A DNA stretch of 64,000 nucleotides, taken from assembly GCA_004022145.1 (NCBI GenBank), contig RCNU01000007.1. One strand, 5' to 3'. This document shows, piece after piece, positions 1-64,000 of this stretch. Both the position numbers and the translations under genes were made by a program. The DNA is from Paecilomyces variotii. Taxonomy: Eukaryota. The first letter of the stretch is position 1. The number at the start of each line of letters is the position of its first letter. The notes under the pieces are model-generated. The model saw only the letters and a list, made by a program, of their open reading frames with translations, did no database searches and was not told the origin of the DNA.

Positions 1-1200
1 TCTTTATTATATAGTGTAATATATAGAGATCTTATTACTTTAAGATTATTTATTCTAGCCTTATTTCTAAGTCTACCCCTAATAGAGTATAATTAGTAAA
101 GTTTTACTTATATAGTATTAAATTGCTTTATAATTTATTTATTTTTTATACTTAATTATATTTTATAGCTTAAGGTCCTATATAATATCTTATATTATTC
201 TCCCTTATTAATGCCTTTCTTATATTATTACTACTTAAAGGTTCCTTATAGATAATATATCTTAAACTTAGTCTATTCTTTAGTTCTAATATTAAATAAT
301 ACTTATTTATTTACTAGAAGCTTTTATTTATATAGAGTAATATTATATTGCCTATTAAGAATATTAAATAAGATATTAAATAGTTTATTAACTTTTAAAT
401 ATTATAGTTTATATATATTTTTTTTATATACTTCTTTCTCTTCCTATTTAAGCTTTCTTCTACTATATTAGCTATAATACTTTATTATCTATATCTCTAA
501 TAAATATATTAGTATTTTTATATAAATAGTTAACTATCTTCTATTATGCCTTTTTTATAATATATAAGATTTACTTAACTTATCTCTAAATTGCCTTTTT
601 ATAATTTAAAGATATAGCTTATCTTCTAATAAAATACTATTAAATATTAGATTAAGATCTTCTCCCTTTTTAGAAATATAAGACTATTAGAGAAGTCTAT
701 ATATAAAAGTAATAGTTAGTAAAATTAAGATTAAGAAATATTAGACTTACTTTTTTAGCTTTATCTTTAAATTTTATATCTTATTTTTAATATTAATATT
801 TATTCTTATTTAATAGATTTTAGGCCCTAATAAATACCTTTAGTTAGCCTTTTATATTTTTACCTAATAACTTTTATATTTAAGGAATAACTCTAATATA
901 TACTATATCTCTTCTTATTTCTATTATTTCTTAATTGCTTAATAATAATAATATAGATAATTAGATTAAATAGATAATATCTATATTCTGTGTTTAAATC
1001 TATTAATAATTACTTACTTATTATTATTATAGTTAGAATTATAATAAATTAATATATTACTTTTATTACTGCTTATTTTAGGGTCTTTAATAAAGAAGTT
1101 ATTAGTATTAAAGTTAATATAATCTAAATCCTCTATAGTTATAATAATCTTATCTTAATCTTATTATCTAGAAGCTAAGAGTAATTATAAATATAATAAA

Positions 1201-2150
1201 GATTAAATCTCTTAGCCTGGCTAATATAACTCTAAGTATTAAATATTTTTACTTAGCTAATATAACTCTAAGCATTAGATATCTTTACCTAGCTAATATA
1301 ACTTTAAGTATTAAATATTTTTACCTAGCTAATATAACTCTAAGTATTAGATATCTTAGCTTAGCTAACTTAACTTTAAGTATAATAAGAGTTAAATCTC
1401 TTAGCCTAGCTAATATAACTCTAAGTATTAAATATTTTTACTTAGCCGATATAACTCTAAGCATTAAATATCTTAGCTTAGCTAACTTAACTCTAAGTAT
1501 AATAAAAGTTAGATCTCTTAGCCTAGTTAATATAACTCTAAGTATTAAATATCTTTACTTAGCCGATATAATTTTAAGTATTAAATATTTTAGCCTAGCC
1601 GACCTAACTCTAAGTATAATAAGAGTTAAATTTCTTAGCCTAGCTAATATAATTCTAAGTATTAAATATCTTTATTTAACTAATATAACTTTAAGCATTA
1701 GATATTTTAGCCTAGCTAATATAACTCTAAGCATTAAATATCTTTACCTGGCTAATATAACTCTAAGCATTAAATATTTTTATCTAGCTAATATAACTTT
1801 AAGCATTAGATTTCTTAGCCTAGTTAATATAACTTTAAATATTAAATATCTTTACTTAGCTAATATAACTCTAAGTATTAAATATCTTTACTTAGCTAAT
1901 ATAACTTTAAGTATTAGATCTCTTAGCTTAACTAATATAACTCTAAGTATAATAAGGATTAAATCTCCTAGCCTAGCTAATATAACTTTAAGTATTAAAT
2001 ATTCTTACTTAGCTAATATAACTCTAAGCATTAAATATCCTTATTTAGCTGATATAACTCTAAGTATTAAATATTTTAGCTTAGCTAACTTAACTCTAAG
2101 TATAATAAAAGTTAGATTTTACTTAGCCGACCTAACTGCAAGTATAAAGA
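1201..2150. repeat. Tandem array of 36-bp and 45-bp units (probably coding)
   Basis: Recurring aaatatctttacttagctaatataactctaagtatt and a 45-bp variant ending in taagtataataagagtt; both lengths are multiples of 3. Confidence 0.9.
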
Positions 2151-2659
2151 AGATTAAATATTCTGATTAGATTTATTAAAATAAGAGCTAATAGAATATA
2201 AAGAGATTAGAATTTCTTTAGAATATATTAGTTAATTTATTAGATTAGTTCTATTATTAGTTTATACTAGGAGAGAGCTAAAATTTTAATAGATAACCTC
2301 TTACTAGGCAATAATTAATCTTTATAATTATAAGAAATACTAGCTTATATATTATTTATCTTAAATATTAATTAAGCTTTATTAAAAGCCTTATTCTAAA
2401 CTAGTTTTATTTAAAAAGATTACTTTTATTAATCTCTAGTAAAAAGGTCTTTTATTTAATTTAAATTGCTATTATAATTAATTAATATTTTAAATAAAAT
2501 AATTATATCTATATTAGGGAATTTAGACTTTAAGATTATAAGTTTTATATTAGTAGGCCTTTTATTAGAGATATTATTAGTATATATATTTTTATAATCT
2601 AAAGGTTATACTAGTAATTATTAAATAAGGCTATTTTAATAGCTATTATTAGAAGAGAT

Positions 2660-3235
2660 CTATAATTTACTCTTATAAGGTAATTAGCTATCTTAATATA
2701 ATTTAATAATAGAAGAAATAGATAAAAGATTATATTAAATAAATTAGTTATAATTTAATAGTAGTAGTAACTCTTAAATAAAACTTATCTAATAATTATT
2801 AATAGATAGTATTTATATATTACTTATATAGGGCGATTTAGTATTTTAAAGTAACTTAATTATATAAGAAATTAATAGAAGATTAGATTAAATAGCTTAA
2901 CTATAATTTAATTGCGCTAATAATACTAGGAGAAAATAGCTTTAACTAGTAGTATTATAAGAGGTTTAAATACTATTCTTATTAAGCAATTTCTTATTTT
3001 AAATTAATTCGATTATTTAAGAAATTAATAAAAGATTATATTAATTAAACTGGTTATAATTTAATAGTATTAATAATTCTTAAATATAATTACTTTAATA
3101 GTTGCTATTAAAAGATATCTGCCTATTATTTATATAGGCCAATTTATTATATTAAAATAGCCTAGTTATAGAAGAAATAGATAAAGGACTAAATTAAATA
3201 AGCTAGTTGCAACTTAATAGCAATATAGGTCTTAA
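2660..3235. repeat. Degenerate 153-bp (51-codon) repeat, four units
   Basis: Motif gaaatWRatRRaRgaYtaNattaa recurs at 2715, 2868, 3021 and 3174, exactly 153 bp apart. Also present in copy 3 at ~23580-24155. Confidence 0.75.
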
Positions 3236-4980
3236 ATCTAAATATATATTCTTATTTAATTATTCTATAGATAAGACCTTTTTTATCTATTTTAAAGTTT
3301 AGAATATATATCTTTCCTTTAACTATAAATATACTAGAATATTCTCTTAGATTAGTAATAGGCTTATTCTATAAAAATATTTATTTTAAGTATATCTTTA
3401 TACTCCTATAATATCTAGAAGTATCCGATTATTTATAAATATATTATATACTTAAATAATCTATTAGCTATATAAGAGGGCTATAATTAATAGTAATATA
3501 TATTTCTCTATTTATATTAGTATATATAATACTAAAGTTATTTTTACCTTTTCTTTTTTAGATTAATTTTAAGATTATATTATATTACTTATATTCTAGA
3601 TATTTAAGGTCTAAGTAAGATTTAATAATATATTATATAGTAGCTTTAACTAAGATAGCTAAATATATACTTATAAGGCCTATACCTTTAATAATTCTTT
3701 AATAAAAAATATTCCTCTTTTAATAATAATACTAGCAGTAAGGACTATTAAACTAGTATAAGATAATATTAGCTAAGCTAAAACAGAATTAGAGTTAATA
3801 GCTATATTAAATAAGCTGCGGAGTATTTTATTCTATATTTCTCTATTAGAATTTTTATTAATAAAAGTTTAATCCTTCTGCTAGCAATACTTAAGTAAGA
3901 ATATATAGTATATTATAATCTAATATTCTAATAACCTGCAGATAAACCTAGAATTATTAACCTTAGCTTATTATAAACTCTCTTAGTAACCTACTAATAA
4001 TATAAATCCTATACCCGATATAAAACCCTAATTATAATAATCTTTACTAAGAGAACTTAATCTAGTAGTATTATATAGATAGGTAGGTTAAAGGCCTAAA
4101 TATTATAGAAAATTATTAGTGTAAATATAAAGATTAATAATAAGTTAACTAGGCTATAGAAGATAGCTAAGGGAAATTATTAAATAGGATAAAATTGTTA
4201 GAATTAAACCCATAATAGACTACAGATAAAAAAAAATATTTAATAGACTAAGGATTATTACTACTATAAAGGACCTTCCTCTTTTTATAAACTATTATAT
4301 CCTAAATAGTCTAGAATATCTTTTTAAAGAGAACTCTTTAGTAATAGCATTAGTAATAGCTCTAATAAAGATATAGAGACCTAGGCTTTAAAATTAATTA
4401 TAAAGAGGTATAGTAATCTCTTAGTATTATCTTAACTAGCTATCTTATTTTTTAAATACTACTCTCCTATTTATCCTATAATTCTTTAATATTAAAAATT
4501 TAATATAGTATCTTATAGGGGATATAGATAATCTATAAAATATAAGAATAAGAATAAATAGAATAAGGCTTAAAGAAAAAAATATAGATTAAAATATTAG
4601 CGGTAATAATAAGAGTAAGAATATAACTAAAATTAGTTCTTTATATTACTATTAGTACTATTTACCTATATCTGCTTTAAATCTTATATATTTATATAGG
4701 ATATATAATAGAATTTTAATAACTCTCCCCTATTAATTTATACTAATAATAATATCTTTAGTAATCTTAGCAGAGCGCTATAGAATATATCTTTACTTTC
4801 TAAATATATAGAATATAGAGAAGGAGATAATACTTAGAATTTTAGGCTATTTAATTTTAACAGTAATTAAGAGAATAAATATAATAATCTTAGCGCTAAT
4901 AATAATAATATAGATAATAGCTATAATATACTTATATAGATATTAGATAATAATATATTAATAATAGTTAATAATTAATA

Positions 4981-7900
4981 GAATTTATCTTATAAGTTTC
5001 TAGATAAGCTAAATATAGTAAATATTAAATAAGGGATATTAATATTAATATAGTAATAAATAAGCTATTACCTAGCTTAATAGATATTTTTAAAGCTAAG
5101 GAAGAAGTCTTTAAAAATAATAGCTATTATATACTTATAAAATAGTTAATAGAATAACTTATATAATATTATAGCTGTTTATCTTATATATAAATACTAT
5201 CTATATTTAAAGATAGTAATAGTAGCCTAATATTACTTTTATAAGTTATATAGTTAATATTATATAATATTCTTTCTTAAGAAAATATTTAAAAATATTT
5301 AAAAAGCTATAATTAAAATATTATCCTTCCCTTATTTTAATAATAGTAGCTTTTTAGCAGAATCTAGATTATATTTATTAGCAATTGCTAATTGCCTGCA
5401 GATACTATATTAAGCAGTAAGCTTATTAAGGATCTTTCTCTATATTATTAAAATCGTCTACCTCTATATATTAACCTAGAATAAAATATAATAATGCCTA
5501 AAGAACTATTTACTGTCTCTTTTAATATTAATAATATTATTAAATTTGCAAATAATTTAGCTATAGCCTATTAAGGATTTTATTAGATAATAGTTAAGTT
5601 ATCTATTAGTAGTCTAAAATAGTTACTTTATCTTAACCTAATTCTAGTAACCTTTTATAACCTAAAGACTAGTACCTTTTATTATATATATAGTTTAATC
5701 TATTAGATCTTATACCTCCCTATAGGCCGATTAAATAGGTTTCTAAATATAGAACTATTTATTATTTTCCTTAACCTTTATACTCTAAATTATAATAATT
5801 AAATTATTTTAGATAGTGAATATAGAATCTAAATAGATAAAATATTTATACTAGCTCTTTATAAAGCTTGCCTGGAATTAATTATCTAATACTTACCTGC
5901 TAGCGCAGAATATACTTAACTTTAAGGTATAATATACTTAGCAGAAGGATATTATTAAGAAACCTAATATTTATATATTTAATTATTATACTCTGCTCTT
6001 TAAAATAATAAGCTATTTAGCTTATAATAGTATATTCTTGCTAGAATCTATAAAAGATCCCTAATTATATTTAAGGGGCTAAAGTTATTATTAATAGCTA
6101 AGAATTTAAAGATATATATATAAAATAATACTTAGACTAAAGCACTTAGTAGATTCTTTAAATTATAAATATATATAGTTAATTAATAGTACTTAGAAAA
6201 GGAATATTATAATATTAGGAAAGAAGTTATTATAACTAGTTAAAACTATAATTTTGCTATTAATAATATAAAGATAGTAAAGTATTTATTTATTCTATTA
6301 TAGCGCTGTTATTATTAAAAAAGCTTCTTTATTTAGCTCTAAGAGGTTTTAAATAAGCTTATCTTATATTAAGAAGGTAACCGCATAGAATTAAACTATA
6401 ATATAATACCTTTTTTTAATATCTAAGAGTAGTATCTAAGGCTATAAATTATAATCTATATTTAATAGCAACTATTATCTAAGAATAATAATAATTATAA
6501 TAAAGATAATTAGTATATAACTACTAATAATAATAATTAGAATAAGACTATTAATAATAATAATAGTTATTATAAAGAATCTAAATTAAATAGTCCTAAT
6601 TCTAATTTTTTAAGGCAATTATTACTAGAAGATAATACCTCTATAATAGCTAAAATATTAGGAAATAATAAAAATAAGAATATAAGGTATAAATTACCCT
6701 AGAGGTTAAAGTTTTATTATAAAATACTCTTGCGAAATATAAAAAGTTTAATAATTAAACCCTATCTCTATTTTATCTTATAAGCTAATAGGCTATATTA
6801 TTATTAGTTTTATAATTCCTTTAAAAAGGTCTTTACAGTAAATAATTAGTATTTATTTGCTAATTGCATACTAGATATACTAGCTCTAGATTATAGTTTA
6901 ATCTATATATAAGAATATATTAGCTATGCAATTAATTATAATCCTATAGCTCTTTTTTAAGTATATTATTATTTTAAAAAGTATTATTATATAATAATTT
7001 AATATTGCTAGAAGTACTTATATAGCACTTAAGAGGAGTTTTATATTACTAGGACCTTATTTTATATTATTAATTATAAAATGCAAGTAATTAATATAGC
7101 CCAGGAATATTTAAAGCTTCTATTACTTATATTAATATTATCTAATTTATTATTATTAAATTATCTATTTCTATTTTTTACCTATTATATAGTTAATATC
7201 CTAGGTTTATATTAATAGAATGTAAATTATCTCTATTTAAGATTTAAGTTAGTTTATAATTTATAGCTCTATATATTAATATATTAAGAATATAGCTATA
7301 TAATAATAATATTTCTTTTATATCTTCTTTATATATTTAGGGGTTAAAGGAATTATATCTTCTAGTATAATAGTCTTTAGTTAAATTATTATATCTAACC
7401 TCTAAGAGAAAGTATAGACTAAGAATAGGTCTATAAGGGCTTAAGTATAGGGGAGATACTTAAATGCTATAGTTTTATATAGTTTCTAGATAAGTTTAAT
7501 TAAATAGCTATAATATTTTAACTTCTCTATTAAATAGTTATAATTTCTTTTAATATACTTTTAATAATATTAGTATATTATTAGTTTTATAAAGAAGTAA
7601 AAGGAGTATAATTAGATTATATTATAGTCTATAATATCTTTACCTGTATATTTAAGGTCCGGGCAGATTTTATATACTTAGCCTTACTTCTAGATTTATT
7701 AGTAGATATATATCTTTAGGTATTTAAGAAAGATGCCTTTAAGACAATAAGAAATATTATTAAGTGCTAAAAAATACTAGATAATAAAAAAATAAAAGAG
7801 GCTTATAATAGTAATATTCTATTAACTCTATATAAATTATATTTATTATTTAAAGATATTAATCTATTAGTATTTATATATATAGTAACTAACTTAAAGT

Positions 7901-8350
7901 ATAGAATCTATAATATTAAGGTTTTATTTAATTTCTTTTAAGGATAGAAAGCTAATAAAGATAATTAAGAATTAAAATAAGAGTACTAGAGTAAAAAACT
8001 ATATTATACCCTTTATAAATAATATAATATTATAATTATAGAGATCTATAGGCTTAGTTAAGCGCAGTAATAGCGGGCAATATTTAAATACTATTTTATT
8101 TATTTATATTAGGTATTGCTGTTTCTTAATAGTTAAATATTCTAGCCTAAATACTAGTTTAAAAAATTAATAACATAGATAACTACTTATAGAGATTTAT
8201 CTAGCTATTATAGGCATCGGAAGAATAGATAACTTAGAGAAAGAGCTAGGAATATTAAAGCTATAATTAATAATCTATTTTTTCTAATAATTATATCTTA
8301 TAATATGCTTTATCTTCTAATAACTAGATAAATACCTAGTAAGTATCTAA
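4981..8350 (+). pseudogene. RIP-inactivated large ORF (~1100 codons) of an uncharacterised fungal family; candidate rolling-circle initiator
   Basis: One frame gives coherent de-RIP readings: SFDIDSIIGFANDLAVARQG (5518), IPHLPVGRL, QHLPASAEH, AKNLK, YYDIGKE (6205), an acidic tract, LLRDIGSLT, QFYNSSKEVF (6805), SYGTREEFR (~7018-7044), GFMWFPDKFDW, AFRKDAF. Stops are TAA/TAG at CAA/CAG/CGA/TGG-compatible positions. Ends approximate; an upstream exon near 4750-4920 is possible. Confidence 0.7.
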
Positions 8351-11300
8351 TAGAACTACAGGTATAATTACTTCCTTTACTAATTAACCTTAATGCCTAT
8401 TTTAATACTATTAGCAATTCTACTCCTATTAGTCTTATCTCTTTTCCTTTTATTAGTATATTAGATAGGCTAATTATAAAATAGCTCTTTAAAAATATTT
8501 TTCCTTAATAATAGTTTAGGTTATTTATAAGAAAGAATTACTTAAGAAATTAAGATAAAATTTATATAGAAGTAGGATAGCTTACTAATAAATTACTTAA
8601 GATTATAAATAAGTAAAGAGCAGTTATATAAAAGAATATTTATATATTCTATTCTTATATAAATAAAGTTTTATTTTTAAAAAAATAGAAATAATTAGCT
8701 AATAATAATACTGTAAATTCTTCTATTATAGATATAGATCTTAAAGAAAATTTTAACCTAGAAAGCCTTAGGTAAAGATTAGCTTATATAATAATAAAGC
8801 AATAATATTATTATATAAGGTTTTATATAGTTAAGACTATAATAGACTTATATAATAAAAACCTTAATAAGCTAATAGAGTATTAAAAGAGTTTTAAATA
8901 AATTAAATAATCTAGAGATAAGTATAAGCTATATAAGGTATATAAGATATATAAGATAAAGAAATAAAGAGGTAAAGAGCTAAAATAGCAATTTAATAAA
9001 TTATTAAAACAGATTTGCAATAGCTAGAATAGATAGAATAAAATAGTTAATAAGGATTTTATAATATTAGAAAGTTCTTGTAAAAAGAAGTCTTTACTTA
9101 CTTTTAAATTTTTAGGGAATTTATTATCTATAAAGAGCTTAAAAATTAAGTATTAGTTAATATACTTACTAAAAGATATAGATAAAAATATTTATCTTAC
9201 TATTAGACCCTAATTAAATAGCTTTATATAATCTAGATATAATCCTATTAAAGATACCTTCTTAGAGATATAACTAAGTAGAAAGAGTAGTTATTTCTTA
9301 TATATATATAATACTATTTCTTATTATTTCTTAGTAATATATTAATATTTTAATATTCTATCTCTATTACTTCTATTATTATATAAGATATTACTTAATT
9401 AAAAAAAGGACTAGGTAATAAGAAGATTATAAGAAGAAATATTAATTCTAATAAGATATACTAGAACTATAAATACATTATATAGTATAAGTTAAAAACT
9501 TTTCTAAGCAGCCTATAATTAGAAGAAATAAATTATCCTATAAAAAAAGAGTATCTAACTAGAATATTATCTATTAAACTAGATTTTTCTACTATATAAA
9601 TAAAGTAGTATTTTTAGAGCTTAGATAGTATTTAGGGAGCTATTTTACTTAGAGCGCTTTCTATTTTCTTATTAATAATATCTATATATTCTAGCAGTAT
9701 TTTATATAGTTAAGGGAAGTAAGTTCTAGAGTAATATTCTAAGACTATATTAAAAGTAGTAAAGAGCTTAATAATATCTAAGATATATTAATTAGCTTTT
9801 TCCCAGATTAGCTTATTATAAATTATTCCTATATAGGTTATAAGTTTTTATATATAGAATAGGGGTTTAAAAGGCGCGCTATAATAGGCTATAGACTAGG
9901 AGAAGAGAAATTACTAAATTATATATAAACTTTACTAAACTATATTTATCCTTACTTAAGACTTATAATATTATTTTTATTATAGCAGGTAATAGTAATT
10001 ATAATAGAAGAAGCTATTTTAAAACTAGAGATAGCCGCTTAATTTAACAGTTATATAAAAAAAAAAGTTTATTTTAATATTTAAGTCCTATATAGGAATT
10101 AATATTATATTACTTAAGTTCTTAAGGTCTTTAAACTAAGAGGAGGTATAAATATAATAGGGCCAGATAAAGAGAATAAAGAGGATAAAGAGAATAAAGA
10201 GAATAAAAAAGAGAGATTAATAAGGGAAATATAGTTGCTAGTAATTTACTAATAAAATAATACTTTAATACTTCCTTAATCTTAAAGAATTAGTTCTTTT
10301 ATCTTAATTAGGCAAATAAAAGCGCAGGATAAGCCTGCTTAATTAAATATATATATGCTTAATTATAAAGCGCTTATTAAATATTTTAATATTATTAAGA
10401 TTATCTAGCAGTTAAATTAAAGTAAGCTAGCAGATAATATTAAGCTTAATTAATAAATAATAAAGTAGATCCCAACTCTAGATATATTAAGCCTCTATAT
10501 ATTAATTAGGTTTTTATATAGATACTTAAATACTTACCTAATAGATATTAAAAAGCTTATTAACTTAAATAATATAGCTATAACTAGTAGATTACTAGAT
10601 ATATATTTATTTAAGTAGGTATATAGTCTAATAGTAAAAGAAATAAATAAGAAACTAAATATTTAATCTATATAAGAAGCTTAATAGGTAAGAAGCAAAA
10701 TAAGATAATTTAATAGACTTTTATTCCTATATAGTTTAATAGTTTTAAAAAGAATATAATAAGAAAGAATCTTTAAAAGGAATATTTTATTTAATAGAGC
10801 TATTCCCGGCTATAGGTCTATATATAGGCTTAAAGACTTCTACTAATTTATTACTATTAAAGTATTTTATAATACTTTCTTCTTCCTTATCTAAAGATAA
10901 AGGCAGTCCTTAAAACTAGCTAAGTATATTTATTATATATAAAATATTACAATTAATAAAGTAAGATAGCTATAATAATTCTAACTCTAAGAAAGAGCTA
11001 ATAGAATATTTAGGAGTACTAAGATAGTTAGGCGCTAAAGAAACTAAATATAATATATCTCTTAAAGGATATTTATCTCTATTAATAAGTCCTTTATAAA
11101 CTATAAGAGAGAATATTAAACCCCTTAGTTAATAGCTATAAACTAAGTAAATATAATATAAATATTTATATCTCTAGTTATTATACTTAATTATATTAGT
11201 TTAATATATCTATTTAGCTAATAAGAAAAGCTAGAGATTAATAAGTCTAAGATATTTTAATGTTTATATTTATAGGAGGTATATATAACTATACTAGCTT

Positions 11301-12090
11301 AGTATATATCTTAAGCTAATAAGAGGACCTAAATAATAATAGGTTTAAAAAGTTCTAATTTATAATTTTATCTTAATTTAATAATCTAACTATAATAAAC
11401 TAGACTTTAATCTCTATACTATAAAGGAAAAAATAAGAGAAATAATATTATTATATAGGGGCGAGGAAATAATACTCTTATATAAAGATAAATAGGAAAG
11501 AATAAGATATTAGATTATATAGCTCTTATAGGGGGTAAGCTATAAATCTATTATATTCTGCTATTATATCCTCTATATAAACTAGATAATAGCTATAATA
11601 AGATATTACCTATATTAATCTATATAAAATTAATAAAGATAAGAAAAGAACTATAGATTAGTTTAGTTAGATATTTAGCTTAGCTTAAAACAGCTAAGGC
11701 ATTTAGATAAAGTTAAAGAATATAAGTAGCTAGTAGATTTTAGTATTAATTAATTCTTTAAATAATTTAATAATTATTACCTTTTTATATATTTTCTCAG
11801 AATCTTTAATTCTATAGTCCTAGATCTTTATAAAAGGTTAGCAGCTTATAGAGAGGGGAAAAGGTAGAGGAATAGGAGGCCTGAGAAGAACTATATAAAT
11901 ATATATATTTTATATAGACCTTTAAAAAATATTTAAAGAATATTAAATAGTAAAGTAATTATAGTTTAACCTTATTAATTTTATAATTTATAAGATTCTA
12001 TCTATTTTATTAATAAATATATATTCTTTTTAGTATTTAGATATTAAAATATTAATTAATTTTTATTAATATTTTTATTATTTATATTTA

Positions 12091-12195
12091 GGCCGCTCTA
12101 CTTAGTAAGCCGCTTTATTTAATAGTTAAGCCGCTTTACTTAATAAGCTATTTTGCTTAATAAACTGCTTTACTTAATAAGCCGCTCTACTTAAT
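12091..12195. repeat. Short ~18-bp repeats (aagccgctYtacttaat)
   Basis: Five to six adjacent copies; also at 33010-33115. Confidence 0.7.
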
Positions 12196-13114
12196 TAATA
12201 TAATTCTCTGCTGATTAAGTTATTTCTTAAGCTTTCTAATAATTATTAAATTAGTTTTATTTAACTACCTACTATGCTACTAAAAAAGCTTAAATTATCT
12301 AAAGATTTAATTAAGTAAAAGAGAAGAGTCTTACTAATAATTTATAATTTAAATAAAAATTAAATTCTATCTATATAAAAAGCAGTATTAACTTTTAAAG
12401 TTCCCTATTTAATACTTTAAGCATAACTATAAAGGCATTAGTTTCGCAATAATATATAAAATAACGCGATTATATTATCTAAATTATAGGAGGAATTGCT
12501 TATATAATAGATATTATTTATAGATTAATATAGAATAAGTCCCTAACTTATCTAGATTTAAGGAATAGTAAGTTTTTTTATAGACTAAAATAGCAAGGTT
12601 TTAGCTAGGCAAGAACTAGGCATTTATTTTTACTAGGTATTCTATAGCTAGAGGGGGATAGGCTATAAGAAATTATTAAGCACTGCTAACTAAGCTAAGC
12701 AAGATATATAGCTTAATATTTAATTTAAAGATTTAGTATATATCTTAAGATAGTAGATTATATAAATACCGCCTTTAAACCCCCTAGCTAGGCGCGTTAT
12801 ATATAGGATAATAAAGTAAAACCTATTATATAATCTAGACTAGTAGTTTAGTAGTATTTACGCCAGACCTCTGCCTTTTATATATAGGGAGATAATAATT
12901 AGCCTAAACTTATAAGACTTTAACCTTATAATTTTAAATTATTTAAAACTAATCCCTAGATTAGATTATCTTTTTTTATATCTAGATATATTATACTATG
13001 TATAAAACATATAGAAACACATTGATTTAAGGGAGGGGATAAACTAAAAAAAGAAAAAAAGATAAAATCTAAAGCTAGATTTAAACTAGTAACCTTTTTA
13101 TTTTAAAACTGCCC

Positions 13115-13270
13115 TGCAGCTAGTGCTACTATAGCTAGTGCTATTATAGCTAGTACTGCTATAGCTAGTACTATTAGTATAGCTAGTATTACTAGCGTAG
13201 CCGGTACTACTAGTATAGCTAATGCTGCTATAGCTAGTGCTGCTAGCATAGCTAGTGCTACTAATATAAG
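13115..13270 (+). repeat. 15/18-bp tandem repeats (agctagtgctactat), probably an Ala/Gly-rich coding tract
   Basis: Directly visible; a longer version lies at ~34485-34705. De-RIP reading gccggtgctgctgca = AGAAA. Confidence 0.75.
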
Positions 13271-15171
13271 TATAATAGAGTAAAGGAGTAAAAAAGTTAA
13301 TAAAGCAGAGGAGCTATATAAGTATAATAAAGCAGAGAAGCTAGCCTTTACTTTCTTAACTTAATATAAGAGATAGGGTAATAATATAGAATTAGCTCTA
13401 TTATAAATTATATATATAGGTTATTTTTAGTAATAAAGGATATGCCTAAGATAGTCTTAAGCATAGTGCTCTTAGGTATAAGATTATTCAGAATAGTCTT
13501 AGAGGCCCCCTTATAGCTGCGCTTCTAGAAAGTTTAAGAAATTTAGACAAAAACTAAGAGGAGTAAAAGAATTAATAGAATAGAGAAGTAAATAAAGCAG
13601 AGAAGCTAATAGAGCAGAGGAGCTAATAAAATAGAGGAGCTAATAAAGTAGAGGAGTAGAGGAGCTAATAATATACTCTGAAGAATATCTAATTGTCTAT
13701 ATATTACCTTATATATATTCTACTAATATCCTAGGATTATCTAATTATTATAGCCTATATAAGCTGCTAGAGCCTATTAATTAAAATATTAATTTCTATT
13801 ACTAAATAATAAGTAATATAAGACTAACTTATTTCCTTCTCTAATAGAGTAAAAGAATAGGCTAGGCTATTATTCTTAGAGCTATTAGAGATATATTATT
13901 AAAATAAATATTATACCTCTAATAATATAGGAAAGAAAAAAAAAAGCTAATAAATAAAAGCCTATATAATAAGTAAAAGCCAATATAATAAGCTAGGGGT
14001 TAAACTGGCCTATTATACTAAAGAGGAGAAAGAGGAAAAAAAAGAAAAAGAGGAGAAAATAAGGATAGAGATACCTTTTTATACCTAATAAGCGGGGTAT
14101 AAATCTTTTTCTTGCTATAAATCTAAAGGGGAAGAAATATAATTACTCTCTAAATAAATATAAATAAAAAAGATTTTAAATAGGAAGAAATATAAAGTAA
14201 GGGTAATAAATAATAATAGTTACTAATAGTAAGAAGAGGCCTAATAGTAATAAAAAGGCAATAAGAGAATATAGAAATATAAAGCTATAATAGAAGATAG
14301 GAAAGGGGAGAGAAAATAGGGAATTTAGTATAAGGATAGCTAGAATATAGTATTATAATTAATATTCTAAATAGATTAATAAGAAGCTAGAATTTTAGAT
14401 AGAAAAAAATATTCTAAAAGTAAGCTTTTATAATAATTAAAAATAATAAGCTTTAATTAGCTTATTTAGATATTAAATAAGCTCTTAATAGAATATTCTA
14501 TATTTTACTAATTATTATTATCCTCTTTATTATTATTTATAGCCTCTAATTCCTCTATATATAATATTATAGTATTTAAGATATTAAAAAAAGGGGTTAG
14601 AGGGGTAAAAGAGACTATATAAATAATCTAAGCATATAAATTATAGGTTAATATAAGAAGAAGCTATAAAATACCTATTTATATATTAGGATCTCTAATA
14701 GTCTATATTAACTCTCTATAAGTCTCTAGAACTATTTAGCCTATATTAAAGTTTTAGGTAATTAAATAGTACCTTAAATAAGATATTAGAGAGTATTTAT
14801 ATACAGGAGATAGCTATATAGTTTAAACTCTTTATAAACTCTAAATAGGAGAGATTTAACATAGCCTAGTCCAGTATTATACCTTAGGATTTATATATAT
14901 TAATAGCATATACTATTATAATAGGGAATTAGGTCTGTTAGTAATTAATATAATTATAAATAAACTTCTAGTAAGACTAAAGAATAAGAATAATTAAATA
15001 GCTATTATTATCTTAGCAAGAATATAGCCTCTAATTACTATTAAAGCAGACTAAAAGAGCTAATAATAAATCTTGCTAATAATTATTGCCCTAAACCTAT
15101 ATAATATTAAAAAGTATGCTAAAGGAGCTGTTTATTAACTCTTACTTTATCTAGATATTTTTTTTTAGTAT

Positions 15172-16020
15172 AATAAAGTTTTAGATTACTTAGTTTTAGA
15201 TTAATAAATAATTAACTAATATAAATTTCTAACTATTAAATTTCTTACTATTAGACTAGACTAAGTTTTAAATTAATAAATAATTAACTAATATAAATTT
15301 TTAACTACTAAATTTCTAATTATTAAATTTCTTATTATTAGACTAAACTAAGTTTTAGATTAATAAATAATTAACTAATATAAATTTTTAACTATTAAAT
15401 TTCTAATTACTAAATTTCCTATTATTAAACTAGACTAAGTTTTAGATTAATAAATAACTAATTAATATAAATTTTTAACTATTAAATTTCTAATTACTAA
15501 ATTTTTTATTACTAGATTAGACTAAGTTTTAAATTAATAAATAACTAATTAATATAAATTTTCGATTACTAAATTTCTAACTACTAAATTTCCTATTATT
15601 AAACTAGACTAAGTTTTAGATTAATAAATAACTAACTAATATAAATTTTTAACTATTAAATTTCTAATTACTAAATTTCTTATTATTAAATTAGACTAAG
15701 TTTTAGATTAATAAATAACTAACTAATATAAATTTTTAACTATTAAATTTCTAACTATTAAATTTTTTATTACTAGACTAGACTAAGTTTTAGATTAATA
15801 AATAACTAATTAATATAAATTTTCAACTACTAAATTTCTAACTATTAAATTTCCTACTATTAAACTAAACTAAGTTTTAGATTAATAAATAATCGACTAA
15901 TATAAATTTTTAACTACTAAATTTCCTATTACTAGACTAGACTAAGTTTTAAATTAATAAATAATTAACTAATATAAATTTTTAACTACTAAATTTCCGA
16001 CTACTAAATTTCTTACTAGT
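15172..16020. repeat. 87-bp tandem array (three internal 15-bp subunits), copy 1
   Basis: Unit actagactaagttttaRattaataaataactaactaatataaatttttaactactaaatttctaactactaaatttcYtattattag; starts at 15255 and 15342 are 87 bp apart; some 72-bp units lack one 15-mer. Confidence 0.95.
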
Positions 16021-16022
16021 AG

Positions 16023-17157
16023 TATTATAGCGCTAAATAGGCATTATAATAGCTATAAGATAGATTAGAGCTATAAAAGAAGATAGTAAAATAAAATTAC
16101 CGGTAGAACTATTAACTATCTATTATATTAAAAAGGGATTAAGAAATAAAAGATTTTAAAGATAAAAGTATTTAAATTTCTACCCTAAATTCTTTTTCCT
16201 TTTCTTCTCTAGCTTAAAGTTCTCTATTATATTGCCTTACTAGGTTAGATCTTTAATAAATTTAATTTAATTTACTTAAGTATAATATTATTTTAAGCTT
16301 ATTTTACCTATCTTATTTTATTTCTTAGGCTTCTTATTTAAGCATATTATACTATTTAAAAAGCCTATTTACTACTTAATAAAATATTAAATCCCTAAAT
16401 TAAGTTCTTATTATAGCAAAGCCTATTAATAAATCTAATTATTATTAAAATAACCCTAAAAATAGAAATAAATAGCCTAAATAAGAACCTGTAAAAGATA
16501 TTTATTATATCTTATACTACTAGAATAATAGGCTAAAGAATATAATATTAGATAAGTTCTATAAGAAGCTAAAAGCAGACCTTATAAAAATCTAGAGAAT
16601 CTAATATTCTACTATTAATTTCCTTTAAAATAAAATTTATAAATTAAAGAATATTAAGTACCTAAATAATTATAATATTAAATATAAAGATAATAATAAT
16701 AATCTTACCCGCTAGCTTTATTAGGAGAAATATTATATTAAAGATATTAAATAATAAGTTATAGAACTTATCTATAATTAAAAAAAATATAAGAAGGCTT
16801 TTACTAATATAGCCCTTTATCTTAATTATAAAAATACCTTAGGACCTATAGGTAATTAGCCTCAGTGCTCTATTAAATTACCTAACTCTCCCCTACTTAT
16901 TAATAGAAAAAATCTTAAATTTAAAGATTAGCTATTATAGATTAAGAATAAGCTTAAGGTAAATACTAACTATTATAGAAGTAAATATTTCTATATTATA
17001 TATATTTAAAGCTGTTTAGGTAAAAAAGCTATAGTATATATATTCTCTAAATTTTATAAAGATTCTAGCCTCTTCTTTTAAATAGCCGATAAGATTTTTA
17101 ACTATCTCTAAACTATTTTTTATAACCTAAATTATTATCAGAATATAAAGCGCTATA
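16023..17157 (+). mobile_element. Truncated Ty3/Gypsy relic (LTR-like 16023-16287, leader, gag fragment) embedded in the 87-bp array
   Basis: 16872-17156 de-RIPs to IKLPDPPLLTDGKDPKFEDWLLQMKNKL...VQSRLG...ADEIFDHL...DP, typical of fungal Gypsy Gag. Ends tattatagcgct...agcgtaata fit a RIPped TG...CA. Repeated at 17951-18903, 37512-44593 (split), 45436-46568 and 49334-50467. Confidence 0.7.
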
Positions 17158-17950
17158 ATAATTAGACTAGATTAAGTTTTAAATTAATAAATAACTAAGT
17201 AATATAAATTTTTAATTACTAAATTTTTAATTAAATAGAAGTTTTAAACTAATATATAGCCTAAAGGCTCTAGCCTTATATTATCTATTATTAGGATAAC
17301 TAGTCTAAGTATTTTATAATAGTTAACTTCGCAGCAGCTATATTAATTTAAGAATCTATAGGTATATCTCTAGTAATAGTTAAATACCGATATAAGTTAT
17401 AGATCTTCTTTAATTATAGCCTAATATTATAATCTAGCAGTCTGTTATTATAAAATTTATTAATTAGAAATAATTTAATAATTAAAAATTTATATTATTT
17501 AGTAATTTATTAATCCGAAATTTAATATTTAACTAAATAAGGCTTGGCAAACCCTACTAAAATTCTCGCCTAAATATTAACCCCTTATATCTCTACTAAA
17601 TTAGGTTAAATCTAGATGAAAATTAATTTATTTTATATATCTAATTCGACTCTATAATATATTAAAAATTTAGCTTAATTTAACTTTATTTTACCGAGAT
17701 ATAAGGGGATAAAGTTTTATTATTAAAAAATCCGAAATAAGAAGTAGCGCTAGCCTATTTCGATTTTTCTACTATAGCTTACTAATTAAGGCAAAATCTT
17801 TAAACCTTAATAACTTACGCTACAGTAGACCAATCTAAAAAAGGAATATATATTTATAATTCTTAGAACGAGCTCTATTAATTAGTATATAGAATAATAT
17901 TAAATTCTTAAAGGGGAAGTTTACTTATATACGTAATTTTGCCTTATAGA

Positions 17951-19696
17951 TTCTCTAGCTTAAAGTTCTCTATTATACTGCCTTACTAGGTTAAATCTTT
18001 AATAAATTTAATTTAGTTTACTTAAGCGTAATATTACTTTAAGCTTATTTTACTTATCTTATTTTATTTCCTAGGCTTTCTATTTAAGCGTATTATACTG
18101 CCTAAGAAGCCTACCTATTGCTTAATAAAATATTAAACCCCTAAATTAAGTTTTTACTATAATAAAGCTTACTAATAAATCTAATTACTATTAGAATAAC
18201 CTTAAAAATAAAGATAAATAGCCTAAATAAAAACCTGCGAAAGATACTTATTATATCTTATACTACTAGGATAATAAGCTAAAAAATATAATATTAGATA
18301 AGTTCTATAAGAAGCTAAAAGCAGACCCTATAAAAATCTAAAGAATCTAATATTCTATTATTAATTTTCTCTAAAATAAAATTTATAAATTAGAGAATAT
18401 TAAGCACTTAAATAACTATAATATTAAATATAAAGATAATAATAATAACCTTGCCCGCTAGCTTTACCAGGAGAAATATTATATTAAAGATATTAAATAA
18501 TAAGTTATAGAACTTATCTATAATTAAGAAGAATATAAAGAGGCTTTTACTAATATAACTCTTTATTTTAATTATAAAAATACCCTAGGACTTATAGGCA
18601 ATTAGCCCTAGTGCTTTATTAAATTACTTAACTTTCCCCTGCTTATTAATAGAAAAGATTTTAAATTTAAAAATTAGCTATTATAGATTAAGAATAAGCT
18701 TAAGATAAATATTAACTATTATAGAAGTAAATATCTCTATATTATATATATTTAAAGCCGCCTGGGTAAAAAAGCTATAGTATATATATTCTCTAGATTT
18801 TATAAAGATTTTAGCCTTCCTTTTTAAACAGCTAATAAGATCTTTAATTATTTCTAAGCTATTTTCTATAACTTAAATTATTATTAGAATATAAAGCGCT
18901 ATAATAATTAAACTAGATTAAGTTTTAAATTAATAAATAACTAAGTAATATAAATTTTTAACTACTAAATTTTTAATTAAATAGAAGTTTTAAATTAATA
19001 TATAGCTTAAAGGCTTTAACCCTATATTATTTATTATTAAGATAACTAGTCTAAGTATTTTATAATAGTTAATTTTACAGCAGCTATATTAACTTAAGAA
19101 TTTATAGATATATCTTTAATAATAGTTAAATACTAATATAAGTTATAGATTTTCTTTAATTATAGCTTAATATTATAATCTAATAATCTATTATTATAAG
19201 ATTTATTAATTAGAAATAATTTAGTAGTTGAAAATTTATATTATTTAATAATTTATTAATCTGAAATTTAGTATCTTACTAGATAAGGCTTAGCAAACTT
19301 TATTAAAATTCTCGCCTAAACATTAACCCCTTATATCTCTACTAAATTAGGTTAGATCTAGATAGAAATTAATTTATTTTATATATCTAATTTAACTCTA
19401 TAATATATTAAAAATTTAGCTTAATTTAACTTTATTTTACTAAGATATAAGGGGATAAAGTTTTATTATTGAAAAATCCGAAATAAGAAGCGGCGCTAGC
19501 CTATTTTAATTTTTTTACTATGGCTTACTAATTGAGGCAAAATCTTTAAACCTTAATAACTTATACTACAGTAGACCAATCTAAAAAAGGAATATATATT
19601 TATAATCCTTAGAACGAGCTCTATCGATTAGTATATAGAATAATATTAAATTCCTAAAGGGGAAGTTCACTTATATACGTGATTTTACCTTATAGA
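17951..19696 (-). mobile_element. Large element, copy 2 (terminal ~1.75 kb only)
   Basis: Begins at sequence homologous to ~16205 (ttctctagcttaaagttctc) and runs colinearly to the same terminus ...ccttataga at 19696. Confidence 0.85.
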
Positions 19697-22344
19697 CTCC
19701 CGCGAATTTACTGATAAAGTAAAGATATTATATAGACTAAATTGCCTTAGGAAGATATACTTTATTATATATACTATATAGCTTAAGTAGTCTGCTAACA
19801 GGAACTAGTTTAGTATATCTAATAAAGAGTTAGCTAATAATTAATAGCTATAAGGCATTAATAAGATATTATATATATAAGACTAATTAAGACTAAAGTA
19901 AATATAATACTGTATATTTAGGGAAATATATATAAAAAATATATATTAACAATAGAATTTAATGCTATTTAGCTTATTAAAGATTAGAGCGCCTTAAGTA
20001 TAGCTAGGGCTCTTATTAGAGCTAAGCTATTATTCTCTTATTTATTTTAGATTTAATTCTAGCTTAGATAATAAGATTCTTAATTATACTATAAGCTAAG
20101 AGACCTCTAATAGTAGCTATAGACTTACTATTAAGCTAATAAAATATCCTCTTTTTCTAGTCTATATAATAGAAAATATTATAGTCTAATAATAATCTTA
20201 GTATTATTTCTTCCGCATTTTATTTTATAAGATCTAGAACTTCTATCTATAGCGCATACTTTAATGCTAAAATACTTAGATTAAGATATTAAGCTATTAT
20301 ACCTAAGATACTGCTGGCTAAAATACTTAGCTTAATAGAGTTAAGATTATAGATTATAGCATATTTATACCTATAGGTAAGAATATATTAAGGTATTTAA
20401 TATAGGAAATAGATTTAATTAAATAGTATATAAATTATAAAGTTAATAGTCTATAATTTTATTAGCTATAATAAGTTAAAAGTATAAGATAGAATATACC
20501 TCTAATTATATATAGATAGGCCCTATATTTATATTATTTAAAGATAATTAATACTATAATTATATAAAAGTAGTAAATAGCTTCTAAGTCTTCTAATTAT
20601 CTTTTAAATAAAGCTTATAAAAAATATCTATAAGTATTAAATCTAATAGAGTCGCAAGGGCTTTAATATTATAATTATATATAATATTATTGCTTTATTA
20701 ACCTAGTAAGATAATCTAGTACTATTTAAACTTAGAGGATAAGGTTAACTATTTTAGCAGATACTGCCTTAGGGTTAATATATATAGATAATATTAAGAT
20801 ATTATTAAGTAGGTTATTTAATTATTATAAGATAGCTTTAATATAATTTAAATACGCTTAGCTAATTACTTACCTAGCTTTTTTATTAAATACTTTCTTT
20901 TCTTCTCTATTTTATTACTGATCAAATTATTAATAACTAGGATAAACTCTATATAAAGCTTTACCTTTAATATTAAGTTTTAGAGGCCCTAAAGTATATA
21001 GAGAGTTAAAAAGACTTAAATATATTATAGCTAGTATAAAGGACTAAATATAAGCTAATTATTTTAATATAAGTGCTTATATAAAAGAGAAGACTAGACT
21101 AAAGTCTTCTAACTTTAATTATATAATAAATAATAAAACTACTATCTTTATTATATAGTGCAATATATAAAGATTCTATTACTTTAAGATTATTTATTCT
21201 AGCCTTATTCTTAAGTCTGCCCCTAATAAGATATAATTAGTAAGATTTTATTTATATAATATTAGATTGCTTTATAATTTATTTATTCTCTATACTTAAT
21301 TATATCTTATAGCTTAAGGTCTTATATAATATCTTATATTATCCCCCCTTATTAGTACCTTTTCTATATTACTATTACTTAAAGGTTCTCTATAGATAAT
21401 ATATCTTAAACTTAGCCTACTCTTTAATTCTAATATTAAATAATATTTGCTTATTTATTAGAAGCTTTTATTTATATAGAGTAATATTATATTGCCTATT
21501 AGAAATATTAAATAGGGTATTAAATAGTTTATTAACTCTTAAATACTATAGTTTATATATATTTTCTTTATATACTTCTTTCTCTTCTTATTTAGGCTTT
21601 CTTCTATTATATTAGCTATAATACTTTATTATCTATATTCTTAATAGATATATTAATATTCCTATATAAATAATTAGCTATCTTCTATTATACCTTCCTT
21701 ATAATATATAAGATTTACCTAACTTATCTCTAAATTACCTTTTTATAATTTAGAGATATAGCTTATCTCTTAATAAAATACTATTAAATATTAGATTAAG
21801 ATCTTCTCTCTTTTTAAAAATATAAGACTATTAGAGAAGTCTATATATAAAAATAATAATTAATAAAATTAAGATTAAGAGATATTAAATTTACTTTTTT
21901 AACTTTATCTTTAAATTTTATATCTTATCTTTAATATTAATATTTATTCTTATTTAATAGATTCTAGGCCCTAATAAATGCCTTTAATTAGCTTTTTATA
22001 TTTTTACCTAATAATTTCTATATTTAAGGAATAACTCTAATACACACTATATTTCTTTTTATTCTTATTATTTCCTAATTACCTAGTAATAATAATATAG
22101 ATAATTAGATTAAGTAAGCAATATTTATATTCTGTATTTAAACCTATTAATAACTACTTACTTATTATTATTGCAGTTAGAATTATAATAGATTAATATA
22201 TTACTTTTATTACTACTTATTTTAAGGTCTTTAATAAAAAAATTATTAATATTAAAGTTAATATAATCTAAATTCTCTATAGTTATAATAACCTTATCTT
22301 AATCCTATTATCTAGGAGTTAAGAGTAATTATAAATATAATAAA

Positions 22345-23069
22345 AATTAGATCTCTTAGCCTAGCTAATATAACTTTAAGCATTAAATATTCTTACTTAG
22401 TTAATATAACTTTAAGTATTAAATATTTTTACCTAGCTAATATAACTCTAAGTATTAGATATTTTTACTTAGCTAATATAACTTTAAGCATTAAATATTC
22501 TAGCCTAGCTAATCTAACTTTAAGTATAATAAAAGTTAGATTTCTTAGCCTAGCTAATATAACTCTAAGCATTAGATATTTTTACTTAGTTAATATAACT
22601 CTAAGCATTAGATATTCTAGCTTAGCTAATTTAACTCTAAATATAATAAAAGTTAAATCTCCTAGCCTAGCCGATATAACTCTAAGTATTAAATATTTTT
22701 ATTTAGCTAATATAACTCTAAGCATTAAATCTCCTAGCCTAGCTAATATAACTCTAAGTATTAGATATTTTTATTTAGCTAATATAACTCTAAGCATTAA
22801 ATATCTTTACTTAGCTAATATAACTTTAAGCGTCAGATCTCTTAGCTTAGCTAATATAACTCTAAGTATAATAAAGATTAAATCTCCTAGCTTAGCTAAT
22901 ATAACTTTAAGCGTTAGATATTCTTATTTAGCTAATATAACTTTAAGCATTAGATATTCTTACCTAGCTAATATAACTTTAAGTATTAAATATCTTAGCT
23001 TAGCTAACCTAACTTTAAATATAATAAAAATTAGATCTTACTTAGCTCACCTAACTATAAGCATAAAGA
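22345..23069. repeat. 36/45-bp tandem array in copy 3 (225 bp shorter)
   Basis: Same units; the offset between copies changes from 21144 to 20919 across the array. Confidence 0.9.
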
Positions 23070-25899
23070 AGATTAAATATTTTAACTAGATTTATTAAAG
23101 TAAGAGCTAATAGGATATAAAGAGATTAGAATTTTTTTAAAATATATTAGTTAATTTGCTAAATTAGTTCTATTATTAATTTATACTAGAAGAGAGCTAA
23201 AATTTTAATAGATAACCTCTTACTAGGCAATAATTAATCTTTATAATTATAAGAAATACTAGCTTATATATTATTTACCTTAAATATTAATTAAGCCTTA
23301 TTAAAAGCCCTATTCCGAACTAGTTTTATTTAAAAAGATTGCTTTTATTAATCTCTAGTAAAAAGGTCTTTTATTTAATCTAAATTGCTATTATAATTAA
23401 TTAATATTTTAAATAAAATAATTATATCTATATTAGGGAATTTAGACTTTAAGATTATAAGTTTTATATTAGTAGGCCTTTTATTAGAGATATTATTAGT
23501 ATATATATCTTTATAATCTAAAGGTTATATTAATAATTATTAAATAGGGCTATTTTAATAGCTATTATTAGAAGAGATCTGTAGTTTACTCTTATAAGGT
23601 AATTAGCTATCTTAATATAACTTAATAGTAAAAGAAATAAATAGAAGATTATATTAAATAAACTAGTTATAATTTAATAATAATAGTAACTCTTAAATAG
23701 GACTTATTTAATAGTTATTAATAAATAATATTTATATACTATCTATATGGGGCAATTTAGTATTTTAAAATAACTTAATTATATAAGAAATTAACAGAAG
23801 ACTAGATTAAATAGCTTAACTATAATTTGATTATACTAGTAATACTAGGAGAAAATAGCTTTAACTAGTAATACTATAAGAGGTTTAGATACTACTCTTA
23901 TTAGGTAATTTTTTATTTTAAATTAATTTAATTACTTAAAAAATTAATAAGAGATTATATTAATTAGACTAATTATAATTTAATAGCACTAGTAATTCTT
24001 AAATATAGCTGCTTTAATAATTACTACTAAAAGATATTTACCTACTACTTATATAGGCTAATTTATTATATTAAAATAACCTAGTTATAGAAGAGATAGA
24101 TAAAAGACTAGATTAAATAAGCTAGTTATAACTTAACAGCAATATAGGTCTTAAACCTAAATATATATTTTTATTTAGTTATTCTATAGATAAGGCCTCT
24201 TTTATTTATTTTAGAGTTTAGAATATATATCTTTCCTTTAACTATAAATATACTAGAATATTCTCTTAGGTTAATAATAGGCTTATTCTATAAGAATATT
24301 TATTTTAAGTATATCTTTATACTCCTATAATATCTAGAAGTATTTAATTATTTATAAATATATTATATACTTAAATAATTTATTAGCTATATAAAAGGGC
24401 TATAATTAATAATAATATATATTTCTCTATTTATATTAATGCATATAATACTAAAGTTACTTTTACCTTTTCTTTCTTAGATTAATTTTAGGATTATATT
24501 ATATTACCTATATTCTAGATATTTAAGGTCTAAGCAAGATTTAATAATATATTATATAGCAGCTTTAACTAAGGTAGCTAAATATATACTTATAAGGCTT
24601 ATGCTTTTAGCAATTCTTTAATAAAGAATGCTCCCCTTTTAATAATAATACTAGCAGTAAGGACTATTAAACTAGTATAAGATAATATTAGCTAAGCTAA
24701 AATAAGATTAGAGTTAATAGCTATATTAGATAAGCTATAGAATATTTTACTCTATACTTCTCTATTAAAATTCTTATTAATAAAAGTTCGGTCCTTCTAC
24801 TAGTAATACTTAAATAAGGATATATAATATATTATAATCTAATATTCTAATAACCTACAGATAAACCTAGAATTATTAACCCTAGCTTATTATAAACTCT
24901 CCTAGTAACTTATTAATAATATAAATCTTATACTTAATATAGAACCTTAATTATAATAATCCTTATTAAGAAGACTTAATCTAGTAATACTATATAGATA
25001 GGCAGGTTAAAGGCCTAAATATTATAGAAGATTATTAGTATAAATATAAAGATTAATAATAAATTAACTAGGCTATAGAAGATAGCTAAGGGAGATTATT
25101 AAATAGGATAAAACTATTAGAATTAAACCTGTAATAGACTATAGATAGAAAGAAATACCTAATAAATTAAGGATTATTATTATTATAAAGGACCTTCCCC
25201 TTTCTATAGACTATTATATTCTAAATAGTTTAAAATATCTTTTTAAAGAGAACTCTCTAATAATAGCATTAGTAATAGCTCTAATAAAGATATAAAGACC
25301 TAGGCTTTAAAATTAATTATAAAGAGATATAATAATCTCCTAGTATTACCTTAACTAGCTATTTTATTTTTTAAATACTACTCTTTTATTTATCTTATAA
25401 TCCTTTAATATTAAAAATTTAATATAGCACCTTATAGGGAATATAAACAACCTATAAAATATAGAAATAAGGATAAATAAAATAAGGCTTAAAAAAAAAG
25501 ATATAGATTAAAATATTAGCAGCAATAATAAGAATAAGAATATAATTAAAATTAGTCCTCTATATTATTATTAGCACTATTTATTTATACCTGCTTTAAA
25601 TCTTATATATTTATATAAAATATATAATAGAACCTTAATAACTCTTTTCTATTAATTTATATTAATAATAATATCTTTAGTAATCTTAGCAGAGCGCTAT
25701 AAAATATATCTTTATTTCTTAGGTATATAGAATATAAAGAAAGAGATAATATTTAAGATTTTAGGCTATTTAATTTTAATAGTAGTTAAGAAAATAGATA
25801 TAATAACCTTAGCACTAATAATAATAATGCGGATAATAGCTATAATATACCTATATAAATATTAAATAATAATATACTAATAGTAGTTAATAGTTAATA

Positions 25900-28800
25900 G
25901 AATTTATCTTATAAGTTTCTAAATAAGCCAGATATAATAGATATTAGATAAAGAATATTAATATTAATATAGTAATAGATAAGCTATTACCTAGCTTAAT
26001 AAATACTCTTAAAGCTAAAGAAAAAGTCTTTAAAAATAATAGCTATTATATACTTATAAAATAGTTAATAAAATAACTTATATAATATTATAGCTATCTA
26101 TCTTATATATAAATACTATCTATACCTGAAGATAGTAATAGTAGCCTAATATTATTTTTATAAGTTATATAGTTAGTATTATATAATATTCTTTCTTAAG
26201 AAAGCATTTAAAAATATTTAAAAGGCTATAATTAGAATATTATCTTTCCTTTATTTTAGCAATAATAGCTTTTTAGTAGAATCTAGACTATATTTATTAA
26301 TAATTACTAATTGCCTATAAATACTATATTAAGCAATAAGCTTATTAAGGATTTTTTTCTATATTATTAAGATTATCTACCCTTATATATTAACCTGAAA
26401 TAAGATATAATAATACCTAAAGAACTATTTACTATCTCTTTTAATATTAATAACATTATTAGATTTATAAATAATTTAGCTATAGCCTATTAAGGACTTT
26501 ATTAGATAATAGTTAAGTTATCTATTAGTAGTCTAAAATAGTTGCTTTATCTTAACTTAATCCTAGTAACCTTTTATAACCTAAAGACTAGTATCTTTTA
26601 CTATATGTATAGTTTAATCTATTAGATTCTATATCTCTCTATAGGCCGATTAAATAGGTTTCTAGATATAAAACTATTTATTATTTTCCCTAACCTTTAT
26701 ACTTTAAATTATAATAATTAGGTTATTTTAAATAGTAAATATAGAATCTAGATAAATAAAATATTTATACTAGCTCTCTATAAAGCTTACCCAGAATTAA
26801 TTATTTAATACTTGCTTACTAGTACAGAATATACCTAACTTTAAGATATAGTATACTTAGTAGAAGGGTATTATTAAAAAACCTAATATTTATATATCTA
26901 ATTATTATACTCTACTCTTTAAAATAATAAGCTATTTAGCTTATAATAATATATTCTTACTAGAATCTATAAAAGATCTTTAATTATATTTAGAAGGCTA
27001 AAGTTATTATTAATAGCTAAGAATCTAAAAATATATATATAAGATAATATTTAGACTAAAGCACTTAATAAATTTTTTAAATTATAGACATATATAATTA
27101 ATTAATAATACCTAGAAAAGAAATACTATAATATTAGGAAAAAAGTTATTATAATTAGCTAAAGCTATAATTTTATTACTAATAATATAGAGATAATAAA
27201 ATATTTATTTACTCTATTATAGCGCTACTATTATTAAAAGAGCTTCTTTATTTAGCTTTAAGAGGTTTTAAATAAGCTTATCTTATATTAAGAAAGTAAC
27301 TGTATAAAATTAGACTATAGTATAATATTTTCTTTTAATATTTAAGAGCAGTATTTAAAGCTATAAATTATAATTTATATTTAATAATAACTATTATCTA
27401 AGAATAATAATAACTATAATAAAGATAATTAACATATAACTACTAATAATAATAATTAGAATAAGACTACTAATAATAATAATAGTTATTATAAAAGATT
27501 TAAACTAAATAATCTTAATTCTAACTTCTTAAGATAATTATTACTAAAAGATAATACCTCTATAATAGTTAAAACATTAAGAAATAATAGAAATAAAAAT
27601 ACAAAGTATAAACTACCCTAGAGGTTAAAATTTTACTATAAGGTACTCTTGCGGGATATAGAAAGTTTAATAATTAAACTCTATCTTTATTCTATCTTAT
27701 AAATTAATAGGCTATACTATTATTAGTTCTATAATTTCTCTAAGAAAGTCTTTATAACAGGTAATTAGTATCTATTTACTAATTATATACTAGATATACT
27801 AGCTCTAGATTATAGCTTAATCTGCATATAGAAATATATTAGCTATACGATTAATTATAATTTTATAGCTTTTCTCTAGGTATATTATTACTTTAAAAAG
27901 TATTATTATATAGTAATTTAATATTACTAAAAGCGCTTATATAGCACTTAAAAAAAATTTTATATTATTAGGACCTTACTTTATACTATTAATTATAAAA
28001 TATAAACAATTAATATAGCTTAAGAATATTTAAAGCTTCTATTACCTATATTAATATTATCTGATTTATTATTATTAAATTATCTACTCCTGTTTTTTAC
28101 CTATTATATAGTTAATATCCTAGGTTTATATTAATAAAATATAAATTGCCTCTATTTAGGGTTTAAATTAGTCTATAATTTATAGCCCTATATATTAATA
28201 TATTAAGAATATAGCCGCGTAATAATAATATTTCTTTTATATCTCCTTTATATATTTAAGGGCTAAGGGAACTATATCTCTTAGTATAATAGTCTTTAGT
28301 TAAATTATTGCATCTAGCCTCTAAGAGAAGGTATAGACTAAGAATAGGTCTATAAGGGCTTAGATATAGAGAAGATACTTAAATATTATAGTTTTATATA
28401 GTTTCTAGATAAATTTAATTAGATAGCTATAATATTCTAACCTCTTTATTAAATAGTTATAACCTCTTTTAATATATCTTTAATAATATTAGTATATTAT
28501 TAGTTCTATAAAGAAGTAAAAGAGATATAATTAAATTATATTATAGTCTATAATATCTTTACCTGCATATTTAAGGTCCGAGTAAATTTTATATACTTAG
28601 CCTTGCTTCTAGATCTATTAGTAGATATATATCTTTAAATATTTAGAAAAAACACCTTTAAGGCAATAAGAAATACTATTAAGTGCCAAGAAATACTAAA
28701 TAATAAAAAAATAGAAGAGGCTTATAATAGCAATATTCTATTAACTCTATATAAATTATATTTATTATCTAAAGATATTAATCTATTAGTATTTATATAT

Positions 28801-29270
28801 ATAGCAACTAACTTAAAGTATAGAATCTATAATATTAAGATTCTATTTAATTTTTTCTAGAGATAAAAAGCTAGTAAAGATAATTAAGAATTAAAGCAAA
28901 AGTATTAAAATAAAAAATTATATTATACCCTCTATAAGTAATATAATACTATAATTATAAAGATCTATAAGCTTAATTAAGCGCGGCAATAGCGGGCAAT
29001 ACTTAAATACCGCTTTATTTATTTATATTAGGTATTGCTATTTCTTAATAGTTAAATATTCTGGCTTAAATACTAGTCTAAAAAGTTAATAATATAAATA
29101 ATTACCTATAAAAATCTATCTAGTTATTATAGGCATCGAAGAGATAAGTAATTTAGAAAAAAAGTTAGAAATACTAAAGCTATAATTAATAATCTATTCC
29201 TTCTAATAATTATACTTTATAATATGCTTTATCTCTTAATAATTAAATAAATACCTAGTAAGTATCTAAT
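25900..29270 (+). pseudogene. Second copy of the RIP-inactivated large ORF
   Basis: Same sequence at offset 20919 (SFD motif at 26437), with independent RIP changes. Confidence 0.7.
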
Positions 29271-32200
29271 AGAACTATAGGTATAATTATTTCTTTTATT
29301 AATTAACCTTAATACTTATCTTAATACTATTAGCAATTCTACTCCTATTAATTTTATCCCTTTTCCTTTTATTAATATATTAAATAGGCTAATTATAAAA
29401 TAGCTCTCTAAAAATACTCTTCCTTAATAATAGTTTAGGTTATTTATAAAAAAGAATTATCTAAGAAACTAGGATAAAATTTATATAAAAATAGGATAGC
29501 TTACTAATAAGTTGTCTAAGATTATAAATAAGCAAAAAGCAGTTATATAGAAGAATATTTATATATTCTATTCTTATATAAATAAAGCTTTATCTTTAAA
29601 AAAATAAAAATAATTGGCTAATAATAATACTACAGATTCTTCTATTATAGATATAGATCTTAAAGAGGATTTTAACCTAAAAAGCCTTAGATAAAGATTA
29701 GCTTATATAATAGCAAAGCAGTAATATTATTATATAAGGTCTTATATAGTTAAGATTATAATAGATTTATATAATAAAAACTTTAATAAGCTAATAGAGT
29801 ATTAAAAGAGTTTTAAATAAATTAAGCAATTTAAAAATAAGTGCGAGCTATATAAGGTATATAAGATATATAAGATAAAGAAATAAAGAGGCAAAGAACT
29901 AAAACAGCAATTTAATAAATTATTAAAATAGATTTATAATAGCTAGAATAAATAGAATAAGATAATTAATAGAGATTTTATAATATTAAAAAGTTCTTAT
30001 AAAAAGAAGTCTTTACTTACTTTTAAATTCTTAAGGAACTTATTATCTATAAAAAGCTTAAGAATTAAATATTAGTTAATATACTTGCTAAAAGATATAG
30101 GTAAAAATACTTATTTTATTATTAGACCCTAGTTAAATAGCTTTATATAATCTAAATATAATCTTATTAAAGATACTCTCTTAGAGATATAATTAAATAG
30201 GAAGAGTAATTATTTCTTATATATATATAATACTATTTCTTATTATTTCTCAATAATATATTAATATTTTAATATTCTGTCTCTGTTACTTCTATTATTG
30301 CATAAGATATTACCTAACTAAAAAAAAGACTAAGTAATAAAAAGATTATAGGAAAAAATACTAATTTTAACAGGATATACTAGAACTATAAATATATTAT
30401 ATAATATAGGTTAAAAACTTTTCCGAGCAGCCTATAATTAGAAAAAATAAACTATCCTATAAGGAAAGAATATTTAACTAGAATACTATCTATTAAACTA
30501 GACTTTTTTACTATATAAATAAAGTAGTATTTTTAGGGCCTAGGTAGCGTTTAAAGAGCTATCTTACTTAAAGCGCTTCTTATCTTCTTATTAATAATAT
30601 CTATATATTCTAGTAGTATCTTATACAATTAAGAGAGGTAGGTTCTAGAATAATATTTTAAAATTATATTAAAACTAATAAAAAGCTTAATAATATCTAA
30701 AATATATTAGTTAGCTTTTTTCTAAATTAGCTTATTATAAACTATTCTTATATAGATTATAAGTTTTTATATATAAGATAGGGGTTTAAAAGACACGCTA
30801 TAACAGGCTATAGGCCGGGAGAAGAGAAACTGCTAAACTATATATAAACTTTATTAAACTATATTTATCCTTACTTAAGACTTATAATATTATTTTTATT
30901 ATAATAAGCGGTAATAACTATAATAGGAGGAGTTATTTTAAAACTAGAGATAGCCGCTTAATTTAATAGTTATATAAAAAAGAAAGTTTACTTTAATATT
31001 TAAGTCCCGCATAGAAATTAGTATTATATTACTTAAGTTTTTAAGGTCTTTAAACTAAGAGGAGGTATAGATATAATAGGGCCAAATAAAAAAAATAAAA
31101 AAGATAAAAAGGATAAAGAGAATAAAAAAAAAAAATTAATAGAGAGAATATAATTGCTAGCAATTTACTAATAAAATAATATTTTAATACTTTCTTAACC
31201 TTAAAGGATTAGTTTTTTTATCCTAATTAGGCAAATAAAGGCATAAGATAAGCCTATTTAATTAAATATATATACACCTAATTATAAAGCGCTTATTAAG
31301 TACTTTAATACTATTAAGATTATCTAGTAATTAAATTAAAATAAGCTAATAAATAATACTAAGCTTAGTTAATAGGCAATAAAGTAGGTCTTAACTCTAA
31401 ATATATTAAGCCTCTATATGCTAATTAAGTTCTTATATAAATACCTAGATACTTACCTAGTAGATATTAGAAAGCTTATTAACTTAGATAATATAGCTAT
31501 AATTAATAGATTACTAGATATATATTTACCTAGATAAGTATATAATCTAATAATAGAAAAAATAAATAAAGAATTAAATACTTAATCTGCGCAAGAAGCT
31601 TAATAGGCAAGAAATAAAATAAGATAACTTAATAGACTCTTATTCCTATATAGTTTAACAGTTTTAAAAAAAATATAATAAAAAGAAATTCTTAAAAAGA
31701 ATATTTTATTTAATAGAGCTATTCCTAGCTATAAGTCTATATATAGACTTAAAGACTTCTGCTAGTTTATTACTATTAAAGTATTTTATAATACTTTCTT
31801 TCTCCTTATCTAAAGATAAAGGCAGTCTCTAAAACTAGCTAAGTATATTTATTATATATAAAATATTATAATTAATAAAGCGAGATAGCTATAATAATTC
31901 TAACTCTAAAAAAGGACTAGCAGAATATTTAAGAGTATTAAAATAATTAGGCGCTAAGGAAACTAAATATAATATATCTCTTAAAAAATATCTATTTCTA
32001 TTAATAAGTCCTCTATAGATTATAAGAGAGAATATTAAACCCCCTAATTAATAGCTATAAACTAAGCAAATATAATATAAATATTTATATCTCTAGTTAT
32101 TATATCTAATTATACTAGTTTAATATACCTATTTAGCTAATAAGAGAAGCTAAAGATTAATAGGTCTGAGATATTTTAATATTTATATTTATAGGAGATA

Positions 32201-35200
32201 TATATAACTATACTAACTTAGCATATATCTTAAGCTAATAAGAAGACCTAAATAATAATAAGTTTAAAAAGTTCTAATTTATAATTTTATCCTAATCTAA
32301 TAATCTAACTATAATAAACTAGACTTTAGTCTTTATGCTATAAAGGAAAGAATAAGAAAAATAGTATTATTATACAGGGGCAAGGAAATAATACTCTTAT
32401 ATAGAGATAGAGGGAAGAGAATAAAATATTAGATTATATAGCTCTTATAAGAGATAAGCTATAAACCTACTATATTTTATTATTATATCCTCTATATAAA
32501 TTAAATAGCAGCTATAATAGGATACTACCTATATTAATCTATATAGAATTAATAAAGATAGGAGAAGAATTATAGATTAGTTTAGTTAAATATTTAGTTT
32601 AGCTCAGAATAGCTGAAGTATTTAGATAAAGTTAAAGAATATAAATAGCTAGTAGATTTTAATGTTAATTAATTCTTTAAGCAATTTAATAATTATTACC
32701 TTTTTATATACTTTCTTAGAATCTTTAATTCTATAATCCTAGATCTTTATAAAAGGTTAGCAGCTTATAAAGGGGAGAAGAAGTAGAGGAATAGGGGGCC
32801 CAAAAAGAACTATATAAATATATATATCTTATATAGACCTTTAAAAAATATTTAAAGAGTATTAAATAGTAAAGTAATTATAGTTTAATCTTATTAATTT
32901 TATAATTTATAAGATTCTATCTATTTTATTAATAAATATATATTCTTTTTAGTATTTAGATATTAAAATATTAATTAGTTTTTATTAATATTCTTATTAT
33001 TTATATCTAAGCCGCTTTACTTAATAAACCGCTCTGCTTAGTAATTAAGCCGCTTTACTTAATAAGCTATTCTGCTTAATAAGCCGCTTTACTTAGTAAG
33101 CTACTCTGCTTAACTAATTATTAAGCGCTAGTAAAATATTTACAATATACTAGCTGTAAAAGTACTTTACTTTTTTTCTACTTTTTTACCTCCCTCTAAT
33201 TAGTCTTTTATTATATAATCTCTTCCTTAAGAGGAAATTTTTAAAGTAAACCGTATATAATACTTTACTGCTTACTTTTTAGGAAGTTAAAATAACTCCT
33301 CTAAAAACCTCTTATTTAGCTTTATATCTATATTGTTTAAATCTAATCCTTTTCTAATCCTTACCCCTACTTTTCTTTATTTATTTATAATATCTTCTGC
33401 TTTAAAATATTACTTATTAACTTATTTACCAGTATAATCGAAGAGGTATTTTAATGCCTCTAAGGGTCTAAGGGCTCTAATAATAGTTACTAGTACTAAT
33501 AGCTAGCTTATTATTTAGTAGCGCGTAATAAAACCTTATAGTTACTCCTAGCCGTAGCGCAGCTAATATAATTTTTTACTAACTAGATTATCCCTTAAGC
33601 TTTCTAGCAATTATTAAATCGGTTTTATTTAACTACCTACTATACTATTAAAAAAGCTTAAATTATCTAGAGATTTAATTAAGTAAGAGGGGAAGATCTT
33701 ACTAGCAATTTATAATTTAAATAAAAATTAAATTCTATCTATATAAAAAGCAGTATTAACTTTTAAAGTTCTTTATTTAACGCTTTAAGTATAACTATAA
33801 GGGCGTTAGTTTTATAATAATATATAAAATAACGCGATTATATTATCTAAATTATAGGAGAAATTATTTATATAATAGATATTATCTATAAATTAATATA
33901 GAGTAAGTCCCTAACCTATTTAAATTTAAGGAGTAATAAGTCTTCTTATAGATTAAGGTAGTAAGGTTTTAATTAGGTAAGAACTAGGCATTTACTTTTA
34001 TTAGGTATTCTATAGCTAAAGAGAGGTAAGCTATAAGAAATTATTAAGTATTGCTAATTAAGCTAAGCAAGATATATAGCTTAATATTTAATTTAAAGAT
34101 TTAGTATATACCTTAGGATAGTAAACTATATAAATACCGCCTTTAAACCCCTTAGCCAAGCGTATTATATATAGGATAATAGGGTAAAACCTATTATATA
34201 ATTTAAACTAGTAGTCTAATAGTATTTACACTAGACCTCCGCCTTTTATATATAGGGAAATAATAATTAGCTTAAACTTATAAGACCTTAACCCTATAAT
34301 TTTAAACTATTTAAAACTAATCCCTAAGTTAGATTATCTTTTTTTATGTCTAGGCATATTATACTATATATAAAACATATAGAAACATATTGATTTAAAG
34401 AAGGGGATAAACTAGAAAAAGAAAAAAAGATAAAATCTGAAGCTAGATTTAAACTAGTAACCTTTTTATTTTAAAATTGCCCTGCGGCTAGTATTACTAT
34501 AGCTAGTATTATTATAGCTAGTACTATTATAGCTAATACTGCTATTATAGCTAGTACTATTAATATAGCTAATACTACTAGCATAGCCGGTATTATTAGC
34601 ATAGCCAGTACTGCTAGTATAACTAGTGCTACTATAGCCGGTACTATTAGCGTAGCTAATACTGCTAGTATAGCTAGTACTACTATAGCTAGTACTACTA
34701 GTATAGGTATAATAGAGTAGAGAAATAAAGGAGCTAATAAAATAAAGAAGCTATATAGGTATAATAGAGCAAAGAAGCTAGCCTTTACCTTTTTAACCTA
34801 ATATAAGGGATAGGGTAATAATATAGAATTAGCTCTATTATAAATTATATATATAAGTTATCTTTAGTAGTAAAGAATATACCTAAGATAGCCTTAAGCA
34901 TAGTATTCTTAAGCATAGAACTATTTAGAGTAGTTTTAGAAGCCTTCTTATAGCTGCGCTTTTAGGGAGTTTAAAAGATTTAAATAGAAACTAAAAGGAG
35001 CAGAGGAGCTAATAAAATAGAGGAATAAATAGAGTAAAAAAGCTAATAAAGCAGAGAAGTAGAGAAGCTAATAATATACCTTAAAGAATATTTAATTGTC
35101 TATATATTGCCTTATATATATTCTATTAATATCCTGGGATTATCTAACTATTATAGCCTATATAGGCTGCTAAAGCCTATTAATTAAAATATTAATTTCT

Positions 35201-36581
35201 ATTACTAAATAATAAATAATATAGGACTAATTTATTTTTTTCTCTAATAAAGCAGAGAAATAGGTTAAGCTATTATTTTTAGAGCTGCTAAAGATATATT
35301 ATTAAAATAAATATTATATTTTTAATAATATAAGAAAGAAAAAAAAAACTAATAAATAAAAGTCTATATAATAAGTAAAAGCTAGTATAATAGGCTAGGG
35401 ATTAAACTAGCCTATTATGCTGAGGAAGAGGAAGAGAAAGAAGAAGAGAAAAAAAAGAAGATAAGGATAGAGATACTCTTTTATACTTAATAAGCAGGGT
35501 ATAAATTCTCTTCCTACTATAAATCTAAGAGGGAAAAAATATAATTACCCTTTAAATAAATATAAATAGGAAAGATTTTAAATAAAAAAAAATATAAAGT
35601 AGGGGTAATAAATAATAGCAGTTACTAATAATAAGAAGAGGCCTAATAGTAATAAGAAGGTAATAAGAGAATATAAAAATATAAAGCTATAATAGAGGAT
35701 AGGAAGGGGGAGAGAAGATAGAGAATTTAGTATAAGGATAGCTAAAATATAGTATTATAATTAATATTCTAAATAAATTAATAAGAAGCCAGAATTTTAA
35801 ATAGAAAAAAATACTCTAAAAATAAGCTTTTATAATAACTAAAAATAATAAGCTCTAATTAGCTTATTTAAATATTAAATAAGCTCTTAATAAAATATTC
35901 TATATCTTGTTAATTATTATTATCTTCTCTATTATTATTTATAGCCTTTAATTCCTCTATATATAATATTATAATATCTAGGATATTAAAAAAAAGGATT
36001 AAAGGGGTAAAAGGGACCGCGCAAATAACTTAAGTATATAAACTATAGGTTAGTATAAGAAGAAGCTATAGAATACTTATTTATATACTAGAACCTTTAA
36101 TAATTTATATTAACTCTCTATAGGTCCCTAGAACTACCTAACCTATATTAAAGTCTTAGGTAATTAAATAGTGCCTTAAATAAGATATTAGAGAGTGTTT
36201 ATATATAGGAGATAGCTATATAGTTTAAACTCTTTATAAACTCTAGATAAGAGAGATTTAATATAGCCCAGTCTAGTATTATACCCTAGGATTTATATAT
36301 ACTAATAATATATACTATTATAATAAAGAACTAAGTCTATTAGCAATTAATATAGTTATAAGTAAACTCTTAATAGAACTAAAAAATAGGGATAATTAAA
36401 TAGCTATTATTATCTTAATAGGGATATAGCCTCTAATTATTATTAAAGCGGACTAAAAAAGCTAGTAATAAATTTTGCTAATAATTATTGTCTTAGACTT
36501 ATATAATATTAAAAAGCGTGCTAAAGGAGCTATTTATTAACTCTTACTTTACTTAGATATTTTTCTTTAATATAATAAAGT

Positions 36582-37510
36582 TTTAGATTACTTAGTTTTA
36601 GATTAATAAATAACTAATTAATATAAATTTCTAACTATTAAATTTTTTATTACTAGACTAAACTAAGTTTTAAATTAATAAATAACTAACTAATATAAAT
36701 TTTTAACTATTAAATTTCTAACTATTAAATTTTTTATTATTAGACTAGACTAAGTTTTAGATTAATAAATAACTAACTAATATAAATTTTTAATTATTAA
36801 ATTTCTAATTACTAAATTTCTTATTATTAGACTAGACTAAGTTTTAGATTAATAAATAACTAACTAATATAAATTTTTAACTACTAAATTTCTAACTATT
36901 AAATTTCTTATTACTAGATTAAATTAAGTTTTAAATTAATAAATAACTAACTAATATAAATTTTTAACTACTAAATTTCTAATTATTAAATTTCTTATTA
37001 CTAAACTAGATTAAGTTTTAAATTAATAAATAACTAATTAACATAAATTTTTAACTACTAAATTTCTAATTACTAAATTTCTTACTACTAGACTAGACTA
37101 AGTTTTAAATTAATAAATAACCGACTAATATAAATTTTTAACTATTGAATTTCTAACTACTAAATTTCCTACTATTAGACTAGACTAAGTTTTAGATTAA
37201 TAAATAACTAATTAATATAAATTTTTAACTACTAAATTTCTAATTATTAAATTTCTTACTATTAGATTAAACTAAGTTTTAAATTAATAAATAACTAACT
37301 AATATAAATTTTCGACTACTAAATTTCTAACTATTAAATTTCTTATTACTAGATTAAACTAAGTTTTAGATTAATAAATAACTAACTAATATAAATTTTT
37401 AACTACTAAATTTCTTATTACTAAATTAGACTAAGTTTTAGATTAATAAATAATTAATTAATATAAATTTTTAACTACTAAATTTCTAACTACTAAATTT
37501 CCTACTAGTA
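36582..37510. repeat. 87-bp tandem array, copy 3
   Basis: Same unit, about one unit longer than in copy 1. Confidence 0.95.
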
Positions 37511-38286
37511 GTATTATAATATTAAATAAGTATTATAATAACTATAAGATAGATTAAAGCTGTAGGAGAAGATAGTAAAGTAAAACTGCTAGTAAAACTA
37601 TTAACCGCCTATTATATTAAGAAGAGATTAAGAAATAAAGGATTTTAAAGATAAAAGCATTTAGATTTCTACCCTAAATTCTTCTTCCTTTTCTTCTCTA
37701 GCTTAAAGTTCTCTATTATACTGCTTTACTAGGTTAAATCTTTAATAAATTTAATTTAGTTTACTCGAGCATAATATTACTTTAAGCTTATTCTACTTAT
37801 TTTATTTTATTTCCTAGGCTTCTTATTTAAGTATATTATGCTGCTTAAAAAGCTTACCTACTATTTAATAAAATACTAGACCTCTGAATTAAGTCTTTGC
37901 TATAATAAAGCCTACTAATAAATCTAATTGCTATTAAGATAATCTTAAAGATAAAGGTAAATAGCCTAAATAAGAACTTATAAAAGATACTTATTATATC
38001 TTATACTACTAGGATAATAGGCTAAAGAATATAATATTAGATAAGTTCTATAAGAAACTAAAAGCAGATCTTATAAAAATCTAGAGAATCTAATATTTTA
38101 TTATTAATTTCCTCTAGAATAAAATTTATAAATTAAAGAATATTAAGCACTTAAATAATTATAATATTAAATGTAAAGATAATAATAATAACCTTGCCCG
38201 CTAGCTTTACTAGGAGAAATATTATATTAAAGATATTAAACAGCGAGTTATAGAATTTATCTATAACTAAAAAGAATATAAGAAGG

Positions 38287-38541
38287 TATTATAGTACCAG
38301 CATAGGAGACAGAGATTTACCGGCTAATGCTTATATAAGGTATTATATGACCTTGTAAAGATATCTTTAACGCATAGCTTAATCTAAATTTAAGCTCTTT
38401 AAGCTATATCTTATTTATTAAGCCTGCCTGCAATAGCCTGTTCTAGTCTAAATTAGCTAAATAAAGATCTTATAGCTAGTCCTAGTATTAATTACCTTAT
38501 TTTATTTATTCTAACCTGCTTCCTAAGCCTATATCTTAATA
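38287..38541 (+). repeat. 5' LTR (255 bp)
   Basis: Direct repeat of 43975-44229. Confidence 0.92.
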
Positions 38542-41500
38542 TTATATAGCTTTTACCCAGGAGTTAATACTGTTAATAATATTTGCCCTAATTCCCCTAT
38601 TTCTGCTAATAACTCTAGAAGAGTTTATTAAATATATTATTATTAGTTATAGGCTAGAATAGTATAATTACTATCGCCTAGTATATAAATATATTAATAA
38701 AGCTAAGACTGCTGCAAATAAGATAAATTATTAAGCTAAGATATATTTTTAAGAGCTTTAGTAAGAATTCGCCGCTATTTAATAGAGATTTAAATAAGAA
38801 ATTACTAAACTTAAGGCTATTTAGTAATATTAAAAAATTTAGCTCTAAGAAAAAGAATAGCAGTATATTTAAGCTATTTTTAAGAGAGATTAGGCCTGCT
38901 ATATAGTTATACTTACTATAAATATATCTCTATTTATATTTAAATCTAAGCCTAATATTAAGAAATCTGCAGCTGCTTTAGTAAAAGTATTTAAGACACC
39001 TATTATTATACCTTCTTCCGCCCCTAAATTTTTAGAGAGATTCTTTAATTTAGATAAGTTTAAAGATAATTAAAAGGACCTTCAGCATTTTATAGCCTAG
39101 ATCTAAGAGAAGATAATAATTAACTAAAACTAATTCTTAACTTTTTAGAGCTATATAGCCTATATAATTAACTGTTTAAAAGATATACCTTATGCCTAAA
39201 TATTGCTATATATTAAAGATAGGACTTATACTCTTAATAACTACTAAAAGATTCTAAATATCTTAAAGTGTATATTTAATAACTCTAATTATATAAATAA
39301 TATATATAGTAAATTATTTAATCTCTATTAGACTAATAAAGAATTTAGAATTTTCTTTACTAAGTTCTAGTATCTAACGCTAGAAGAGGAAATATTTAAA
39401 GAAATATTATCTACCTTATTTAAGTAAGCTATTAGTTAAGAATTCTGAGGAATATTATTATATAATTAGCCCCTAAGTTATAAATATTACTAGTTTATTA
39501 AATTTTTATAAGATCTTAAGAACTATTACTGCTAGTATATTATAAACCAGCCCCCTATTATAAAGACTTATATTACTATTTTAAAATCTGTTTAGTATAT
39601 CTAGTCTTCTTTATTTACTTTAAGTCCTACTCTAGCTGTAAGATATAATAATTAGCCCTAGAGAAGCCCTATATAGAAGAGTAAATTAGCCCTAGTATAA
39701 TTATATAACCTAATAGACCTAAATATTTCTAGACGCCTAAGCAGAAAAGAATATAGCCTATTATATTATAAAACTAGCGCTTGCTTTTAATATAGCTCCT
39801 TAAAATATTATATTAAAAATTACCTATACTTAGATAACTGCTAGAAGATCTAGACTATAGCTATATATAAATCCTATCCCTAGACTCTCCAGGCAATCTA
39901 GTTCTTAGACTTGCGTAGTCTATCCCCTAGCTAATTTTTAGTAAAAGGAATAAGCCTAGAGTAAGTCGCGGCCAGGCTTAAGAATTATATATTATTTAAA
40001 TCTCCACCGCCGCTGTTTATAGAATTAATTTTAAAGAATATCTGTAATAATTAAAATTAATAATACTACCTATAATATTAGAAAAGAAGAAGAAAATCTA
40101 CCTGCTAACTTATGCCCTGCTTAATATTAGAGCTAAAGGATAAGAATTTATAGACTAAGAATAGGCTAAAGACTAGAAGTTAAAGCTTATCCCCCTAAAG
40201 AGCCTAATTATCCTGTATATATTTAATAGAAGAGAACTAGAGAATAGGAAGATTATATATTATATCTAGATAGATATAAGAATTAAAGATTACTTTAAAA
40301 AAGATACTAAGTTCTATATTATCTAATTAGTATATTATCCTATTATTTTAAGACTCCCCTAATTAAAGTATTATAACTTATACTTATAATTTATTGCCTA
40401 TAATATTGCTTTTAATAGTAATTATTATTAAAAGAATTATAATATACCCTTAAAGCTAACTAAAATACTTACCTTATATAATATTCCCTTAAAGACTTTA
40501 TCTTAATACTTGCTCCTAAGATTTAGAAGACTAGAAGAAAGAAATATAGCCTTTATTTCTCTAGCCGCTTATTCTGCCTATACTTAAAGAAATATTTAAA
40601 TATTTATAATTACCCTAGAGGACCTAGATACTATTTTAAGAATTAAATAAGTCTAAGAAAAAGATCTTACTTATCTGCTGCCTAAAAAGTTTAAAAATTA
40701 TATTAATATCTTTTCTCCTAAAGAGATTAAGCGCCTGCTATTATATTATTCTTATAATTATAATATTAAGTTATTAAAGAGGAAGTTGCTCCCCTTTAAA
40801 CCCCTATATATTATATCTTAAAATAAATTAAAGGTTCTAAAGGAATAGATTAAAAAAAACCTAAGAAAGAAATTTATTTACTTAAGCTTATTACCCGCTA
40901 TATCCCTAATTCTATTTATTAAGAAGCCTAATAAAAAGATATAGATCTATATAGATTACTAAGCTCTAAATATAATAACTATTAAAGATTAATATTCTTT
41001 GCCCTTAATTAAGAAGACCCTAAATAACTTAAAAGGAATAAAGTATTTTATAAAGATTAATATTATTTCTATATTTAATAACCTTTATATTAAGAAAGGA
41101 TAAGAATACCTAACTGCCTTCTATACCTAACTTAGCCTATTTAAATTACTAATAATACTATTTAGTTTAATAGGAGTACTAGCAATATTCTAATAGTTTA
41201 TTAATAATATCCTATAAGATTATCTTAATATCTTTTATATTATATATCTTAATAATATCTTAATATATAGTATAACCCGTTCTAAATATATTTAATATAT
41301 CTATATTATCTTATAAAAGCTATATAAAATAGGCCTATATATAAAGATCTAAAAATATAAGTTTATTATTCTTAAGACTAAGTTCTTAAGTATTATTATT
41401 AGCTAAGACTATATTAAGATAGATCTAGATAAGATAAAAATAATTGCTAAATAGAAGACCCCAATCTATATAATTAATATATAAGCCTTTATTAAATTTA

Positions 41501-43974
41501 GTAACTTTTATTATTAGTTTATTTATAACTTTTCTAAAATAATTGCACTACTTATAAGCTTAACCTAGAAGAGAATTCCCTTTAATTAGATACTCGCCTA
41601 TTAGTTTAGTTTTAAAGCTTTAAAAAATATATTTATTTAAGCCCTAATCTTAAAGCTATTTAATTAAACCCGCGAGGTTATAATTAAAACTAACTTATTT
41701 AATTATATATTAGCTAGAGTTATATCCCAGTATAATAATAAAGGAATCCTGCATTTTATTATATTTTTCTTAAAGAAGCTCTTTGCTATAAAGTGTAATT
41801 ATAAGATTTATAATAAAGAACTGCTAATAATTATCCGCTGCTTTAAAGAATAGCGCCTTAAGCTTAAAGGCATATTATTACTAATTAAAGTTATTACAAA
41901 CTATTATAATCTAGAATATTTTATATTAATTAAGCTGCTAAACTAGTAATAGGCCTATTAATTTAAATTCTTATCTTAATTTAACTTCTAAATTATATAT
42001 TAACTTAAAAAATAAGAAGTAAAGCCTAATATTTTAACTAGGAGGTTAAAAGATCTCTTTAAGAAGAGAGATAAATAGCTATAATATTAGAGCCAGATAG
42101 TCTTAAAAAAGAAGAACCTTAACCTATAGATTTAGAGATCTCTAAAATTAGAAGCTATTATTAGGAGTTAAATAGTAAAATATATTCGCTTTACTAATTT
42201 AATAGCTTAAGAGATTAGAAATCTTATTAAATCTATAGAAATATCTACTTAATCTGCTTTAAAAAGTTAACTTATTTAGCTTAAAGAACTTATTTAATCT
42301 ACCCTACCGCCTAATTAGTCTGTTAAAATTATTTAACCTGCTAAAGAGATAATTTAATCTATTAAAGAGACTATTTAGCCTATTAAAAAAATAGCTTAGC
42401 TTATTAAATAAGACTAATTAAGTTCCCCCGCTATACCTAATAAATTAAAATATTTACCTAATATTAAAGATCTACTAGATATAGCTTATCTATTTAATAA
42501 CTTAATATAATCTATCCTGTAAGCCTTAGATTATAAAGCTAACTATTACTCTAAGATTATATTAGCTAACTATTAATAAAGAGAAAAATATTTATATTAT
42601 AGAGATTATCTATATATTCCTAATTATAATAAGCTAAGAGCTTGCCTATTATAAGAATACTATAATAAATATATACTTAAATACCCTAGAAAATATAAGC
42701 TTTATAACCTAATCTTATAAGAGTACTATTAGCTAAATATATACTAATATATAAATTGTTAGACCTAGAATTGCTATACCTACTATTATATTATACCTTT
42801 AAATAAAGGCTATTAAAAAGTTTTATATTAGCTTCCTATCCCTAAATGCTTTTAGTAAGATATTTTAATAGATTTTATTACTAGACTTATGCCTTATTAA
42901 GGTTATAATGCTATATTAGTTACTATAGACTAATTTATAAAGATAAGGTATTTTATTCCCTATTAGGCTATCTATAATATTAAAAGAATAGCGCGATTAT
43001 ATATTTACTATATATAGAAGCTTTATAGGCTATTAAAGACTATAATATTTAACTAAGGCCTCTAGTTTATTATTACTTTTTAGAAATACCTAATTTAATA
43101 TTTAAATATTATAAACCTGCTATTTATTGCCTATTATCCTAAGACTAATAGTTAGATTAAAAGGATAAATACTATCCTAAAATAATACCTGCGCGCCTAT
43201 ATTAATTATTTATAAGATAATTAAATTAACTAGCTATCTCTAGCTAAGTTTATATTAAACTCTTACTATTCTAAGATTATTAAAATATTGCTCTTTTTTA
43301 CTAATTATAGATTTTATCTATATATAGGATTTAAGCTTATTTAGCCTATAAACTAGCCCGCTATTAAAAATACTAAAGCCTTTATTAAAAAAATATAAGA
43401 TATTATAGATTATATCTATACCTAGATCTATACTGCTTAAGCCTATTATAAAAAGCAGACTAATTACTGCTAAACCCTAGCTTATTATTATTATATAAGA
43501 TAGTCTATCTAGTTAAATATTTAAAATATCTATACCTAGCGCTTCTAGAAAAAACTTAACTAGAAGAATCTTAGCTTATTCTATATTATTAAGGTTATTA
43601 GCCTATATACCTACTAGCTTAACCTACCTGCCTTAATATATATCTATCCTATATTTAATATTAGCCTGCTTCGCCCTATTATTAAAGACCCTATACTTAG
43701 ATAAAGATAACCTTTACTACCGCCTATTAAAGTTAATAGCTTTAAGAAATAAATTATTAAAGATATCTTAAACTCTTAATAGAAATATTATAGGTATAAA
43801 AGCCTCTAACTATAATATACTGTTAAATAATTAAGTTATAATAATCTAACTAAAGAGCCTATATACTACCTATAGTATACTTAGGAGATTATTACTAACT
43901 TTTATTGCTACTACTTAAATAGGCTAAAGCTAGAGAATAGTCTTAATAGAGCTTAACCCTAAGAAGGGGAGTAT

Positions 43975-44229
43975 TATTATAGTATTAGTATAAGAAATAG
44001 AGATCTACTAGCTAATACTTACATAAGGTATTATATAATCTTGCGAAGATATTTTTAATATATAGCTTAATCTAAATTTAAGCTTTTTAAGCTATATTTT
44101 ATTTACTAAGCCTGCCTGCAATAGCTTATTCTAGTCTAAATTAGCTAGATAGAGATCCTATAGCTAGTCCTAGTATTAACTACCTTATTCTATTTATTTT
44201 AACCCGCTTCCTAAGCCCGCATCTTAATA
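43975..44229 (+). repeat. 3' LTR (255 bp)
   Basis: Direct repeat of 38287-38541, preceded by the polypurine tract. Confidence 0.92.
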
Positions 44230-45387
44230 GAAAGCTCTTATTAATATAGCTCTTTATCTTAATTATAAAAGCACTTTAAGACCTGCAGGTAATTAGCCCC
44301 GGCGCTTTATTAAACTACTTAATTCTCCCTTATTTATTAATAAAAAGGACCCTAAATTTAAAGACTGGCTATTATAGATTAAGAATAAGCTTAAGGTAAA
44401 TACTAATTATTATAGAAGTAAATATCTCTATATTATATATATTTAAAGCTACCTAAATAAAAAAGCTATAATATATATATCTCCTAGATTTTATAAAGAT
44501 TCTAGTTTTTCCTTTTAAATAGCTAATAAGATCTTTAATTATCTTTAAGCTGTTTTTTATAACCTAAACTATTATTAGAATATAAAGCATTATAATAACT
44601 AGACTAAATTAAGTTTTAGATTAATAAATAACTAAGTAATATAAATTTTTAATTACTAAATTTTTAATTAAATAGAAGTTTTAAACTAATATATAGCCTA
44701 AAGGCTCCGGCCCTATATTATCTATTACTAAAATAACTAGTCTAAATATCTTATAATAGTTAACTTTATAGCAGCTATATTAATCTAAGAATCTATAAAT
44801 ATATCTCTAGTAATAGTTAAATGCTAATATAAGTTATAGATTTTCTTTAATTATAGCTTAATATTATAATCTAGCAGTTTACTATTATAAGATTTATTAG
44901 TTAAAAATAATTTAATAGTTAAAAATTTATATAATTTAGTAATTTATTAATCTGAAATTTAGTATCCTATTAAATAAGGCTTAATAAACTTTACTAAAAT
45001 TCTCGCCTAAATATTAACCCTTTATATCTCTACTAAATTAGGTTAGATTTAGATAGAAATTAATTTATTTTATATATCTAATTTAACTCTATAATATATT
45101 AAAAATTTAGCTTAATCTAACTTTATTTTACTAAGATATAAGGGGATAAAGTTTTATTATTAAAAAATCCGAAATAGGAAGCGGTGCTAGCTTATTTTGA
45201 TTTTTCTACTATAGCTTACTAATTGAGGCAAAATTTTTAAACCTTAATAACTTACGCTACAGTGGACTAATCCAAAAAAGGAATATATATTTATAATCCT
45301 TAGAACGAGCTCTATCGATTAGTATATAGAACAATATTAAATTCCTAAAGGGGAAGTTTACTTATATACGTGATTTTACCTTATAGA

Positions 45388-47363
45388 TAAATTTTTAACT
45401 ACTAAATTTCTAATTATTAAATTTTCTATTAATAGTATTATAGCGCTAAATAAGTATTATAATAGCTCTAAGATAAATTAGAGCTATAGGAGAAAATAGT
45501 AGAATAAAACTACTAGTAAAACTATTAATCGCCTATTATATTAAGAAGAGATTAAAAAATAAAGGATTTTAAAGATAAAAGTATTTAGATTTTTACCTTA
45601 AATTTTTTTTCTTTTTTTTCTCTAGCTTAAAGTTCTCTATTATATTACCTTATTAGGTTAGATCTTTAATAAATTTAATTTAATTTACTTAAGTATAATA
45701 TTACTTTAAGCTTATTTTATTTATCTTATTTTATTTCTTAAGCTTTTTATCTAAGTATATTATATTGCTTAAAAAGCCTATCTACCGCTTAATAAAATAC
45801 TAAATCCTTAAATTAAGTTTTTGCTATAGCAAAGCCTATTAATAAATCTAATTATTATTAAGATAACCTTAAAGATAGAGATAAATAGCTTAAATAAGAA
45901 CCTATAAAAGATATTTATTATATCTTATATTACTAGGATAATAGGCTAAAGAATATAATATTAAATAAGTTCTATAAAAAGCTAAAAATAAACCTTATAA
46001 AAATCTAAAGAATTTAATATTCTATTATTAATTTCCTCTAGAATAAAATTTATAAATTAAAGAATATTAAGCACCTAAATAATTATAATATTAAATGTAA
46101 AAATAATAATAATAACCTTACCTGCTAGCTTTACTAGGAAAAATACTATATTAAAGATATTAAATAGCGAGTTATAAAACTTATTTATAATTAAAAAAAA
46201 TATAAAAAGGCTTTTACTAATATAACCCTTTATTTTAATTATAAAAGTATCTTAGAATCTATAGGTAATTAGCCCTAGTACTCTATTAAACTACTTAATC
46301 CTCCCTTATTTATTAATAAAAAGGACCTTAAATTTAAAGACTAGCTATTATAGATTAAGAATAAGCTTAAAATAAATATTAACTATTATAGAAGTAAATA
46401 TCTCTATATTATATATATTTAAAGCTGTCTGGGTAAAAAAGCTATAATATATATATTCCTTAAATTTTATAAAGATTCTAGCCTCCTCTTTTAAACAGCT
46501 AATAAGATCTTTAACTATTTTTAAGCTATTTTTTATAATTTAAATTATTATTAGAATATAAAGCGCTATAATAATTAAATTAGATTAAGTTTTAAATTAA
46601 TAAATAACTAAATAATATAAATTTTTAACTACTAAATTTTTAATTAGATAGAAGTTTTAAACTAATATATAGCCTAAAGGCTTCGGCCCTATATTATCTA
46701 TTATTAAGATAACTAGTTTAAATATTTTATAATAGTTAACTTTATAGTAGCTATATTAATTTAAGAATCTATAGATATATCTTTAGTAATAATTAAATAC
46801 TAATATAAGTTATAGATCTCCTTTAATTATAGCCTAATATTATAATCTAGTAATTTATTATTATAAGATTTATTAGTTAGAAATAATTTAATAATTAAAA
46901 ATTTATATTATTTAGTAATTTATTAATCTGAAATTTAATATCTTATTAAATAAGGCTTAGTAAACCCTACTAAAATTCTCGCCTAAATATTAACCCCCTA
47001 TATCTCTATTAAATTAGGTTAGATTTAGATAAAAATTAATTTATTTTATATATCTAATTTAACTCTATAATATATTAAAAATTTAGCTTAATCTAACTTT
47101 ATTTTACTAAGATATAAAGGGATAAAGTTTTATTATTAAAAAATCCGAAATAAGAAGCGGTATTAGCCTATTTTAATTTTTCTACTATAGCTTATTAATT
47201 AAGGTAAAATCTTTAAACCTTAATAACTTACGCTACAGTGGACCAATCCAAAAAAGGAATATATATTTATAATTCTTAGAACGAGCTTTATCGATTAGTA
47301 TATAGAACAATATTAAATTCCCAAAGGGGAAGTTCACTTATATATATGATTTTGCCTTATAGA
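45388..47363 (-). mobile_element. Large element, copy 4 (terminal ~2.0 kb only)
   Basis: Starts within the last 87-bp repeat unit, then the LTR/gag relic and the terminus ...gccttataga at 47363. Confidence 0.85.
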
Positions 47364-50300
47364 AATAATTAAAAACAATAAGCTCTAATTAGCTTATTTA
47401 AATATTAAATAAGCTCTTAATAAAATACTCTATATCTTACTAATTACTACTATTCTCTTTACTATTATTTATAGCCTCTAATTCTTCTATATATAATATT
47501 ATAATATCTAGAATATTAGAAGAAGAGATTAGAGAAGCAAAAAGAACTGCATAAATAATCTAAGTATATAAACTATAGGTTAGTATAGGAAGAAGCTATA
47601 GAATGCCTATTTATATATTAAGACCTCTAATAGTCTATATTAACCCTCTGTAGGTCCTTAAAACTATTTAGCCTATATTAAAGTCTTAGGTAATTAAACG
47701 GTGCCTTAAATAAGATACTAGAGAGTATTTATACGCAGGAAATAGCTATATAATTTAAATTCTTTATAAACTCTAGATAGGAGAGATTTAATATAGCCTA
47801 GTCTAGTATTATACCCTGGGATTTATATATATTAATAGCATATGCTACTATAATAGGGAACTAAGTCTATTAGTAATTAATATAATTATAAATAAACTCC
47901 TAGTAAGATTAAAGAATAGGGATAATTAAATAGCTATTACTATCTTAATAAAGATATAGCTTCTAATTATTATTAAAGCGGATTAAAAGAGCTAGTAGTA
48001 GATCTTGCTAATAATTATTATCTTAAACCTATATAATATTAAAAAGCATACTAAAGGAGCTATTTACTAACCTTTACTTTACCTAGATATTCTTCTTTAG
48101 TATAATAAAGTTTCAGATTACTTAGTTTTAGATTAATAAATAACTAATTAATATAAATTTCTAATTACTAAATTTCTTATTACTAGATTAAACTAAGTTT
48201 TAAATTAATAAATAATTAACTAATATAAATTTTTAACTACTAAATTTCTAATTATTAAATTTTTAAAGAAAGTAGGAGAAAGCTTATTTAATTAAATCTA
48301 AGAGCTAGGCAAAGCCTATATAGGCTTACTAAATTATATAATTGCTAAGGAGTAAAGTGCTAAAAGAGGTAGCTAAAGAAGGCCTTTAATAATTTCTTAT
48401 TACTAGACTAGACTAAGTTTTAAATTAATAAATAACTAATTAATATAAATTTTTAACTACTAAATTTCTAATTACTAAATTTCTTATTATTAAACTAAAC
48501 TAAGTTTTAGATTAATAAATAACTAACTAATATAAATTTTTAACTACTAAATTTCTAATTATTAAATTTCTTACTATTAGACTAGACTAAGTTTTAAATT
48601 AATAAATAACTAACTAATATAAATTTTCGACTATTAAATTTCTAACTATTAAATTTCTTATTATTAAATTAGACTAAGTTTTAAATTAATAAATAACTAA
48701 CTAATATAAATTTTTAACTACTAAATTTCTAATTATTAAATTTCTTACTATTAAATTAAACTAAGTTTTAAATTAATAAATAACTAATTAATATAAATTT
48801 TCAACTATTAAATTTCTAATTATTAAATTTCTTATTATTAAATTAGACTAAGTTTCAGATTAATAAATAACTAACTAATATAAATTTTCGACTATTAAAT
48901 TTCTAATTACTAAATTTCTTATTACTAGATTAGACTAAGTTTTAGATTAATAAATAACTAACTAATATAAATTTTTAACTACTAAATTTCTTATTACTAG
49001 ACTAGACTAAATTTTAAATTAATAAATAACTAACTAATATAAATTTTCGACTATTAAATTTCCGACTACTAAATTTTTTATTATTAAACTAGACTAAGTT
49101 TTAGATTAATAAATAACTAACTAATATAAATTTTTAACTACTAAATTTCTAACTATTAAATTTCTTATTATTAGACTAGATTAAGTTTTAGATTAATAAA
49201 TAACTGACTAATATAAATTTTTAATTATTAAATTTCCTATTATTAAACTAGACTAAGTTTTAAATTAATAAATAACCGACTAATATAAATTTTTAACTAC
49301 TAAATTTCTAACTACTAAATTTCCTACTAATAATATTATAGCGCTAAATAGATATTATAATAGCTATAAGATAGATTAGAGCTATAGGAGAAAATAGCAG
49401 AATAAAATTACTAATAGAACTATTAACTGCTTATTATATTAAGAAAAGATTAAAAAATAAAGGATTTTAAAGATAAAAGTATTTAAATTTTTACCCTAAA
49501 TTCTTCTTCCTTTTTTTCTCTAGCTTAAAATTCTCTATTATACTGCCTTATTAGGTTAGATCTTTAATAAATTTAATTTAGTTTATTTAAGCGTAATATT
49601 ACTTTAAGCTTATTTTATCTATTTTATTTTATTTCCTAGGCTTCTTATCTAAGTATATTACGCTACTTAAGAAGCTTATCTACTATTTAATAAAATACTA
49701 GACCCCTGAATTAAATCCTTGCTATAGTAAAGCCTATTAATAAATTTAATTACTATTAAAATAACTCTAAAAATAGAGGTAAATAGCCTAAATAAAAACC
49801 TATAAAAGATACTTATTATATCTTATATTACCGGGATAATAGGCTAAAGAATATAATATTAGATAAGTTCTATAAGAAGCTAAAAATAGACCCTATAGAA
49901 ATTTAAAGAATCTAATATTTTATTATTAATTTCCTCTAAAATAAAATTTATAAATTAAAAAATATTAAGCACCTAAATAATTATAATATTAAATATAAAG
50001 ATAATAATAATAATCTTGCCTGCTAGCTTTACTAAGAAAAATATTATACTAAAGATATTAAACAGTAAGTTATAGAACTTATTTATAACTAAAAAAAATA
50101 TAAGAAGGCTTTTATTAATATAGCCCTTTATCTTAATTATAAAAGTATCTTAAGACCTATAGGTAATTAGCCTTAGCGCTTTATTAAACTATTTAACCCT
50201 CCCCTGCTTATTAATAAAAAGGACTTTAAATTTAAAGACTAGCTATTATAGATTAAAAATAAGCTTAAAATAAATACTAACTATTATAGAAGTAAATATC

Positions 50301-51261
50301 TCTATATTATATATATTTAAAGCCGCCTGGGTAAAAAAGCTATAGTATATATATCTTTTAAATTTTATAAAAATTCTAGCCTTCTCTTTTAAATAGCTAA
50401 TAAGATCTTTAATTATCTCTAAGCTATTTTTTATAATTTAAATTATTATTAGAATATAAAGCGCTATAATAACTAGATTAAATTAAGTTTTAGATTAATA
50501 AATAACTAAATAATATAAATTTTTAACTACTAAATTTTTAATTAGATAAAAGTTTTAAATTAATATATAGCCTAAAAGCTCTAGCTTTATATTATCTATT
50601 ACTAAGATAATTAGTCTAAGTATCTTATAATAGTTAACTTTATAGCAGCTATATTAATCTAAGAATCTATAGATATATCTTTAATAACAGTTAAATGCTA
50701 ATATAAGTTATAGATCTTCTTTAATTATAGCCTAATATTATAATCTAATAGTTTACTATTATAAGATTTATTAGTTAAAAATAATTTAATAATTAAAAAT
50801 TTATATTATTTAGTAATTTATTAATCTAAAATTTAATATTCTACTAGATAAGGCTTAGCAAACTTTACTAAAATTCTCGCCTAAATATTAACCCCTTATA
50901 TCTCTACTAAATTAAGTTAGATCCGGATAAAAATTAATTTATTTTATATATTTAATTCGACTCTATAATATATTAAAAATTTAGCTTAATCTAACTTTAT
51001 TTTACTAAGATATAAGAGGATAAAGTTTTATTATTAAAAAATCCGAAATAAGAAGTAGTATTAGCCTATTTTAATTTTTCTACTATAGCTTACTAATCGA
51101 GGCAAAATTTTTAAACCTTAATAACTTACGCTACAGTGGACCAATCTAAAAAAGGAATATATATTTATAATCCTTAGAATAAGCTCTATTAATTAGTATA
51201 TAGAACAATATTAAATTCCTAAAGGGGAAGTTTACTTATATATGTAATTTTACCTTATAGA
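47364..51261 (-). mobile_element. Large element, copy 5 (terminal ~3.9 kb only)
   Basis: Starts at sequence homologous to ~14432 (aataattaaaaacaataagc); includes the 87-bp array and the terminus ...ccttataga at 51261. Confidence 0.85.
48102..49332. repeat. 87-bp tandem array, copy 5 (longest; contains a ~128-bp insertion)
   Basis: Same unit; foreign sequence at 48263-48390. Confidence 0.95.
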
Positions 51262-54200
51262 CTGCCCTATACTCTAGCTTTCCTCTATTATATTATCTCT
51301 CTGCCTATATTTATACTCTACTTTTATATCTAGCTAAGTGTCTCTTATTAGACTTTTTTTCTTCTTAAGTAAGTTAAGCCCCTTATCTGCTGCTATTAGT
51401 ATTAGTATTAATAATAATTATATCTCTCTCTTTATAATTAATTAGCTTAAGTACTAGTGCTATTATTAGGGCTATTTTTAAAATATTTATTATTTCTTAC
51501 TGTTTCAGCCCCTAAAGGAAGTTTTATCTCTTTCTTAATATTAAATATATTAGCTCGGCTTTAATAGTATATTCTTTAATCTATATTTAGTAATAGGCTA
51601 TAATCTCTAGAAATCCTCTCGCTTCTTATAAGTTCTAATAAGATAGTTATTTTAAGATCTTAATTACTTTAGCCGACTTAGGATATCTCCCCTTAATGTT
51701 ATATATATAGCCTATTATTTTAATTCCTAGTACTGTAAATTATAATTTCTCCCTAGTAATTATTAAACCTATAAGTTTAAGGCTATATAGTACCTTGTTA
51801 ATATTCTAGATATATTTAAATATAAACCTTCTAATTCTTAATAGCGTCTCTTTCTTCTTATAATTAGTCTTAGGTCTTTATATTAGTATATTATCTAGAA
51901 ATATATTATAAATATTAAGAATATTATCTGCTAATACTTTTATAACTTCTTATATAAACTCTTATACTATATTTATTTATTCTTAAGATAGTTTAGCTTA
52001 ATAAACTAAACTAATCTCTAATATATAAAAAGCTATTAAGTCCTGTAATTCCTTAGCTAACTTTAATTAATTATACTTAAAGAATAAGTCTATAAATATT
52101 AATACTAGTATTTTATTAAACTTTTTTAAGAATTTATTAGCTAAAGGAGGCAGATTAATATTTTATATTATTACTTAATTAACTTCTATAGCTATATTAA
52201 TTAGCTAATATTTATTATTTTTCTTTTTTACTAAGAACTATAGATTTTAATAGAGTCCTTAACTATATTTAAGAATCTTTATATTTATTCTCTCTTTTAC
52301 TATTTCTTGCGCTATATTATAAAGTATCTTTAATATTAGGAAGCTCTTTGCCTGCTATAATTTATAATTTATAGTCTAAATAATAATTAGAGGTATAACT
52401 TTTAGATATATTTATTTAATCTCTTTAAAGATTTAAATAAGAACTATTTCTTAGGTAAAAAGCATCTCTATTAATAGTTCTTTCTCTTTTAGCTATAAAT
52501 TATTATTTATAATAAGGTTCTTTAAATAGTTTAGCGTTAATCTTATTCTTTTCTTAATATTTAATATTTTTAGCTAGATATATTTAGCAAATCCTCTATA
52601 TATTTTTTTTACGCTTCTTTAGGGGTTTTTATAATAATATTCTCTAATAATTTCTTTTTATCTTAATAATTCCCCTAGAGCTGCTATAGGTCTATTTAAT
52701 ATATTTATTAAATAAACCTTTTTATATTTCTTCTTATACTATATATTAATAAAATATTTTATTTTTATAATAAAAAGGTTATACCTTTTAAATAGTCTAT
52801 ATCCCTATAACTTTTTAACTCCTTTATTTAATTTAGTAGGTTTAAATATCCTTACCCTTTTACTTTTAATTTCCTTACTTACTTTAAAGCTAATATTATT
52901 TATTAAGTATAGCTCTTGCAGGCCTTCTCTATTCTTAGTCTAATACTTATTATTTTTTTCTAGCTCTAGTTTAATAACTCTTATACCCAGGATAATAGAT
53001 TATATAATATCTCTTCTCTTAATTTATTTCTTAGGTTATCTATTAAAAATACCTAAATAATAGCTTAATTCTTTTAGTCTATAGAGTAAATTATGCTTTT
53101 TACTGTCTTATCTAATAGAGTAATATATTATAAATATACTTAATGCTTAAAAGGTTATCCTAGAATATAATTATAGTTAATCTTATTATTTATTATAAAA
53201 AAAGAGATCTTATAGTAAAAAGATTTTACTTATATAGGTATTTCTTTATAGAGACTTATAAAAGAGGTCTGCCTACTATCTGCTAATATTATATTATCTT
53301 TAAATTTCTAGCTTATAATAAGTTTATAGTAATTTATTATATTTCTATATATTATATTAATTTCGGCTCTACTATCTATTATAATATTTTATACTTTCTT
53401 ATAACTATTAATTTTAATTAGTAACTTTAGAGTTATAGCTATATATAGCACTTTATCTTTATTAAGAGGCTTAAGTTATAAGAATATATAAGTGTACTAA
53501 TCTATACTATTTACTATATACTCTATATTTAATATAGAGGTATTAAATTATACTCCTTTAATATTATAGAATATTGCCTTTATTATTACCTACTATAGTT
53601 ATAAAGTAAATAAGGCCTTGTATAAATTAGGAGATAGACTAATAAGGTCCTAAATTAATATTTAAACTTTAGTATCTAGTATCTAGTTTATAACCCCTAT
53701 TATATTAGTAGTCTCTTTTAGCTTATTTATAATTTTAAACTTTTTTAATTTCTATTTCTCTTTTATTTTAATAATCTTTTTATTCTTACTTTATTTAGAC
53801 ATATTTTTTATTTTTTTTTTAACTATCCTTACTTTCTTAATTATGCTTAGAGGCTAATAATTGCTAAATTAATTTATTTTAATTAAAGGAAATCTCTATT
53901 CTTATTTAATTGCTTTTTATAGCTTTTCCTTATATAATTATTTAGTCTTATTTTATCTTTTTTTTATTCCTTAGGGCTTATTTAATTCTATTATATTAAT
54001 AGAGTAGTAATTTTTTATAATATCCTTAGCTTCTTTTTTAAAGCTTAAGTTATTCTTAGGCTGTTCTAGTATAATCGACTGGATATTATATTTAATTAAG
54101 CTAATATTTCTTTACTCTTCTTTTAGTCTTTATTTAATAATCTCCTTTTATAATATATTCTCCTATATAAGATAAATAACTTCTTTATTCTATCCTTTTA

Positions 54201-56050
54201 GCTTAAAATAAAGTTTGCGGTCTTTTCTCTAATAAATAAGCTTTTAATTTAAGAGGCTTTTTAAATTTAAGTAGTAGAATTAAATATAATTAGGAGCCTA
54301 GTAGAAGTTATATAAGTTTAAAAGTATTTTAAATTCTTTAGTTAGGTTAAATTCTAAAGGTATCTTAGCTTATATATTTATACTAGTATTAGGTATATTA
54401 TTATTAGGCCTCCCTATATACTATATATTATATAGTTTTAATTTCTTAAACTCTTTTATTAATTAATTAATCTATAACTATTTTATTAACTTTATTTTAA
54501 TATTTTATTATTTAGTCCTATTTTTATTCTTATCTAGGTAGGTTTTATTAAGTTTAATAAGAAGTTATATATTATCTTTTTTAGTTACTTTCTTTTTTAT
54601 TAAAGCTATTATATCTTAATCTTTCTCTAGTTTACCGCTATTAAGGTAGTAAAGGATTTTAGTTATTTTTACCCTATCTATTACCTCCTTATAGAAATTA
54701 GTATATTTAATAATAGATAGAGTATAGTAGTTTATATTTAATTCCTAAACTATTTACTGCTTAAGCTTTTTTAAAAGTTCTTAAAGATATTAAACTCTTT
54801 ATAAGTATTAGCTTAACTTACCTAAAGTTACTAGTGCTTCTAATATAGCTTAATATTTTTAATTATATTTCTTTAAGTCCTTAGAGCTATTATATTTTAT
54901 ATTTTTAAACCTTTTTAGCTATTAGATATTATATTTCTTTTAGTATTTATTATAATAAGCGTACTTTTATTTAATTGCTTCTGCTAATTTTAAATAATTC
55001 TTCTCTTTATATTTAGGTTAAGTATTTATTTATAATAATACTAATGGGCTATAATAGTCTATAAACTATTTAATTTTTTTCTCTTCTAGAAGTTAATTTG
55101 CTTTATATAGCCTTTTAAAAAGCCTTAGATAATAAATAATATTATTCCCTTTAAAATATAATGCCCTAGGATTTCTAGGTATTAGTATCTATAAAGCTAA
55201 TATAACTTAAATTAGCTACGCTATTAGTAGTCCTATATTTTTAAATGCCTAAGCTATTTATATCTCTAGACTTAATAATATTAAGGAATTAAGAGTTTTT
55301 CTATCTTAACTAATGCTAAAAAGATTAGTGCTTTTCTTTATATTTTTTTAAAGGAATAGTAATAAAGATAATAATAAGAAATTCTTCTATTTTTTAATAA
55401 ATAGTTCTTATTTAATAATTTCTTATTTTTTTTAAATTTCTATTTCCCTTTTATACTTATTAAGCTCTTCCTTATATTTAGCAGTTTTTTCTTTTTCTTA
55501 TTATTAATATATATTTTTGCCCTATATTATATTTACTGTCTCTACTAATTTAAGAGATATATTTATCTCTTTTTATTTATAATAATAATCTTCTTTAGTT
55601 ATTTTACTTATCTTTTTACTATTTTTTATCTTTTTCCTTAGCTTTAGTCTTAATCTTAGCTTCTAGTTTTTTTTTTTTTTTATTTTTACTTAATATTTTA
55701 ATACCCTCTATATTTAGCTTTAATTTATTATAAGAAGATATATTAAGACTTAGTATAAAGTTTTTAAGCAAGTAGGTATTAAGAAGGAAGAGAAAGATAT
55801 TTAGCTTTAGGGCTTAGAATAGAGCTAGAGAAGAAGCTCTAGCTATAAACTAATATAGTAAACTAATAATAATCTAATACTAAACTAATATTGAATAATA
55901 ATAGAAAAAAAAAGCTAATTATTTTATTTTAAATAATTAAAAGGTATTATCTCTTTGCTATTTTTCCTCCTCTCCTGCTTTATTTATAGACTTTTTAAAG
56001 ACTTTAAGTAAAAGCATATAACCCCTTAACTAATTACATTCTTTATACCA
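51262..56050 (-). mobile_element. Ty3/Gypsy relic of a second family (gag-PR-RT-partial RNase H), truncated at 51262
   Basis: Minus-strand de-RIP readings: NLPPSADEFSEEF...DLFSGYDQ (~52160-52065), LPQGWTNS (~51995-51970), FLDDVPIKGPKT (~51902-51867), RNase H TDA...ARYESGVW...ERRY (~51410-51285). Right boundary and LTR uncertain. Confidence 0.8.
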
Positions 56051-59000
56051 ATCCTCTCTACTATAGTATAGGTTTATAGAAAAGATAATATTTAAAATAT
56101 TTAATAATTACTTTATTAACTATTTATTATTTAAAGATATATAGTAAATTATCTTTTCTAATAATTTATTATAGATTTTATTTTATTAAGATTAATTAAA
56201 AGAGCTTTATAATTCTACTTAAGTAGCTAAAGATTTATTATAATATTATATAATATTTAGAAGATTAAGTTTATATAAAATTACTGCTATAATTTATAGT
56301 CTAATAATATTAATATATTATTTTCTTATAGTCTATATTAAATATTAGAGATTATACTGCTTAATGCTATTATATTACTTAATCTTATCTCCTTATTAAA
56401 TAAGAAACTATAATCTTTAATTAATTAGTCTAAAATAAAAGTAGAAGATAAACTATAAAATTAATTTATTATTATATATCTGCAGACTTTCTTATAAAGA
56501 AATTTAAATTCTTTATAAAAAAAAATATCTATAATAAAGTTATTATACTTTAACTTAATATTTCTCTTAAAGTTATATAGATAGAAGAATAATTATATAT
56601 TAAACTATTATAAATCCTGTTTAATCTCTATATAAAATAAGAATTAAGTCTACTATATCTAATAGAAAATTTATTAAAATTAAGCCTATTATATTATTAT
56701 AATTACTATTAATTTAATATTTAATAATTTCTAAGATTAAGAAATATTATAGCCTATTAATTTATTATAAGTTTTAAATAATAATATAATATAATATGCT
56801 AAAATATATACTTAGGGATAGCTTAGATATATATAGTCTATTTCTAAGATATTCTTTCCTCTATATATTATAATATATTATATAAAATATTAGTCTTAAA
56901 TAAGTTAGAAGTATTATTTATATAATAAATAAGGTAGAATATTATTTAAATCTGCTTAATATTTTAAATTCTAATAATAAAAGGTTACTATAGTTAATAA
57001 TAGTAGATTAATATCTAATTAAGTAATTACTTAGCTAAGTATATTAATAAAATAAAAATAGTTAAGATAAAAGGTTTTTTAAAGATTTTAGGCTTTATTA
57101 AGATAATTTAAACTAAGGCTATTATATTCTTTAATCCTGCTTTTAAAATTAATATAATACTGCTAATATAATATATTATATATATATTTAAAACTAAAAT
57201 TTAATATAAGAATCTTTTAAATAAATTCTAGTGCTAAGAATATAGATATAGCTAATTAAAGCTAAATAGTTTATTTAAAAATATAGGAGAATATACTGCT
57301 TAATAATATAATACTATTATTATTAACTAAATTAATTATAATATTTAAAAGATTATTATTAAATTCTAAGTTTTTTACTATATATATATAGCCTAGATTT
57401 ATATTACTAAGAGTATTATTAAATAATAAAAGATTAAAATCTATAATACTATTATTATTATTTACTAATTTATTATTAAGACTATATATATTCTATTTAT
57501 TAATTATCTTAAAATCGCCTTATAAATAAGAGCTATTATACTTATTATCTTTATTTAATAAAGATTAAATAGTAGCTTTATTTAGTATTAATTATAAATT
57601 GCTTTAATATCTTACTATTAGTATAGTTTTAGACTTTATAATTTATAGAGTATTCTCTATTACTTTTACTAATTAATTTATATAAATTAATATATTTTTT
57701 TAGTAATCTTAAATTATTTATAACTTAAATATTTAATCTTAGGGAGTATTTAATATTATCTCTACTAATTAATTTATATAAATTAAAATATTCTTTTAGT
57801 AATTTTAAATTATTTATAGTTTAATTATTTAGTCCTAGAGAGTATTCTTAATTATCTCTATTAATTAATATATAGGATTTAAAGTATTTTAGTAATAATT
57901 TTAGTTTATTTAAAAGTTAATTACTTTAGTATTACTGCTAAATAATAGAATATATAGAATATATCTTATTATTAAGGGTTAAGTATAAATAAGTAATAGT
58001 AGTTCTAATAATTTAAAATATATTTAAGACTATTTATTATAAGATTTTATATAGTCTCTATTCTTAAATTAGGCTTATTTATATTAACTATTAGTTAAAG
58101 AATTAATTAATATACTATTAGATAAAATAGAATTATTACTAATAGAATTACTTAAATAATTAAAATACTTTAATAGAGAGAATTATTACTTATTTCTTTT
58201 AAGGCATTTAAGAGATATTTTTATTAATAAGATTTACTTATTATTATAGTAAGAAACTTTTTATAGCTATAATTTAAAAATAAAATTAAGTTTATATATT
58301 TTTTTATTTTATTATAATAGTATAATTTAGTTTACTATAATAAGGATTATCTAGATTAATTATATGCTTAATACTCTTAAGTTCTCTTATAAGAGAGTTT
58401 TAATTATTATAGAGGTTTAATTATATATTAATTATAATTTAACTTAGTAGGTATTTTAATAATATATATATCTATATCTATATATATATATATATATATA
58501 TTTATCTATAAGTATTTAGATATTTTTATAATAATTACTAATCTCTTTATTTAAGAATAATATTCTTTAAGGCAAGATATATATAAGTACCTTATTCTTA
58601 CTTATAAAAAATAAATAGTTTATAAAATAAGAAACTAAACTTTTAAATAAGTTAAGATCTTTATAATCTATAGTTAATATTTAATTATAAAAGATTTTTT
58701 TATTTCTTAGCAGAATACTTTTTATAATAATACTAGTATTTCTTAATAAAATCCTTAATTAATACCCTAAGAATTAATTAATACTTCTCCTTACTTATAT
58801 AATTATTAAGTAATTACTCTTTATTAATAATTATATATATAAGACTATTATAAAGTTATTTATAAAAGAATAATTAATTTAACCTAATAATAAACTAAAT
58901 ATTAAAGTTTAAATAAGCAGTTATTATACTATTAGTAATATATATTAATATAATTATTAAGCAGAAGCTATTTAGCTAATTTCTAAGACTTTTATACTAG

Positions 59001-60194
59001 AATAAGGCAGTAATAGTTAATTAAATAAGGTTTAATAAATAACGCTATAGTAGTAATAAGAATTAACTAATATAATTACTATTATTAATAGAGCTTTCTG
59101 CTAATAATATCTTATAGAGATTACTCTAAAATTCTATTATATAGTTAATATAGAATTAAATAACTTTTTTTTAGAATTTAAGGGCTTTAGCCTCTAGTTT
59201 AGTCTCTATTCTAGAGAATTAAAGGAGACTATAAAATAGCTAATAAAATAATAGCTTATTAGTAAATTATTAAATAATATAAATCTTAATACTATATTAT
59301 ACTATAATATAGAAGAGTAATAATTAATAATATAGGCTATAATAATTAATCTTATAAAGAATTTATTTAAAACTCTTTTAGATTAAGTATATAGATAAAT
59401 ATTTTATAGCCTTTTAATATTAGTCCTTTAAAAAGAATTAAAAGAAGCTTAATTATTATTCTTTAGTTATAAAATAGAAATAAGTCTAGATTTATTATTC
59501 TTAATCTTAATTATTCTTATAATTTTTTTATAATTTCTTAATTTACTACTAATTATCTAATATAATTTAATAAGCCTTTAAATCCTTAAGATAGTAAAGG
59601 ATTATAGTAAAGGCTATTAGCTAATCCTACTAATACTATTATATTATTAATATATTAACTCTCTCTAAAGAGAATTTAAAGGTACTTATTAATTTAATAT
59701 AAGACTCCTTTAATTAAGTAAATATAGTTAGTTAGAAAAGTTAGTATTTAATTATTATTAAATACTAGCTATTATAAAAATTATAGTAAGATTTATTTTA
59801 TTAAAGACTAATAAATTAATTTATTAAAAATTTATTATAGTTATTTAATTAAAAGATTTTAAGAATCTTATATTAAACTAACTAATAACTATTATAATAA
59901 ATGCAGTTAGCAAGATTTAAGTTATACTTAATATAATATATAAAGTAAATCTATTAATCTCTATTATTATTAAAAAAAGCAAATAAATAGTAATTATTAT
60001 ATAGTTACTAATTAATTTAATAAAGAAAAGTATTTATTATTATATATATTCTTTATTAAAGGATTTTTATTTTACTTTAAGAGATATTATAGAGAGTTAT
60101 CTTACTAATATTATAAATATTATATGTTTATTAAAAATCTAGACTATTATTTAATAAATTCCTATAATTAATAAGAAATTCTTATAATATTACT
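56050..60194. other. Very heavily RIP-degraded, unidentified repeat relic(s)
   Basis: Extreme AT content and TpA bias; no recognisable motifs; includes a three-unit 96-bp repeat (57648-57930) and a TA tract. Confidence 0.45.
58463..58501. repeat. (TA)n microsatellite
   Basis: Imperfect TA run, directly visible. Confidence 0.8.
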
Positions 60195-62748
60195 TATTAA
60201 GGTGCGGGCTTAGGAAGCGGGTTAGAATAAATAGAATAAGGTAGTTAATACTAGGACTAGCTATAAGATCTTTATCTAGCTAATTTAGACTAAAATGGGC
60301 TATTACAGGCAGGCTTAGTAAATAAGATATAGCTTAAGGAACTTAAATTCAGATTAAGCTATATATTAAAGATATCTTTATGAGATTATATAACTTTTTA
60401 TATAATCCCCTATATTAGTATTATAATAATACTCTCTTCCTTAAGATTAAGCTTTATTAAGATTATTCTTAGGCTTTAGTTTATTTAGATAGTAGTAATA
60501 AAAATTTATAATAATTTCCTAGGCATATTATAAGTAATATATAGGCTTTTTAATTAGGTTATTATAATTTAACTATTTAATAATATATTATAATTAAAAG
60601 CCTTTATATCTATAATATTTTTATTAGGAGTTTAGAATATTTTTAATAACTTATTCCTTAAGGCTATTAACTTTAATAAGTAGTAATAAAGATTATCTCT
60701 ATTTAGGTATAGGGTCTTTAATAATAAGGCAAAGCAGGCTAATATTAAATATAAAATAAATATATATTAAGGTAGGTAAATTAAGCTAGTAAGTATATAA
60801 GTTAATAACCTTAATAATATAGAATAGGCTAAGATTCTTTTAGTTAAGTTTCTTCTAAAAGCGCTAAGTATAAATATTCTAAGTATTTAATTAAACAGAC
60901 TATTTTATATAATAGCGGCGGGCTAAGATTTAGTAATAATTAGTCTACTCTTTATAATAGGCTTAAGCAATATAAATCTAGGTATAGATATAATCTATAA
61001 TATCTTATATCTTTTTAGTAAAGGCTTTAGCATCTTTAATAATAGGCTAGTTTATATATTAGATAGGCTTAAATCCTATATATAGATAGAATTTATAGTT
61101 AATAAAAAAAGATAATACTCTAATAATCTTAGAATAATAAGAGTTTAACATAAACTTAATTAGAGATAGCTAATTAATCTAATTATCTTATAAATAGCTA
61201 ATATAGGCATATAGATATTATTCTAGGATAATATTTATTCTCTTAGTCTAATTATTAGTCTTAAGATAATAAGCAGTAAATAATAGGTTTATAATATTTA
61301 AATATTAGGTTAAGTATTTTTAGAAAGTAATAATAAACTAAGGGCTTTAATTAAATATTATAATCTTTAGTAATCTATAAAGCTTCTATATATAATAAAT
61401 ATATAATTATATTACTTCTTTAATATTACAGATAGCTTAGTAAAAAATAAAATATTTTATCTTTATAAGTTAGTCTATAATAACTAATATAATATTATAA
61501 CCTTAGCAAGGTATAAATTTAATAATAAAATCTATTAAGATATCTTACTAAGAATATTTAAGAATAGGGAGCTAATATAAGATTTTTTAATAACCTTTAT
61601 TTAAGAGTATAATATAATAATAAATATAGTAATTCTAGGTCTAGCAATTTATATATTAATATATATTTAGCTAGTAATACTCTTATAAAATTAGATTATA
61701 AAGCTTATATTTTCTAGGATATTTAAGTATATATTTATTATAGCATTCTTATAATAGGCGGGCTTTTAGCTTATTATAATTAAAAATATATAGATAGTCT
61801 TTATAATATAGATATCTTCCTCTTTATTAATAATTAGCTAATATAATCTTAGAGTAATAATTAGCTTTATAATCTAAGACTTATAGGATAAACTATATTA
61901 AATTATTAAATAGATAAGCTATATCTAATAGGTCTTTAATACTAGGCAGATATTTTAGTTTATTAGGCATAGCAGGGGAATTTAACTAATCTTACTTAAT
62001 AGGCTAGGCTATTTTTTTAATAGGCTAAATAGTCTTTTTAATAGACTAAATTATTTTCTTAATAAATTAAATAATTTTAATAGATTAGTTAGGCGGCAAG
62101 GTAGACTAGACAGATTTTTTAAGCTAAATAGATTAATTTCTTAAAATAAGTTAGGTAAGTATTTTTATAAGTTTAATAAGATTTCTAGCTTTTTAAGCTA
62201 TCAGATTAGTAAAGTAAATATACCTTACTATTTAATTCTTAATAATAGCTTCTAGTTTTAGAGATCTCTAAATCTATAGGTTAAGGTTCTCTTTCTTTAG
62301 AACTATCTAGCTCTAATACTATAGCTATTTATCCCCCTTTTTAAGGAAATTCTCTAACCTCCTAGTTAGAATATTAGGCTTTATTCCTTATTTACTGGGT
62401 TAGTATATAATTCAGAAGTTAAACTAGGATAAAAACTTAGATTAATAAGCCTATTACTAGTTTAGCAGCTTAATTAATATAAAATATTTTAAATTATAAT
62501 AGTTTATAATAACTTTAATTAGTAATAGTATACCTTTAAGCTTAAAATACTATTCCTTAAAGCAGTAGATAATTGCTAGCAGTTCTTTATTATAAATCTT
62601 ATAATTATACTCTATAGTAAAGAGCTTCTTTAAAAAAAATATAATAAAATATAGGATTCCTTTATTATTATATTAAGATATAACTTTAGCTAATATATAG
62701 TTAGATAAGTTAGTTTTAATTATAACCTCGCGGGTCTAGTTAAATAGC
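60195..62748 (-). mobile_element. 3' part of the chromovirus family (3' LTR, chromodomain, integrase, RNase H), minus strand
   Basis: Reverse complement of ~41655-44229; 234-bp LTR at 60195-60428, followed on the + strand by the complement of the polypurine tract; interrupted at 62749. Confidence 0.9.
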
Positions 62749-64000
62749 TGTTATAGTATTAGCATAGGGGATTATATAAGGAGTTATATAATCTCGCGAA
62801 GATATCTTCAACGCACAGCTTAATCTAAATTTAAGCTCCTTAAGCTATATCTTATTTACTGAGCCTACTTATAATAGCCCGTTCTAGTCTAAATTAGCTA
62901 AATAAAAATCCTATAATTAGTCCTAGTATTAACTACCTTATTTTATTTATTCTAACCTGCCTCCTAAGCCTATATTTTAATACTATATAGCTTCTATCTA
63001 GGAGTTAATACTATTAATAATATTTACCCTAATTCCTCTATTCCTGCTAATAATTCTAGGAGAGTTTATTAAGCATATTATTGCTAGCTATAAGCTAGAA
63101 TAATATAATTACTATTACCTAATATATAAATATATTAATAAAACTAAGACTACTATAAATAAAATAAATTATTAAACTAAGGTACGCTTCTAAGAGCTTT
63201 AGCAAGAATTTACCGCTATTTAATAAAAACTTAAATAAAAAATTACTAAACTTAAGGCCGTTTAATAATATTAAAAAACCTAGCTCTAAAAAAAAAAATA
63301 ACAATATATCTAGGCTATTTTTAAAAGAGATTAGGCTTATTATATAGTTATACTTACTATAAATACGCCTCTATTTATACCTAAACCTAAGTCTAATATT
63401 AAAAGGCCTGCAGCTGCTTTAATAGAAATATTTAAAATATCTATTATTATACCTTCCTCTGCCCCTAGACTTTTAAAAAAATTCCTTAACTTAAATAAGT
63501 TTAAAGGCGATTAAAAAGACCTTTAGCATTTTATAGCCTAGATTTAAGAGAAAATAATAATTAACTAAGACTAATTCTTAACTTCCCAAAGCTATATAGC
63601 CTATATAACTAATCGCTTAAAGGATATACCCTATACCTAAGTATTACTATATATTAGAGATAAGACTTATATTCTTAATAACTACTAAAAGATTCTAAAT
63701 ATCCTAGAATATATATTTAATAATCCTAATTATATAAATAATATATATAATAAACTATTTAACCTCTATTAAATTAATAAGGAATTTAAAATCTTCTTTG
63801 CTAAATTCTAGCGCCTAGCATTAAAAGGAGAAATACCTAAAAAAACATTATCTACCTTACTTAAGCAAGCTATTAATTAAGAACTTTAAGGAATATTATT
63901 ATATAATTAACCCCTAAATTATAAATATTACTAGTTTGCTAAATTCCTATAAAACCTTAAGAACTATTACTGCTAATATACTATAAACTAGCCCTCTATT
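62749..64000 (+). mobile_element. 5' part of another chromovirus copy (5' LTR 62749-62982, leader and gag), running off the window
   Basis: Begins with an intact TG (tgttatagt); colinear with 38287-39560. Confidence 0.9.

What the first reader, a model, noticed from the sequence alone, without database searches (positions are those of the whole stretch)
1..51261. Giant element stacked five times with one invariant terminus (5'-TC on the minus strand) and variable opposite ends: candidate undescribed rolling-circle transposon
Seen: five same-orientation copies all end at ...CCTTATAGA (17950, 19696, 45387, 47363, 51261). The next copy then starts at an unrelated internal position, giving lengths of >=17950, 1746, ~19.7 kb (excluding the nested Gypsy), 1976 and 3898 bp. 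At junctions 1 and 4 the final A is not the homologous base of the neighbouring copy, so it belongs to the terminus, and the minus strand begins TCTATAAGG. I saw no poly(A), telomere repeat, TSD or paired TIR. Established: Helitrons begin with 5'-TC, and rolling-circle elements (IS91, Helitrons) have a fixed origin end, variable termination and tandem arrays. Inference: this is a rolling-circle-type element that re-initiates or inserts into itself. I could not recognise a Helitron RepHel or a Starship DUF3435 gene, so it may be a distinct class.
Basis: partly seen in the sequence, partly recalled or inferred. Interest (0 to 1): 0.88.

Follow-up and report, generated by a model that had tools for sequence, protein, structure and literature searches.

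The report
Stacked giant fungal repeat, unknown gene
Five mutated copies of a 20-kb fungal repeat lie head to tail, all ending at exactly the same base, and the only gene they carry belongs to a protein family with no known domain or fold, so this may be an unclassified kind of mobile element, but it is not a Helitron by any test I could run.

Summary
Five same-orientation copies end at the same base (17950, 19696, 45387, 47363, 51261). They start at different internal positions with 0-1 nt of microhomology. They differ almost only by RIP transitions (1014 transitions, 2 transversions, 1 gap column in 9999 bp) and are about equidistant. So they were identical when made, in one burst.

The Helitron reading fails every test except the trivial 5'-TC. 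I found no RepHel, no CTRR, no hairpin, no terminal repeats and no consistent A|T site. RT, Starship captain and DDE domains were not found either, although the same method detected the equally RIPped nested Gypsy.

New result: the unit carries one recognisable gene, ORF-A (5470-8784, + strand). It is a RIP-wrecked member of a ~1200-aa Eurotiomycete family (best hit E 1e-182). The family has no Pfam domain and no structural relative in PDB or BFVD. One relative lies 1.3 kb from a telomere.

Best reading (0.45): a polar, terminus-anchored copying process of an unclassified element. Nesting and break-induced template switching remain open.

The parts
1..17950 (+). Copy 1 of the giant unit (left part cut by the window start; lacks the first ~1.45 kb that copy 3 has)
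   Evidence: Colinear with copy 3 at 86-89% identity. Differences are 1014 transitions, 2 transversions and 1 gap column in 9999 bp.
17951..19696 (+). Copy 2, 1746 bp. Equals positions 16205-17950 of copy 1. It starts 183 bp to the right of the 87-bp tandem array.
19697..38286 (+). Copy 3, left part (18,590 bp). Its first 1448 bp (19697-21144) have no other copy in the window.
38287..44229 (+). Nested Tf2/Gypsy-type LTR retrotransposon (LTRs ~38331-38541 and 44019-44229). The 5-bp target duplication is GAAGG 38282-38286 / GAAAG 44230-44234.
   Evidence: Pfam RT_RNaseH_2 1e-12, RT_RNaseH 7.5e-8, RVT_1 1.9e-5, SH3_Tf2-1 3.2e-5. LTR pair. TSD.
44230..45387 (+). Copy 3, right part (1158 bp, including the 5-bp duplicated target)
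45388..47363 (+). Copy 4, 1976 bp. Equals positions 15975-17950 of copy 1. It starts 47 bp inside the right edge of the 87-bp array.
47364..51261 (+). Copy 5, 3898 bp. Equals positions ~14432-17950 of copy 1.
17831..17950 (+). Invariant terminus (last 120 bp shown, ending CCTTATAGA). The same end is at 19696, 45387, 47363 and 51261. It has no hairpin and no A-rich tail.
5470..8784 (+). ORF-A relic in copy 1. It is one frame-preserving alignment to residues 162-1211 of the intact 1217-aa homolog P0014, with 89 stops. The probable start is near 4987.
   Evidence: phmmer E 1.1e-182. tblastn E 3e-111 in a single HSP. RNY periodicity in the same phase. Stop count.
26389..29721 (+). ORF-A relic in copy 3
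   Evidence: tblastn HSPs 26389-27150 and 27484-29721 to P0014
15188..16022 (.). Internal 87-bp tandem array (about 9 units). The same array is at ~36590-37555 and ~48120-49338.
   Evidence: TRF, self-BLAST
1202..2103 (.). Internal 36-nt (higher order 117-nt) tandem array. The same array is at ~22334-23064.
51262..60194 (-). Right flank of the array: an unrelated RIP-degraded sequence, probably a minus-strand retroelement relic. It is not part of the element.
   Evidence: No similarity to the element or to the Gypsy. Weak DUF4100 on the minus strand, E 0.0012. Strongly negative AT skew.

Best explanation
What it is. The window holds a head-to-tail stack of five copies of one repeat unit at least 19.7 kb long. 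The copies were made in a single burst and then heavily mutated by RIP. The unit belongs to no TE class I could test. Its one recognisable gene, ORF-A, belongs to a family of ~1200-aa Eurotiomycete proteins without known domain or fold.

How it most likely formed. I think the stack was built by a polar, terminus-anchored copying process. Synthesis or strand transfer is tied to the fixed end (...CCTTATAGA), runs inward and stops at variable points. Each new, usually short, copy is laid down exactly at the fixed end of a resident copy. Relative to ORF-A the fixed end is the 3' end, so the short copies are 5'-truncated.

Shown. The geometry, the blunt joins, the identity of the copies before RIP, the star-like divergence and the gene.

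Inferred. The direction of copying, and that the element supplies or recruits the enzyme.

Odds within this reading (they sum to 0.45):
- a DNA-level nick-at-terminus mechanism of rolling-circle type: about 0.2;
- a 3'-primed reverse-transcription type: about 0.15;
- unknown chemistry involving ORF-A: about 0.1.
For: - Five of five copies share the end to the base, and all five have the same orientation.
- Junctions carry 0-1 nt of microhomology and no filler.
- Copy differences are 1014 transitions against 2 transversions and 1 gap column in 9999 bp. There is no gap column in the five-copy 1158-bp alignment.
- Pairwise differences are 97-122 per 1158 bp for all 10 pairs, which is star-like.
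- Three of the four visible starts lie within the last 3.9 kb. Under uniform breakpoints in 19.7 kb, P = 0.026.
- Two of those three starts lie 47 bp inside and 183 bp outside the right edge of the 87-bp tandem array. That is the first obstacle met by a process starting at the fixed end. This is a post hoc observation.
- ORF-A is on the + strand, and RNY periodicity agrees.
- Precedents: tandem truncated Helitrons (PMC5148889), and telomeric non-LTR elements whose truncated copies outnumber full-length ones in a fixed orientation (PMC12857005).
- ORF-A paralogs stand in same-orientation tandem in two unrelated metagenome loci.
Against: - No polymerase, RT, Rep, helicase, recombinase or transposase domain was found in six frames of 19697-38290, nor in the + frames of 8785-14501 of copy 1. 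The control recovered only 4 domains of the nested Gypsy and missed its integrase, so sensitivity is partial.
- The last ~1.15 kb of the unit was not scanned against Pfam.
- ORF-A relatives in 17 metagenome loci share no flanks and no neighbour gene. ORF-A could therefore be an ordinary, fast-evolving or subtelomeric gene that is only cargo.
- Only this one locus is known. No genome is held, so I cannot show copies elsewhere.
- The left end of the unit is seen once only (19697) and may itself be a truncation.
- The junctions were not checked on reads.
Confidence: 0.45

Rival explanations
1. Nested self-insertion ('Russian doll'). Full-length copies inserted one into another, always in the same orientation. 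The window then shows only the right-hand halves of four interrupted copies stacked behind the innermost one. The left halves lie beyond the window's left edge.
For: Nesting does happen in this region: a Gypsy is nested in copy 3 with a clean 5-bp target duplication, and a second Gypsy is interrupted at ~62750. Each junction (complete end of one copy followed by an internal point of the next) is exactly what nesting gives. RIP-degraded AT-rich blocks are typical sinks for insertions (PMC6300479, passages read).
Against: It needs four successive hits of a 20-kb element into its own previous copy before any RIP cycle separated them, given the star-like divergence. All must be in the same orientation (P = 0.0625), and 3 of 4 must fall in the last 3.9 kb (P = 0.026). 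No left half is visible in 51 kb.
Confidence: 0.2
2. No transposition. This would be a replication or repair accident at a fixed DNA end. A polymerase copying this unit (break-induced replication, possibly at a chromosome end or a recurrent break) ran off the template at a fixed physical end. It then re-invaded at arbitrary internal points several times, giving [..end][s1..end][s2..end] in one event.
For: All copies were identical when made and are equally diverged, as one event would give. Joins have 0-1 nt of microhomology. No enzyme of transposition was found. An ORF-A relative is the last gene before a telomere in L012, with a degenerate telomere-like tract upstream. In Fusarium, subtelomeric helicase regions also occur as full and truncated forms at chromosome ends (PMC12857005).
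Against: There is no telomere repeat or its purine/pyrimidine footprint at any junction or elsewhere in the window. At least 12.7 kb of other repeats lie to the right of the array, and the left side is unknown, so a terminal position is not shown. Telomere adjacency was seen in 1 of 17 loci only. A fixed run-off point used five times needs a site-specific break that is not identified.
Confidence: 0.17
3. A member of the Helitron superfamily (Helitron1 or Helitron2/Helentron) read on the minus strand. It would be non-autonomous or have a RepHel destroyed by RIP, stacked by re-initiation or by insertion at its own 5' end.
For: The minus strand starts 5'-TC. Tandem and truncated Helitron arrays are documented, and fungal Helitrons do insert next to the termini of resident copies (PMC5148889). 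Helitrons can cap chromosome ends (PMC13085455, passages read).
Against: No Helitron_like_N, PIF1 or any other domain was found on either strand. 0 of 4 visible 3' ends read CTRR. No hairpin is present at either end. No asymmetric TIR is present. The flanking base fits A|T at only 2 of 5 termini. The only gene is on the opposite strand and is not a RepHel.
Confidence: 0.05
4. The right end of a much larger conventional element (a Starship with its DUF3435 captain far to the left, or a TIR/DDE giant element). The visible stack would be fragments left by deletions.
For: Copy 3's left end is seen only once, so the unit could be longer than 19.7 kb. Starships are known from Paecilomyces, the genus of the best ORF-A hit (PMC10104507, search listing only).
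Against: No DUF3435, DUF3723 or DDE domain was found in 19.7 kb. Deletions would have to start at exactly the same base several times. No TIR is present.
Confidence: 0.05
5. Assembly artefact: the stack does not exist in the genome.
For: Repeats are hard to assemble, and I could not lay reads.
Against: The copies carry ~10% copy-specific transitions, which an assembler cannot invent. Two runs from two studies hold 0.65-0.71 of the 31-mers across junctions 1 and 2.
Confidence: 0.03

Closest known systems
Tandem arrays of truncated Helitrons (plant centromeres; tandem copies in Metarhizium and Fusarium)
   Same: One fixed terminus, variable other end, head-to-tail copies, no target duplication, no poly(A); a new copy sits at the terminus of a resident one (PMC5148889, passages read).
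   Different: Here there is no RepHel, no CTRR, no 3' hairpin, no asymmetric TIR and no consistent A|T site. The only gene is on the other strand and belongs to an unknown family.
Telomeric or site-specific non-LTR retrotransposon arrays (FoTeR and MoTeR in fungi; HeT-A/TART of Drosophila, recalled)
   Same: Fixed 3' end, variable 5' truncation, uniform orientation, and truncated copies outnumbering full-length ones (PMC12857005, passages read).
   Different: Those elements are 4-7 kb, encode an RT and keep telomere repeats at their junctions. Here the unit is at least 19.7 kb, no RT is detectable and there is no telomere repeat. About 9.2 kb lie between the gene and the fixed end.
Starship giant transposons of Pezizomycotina
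   Same: Size class; occurrence in Eurotiales; carry Pfam-poor accessory genes (search listings and abstracts only).
   Different: No DUF3435 captain was found in the visible 19.7 kb. Starships are not known (to my recollection) to form stacks of end-anchored truncated copies.
IS91/ISCR one-ended transposition in bacteria (recalled; mentioned in PMC5148889)
   Same: A fixed origin end and a variable other end.
   Different: Those elements are bacterial, use an HUH transposase, and usually over-run the terminator (longer copies) rather than stopping early.
Subtelomeric element amplification (yeast Y' elements, recalled; TLH-containing regions of Fusarium, PMC12857005)
   Same: Gene-bearing units found full and truncated in tandem at chromosome ends. 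One ORF-A relative is telomere-adjacent.
   Different: Those arrays carry interstitial telomere repeats and a RecQ-type helicase. Here there are neither.

Membership tests
Helitron1 | RepHel protein (Rep/HUH plus PIF1-like helicase) in autonomous copies | tested here: not met
   Six-frame Pfam scan of 19697-38290 gave 0 families at E<=0.1 in 12 translations. The control on the nested Gypsy, at the same RIP level, gave 4 families. Non-autonomous members would lack it.
Helitron1 | 5'-TC terminus | tested here: met
   The minus strand begins TCTATAAGG at all five termini. Chance expectation is 1 in 16.
Helitron1 | 3'-CTRR terminus | tested here: not met
   The minus-strand 3' ends of copies 2-5 read ...AGAA...GGAG...TTTA and ...TATT, so 0 of 4 are CTRR. 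Three of them are truncations by any reading, and the fourth may be one.
Helitron1 | Short hairpin 10-12 nt from the 3' end | tested here: inconclusive
   The 120 nt at 19697-19816 fold no better than shuffles (z -0.24 and +0.25). RIP can destroy stems, and 19697 may not be the true end.
Helitron1 | Insertion between A and T without target duplication | tested here: not met
   The base after the terminus on the + strand is T, C, T, A, C, so only 2 of 5 fit.
Helitron2 / Helentron | Asymmetric terminal inverted repeat and hairpins at both termini | tested here: not met
   The longest inverted match between the first and last 200 nt is 9 nt (shuffle mean 8.6). In purine/pyrimidine code it is 14 (shuffle mean 14.6). 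No hairpins were found.
Non-LTR retrotransposon (LINE) | Reverse transcriptase (with or without an endonuclease) | tested here: not met
   No RVT_1 or Exo_endo_phos in the + frames of copy 3 (E<=0.1) or in 8785-14501 of copy 1 (E<=1). Sensitivity is limited: the Gypsy RT scored only 1.9e-5.
Non-LTR retrotransposon (LINE) | Fixed 3' end with variable 5' truncation | tested here: met
   with ORF-A on the + strand
Non-LTR retrotransposon (LINE) | Poly(A) or a simple repeat at the 3' end (many families) | tested here: not met
   The A fraction of the last 60 nt is 0.38-0.40, equal to T, and there is no repeat.
Telomeric retrotransposons (MoTeR/FoTeR type) | Telomere repeats at the element junctions | tested here: not met
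   There are no TTAGGG-type repeats or RIP variants. The YYRRRR/YYYYRR pattern is not above shuffles and is absent at the junctions.
Starship | DUF3435 tyrosine-recombinase 'captain' at the 5' end | tested here: inconclusive
   None was found in 19697-38290, but the true 5' end may lie outside what is visible.
LTR retrotransposon | Long terminal direct repeats | tested here: not met
   19697-21144 has no second copy in the window. The direct match between the ends is at chance level.
TIR (DDE) DNA transposon | Terminal inverted repeats and a DDE transposase | tested here: not met
   Foldseek on the two ORF-A models gave no match at E<=0.001. That absence is weak evidence only.

The most novel reading that the evidence does not exclude
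ORF-A is the replication or integration enzyme of a new class of one-ended mobile elements of Eurotiomycete fungi. Its two conserved domains have no known fold, and domain A has a near-invariant D-x-D-S...H signature. The element would copy itself from a fixed terminus and dock at the terminus of resident copies or at chromosome ends. This would explain three things: the stack in this window, the same-orientation tandem paralogs in L007 and L008, and the telomere-adjacent copy in L012.
Probability: 0.18. Interest if true: 0.9.

Novelty: new variant of a known kind. Interest (0 to 1): 0.62.

Why it matters
Possible new transposition machinery. Fungal giant elements are a live topic, and all classes known so far are defined by a recognisable enzyme (tyrosine recombinase, RepHel, RT or DDE). 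Here a 20-kb unit amplified with base-precise polarity yet shows none of them. What it does carry is a large protein family, well conserved among Eurotiomycetes, that models confidently but has no domain or fold match. If that protein drives the copying, it is new transposition chemistry.

If ORF-A is only cargo, the locus is still a clean natural record of a polar copying event, frozen by RIP.

It is testable. The best homolog is an intact gene in a sequenced Paecilomyces variotii strain. That species has transformation, crosses and active RIP (PMC6300479, passages read).

Tried and rejected
Calls that failed or found nothing:
- No genome is held for the window, so no genome-wide search of the terminus was possible.
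There is therefore no read-level check, no depth gradient and no loose ends.
- The metagenome scan with a RIP-tolerant 38-nt terminus pattern gave 0 matches.
- Earlier scan notes held nothing, by place, by sequence (twice) or by words.
- Rfam and tRNA scans of the window gave 0 hits.

Checks on other parts of the window:
- A sixth copy at 51262-54695, suggested by another CCTTATAGA at 54695, is rejected. Only low-complexity matches were found.
- A four-unit YYYYRR tract at 55636-55659 reads as a lysine-rich minus-strand relic, not as a telomere.

deRIP and the state of the template:
- The deRIP consensus, computed only inside scripts, reached 29% GC with five copies and opened no ORF.
- I first read this as 'the template was already dead'. 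I withdrew that because CpA sites are near saturation: the counts of sites mutated in 0 to 4 of the 5 copies are 1, 3, 5, 8 and 16.

Searches for other genes in the element:
- A word-seeded search with the RIPped 3' relic 16101-17402 found nothing. Such searches are nearly blind here, since only 8-17 exact 5-mers survive per ~1100 aa.
- A search for longer, fused forms of ORF-A found none.
- phmmer of two translated frames against PDB sequences found nothing below E 0.3.

Function of ORF-A:
- The family profile against PDB had a best E of 0.13.
- The ESM Atlas gave no usable hit.
- Foldseek against PDB had best E 1.3 (domain B model) and 0.48 (domain A model). Against BFVD the best E was 0.17.
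- VIA-wide on the 825-aa model matched only its C-terminal coiled coil. On the domain A model the best Z was 3.4, and 0 of 48,161 chains reached Z 5.
- My idea that domain A is a primase-polymerase (a DxD / sxH pattern, recalled) got no support from these searches.
- A Crypton-type tyrosine recombinase was considered because of the shared host range (listing only). It was dropped: there is no HxxR...Y order among the invariant residues and no recombinase among the fold matches.

Neighbouring genes:
- No neighbour of ORF-A is conserved in the metagenome loci, and none is shared with the window.

Full report
**Setting.** The whole 64-kb window is about 20% GC. It has RIP indices typical of heavily mutated fungal repeats: TpA/ApT is 1.35-1.45 and (CpA+TpG)/(ApC+GpT) is 0.18-0.33 in every segment. 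No genome is held for it.

**The observation.** Self-BLAST and junction alignments confirm five + strand copies of one unit:
- copy 1: 1-17950, cut by the window start;
- copy 2: 17951-19696, 1746 bp;
- copy 3: 19697-45387;
- copy 4: 45388-47363, 1976 bp;
- copy 5: 47364-51261, 3898 bp.

Copy 3 is interrupted by a Tf2/Gypsy element at 38287-44229. That element is flanked by a 5-bp target duplication (GAAGG/GAAAG). Copy 3 was therefore one contiguous unit of 19,743 bp.

All five copies end ...CCTTATAGA, and homology stops at that base. The motif alone is not significant: 9 matches against 3.6 expected, and 2 of 100 shuffles reach 9. The coincidence of five alignment ends is what counts.

The next copy starts at position 16205, 15975 or ~14432 of the reference copy. 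In copy 3 it starts 1448 bp further left than the window lets us see in copy 1. The joins carry 0-1 nt of microhomology and no filler.

**History of the copies.**
- Between copies 1 and 3 there are 1014 transitions, 2 transversions and one gap column in 9999 aligned bases. The short copies show the same pattern.
- In the last 1158 bp, where all five copies align without a single gap, the ten pairwise distances are 97-122. Only 2 polymorphic columns are not of RIP type.
- The copies were therefore identical when made, arose close together in time, and were then mutated in parallel.
- A deRIP consensus of the five reaches only 29% GC and opens no ORF.
- The CpA sites are almost saturated: the counts of sites mutated in 0 to 4 of the 5 copies are 1, 3, 5, 8 and 16. 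So I cannot say whether the template was already degenerate when the array formed.

**Ends.**
- There is no A-rich tail and no telomere repeat, including RIP variants and the RIP-invariant purine/pyrimidine pattern.
- There are no RNA genes.
- Neither the fixed end nor the start of copy 3 forms a hairpin (z between -0.36 and +0.25).
- There is no inverted or direct repeat between the two ends of copy 3 beyond shuffles, in nucleotides or in purine/pyrimidine code.

**Coding content: negative results with a control.**
- I read all six frames of 19697-38290 with X at stops and scanned them against Pfam. This gave 0 families in 12 translations at E<=0.1.
- Frame +1 of 1-9300 gave none.
- The three + frames of 8785-14501 in copy 1, whose RIP pattern is independent, gave none at E<=1.
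- The last ~1.15 kb of the unit was not scanned against Pfam.
- Control: the nested Gypsy, equally RIPped, gave RT_RNaseH_2 (1e-12), RT_RNaseH, RVT_1 (1.9e-5) and SH3_Tf2-1. It did not give its integrase or protease. The method works, but with partial sensitivity.

**Coding content: the positive result.**
- Frame +1 of 5401-9000 had the fewest stops. I searched it with phmmer against 1.84 billion representative proteins. This gave 108 hits at E<=1e-3, 53 at <=1e-10 and 18 at <=1e-30.
- The best hit is P0014 (E 1.1e-182, 36% identity, 1217 aa). It is a hypothetical protein of Paecilomyces variotii on a 19,590-bp contig.
- P0014 aligns to 5470-8784 as one frame-preserving HSP (residues 162-1211), and to 26389-29721 in copy 3. 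No other part of the window matches any of the 115 family proteins.
- The codon purine/pyrimidine periodicity, which RIP cannot erase, supports the same frame. It also hints at further relics at 9.3-10.8, 12.6-13.2 and 16.2-17.1 kb.
- For the 16.2-17.1 kb relic (queried as 16101-17402) I could find no homolog. That search type is nearly blind to RIPped queries. The other two relics were not searched for homologs.

**The ORF-A family.**
- Close relatives come from Paecilomyces, Aspergillus arachidicola, Blastomyces percursus and Coccidioides posadasii. All are annotated hypothetical.
- Of 46 members scanned, 45 have no Pfam family. One has a sub-threshold Gypsy-type RVT_1 fragment at its C-end, most simply a chimeric gene model.
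- There are two conserved parts. Domain A has near-invariant D141, D143, S144 and H176 (numbering of P0037). Domain B has 19 invariant columns among 19 full-length members.
- AlphaFold models are confident: domain B in P0025 has mean pLDDT 77 and pTM 0.66. Domain A in P0037 has pLDDT 84.6, with the core above 95.
- Neither model has a structural relative:
  - Foldseek against PDB: best E 1.3 and 0.48.
  - VIA-wide on domain A: best Z 3.4, with 0 of 48,161 chains at Z>=5.
  - VIA-wide on the long model: only its terminal coiled coil matched.
  - BFVD: best E 0.17.
- The family profile against PDB sequences and the ESM Atlas gave nothing. No longer, fused forms were found.

**Intact relatives in metagenomes.**
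- 17 loci encode the family. They are un-RIPped, at 45-60% GC.
- Homology among them is confined to the coding region.
- Of 12 neighbouring ORFs scanned, 2 are ankyrin proteins, 1 is SNF2-like and 9 have no family. No neighbour is conserved between loci or shared with the window.
- Two loci have same-orientation tandem paralogs: L007 at 23% identity and L008 at 50% identity.
- One locus, L012, is a chromosome end. ORF-A (1126-4191) is transcribed toward a terminal (TTAGGG)n tract that starts ~1.3 kb downstream, and a degenerate telomere-like tract lies upstream. The other 16 loci have none.

**What it is not.** The defining Helitron features were taken from passages read in PMC5148889 and PMC13085455.
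- Helitron1: only the 5'-TC is met. CTRR is met at 0 of 4 ends, there is no hairpin, A|T is met at 2 of 5, and there is no RepHel.
- Helitron2: no asymmetric TIR and no hairpins.
- LINE: the polarity is met. RT and a 3' tail are not.
- Telomeric non-LTR elements (FoTeR/MoTeR, passages read in PMC12857005): the polarity and the excess of truncated copies are shared. Telomere repeats, size and RT are not.
- Starship: no captain in the visible 19.7 kb, which is inconclusive because the true 5' end may lie outside it.
- LTR and TIR elements: no terminal repeats.

**What it most likely is.** The base-precise reuse of one end, the uniform orientation, the blunt joins and the single burst point to a polar process tied to that end.
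- Three of four visible starts lie in the last 3.9 kb. Under uniform breakpoints, P = 0.026.
- Two of those starts lie at the right edge of the 87-bp tandem array at 15188-16022: one is 47 bp inside and the other 183 bp outside. That is where a process starting at the fixed end would first meet a difficult template. This is a post hoc observation.
- I give 0.45 to a terminus-anchored copying mechanism of a mobile unit. Its chemistry is open: rolling-circle-like nick-at-terminus about 0.2, 3'-primed reverse transcription about 0.15, unknown and ORF-A-dependent about 0.1.
- The rivals are nested self-insertion (0.2), run-off and template switching during break-induced replication, possibly at a former chromosome end (0.17), true Helitron membership (0.05), the right end of a larger conventional element (0.05) and artefact (0.03).

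**Limits.**
- The left end of the unit is seen once.
- Pfam sensitivity on RIPped sequence is partial.
- The link between ORF-A and mobility is circumstantial.
- On the literature, I ran four searches. None could find a family that has no name, so I make no claim that ORF-A or this element is absent from print.
- PMC5932611 (tandem TE dimers by double insertion) and PMC3212892 (Cryptons) were seen only as search listings.

Noticed in passing
L012:5470-5541 and L012:88-111: The ORF-A homolog of this metagenome contig (1126-4191, +) is the last gene before a terminal (TTAGGG)n tract. A degenerate telomere-like tract lies upstream of it, as if the gene-bearing segment had been added beyond an older chromosome end. 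This was seen in 1 of 17 loci.
   Followed up: partly
L007:3-1898 and 3225-6866; L008:626-2854 and 5065-5481: Two ORF-A paralogs stand in tandem in the same orientation (23% and 50% identity), about 4.0-4.3 kb apart, in two unrelated loci.
   Followed up: partly
L002:3264-4631 (-) and L002:20387-21199 (+): Two ankyrin-repeat ORFs (~49% identical) lie in inverted orientation and bracket ~16 kb. That stretch holds the ORF-A homolog and an 852-aa ORF without a Pfam family.
   Followed up: no
window 33119-33564: A 446-bp segment is present in copy 3 but absent from copy 1, at a TAAT-rich site. It could be a small insertion after the burst or a deletion in copy 1. It has no other copy in the window.
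   Followed up: partly
window 60195-62749 (-) and 62751-64000 (+): Two more copies of the same Gypsy family as the nested one. One is in reverse orientation and is interrupted by the start of another (LTR matches at 60195-60405 and 62772-62982).
   Followed up: partly
window 51262-60194: The right flank of the array is a T-rich (on +) RIPped sequence unrelated to the other repeats. The only hit is a sub-threshold DUF4100 match on the minus strand, at about 53.6-53.8 kb.
   Followed up: partly
window 1202-2103 (= 22334-23064): A 36-nt tandem array (higher order 117 nt) keeps frame +2 free of stops for ~900 nt in a region where every other frame has 30-50 stops. A further 153-nt array lies at 2609-3220.
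   Followed up: no
window 13270-13420 (= 34900-35050): A GC-richer stretch reads as an Ala/Ser/Thr/Ile-rich low-complexity run in frame +3. The coordinates are approximate. It lies next to the strong RNY periodicity at 12.6-13.2 kb. It may be part of a second gene relic.
   Followed up: no
P0021 (family member, 1149 aa): It carries the start of a Gypsy-type RT at its C-terminus (RVT_1, 25.4 bits, below the cut-off). This is probably a gene model that runs into an adjacent retrotransposon, which suggests that this family member also sits in repeat-rich DNA.
   Followed up: no

What the first reader, a model, noticed from the sequence alone, without database searches (positions are those of the whole stretch)
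4981..8350. Frame-preserved ~1100-codon relic ORF with motif order reminiscent of Rep_trans-type initiators
Seen: one + strand frame is kept for over 3 kb in both long copies, with only RIP-type stops. It reconstructs to SFDIDS-GFA-LAVARQG, QHLPAS, AKNLK, YYDIGKE (6205), QFYNSSKE (6805) and SYGTREEFR (~7020). From memory these motifs occur in unannotated ascomycete hypothetical proteins; I have not verified this by search. Established: Rep_trans (PF02486, pT181 RepC/D-type) non-HUH rolling-circle initiators have, in order, RxDxAxD, a catalytic Y(N/D)K and RxE. Inference: DIGKE, YNSSK and REEFR could be the equivalents, making this the element's transposase and pointing to a non-HUH eukaryotic rolling-circle transposon. 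This functional assignment is speculative.
Basis: partly seen in the sequence, partly recalled or inferred. Interest (0 to 1): 0.82.

Follow-up and report, generated by a model that had tools for sequence, protein, structure and literature searches.

The report
Dead gene of telomere-linked fungal element
This is a mutation-riddled remnant of a large gene whose intact, never-described relatives sit in discrete DNA units at fungal chromosome ends and may cut DNA the way bacterial plasmid replication starters do.

Summary
Window 5461-8791 (+, frame of 4981) and its twin at 26380-29535 are RIP-killed copies of one gene. A Paecilomyces variotii hypothetical protein (P0002, 1217 aa) aligns collinearly without frameshift (E 1e-140).

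The family (about 950-1430 aa; named members are all Eurotiomycetes) has no Pfam domain and no Foldseek match. In metagenome contigs the gene lies in discrete units. One exact 10,020-bp unit has a fixed 5' end joined to several different flanks and a 3' end of TTAGGG repeats. In 8 of 58 locus clusters telomere repeats lie downstream on the gene strand, and never the other way.

The parts
5461..8791 (+). Relic ORF, copy A: RIP-inactivated gene of the P0002-like family (aligned to P0002 residues 159-1149 up to 8595; the profile match runs on to about 8791)
   Evidence: tblastn E 1e-140, collinear, no frameshift. HMMER profile of the X-read translations: top hit 1.7e-184, best stretch profile positions 284-1099.
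26380..29535 (+). Relic ORF, copy B (same gene in the second long repeat copy)
   Evidence: tblastn E 8e-135. The two X-read translations are 82% identical.
5518..5535 (+). SFNINN = RIP-mutated SFDIDS motif (first strand; candidate metal-ligand Asp)
   Evidence: In the family D180 is 47/47, D182 47/47 and S183 47/47 metagenome clusters.
6205..6225 (+). YYNIRKE = RIP-mutated (Y/F)xDIGKE motif (candidate equivalent of Rep_trans DxAxD)
   Evidence: D409 is 51/52, G/A411 51/52, E413 39/52.
6805..6828 (+). xFYNSFKK = RIP-mutated QFYNSSKE motif with the invariant tyrosine (candidate nucleophile)
   Evidence: Y559 is 44/44 in A2 and 57/57 clusters; K563 is 54/57.
7021..7044 (+). YSTxEEFY = RIP-mutated YGTREEFR motif (candidate RxE strand)
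   Evidence: R632 is 58/58 and E634 58/58.
1..19696 (+). Long repeat copy A that carries the relic; the limits of the element proper inside it were not determined
   Evidence: Self-BLAST.
21145..38286 (+). Long repeat copy B (continues at 44229 after an inserted retrotransposon relic)
   Evidence: Self-BLAST.

Best explanation
The stretch is one of two RIP-destroyed copies of a gene for an undescribed Pezizomycotina protein family (about 950-1430 aa, no Pfam domain).

Shown: intact relatives lie in discrete DNA units with a fixed 5' terminus (TTGAAGCT... or TTGACATG...). In several lineages the gene is transcribed toward a chromosome end, and TTAGGG repeats lie 1.4-7.5 kb downstream. In the 10,020-bp unit the TTAGGG repeats form the unit's own 3' terminus. 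That unit occurs joined to several different flanks, to a true telomere, and head-to-tail behind a short telomere tract.

Inferred: the N-terminal half of the protein is a Rep_trans/TBP-like crescent sheet. It would bind a metal through Asp on the first strand (D180/D182), D409 and E634, and use Y559 as nucleophile (P0002 numbering).

Proposed mechanism, inferred and not shown: the protein nicks the top strand at the unit's 5' boundary and stays bound to the 5' phosphate through the tyrosine. It then joins that end to a free 3'-OH at a chromosome end (telomeric overhang or eroded end). The unit's own terminal TTAGGG tract then seeds a new telomere.

My odds: relic of this family 0.97; discrete telomere-linked unit 0.8; Rep_trans-like nickase 0.5-0.6; the end-joining mechanism 0.3.
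For: Relic and family:
- 101 representatives at E<=1e-3, 48 at <=1e-10.
- 16 proteins, the named ones all Eurotiomycete 'hypothetical'.

Mobility and telomeres:
- An exact 10,020-bp unit is shared by L063-L068 with different left flanks, including nested truncations of one flank in L064, L065 and L067. L068 runs into a terminal TTAGGG array. L063 shows unit end, short telomere tract, then unit start.
- 13 of 80 loci (8 of 58 clusters; 8 of 41 clusters with at least 1.4 kb downstream) hold TTAGGG x2 or more. All are downstream on the gene strand; 0 are upstream or CCCTAA.
- Two other groups share 4.1-4.7-kb units at 92-96% identity in different flanks.
- Left termini TTGAAGCT or TTGACATG lie 1.57-1.92 kb upstream in 15 of the 16 loci that hold either word upstream, of 67 examined; L023's word lies at -430 and L017's TTGACATG at -18.

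Fold:
- AF2 models have pLDDT 87.9/pTM 0.88 and pLDDT 79.6/pTM 0.80.
- The alignment starts put the FDIDS Asp on D46/D9, if ungapped.
- Residues conserved in all or all but one cluster: D180, D182, D409, Y559, R632, E634. They parallel D46, D142, Y191, R212, E214 of Carr 2016 (passages).
Against: - Foldseek finds nothing in the PDB or BFVD (best E 0.61, 0.92, 0.044).
- Pfam on 44 members at E<=10 gives no Rep_trans.
- hhalign of the family against a 7-sequence Rep_trans profile gives probability 0.13%.
- I had no coordinates, so residue equivalences rest on range starts and motif order. About 250 residues of insertion must be assumed.
- Only 8 of 41 clusters reach a telomere. Group 2 units end in ...CCCTA with no telomere tract.
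- No terminal hairpin stands out.
- The junction variety comes from a set of similarly named metagenome records.
- The window itself shows no telomere repeat and no recognisable termini.
Confidence: 0.5

Rival explanations
1. A telomere-linked gene family that spreads among chromosome ends by subtelomeric recombination or break-induced replication, as yeast Y' elements do (recalled). The protein has some other role (end protection, recombination, regulation) and is not a nickase. The Rep_trans likeness is chance or convergence.
Against: The 5' terminus is exact to the base at every junction of the 10,020-bp unit. Recombination would not fix it there. Units also occur in flanks where no telomere repeat lies in the DNA held: groups 2 and 3 and L002, 10 kb each side. 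The near-invariant D/D/D/Y/R/E set suggests an enzyme.
Confidence: 0.3
2. A non-autonomous telomeric retroelement copied by a reverse transcriptase supplied in trans, for example by neighbouring telomere-inserted retrotransposons. The large protein would be a Gag-like or accessory factor.
For: The architecture (telomere repeats at the 3' end, gene pointing to the chromosome end) resembles endonuclease-less Penelope-like elements (recalled; only a search listing and abstracts seen). An RVT_1 ORF (E 1e-32) lies just beyond the interstitial telomere tract in L064.
Against: tblastn with the two RT sequences at hand found no RT on the gene strand in any of 80 loci. The 10,020-bp unit has no further ORF of 150 aa or more besides the OrsD-domain ORF. 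The 5' end is fixed rather than variably truncated. No poly(A) was seen at the ends read.
Confidence: 0.08
3. A pseudogene of an ordinary single-copy host gene that happened to be duplicated and RIP-mutated; not mobile.
For: The window shows only two copies inside one large duplication.
Against: The distribution is patchy: 16 proteins in 5.8 billion clusters by word search, one P. variotii record. Exact and near-exact units occur in different flanks.
Confidence: 0.04

Closest known systems
Rep_trans (PF02486) rolling-circle initiators and relaxases: pT181 RepC/RepD, RepSTK1; archaeal Rep-Arvir
   Same: The order of conserved residues on successive strands is the same: Asp on the first strand, DxA/GxD/E, a Tyr strand followed by K and E, then RxE. 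Among the rows listed, these are the only ones that span the sheet-rich part of both models. The archaeal relatives were likewise found by structure only (TM 0.49, rmsd 4.47 A to 4CWC; PMC13107129 passages).
   Different: Three to four times larger, with about 250 residues inserted and a 400-residue C-terminal half of unknown fold. There is no HMM or profile-profile signal. It is eukaryotic and chromosomal, whereas that paper says Rep_trans 'appear to be restricted to bacteria'. R140 and R189 are replaced (F/Y and Q). K lies at +4, not +2.
Yeast Y' elements and fungal telomere-linked helicase (TLH) genes (features recalled)
   Same: Subtelomeric, with one large ORF. Copies lie next to the telomere or head-to-tail with short telomere tracts between them.
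   Different: No helicase domain: Pfam finds 0 families in 17 of 18 members. The fold is unrelated to helicases by Foldseek.
Telomere-targeted retrotransposons: MoTeR/FoTeR, endonuclease-less Penelope-like elements/Terminons, HeT-A/TART
   Same: They live at chromosome ends and are bounded by telomere repeats (FoTeRs: abstract of PMC12857005; the others recalled or seen as listings).
   Different: No reverse transcriptase in the protein or in the 10-kb unit. The 5' end is fixed.
Helitrons and Replitrons (eukaryotic HUH rolling-circle transposons)
   Same: Eukaryotic elements thought to move through a tyrosine nickase, with no target duplication seen (Replitron abstract).
   Different: No HUH or helicase domain, no Foldseek hit to HUH folds, and no significant 3' hairpin.

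Membership tests
Unnamed P0002-like fungal family (KAJ9292425.1 and relatives) | Full-length collinear similarity including the FDIDS, AKNLK, DIGKE, QFYN..KE, GTREE and WEHTR motifs | tested here: met
   tblastn E 1e-140. Profile search 1.7e-184. Consensus.
Rep_trans (PF02486) | Match to the Pfam model at or above its gathering score | tested here: not met
   0 of 44 members hit PF02486 even at E<=10. The X-read window translations give 0 families.
Rep_trans (PF02486) | Crescent, TBP-like 11-strand sheet of the catalytic domain | tested here: inconclusive
Rep_trans (PF02486) | Catalytic Tyr on strand 10 with flanking basic residues and Glu on the next helix (R189, Y191, K193, E196) | tested here: inconclusive
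   Y559 is invariant (44/44; 57/57). K563 is 54/57, E564 42/57, Q557 56/57, on a strand followed by a helix in both models. The spacing differs and the equivalence was not superposed.
Rep_trans (PF02486) | Three carboxylate metal ligands on separate strands (D46, D142, E214) | tested here: inconclusive
   D180/D182 are 47/47, D409 51/52, E634 58/58, on three separate predicted strands in the right order. Spatial clustering was not checked.
Rep_trans (PF02486) | Profile-profile sequence relation | tested here: not met
   hhalign probability 0.13%, against a narrow 7-sequence profile.
Rep_trans (PF02486) | Metal-dependent nicking with a covalent 5'-phosphotyrosine link | not testable with these tools
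   Needs biochemistry.
Helitron/HUH rolling-circle transposons | HUH Rep domain plus Pif1-type helicase | tested here: not met
   No Pfam domain in 18 or 44 members. No Foldseek hit.
Telomeric retrotransposons (MoTeR/FoTeR, Penelope-like) | Element-encoded reverse transcriptase | tested here: not met
   No RVT in 17 of 18 members; P0010's tail is a fused Gypsy-like RT. The 10-kb unit has only the family ORF and an OrsD-domain ORF.
Y'/TLH telomere-linked helicase elements | Helicase (DEAD/RecQ) domain | tested here: not met

The most novel reading that the evidence does not exclude
These are the first eukaryotic mobile elements driven by a Rep_trans/TBP-fold tyrosine nickase. They would form a third branch of that superfamily, beside the bacterial one and the newly found archaeal one. 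They would be DNA elements that attach their nicked 5' end to the 3'-OH of chromosome ends and bring their own telomere seed, so they would both parasitise and heal telomeres without reverse transcription.
Probability: 0.3. Interest if true: 0.95.

Novelty: categorically new. Interest (0 to 1): 0.8.

Why it matters
Known eukaryotic mobile elements use DDE transposases, reverse transcriptases, tyrosine recombinases or HUH nickases. This family fits none of them by Pfam or Foldseek, yet it forms discrete units spread through many soil-fungal contigs and several Eurotiomycete genomes.

If the Rep_trans-like reading holds, an enzyme class stated in 2026 to be confined to prokaryotic replicons (PMC13107129, passages) also exists in fungi. 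It would also give a DNA-based route for adding sequence to chromosome ends.

Even if that reading fails, a widespread telomere-linked gene family with a confident but unmatched fold is a direct lead for fungal telomere biology. It also helps explain what some RIP-degraded AT-rich blocks are made of.

Tried and rejected
- Whole genome: none is held for this window, so copy number and chromosomal position of the window could not be checked.
I then scanned only chosen frames.
- Pfam on the X-read relic: 0 families.
- PDB sequence search with the family profile: best E 0.3, chance rows.
- Foldseek against the PDB and BFVD: nothing at E<=0.001.
- ESM Atlas, named clusters: no usable hit.
- hhalign against Rep_trans: probability 0.13%.
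I used plasmid records instead.
- Terminal hairpins: z from -0.1 to -2.45 in 5 of 6 ends and +0.6 in one; not convincing.
- Left-terminus words in the window: 2 hits per copy against 3.9 expected by chance; uninformative.
- Telomere repeats or RIP-degenerate TTARRR x3 in the window: none.
- De-RIP consensus of the two copies: removes only 6 of 96 stops, since both copies are saturated.
- Sequencing runs: 2 of 11 listed runs hold 0.82-0.88 of the words, both with one coded organism label, possibly the source itself.
- Dimer prediction of the catalytic half: never ran because the queue was full.
- Earlier findings of this scan: none.
- Literature: searches found no paper on this family or on eukaryotic Rep_trans. 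Supplements were not opened.

Full report
**1. What the window is.** The whole 64-kb window has 14-26% G+C. TpA/ApT is 1.41 and (CpA+TpG)/(ApC+GpT) is 0.24. It holds two long direct copies: A at 1 to about 19,696 and B from 21,145. The block 1443-12199 matches 22362-33118 at 89.7%. The copies differ there by 1102 transitions, 10 transversions and 9 gap columns each. This is the signature of repeat-induced point mutation (RIP) run to saturation in a fungal repeat block.

**2. The observation.**
- In 4981-8350 the named frame has 96 stops in 1123 codons (60 TAA, 36 TAG, no TGA). The other five frames have 128-177.
- The frame stays poorest or near-poorest in stops from about 5100 to 9000 in both copies.
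- No ORF of 60 aa or more survives.
- A two-copy de-RIP consensus removes only 6 stops, so composition alone is weak evidence.

Homology decides the matter. A profile of the two translations read with X at stops (A1) was searched against 1.84 billion representatives. It found 101 proteins at E<=1e-3, 48 at <=1e-10 and 16 at <=1e-30. The best is P0002 at 1.7e-184. P0002 is KAJ9292425.1, a hypothetical protein of Paecilomyces variotii.

Residues 159-1149 match window 5461-8595, with 364/1052 identical and E 1e-140. Copy B is 26380-29535 with E 8e-135. Of the 84 stops in copy A, 26 align to Q, 20 to W, 15 to R, 9 to gaps and 14 to other residues. By a rough codon map, 366 of 620 mismatches are what C>T or G>A changes would give.

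**3. The family.**
- Word-index search with P0002 found 16 proteins. The named ones come from Aspergillus oryzae RIB40, A. arachidicola, Blastomyces percursus, Coccidioides posadasii and P. variotii, all 'hypothetical' or unnamed, with no precomputed Pfam domain. A sixth named member, from Emmonsiellopsis, is in the cluster look-up.
- Pfam finds nothing in 17 of 18 members. P0010 has a sub-threshold RVT_1 tail, which is a fused Gypsy-like RT.
- Pfam also finds nothing recurrent in 44 members at E<=10.
- The distribution is patchy, unlike a housekeeping gene.

**4. Genomic behaviour of intact relatives.** A scan of metagenome contigs found 162 relatives. 80 loci were kept, with the gene on +. 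They fall into 58 clusters at 95% identity or more over at least 1 kb.

- (a) L063-L068 share an exact 10,020-bp unit.
  - Its left end is TTGAAGCTCG... to the base at every junction.
  - The DNA before it differs. In L064, L065 and L067 it is one flank cut back by 0, 19 and 31 bases. L066 and L068 have other flanks. In L063 it is a short telomere tract.
  - Its right end is ...GGCGAAGGG(TTAGGG)2. In L068 this runs into a long TTAGGG array at the contig end.
  - Beyond the interstitial tract in L064 lies a minus-strand ORF with RVT_1 (E 1e-32). A telomere-inserted retrotransposon there would mean that the tract once was a telomere.
- (b) 13 of 80 loci (8 of 58 clusters; 8 of the 41 clusters with at least 1.4 kb downstream) hold two or more perfect telomere repeats.
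  - All are TTAGGG on the gene strand, 1.4-7.5 kb downstream. Seven are at a contig end.
  - None are upstream or in the CCCTAA sense.
- (c) Two other groups share 4.1-4.7-kb units at 92-96% identity in different flanks, without visible target duplication.
- (d) Left termini TTGAAGCT or TTGACATG lie 1.57-1.92 kb upstream of the match in 15 of the 16 loci that hold either word upstream, out of 67 loci examined. In L023 the word lies at -430 and in L017 at -18.
- (e) The 10-kb unit also carries an OrsD-domain ORF (PF12013, E 3.7e-14), which recurs near some relatives. tblastn with the two RT sequences at hand found no RT on the gene strand in any locus.

These are therefore discrete, repeatedly relocated units with a strong link to chromosome ends.

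**5. Fold and the Rep_trans question.**

AF2 models:
- P0116 (960 aa, 77-sequence alignment): pLDDT 87.9, pTM 0.88.
- P0013 (696 aa, 68 sequences): pLDDT 79.6, pTM 0.80.

Search results:
- Foldseek finds nothing in the PDB (best E 0.61 and 0.92) or in BFVD (best E 0.044).
- VIA-align against 48,161 representative chains lists mostly helical proteins. No listed row other than the Rep_trans chains spans the sheet-rich stretch in this way.
- The PDB holds only these two Rep_trans clusters. Both pre-named targets are thus in the top 22 of 48,161, although Z lies in the range the tool calls common.

What Carr et al. 2016 say (PMC4797284, passages read):
- The fold is an 11-strand crescent sheet.
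- The metal is held by D46 (strand 1), D142 (strand 6, RxDxAxD) and E214 (strand 11, RxE).
- Y191 is on strand 10, with R189 and K193. E196 is on the next helix.
- I read these same motifs in pT181 RepC and in a 7-sequence alignment.

How the fungal family compares:
- The predicted strands bear, in the same order: FDIDS (first strand), DxG/AxE, QxYxxxKE (strand then helix) and RxE.
- The starts of all three structural alignments put the second Asp of FDIDS on D46/D9, if the first 7-8 positions are ungapped.
- Conservation in 58 independent metagenome clusters:

| Residue (P0002 numbering) | Conserved in |
|---|---|
| D180 | 47/47 |
| D182 | 47/47 |
| D409 | 51/52 |
| G/A411 | 51/52 |
| E413 | 39/52 (Q in 12) |
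| Y559 | 57/57 |
| K563 | 54/57 |
| R632 | 58/58 |
| E634 | 58/58 |

- The figures are similar in the 44-protein alignment.

Evidence against: there is no Pfam or hhalign signal (probability 0.13%). Large insertions must be assumed. I could not superpose coordinates. I put a Rep_trans-like nickase domain at 0.5-0.6.

**6. Mechanism proposed (inferred).** The model has four steps.
- The protein makes a site-specific nick at the unit's 5' boundary.
- A tyrosine-linked 5' end forms.
- That end is transferred to a free 3'-OH at a chromosome end.
- The unit's own TTAGGG tract seeds a new telomere.

This would explain four observations: the base-exact 5' end joined to variably cut-back flanks or to telomere repeats, the constant orientation, the head-to-tail copy, and the lack of RT. 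Rivals are Y'-like recombinational spread with an unrelated protein function, and trans-mobilised retroelements.

**7. [quoted passage not shown] It adds archaeal relatives found only by structure (PMC13107129, passages). Searches found no paper on this fungal family, its locus tags or eukaryotic Rep_trans. FoTeRs (abstract) and Replitrons (abstract) are RT and HUH elements respectively. Subscription journals and Repbase were not searchable.

**8. Verdict.** The window's copies are dead, and their termini and any telomere link could not be recognised in the RIP-degraded DNA. They do, however, lead to an undescribed, widespread, telomere-linked element family with an unmatched fold and a plausible Rep_trans-like active site.

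Noticed in passing
window 38287-44228, with 60195-62762 inverted and 62772-64000: RIP-degraded Gypsy-like retrotransposon. The X-read frame 39901-41700 hits RVT_1 (E 5.6e-6, below the cut-off). It appears inserted into the 1746-bp unit of copy B, which resumes at 44229. A second, inverted copy lies at 60195-62762. This serves as a positive control that Pfam can still see RIP relics.
   Followed up: partly
window 16205-17950, 17951-19696, 44229-45387, 45618-47363, 49516-51261: A 1746-bp unit occurs head-to-tail with a constant 3' end (...CCTTATAGA). The next copy starts at different depths (1746, 1977 or about 3900 bp), which suggests 5'-truncated copies with one fixed end. No telomere-like tract is seen at these joints.
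   Followed up: partly
window 1095-2186 and 22275-23060; 2635-3217 and 23554-24136; 15048-16200, 36450-37690, 48287-49285: Tandem arrays of 36-bp, 153-bp and 87-bp units lie inside both long copies, upstream and downstream of the relic ORF. Their role is unknown.
   Followed up: no
window 12302-14101 (-), 51000-52799 (+): Other frames are poor in stops, suggesting more relic coding regions. Pfam on the X-read translations found nothing.
   Followed up: partly
L068 9406-11190 (also L044, L055): A second ORF of the 10,020-bp unit (595 aa) has an OrsD domain (PF12013, E 3.7e-14) and a Cys-rich C-terminal part. Weaker matches lie near the family gene in L008, L011, L024/26, L037/41 and L074/75.
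   Followed up: partly
L064 11298-14249 (-): A reverse-transcriptase ORF (RVT_1, E 1e-32) points toward the centromere and lies directly beyond the interstitial (TTAGGG)2 at the end of the 10-kb unit. It looks like a telomere-targeted retrotransposon.
   Followed up: partly
L071 6597-6773: The first 173 bp of the group-2 unit is duplicated in tandem ahead of the full unit, so there are two successive TTGACAT... termini.
   Followed up: no
starts of L005, L006, L014, L017, L059: Contigs break 1.5-2 kb upstream of the gene in G-rich, telomere-like tandem repeats such as (T)TAGG variants. This fits head-to-tail placement behind another G-rich terminal region.
   Followed up: no
window 6226-6342: The relic keeps about 39 codons, including a WRRCC-like stretch (LLxRCYY). 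These are present in most family members but absent from the P0002 gene model, which may have lost them to a mis-called intron.
   Followed up: no
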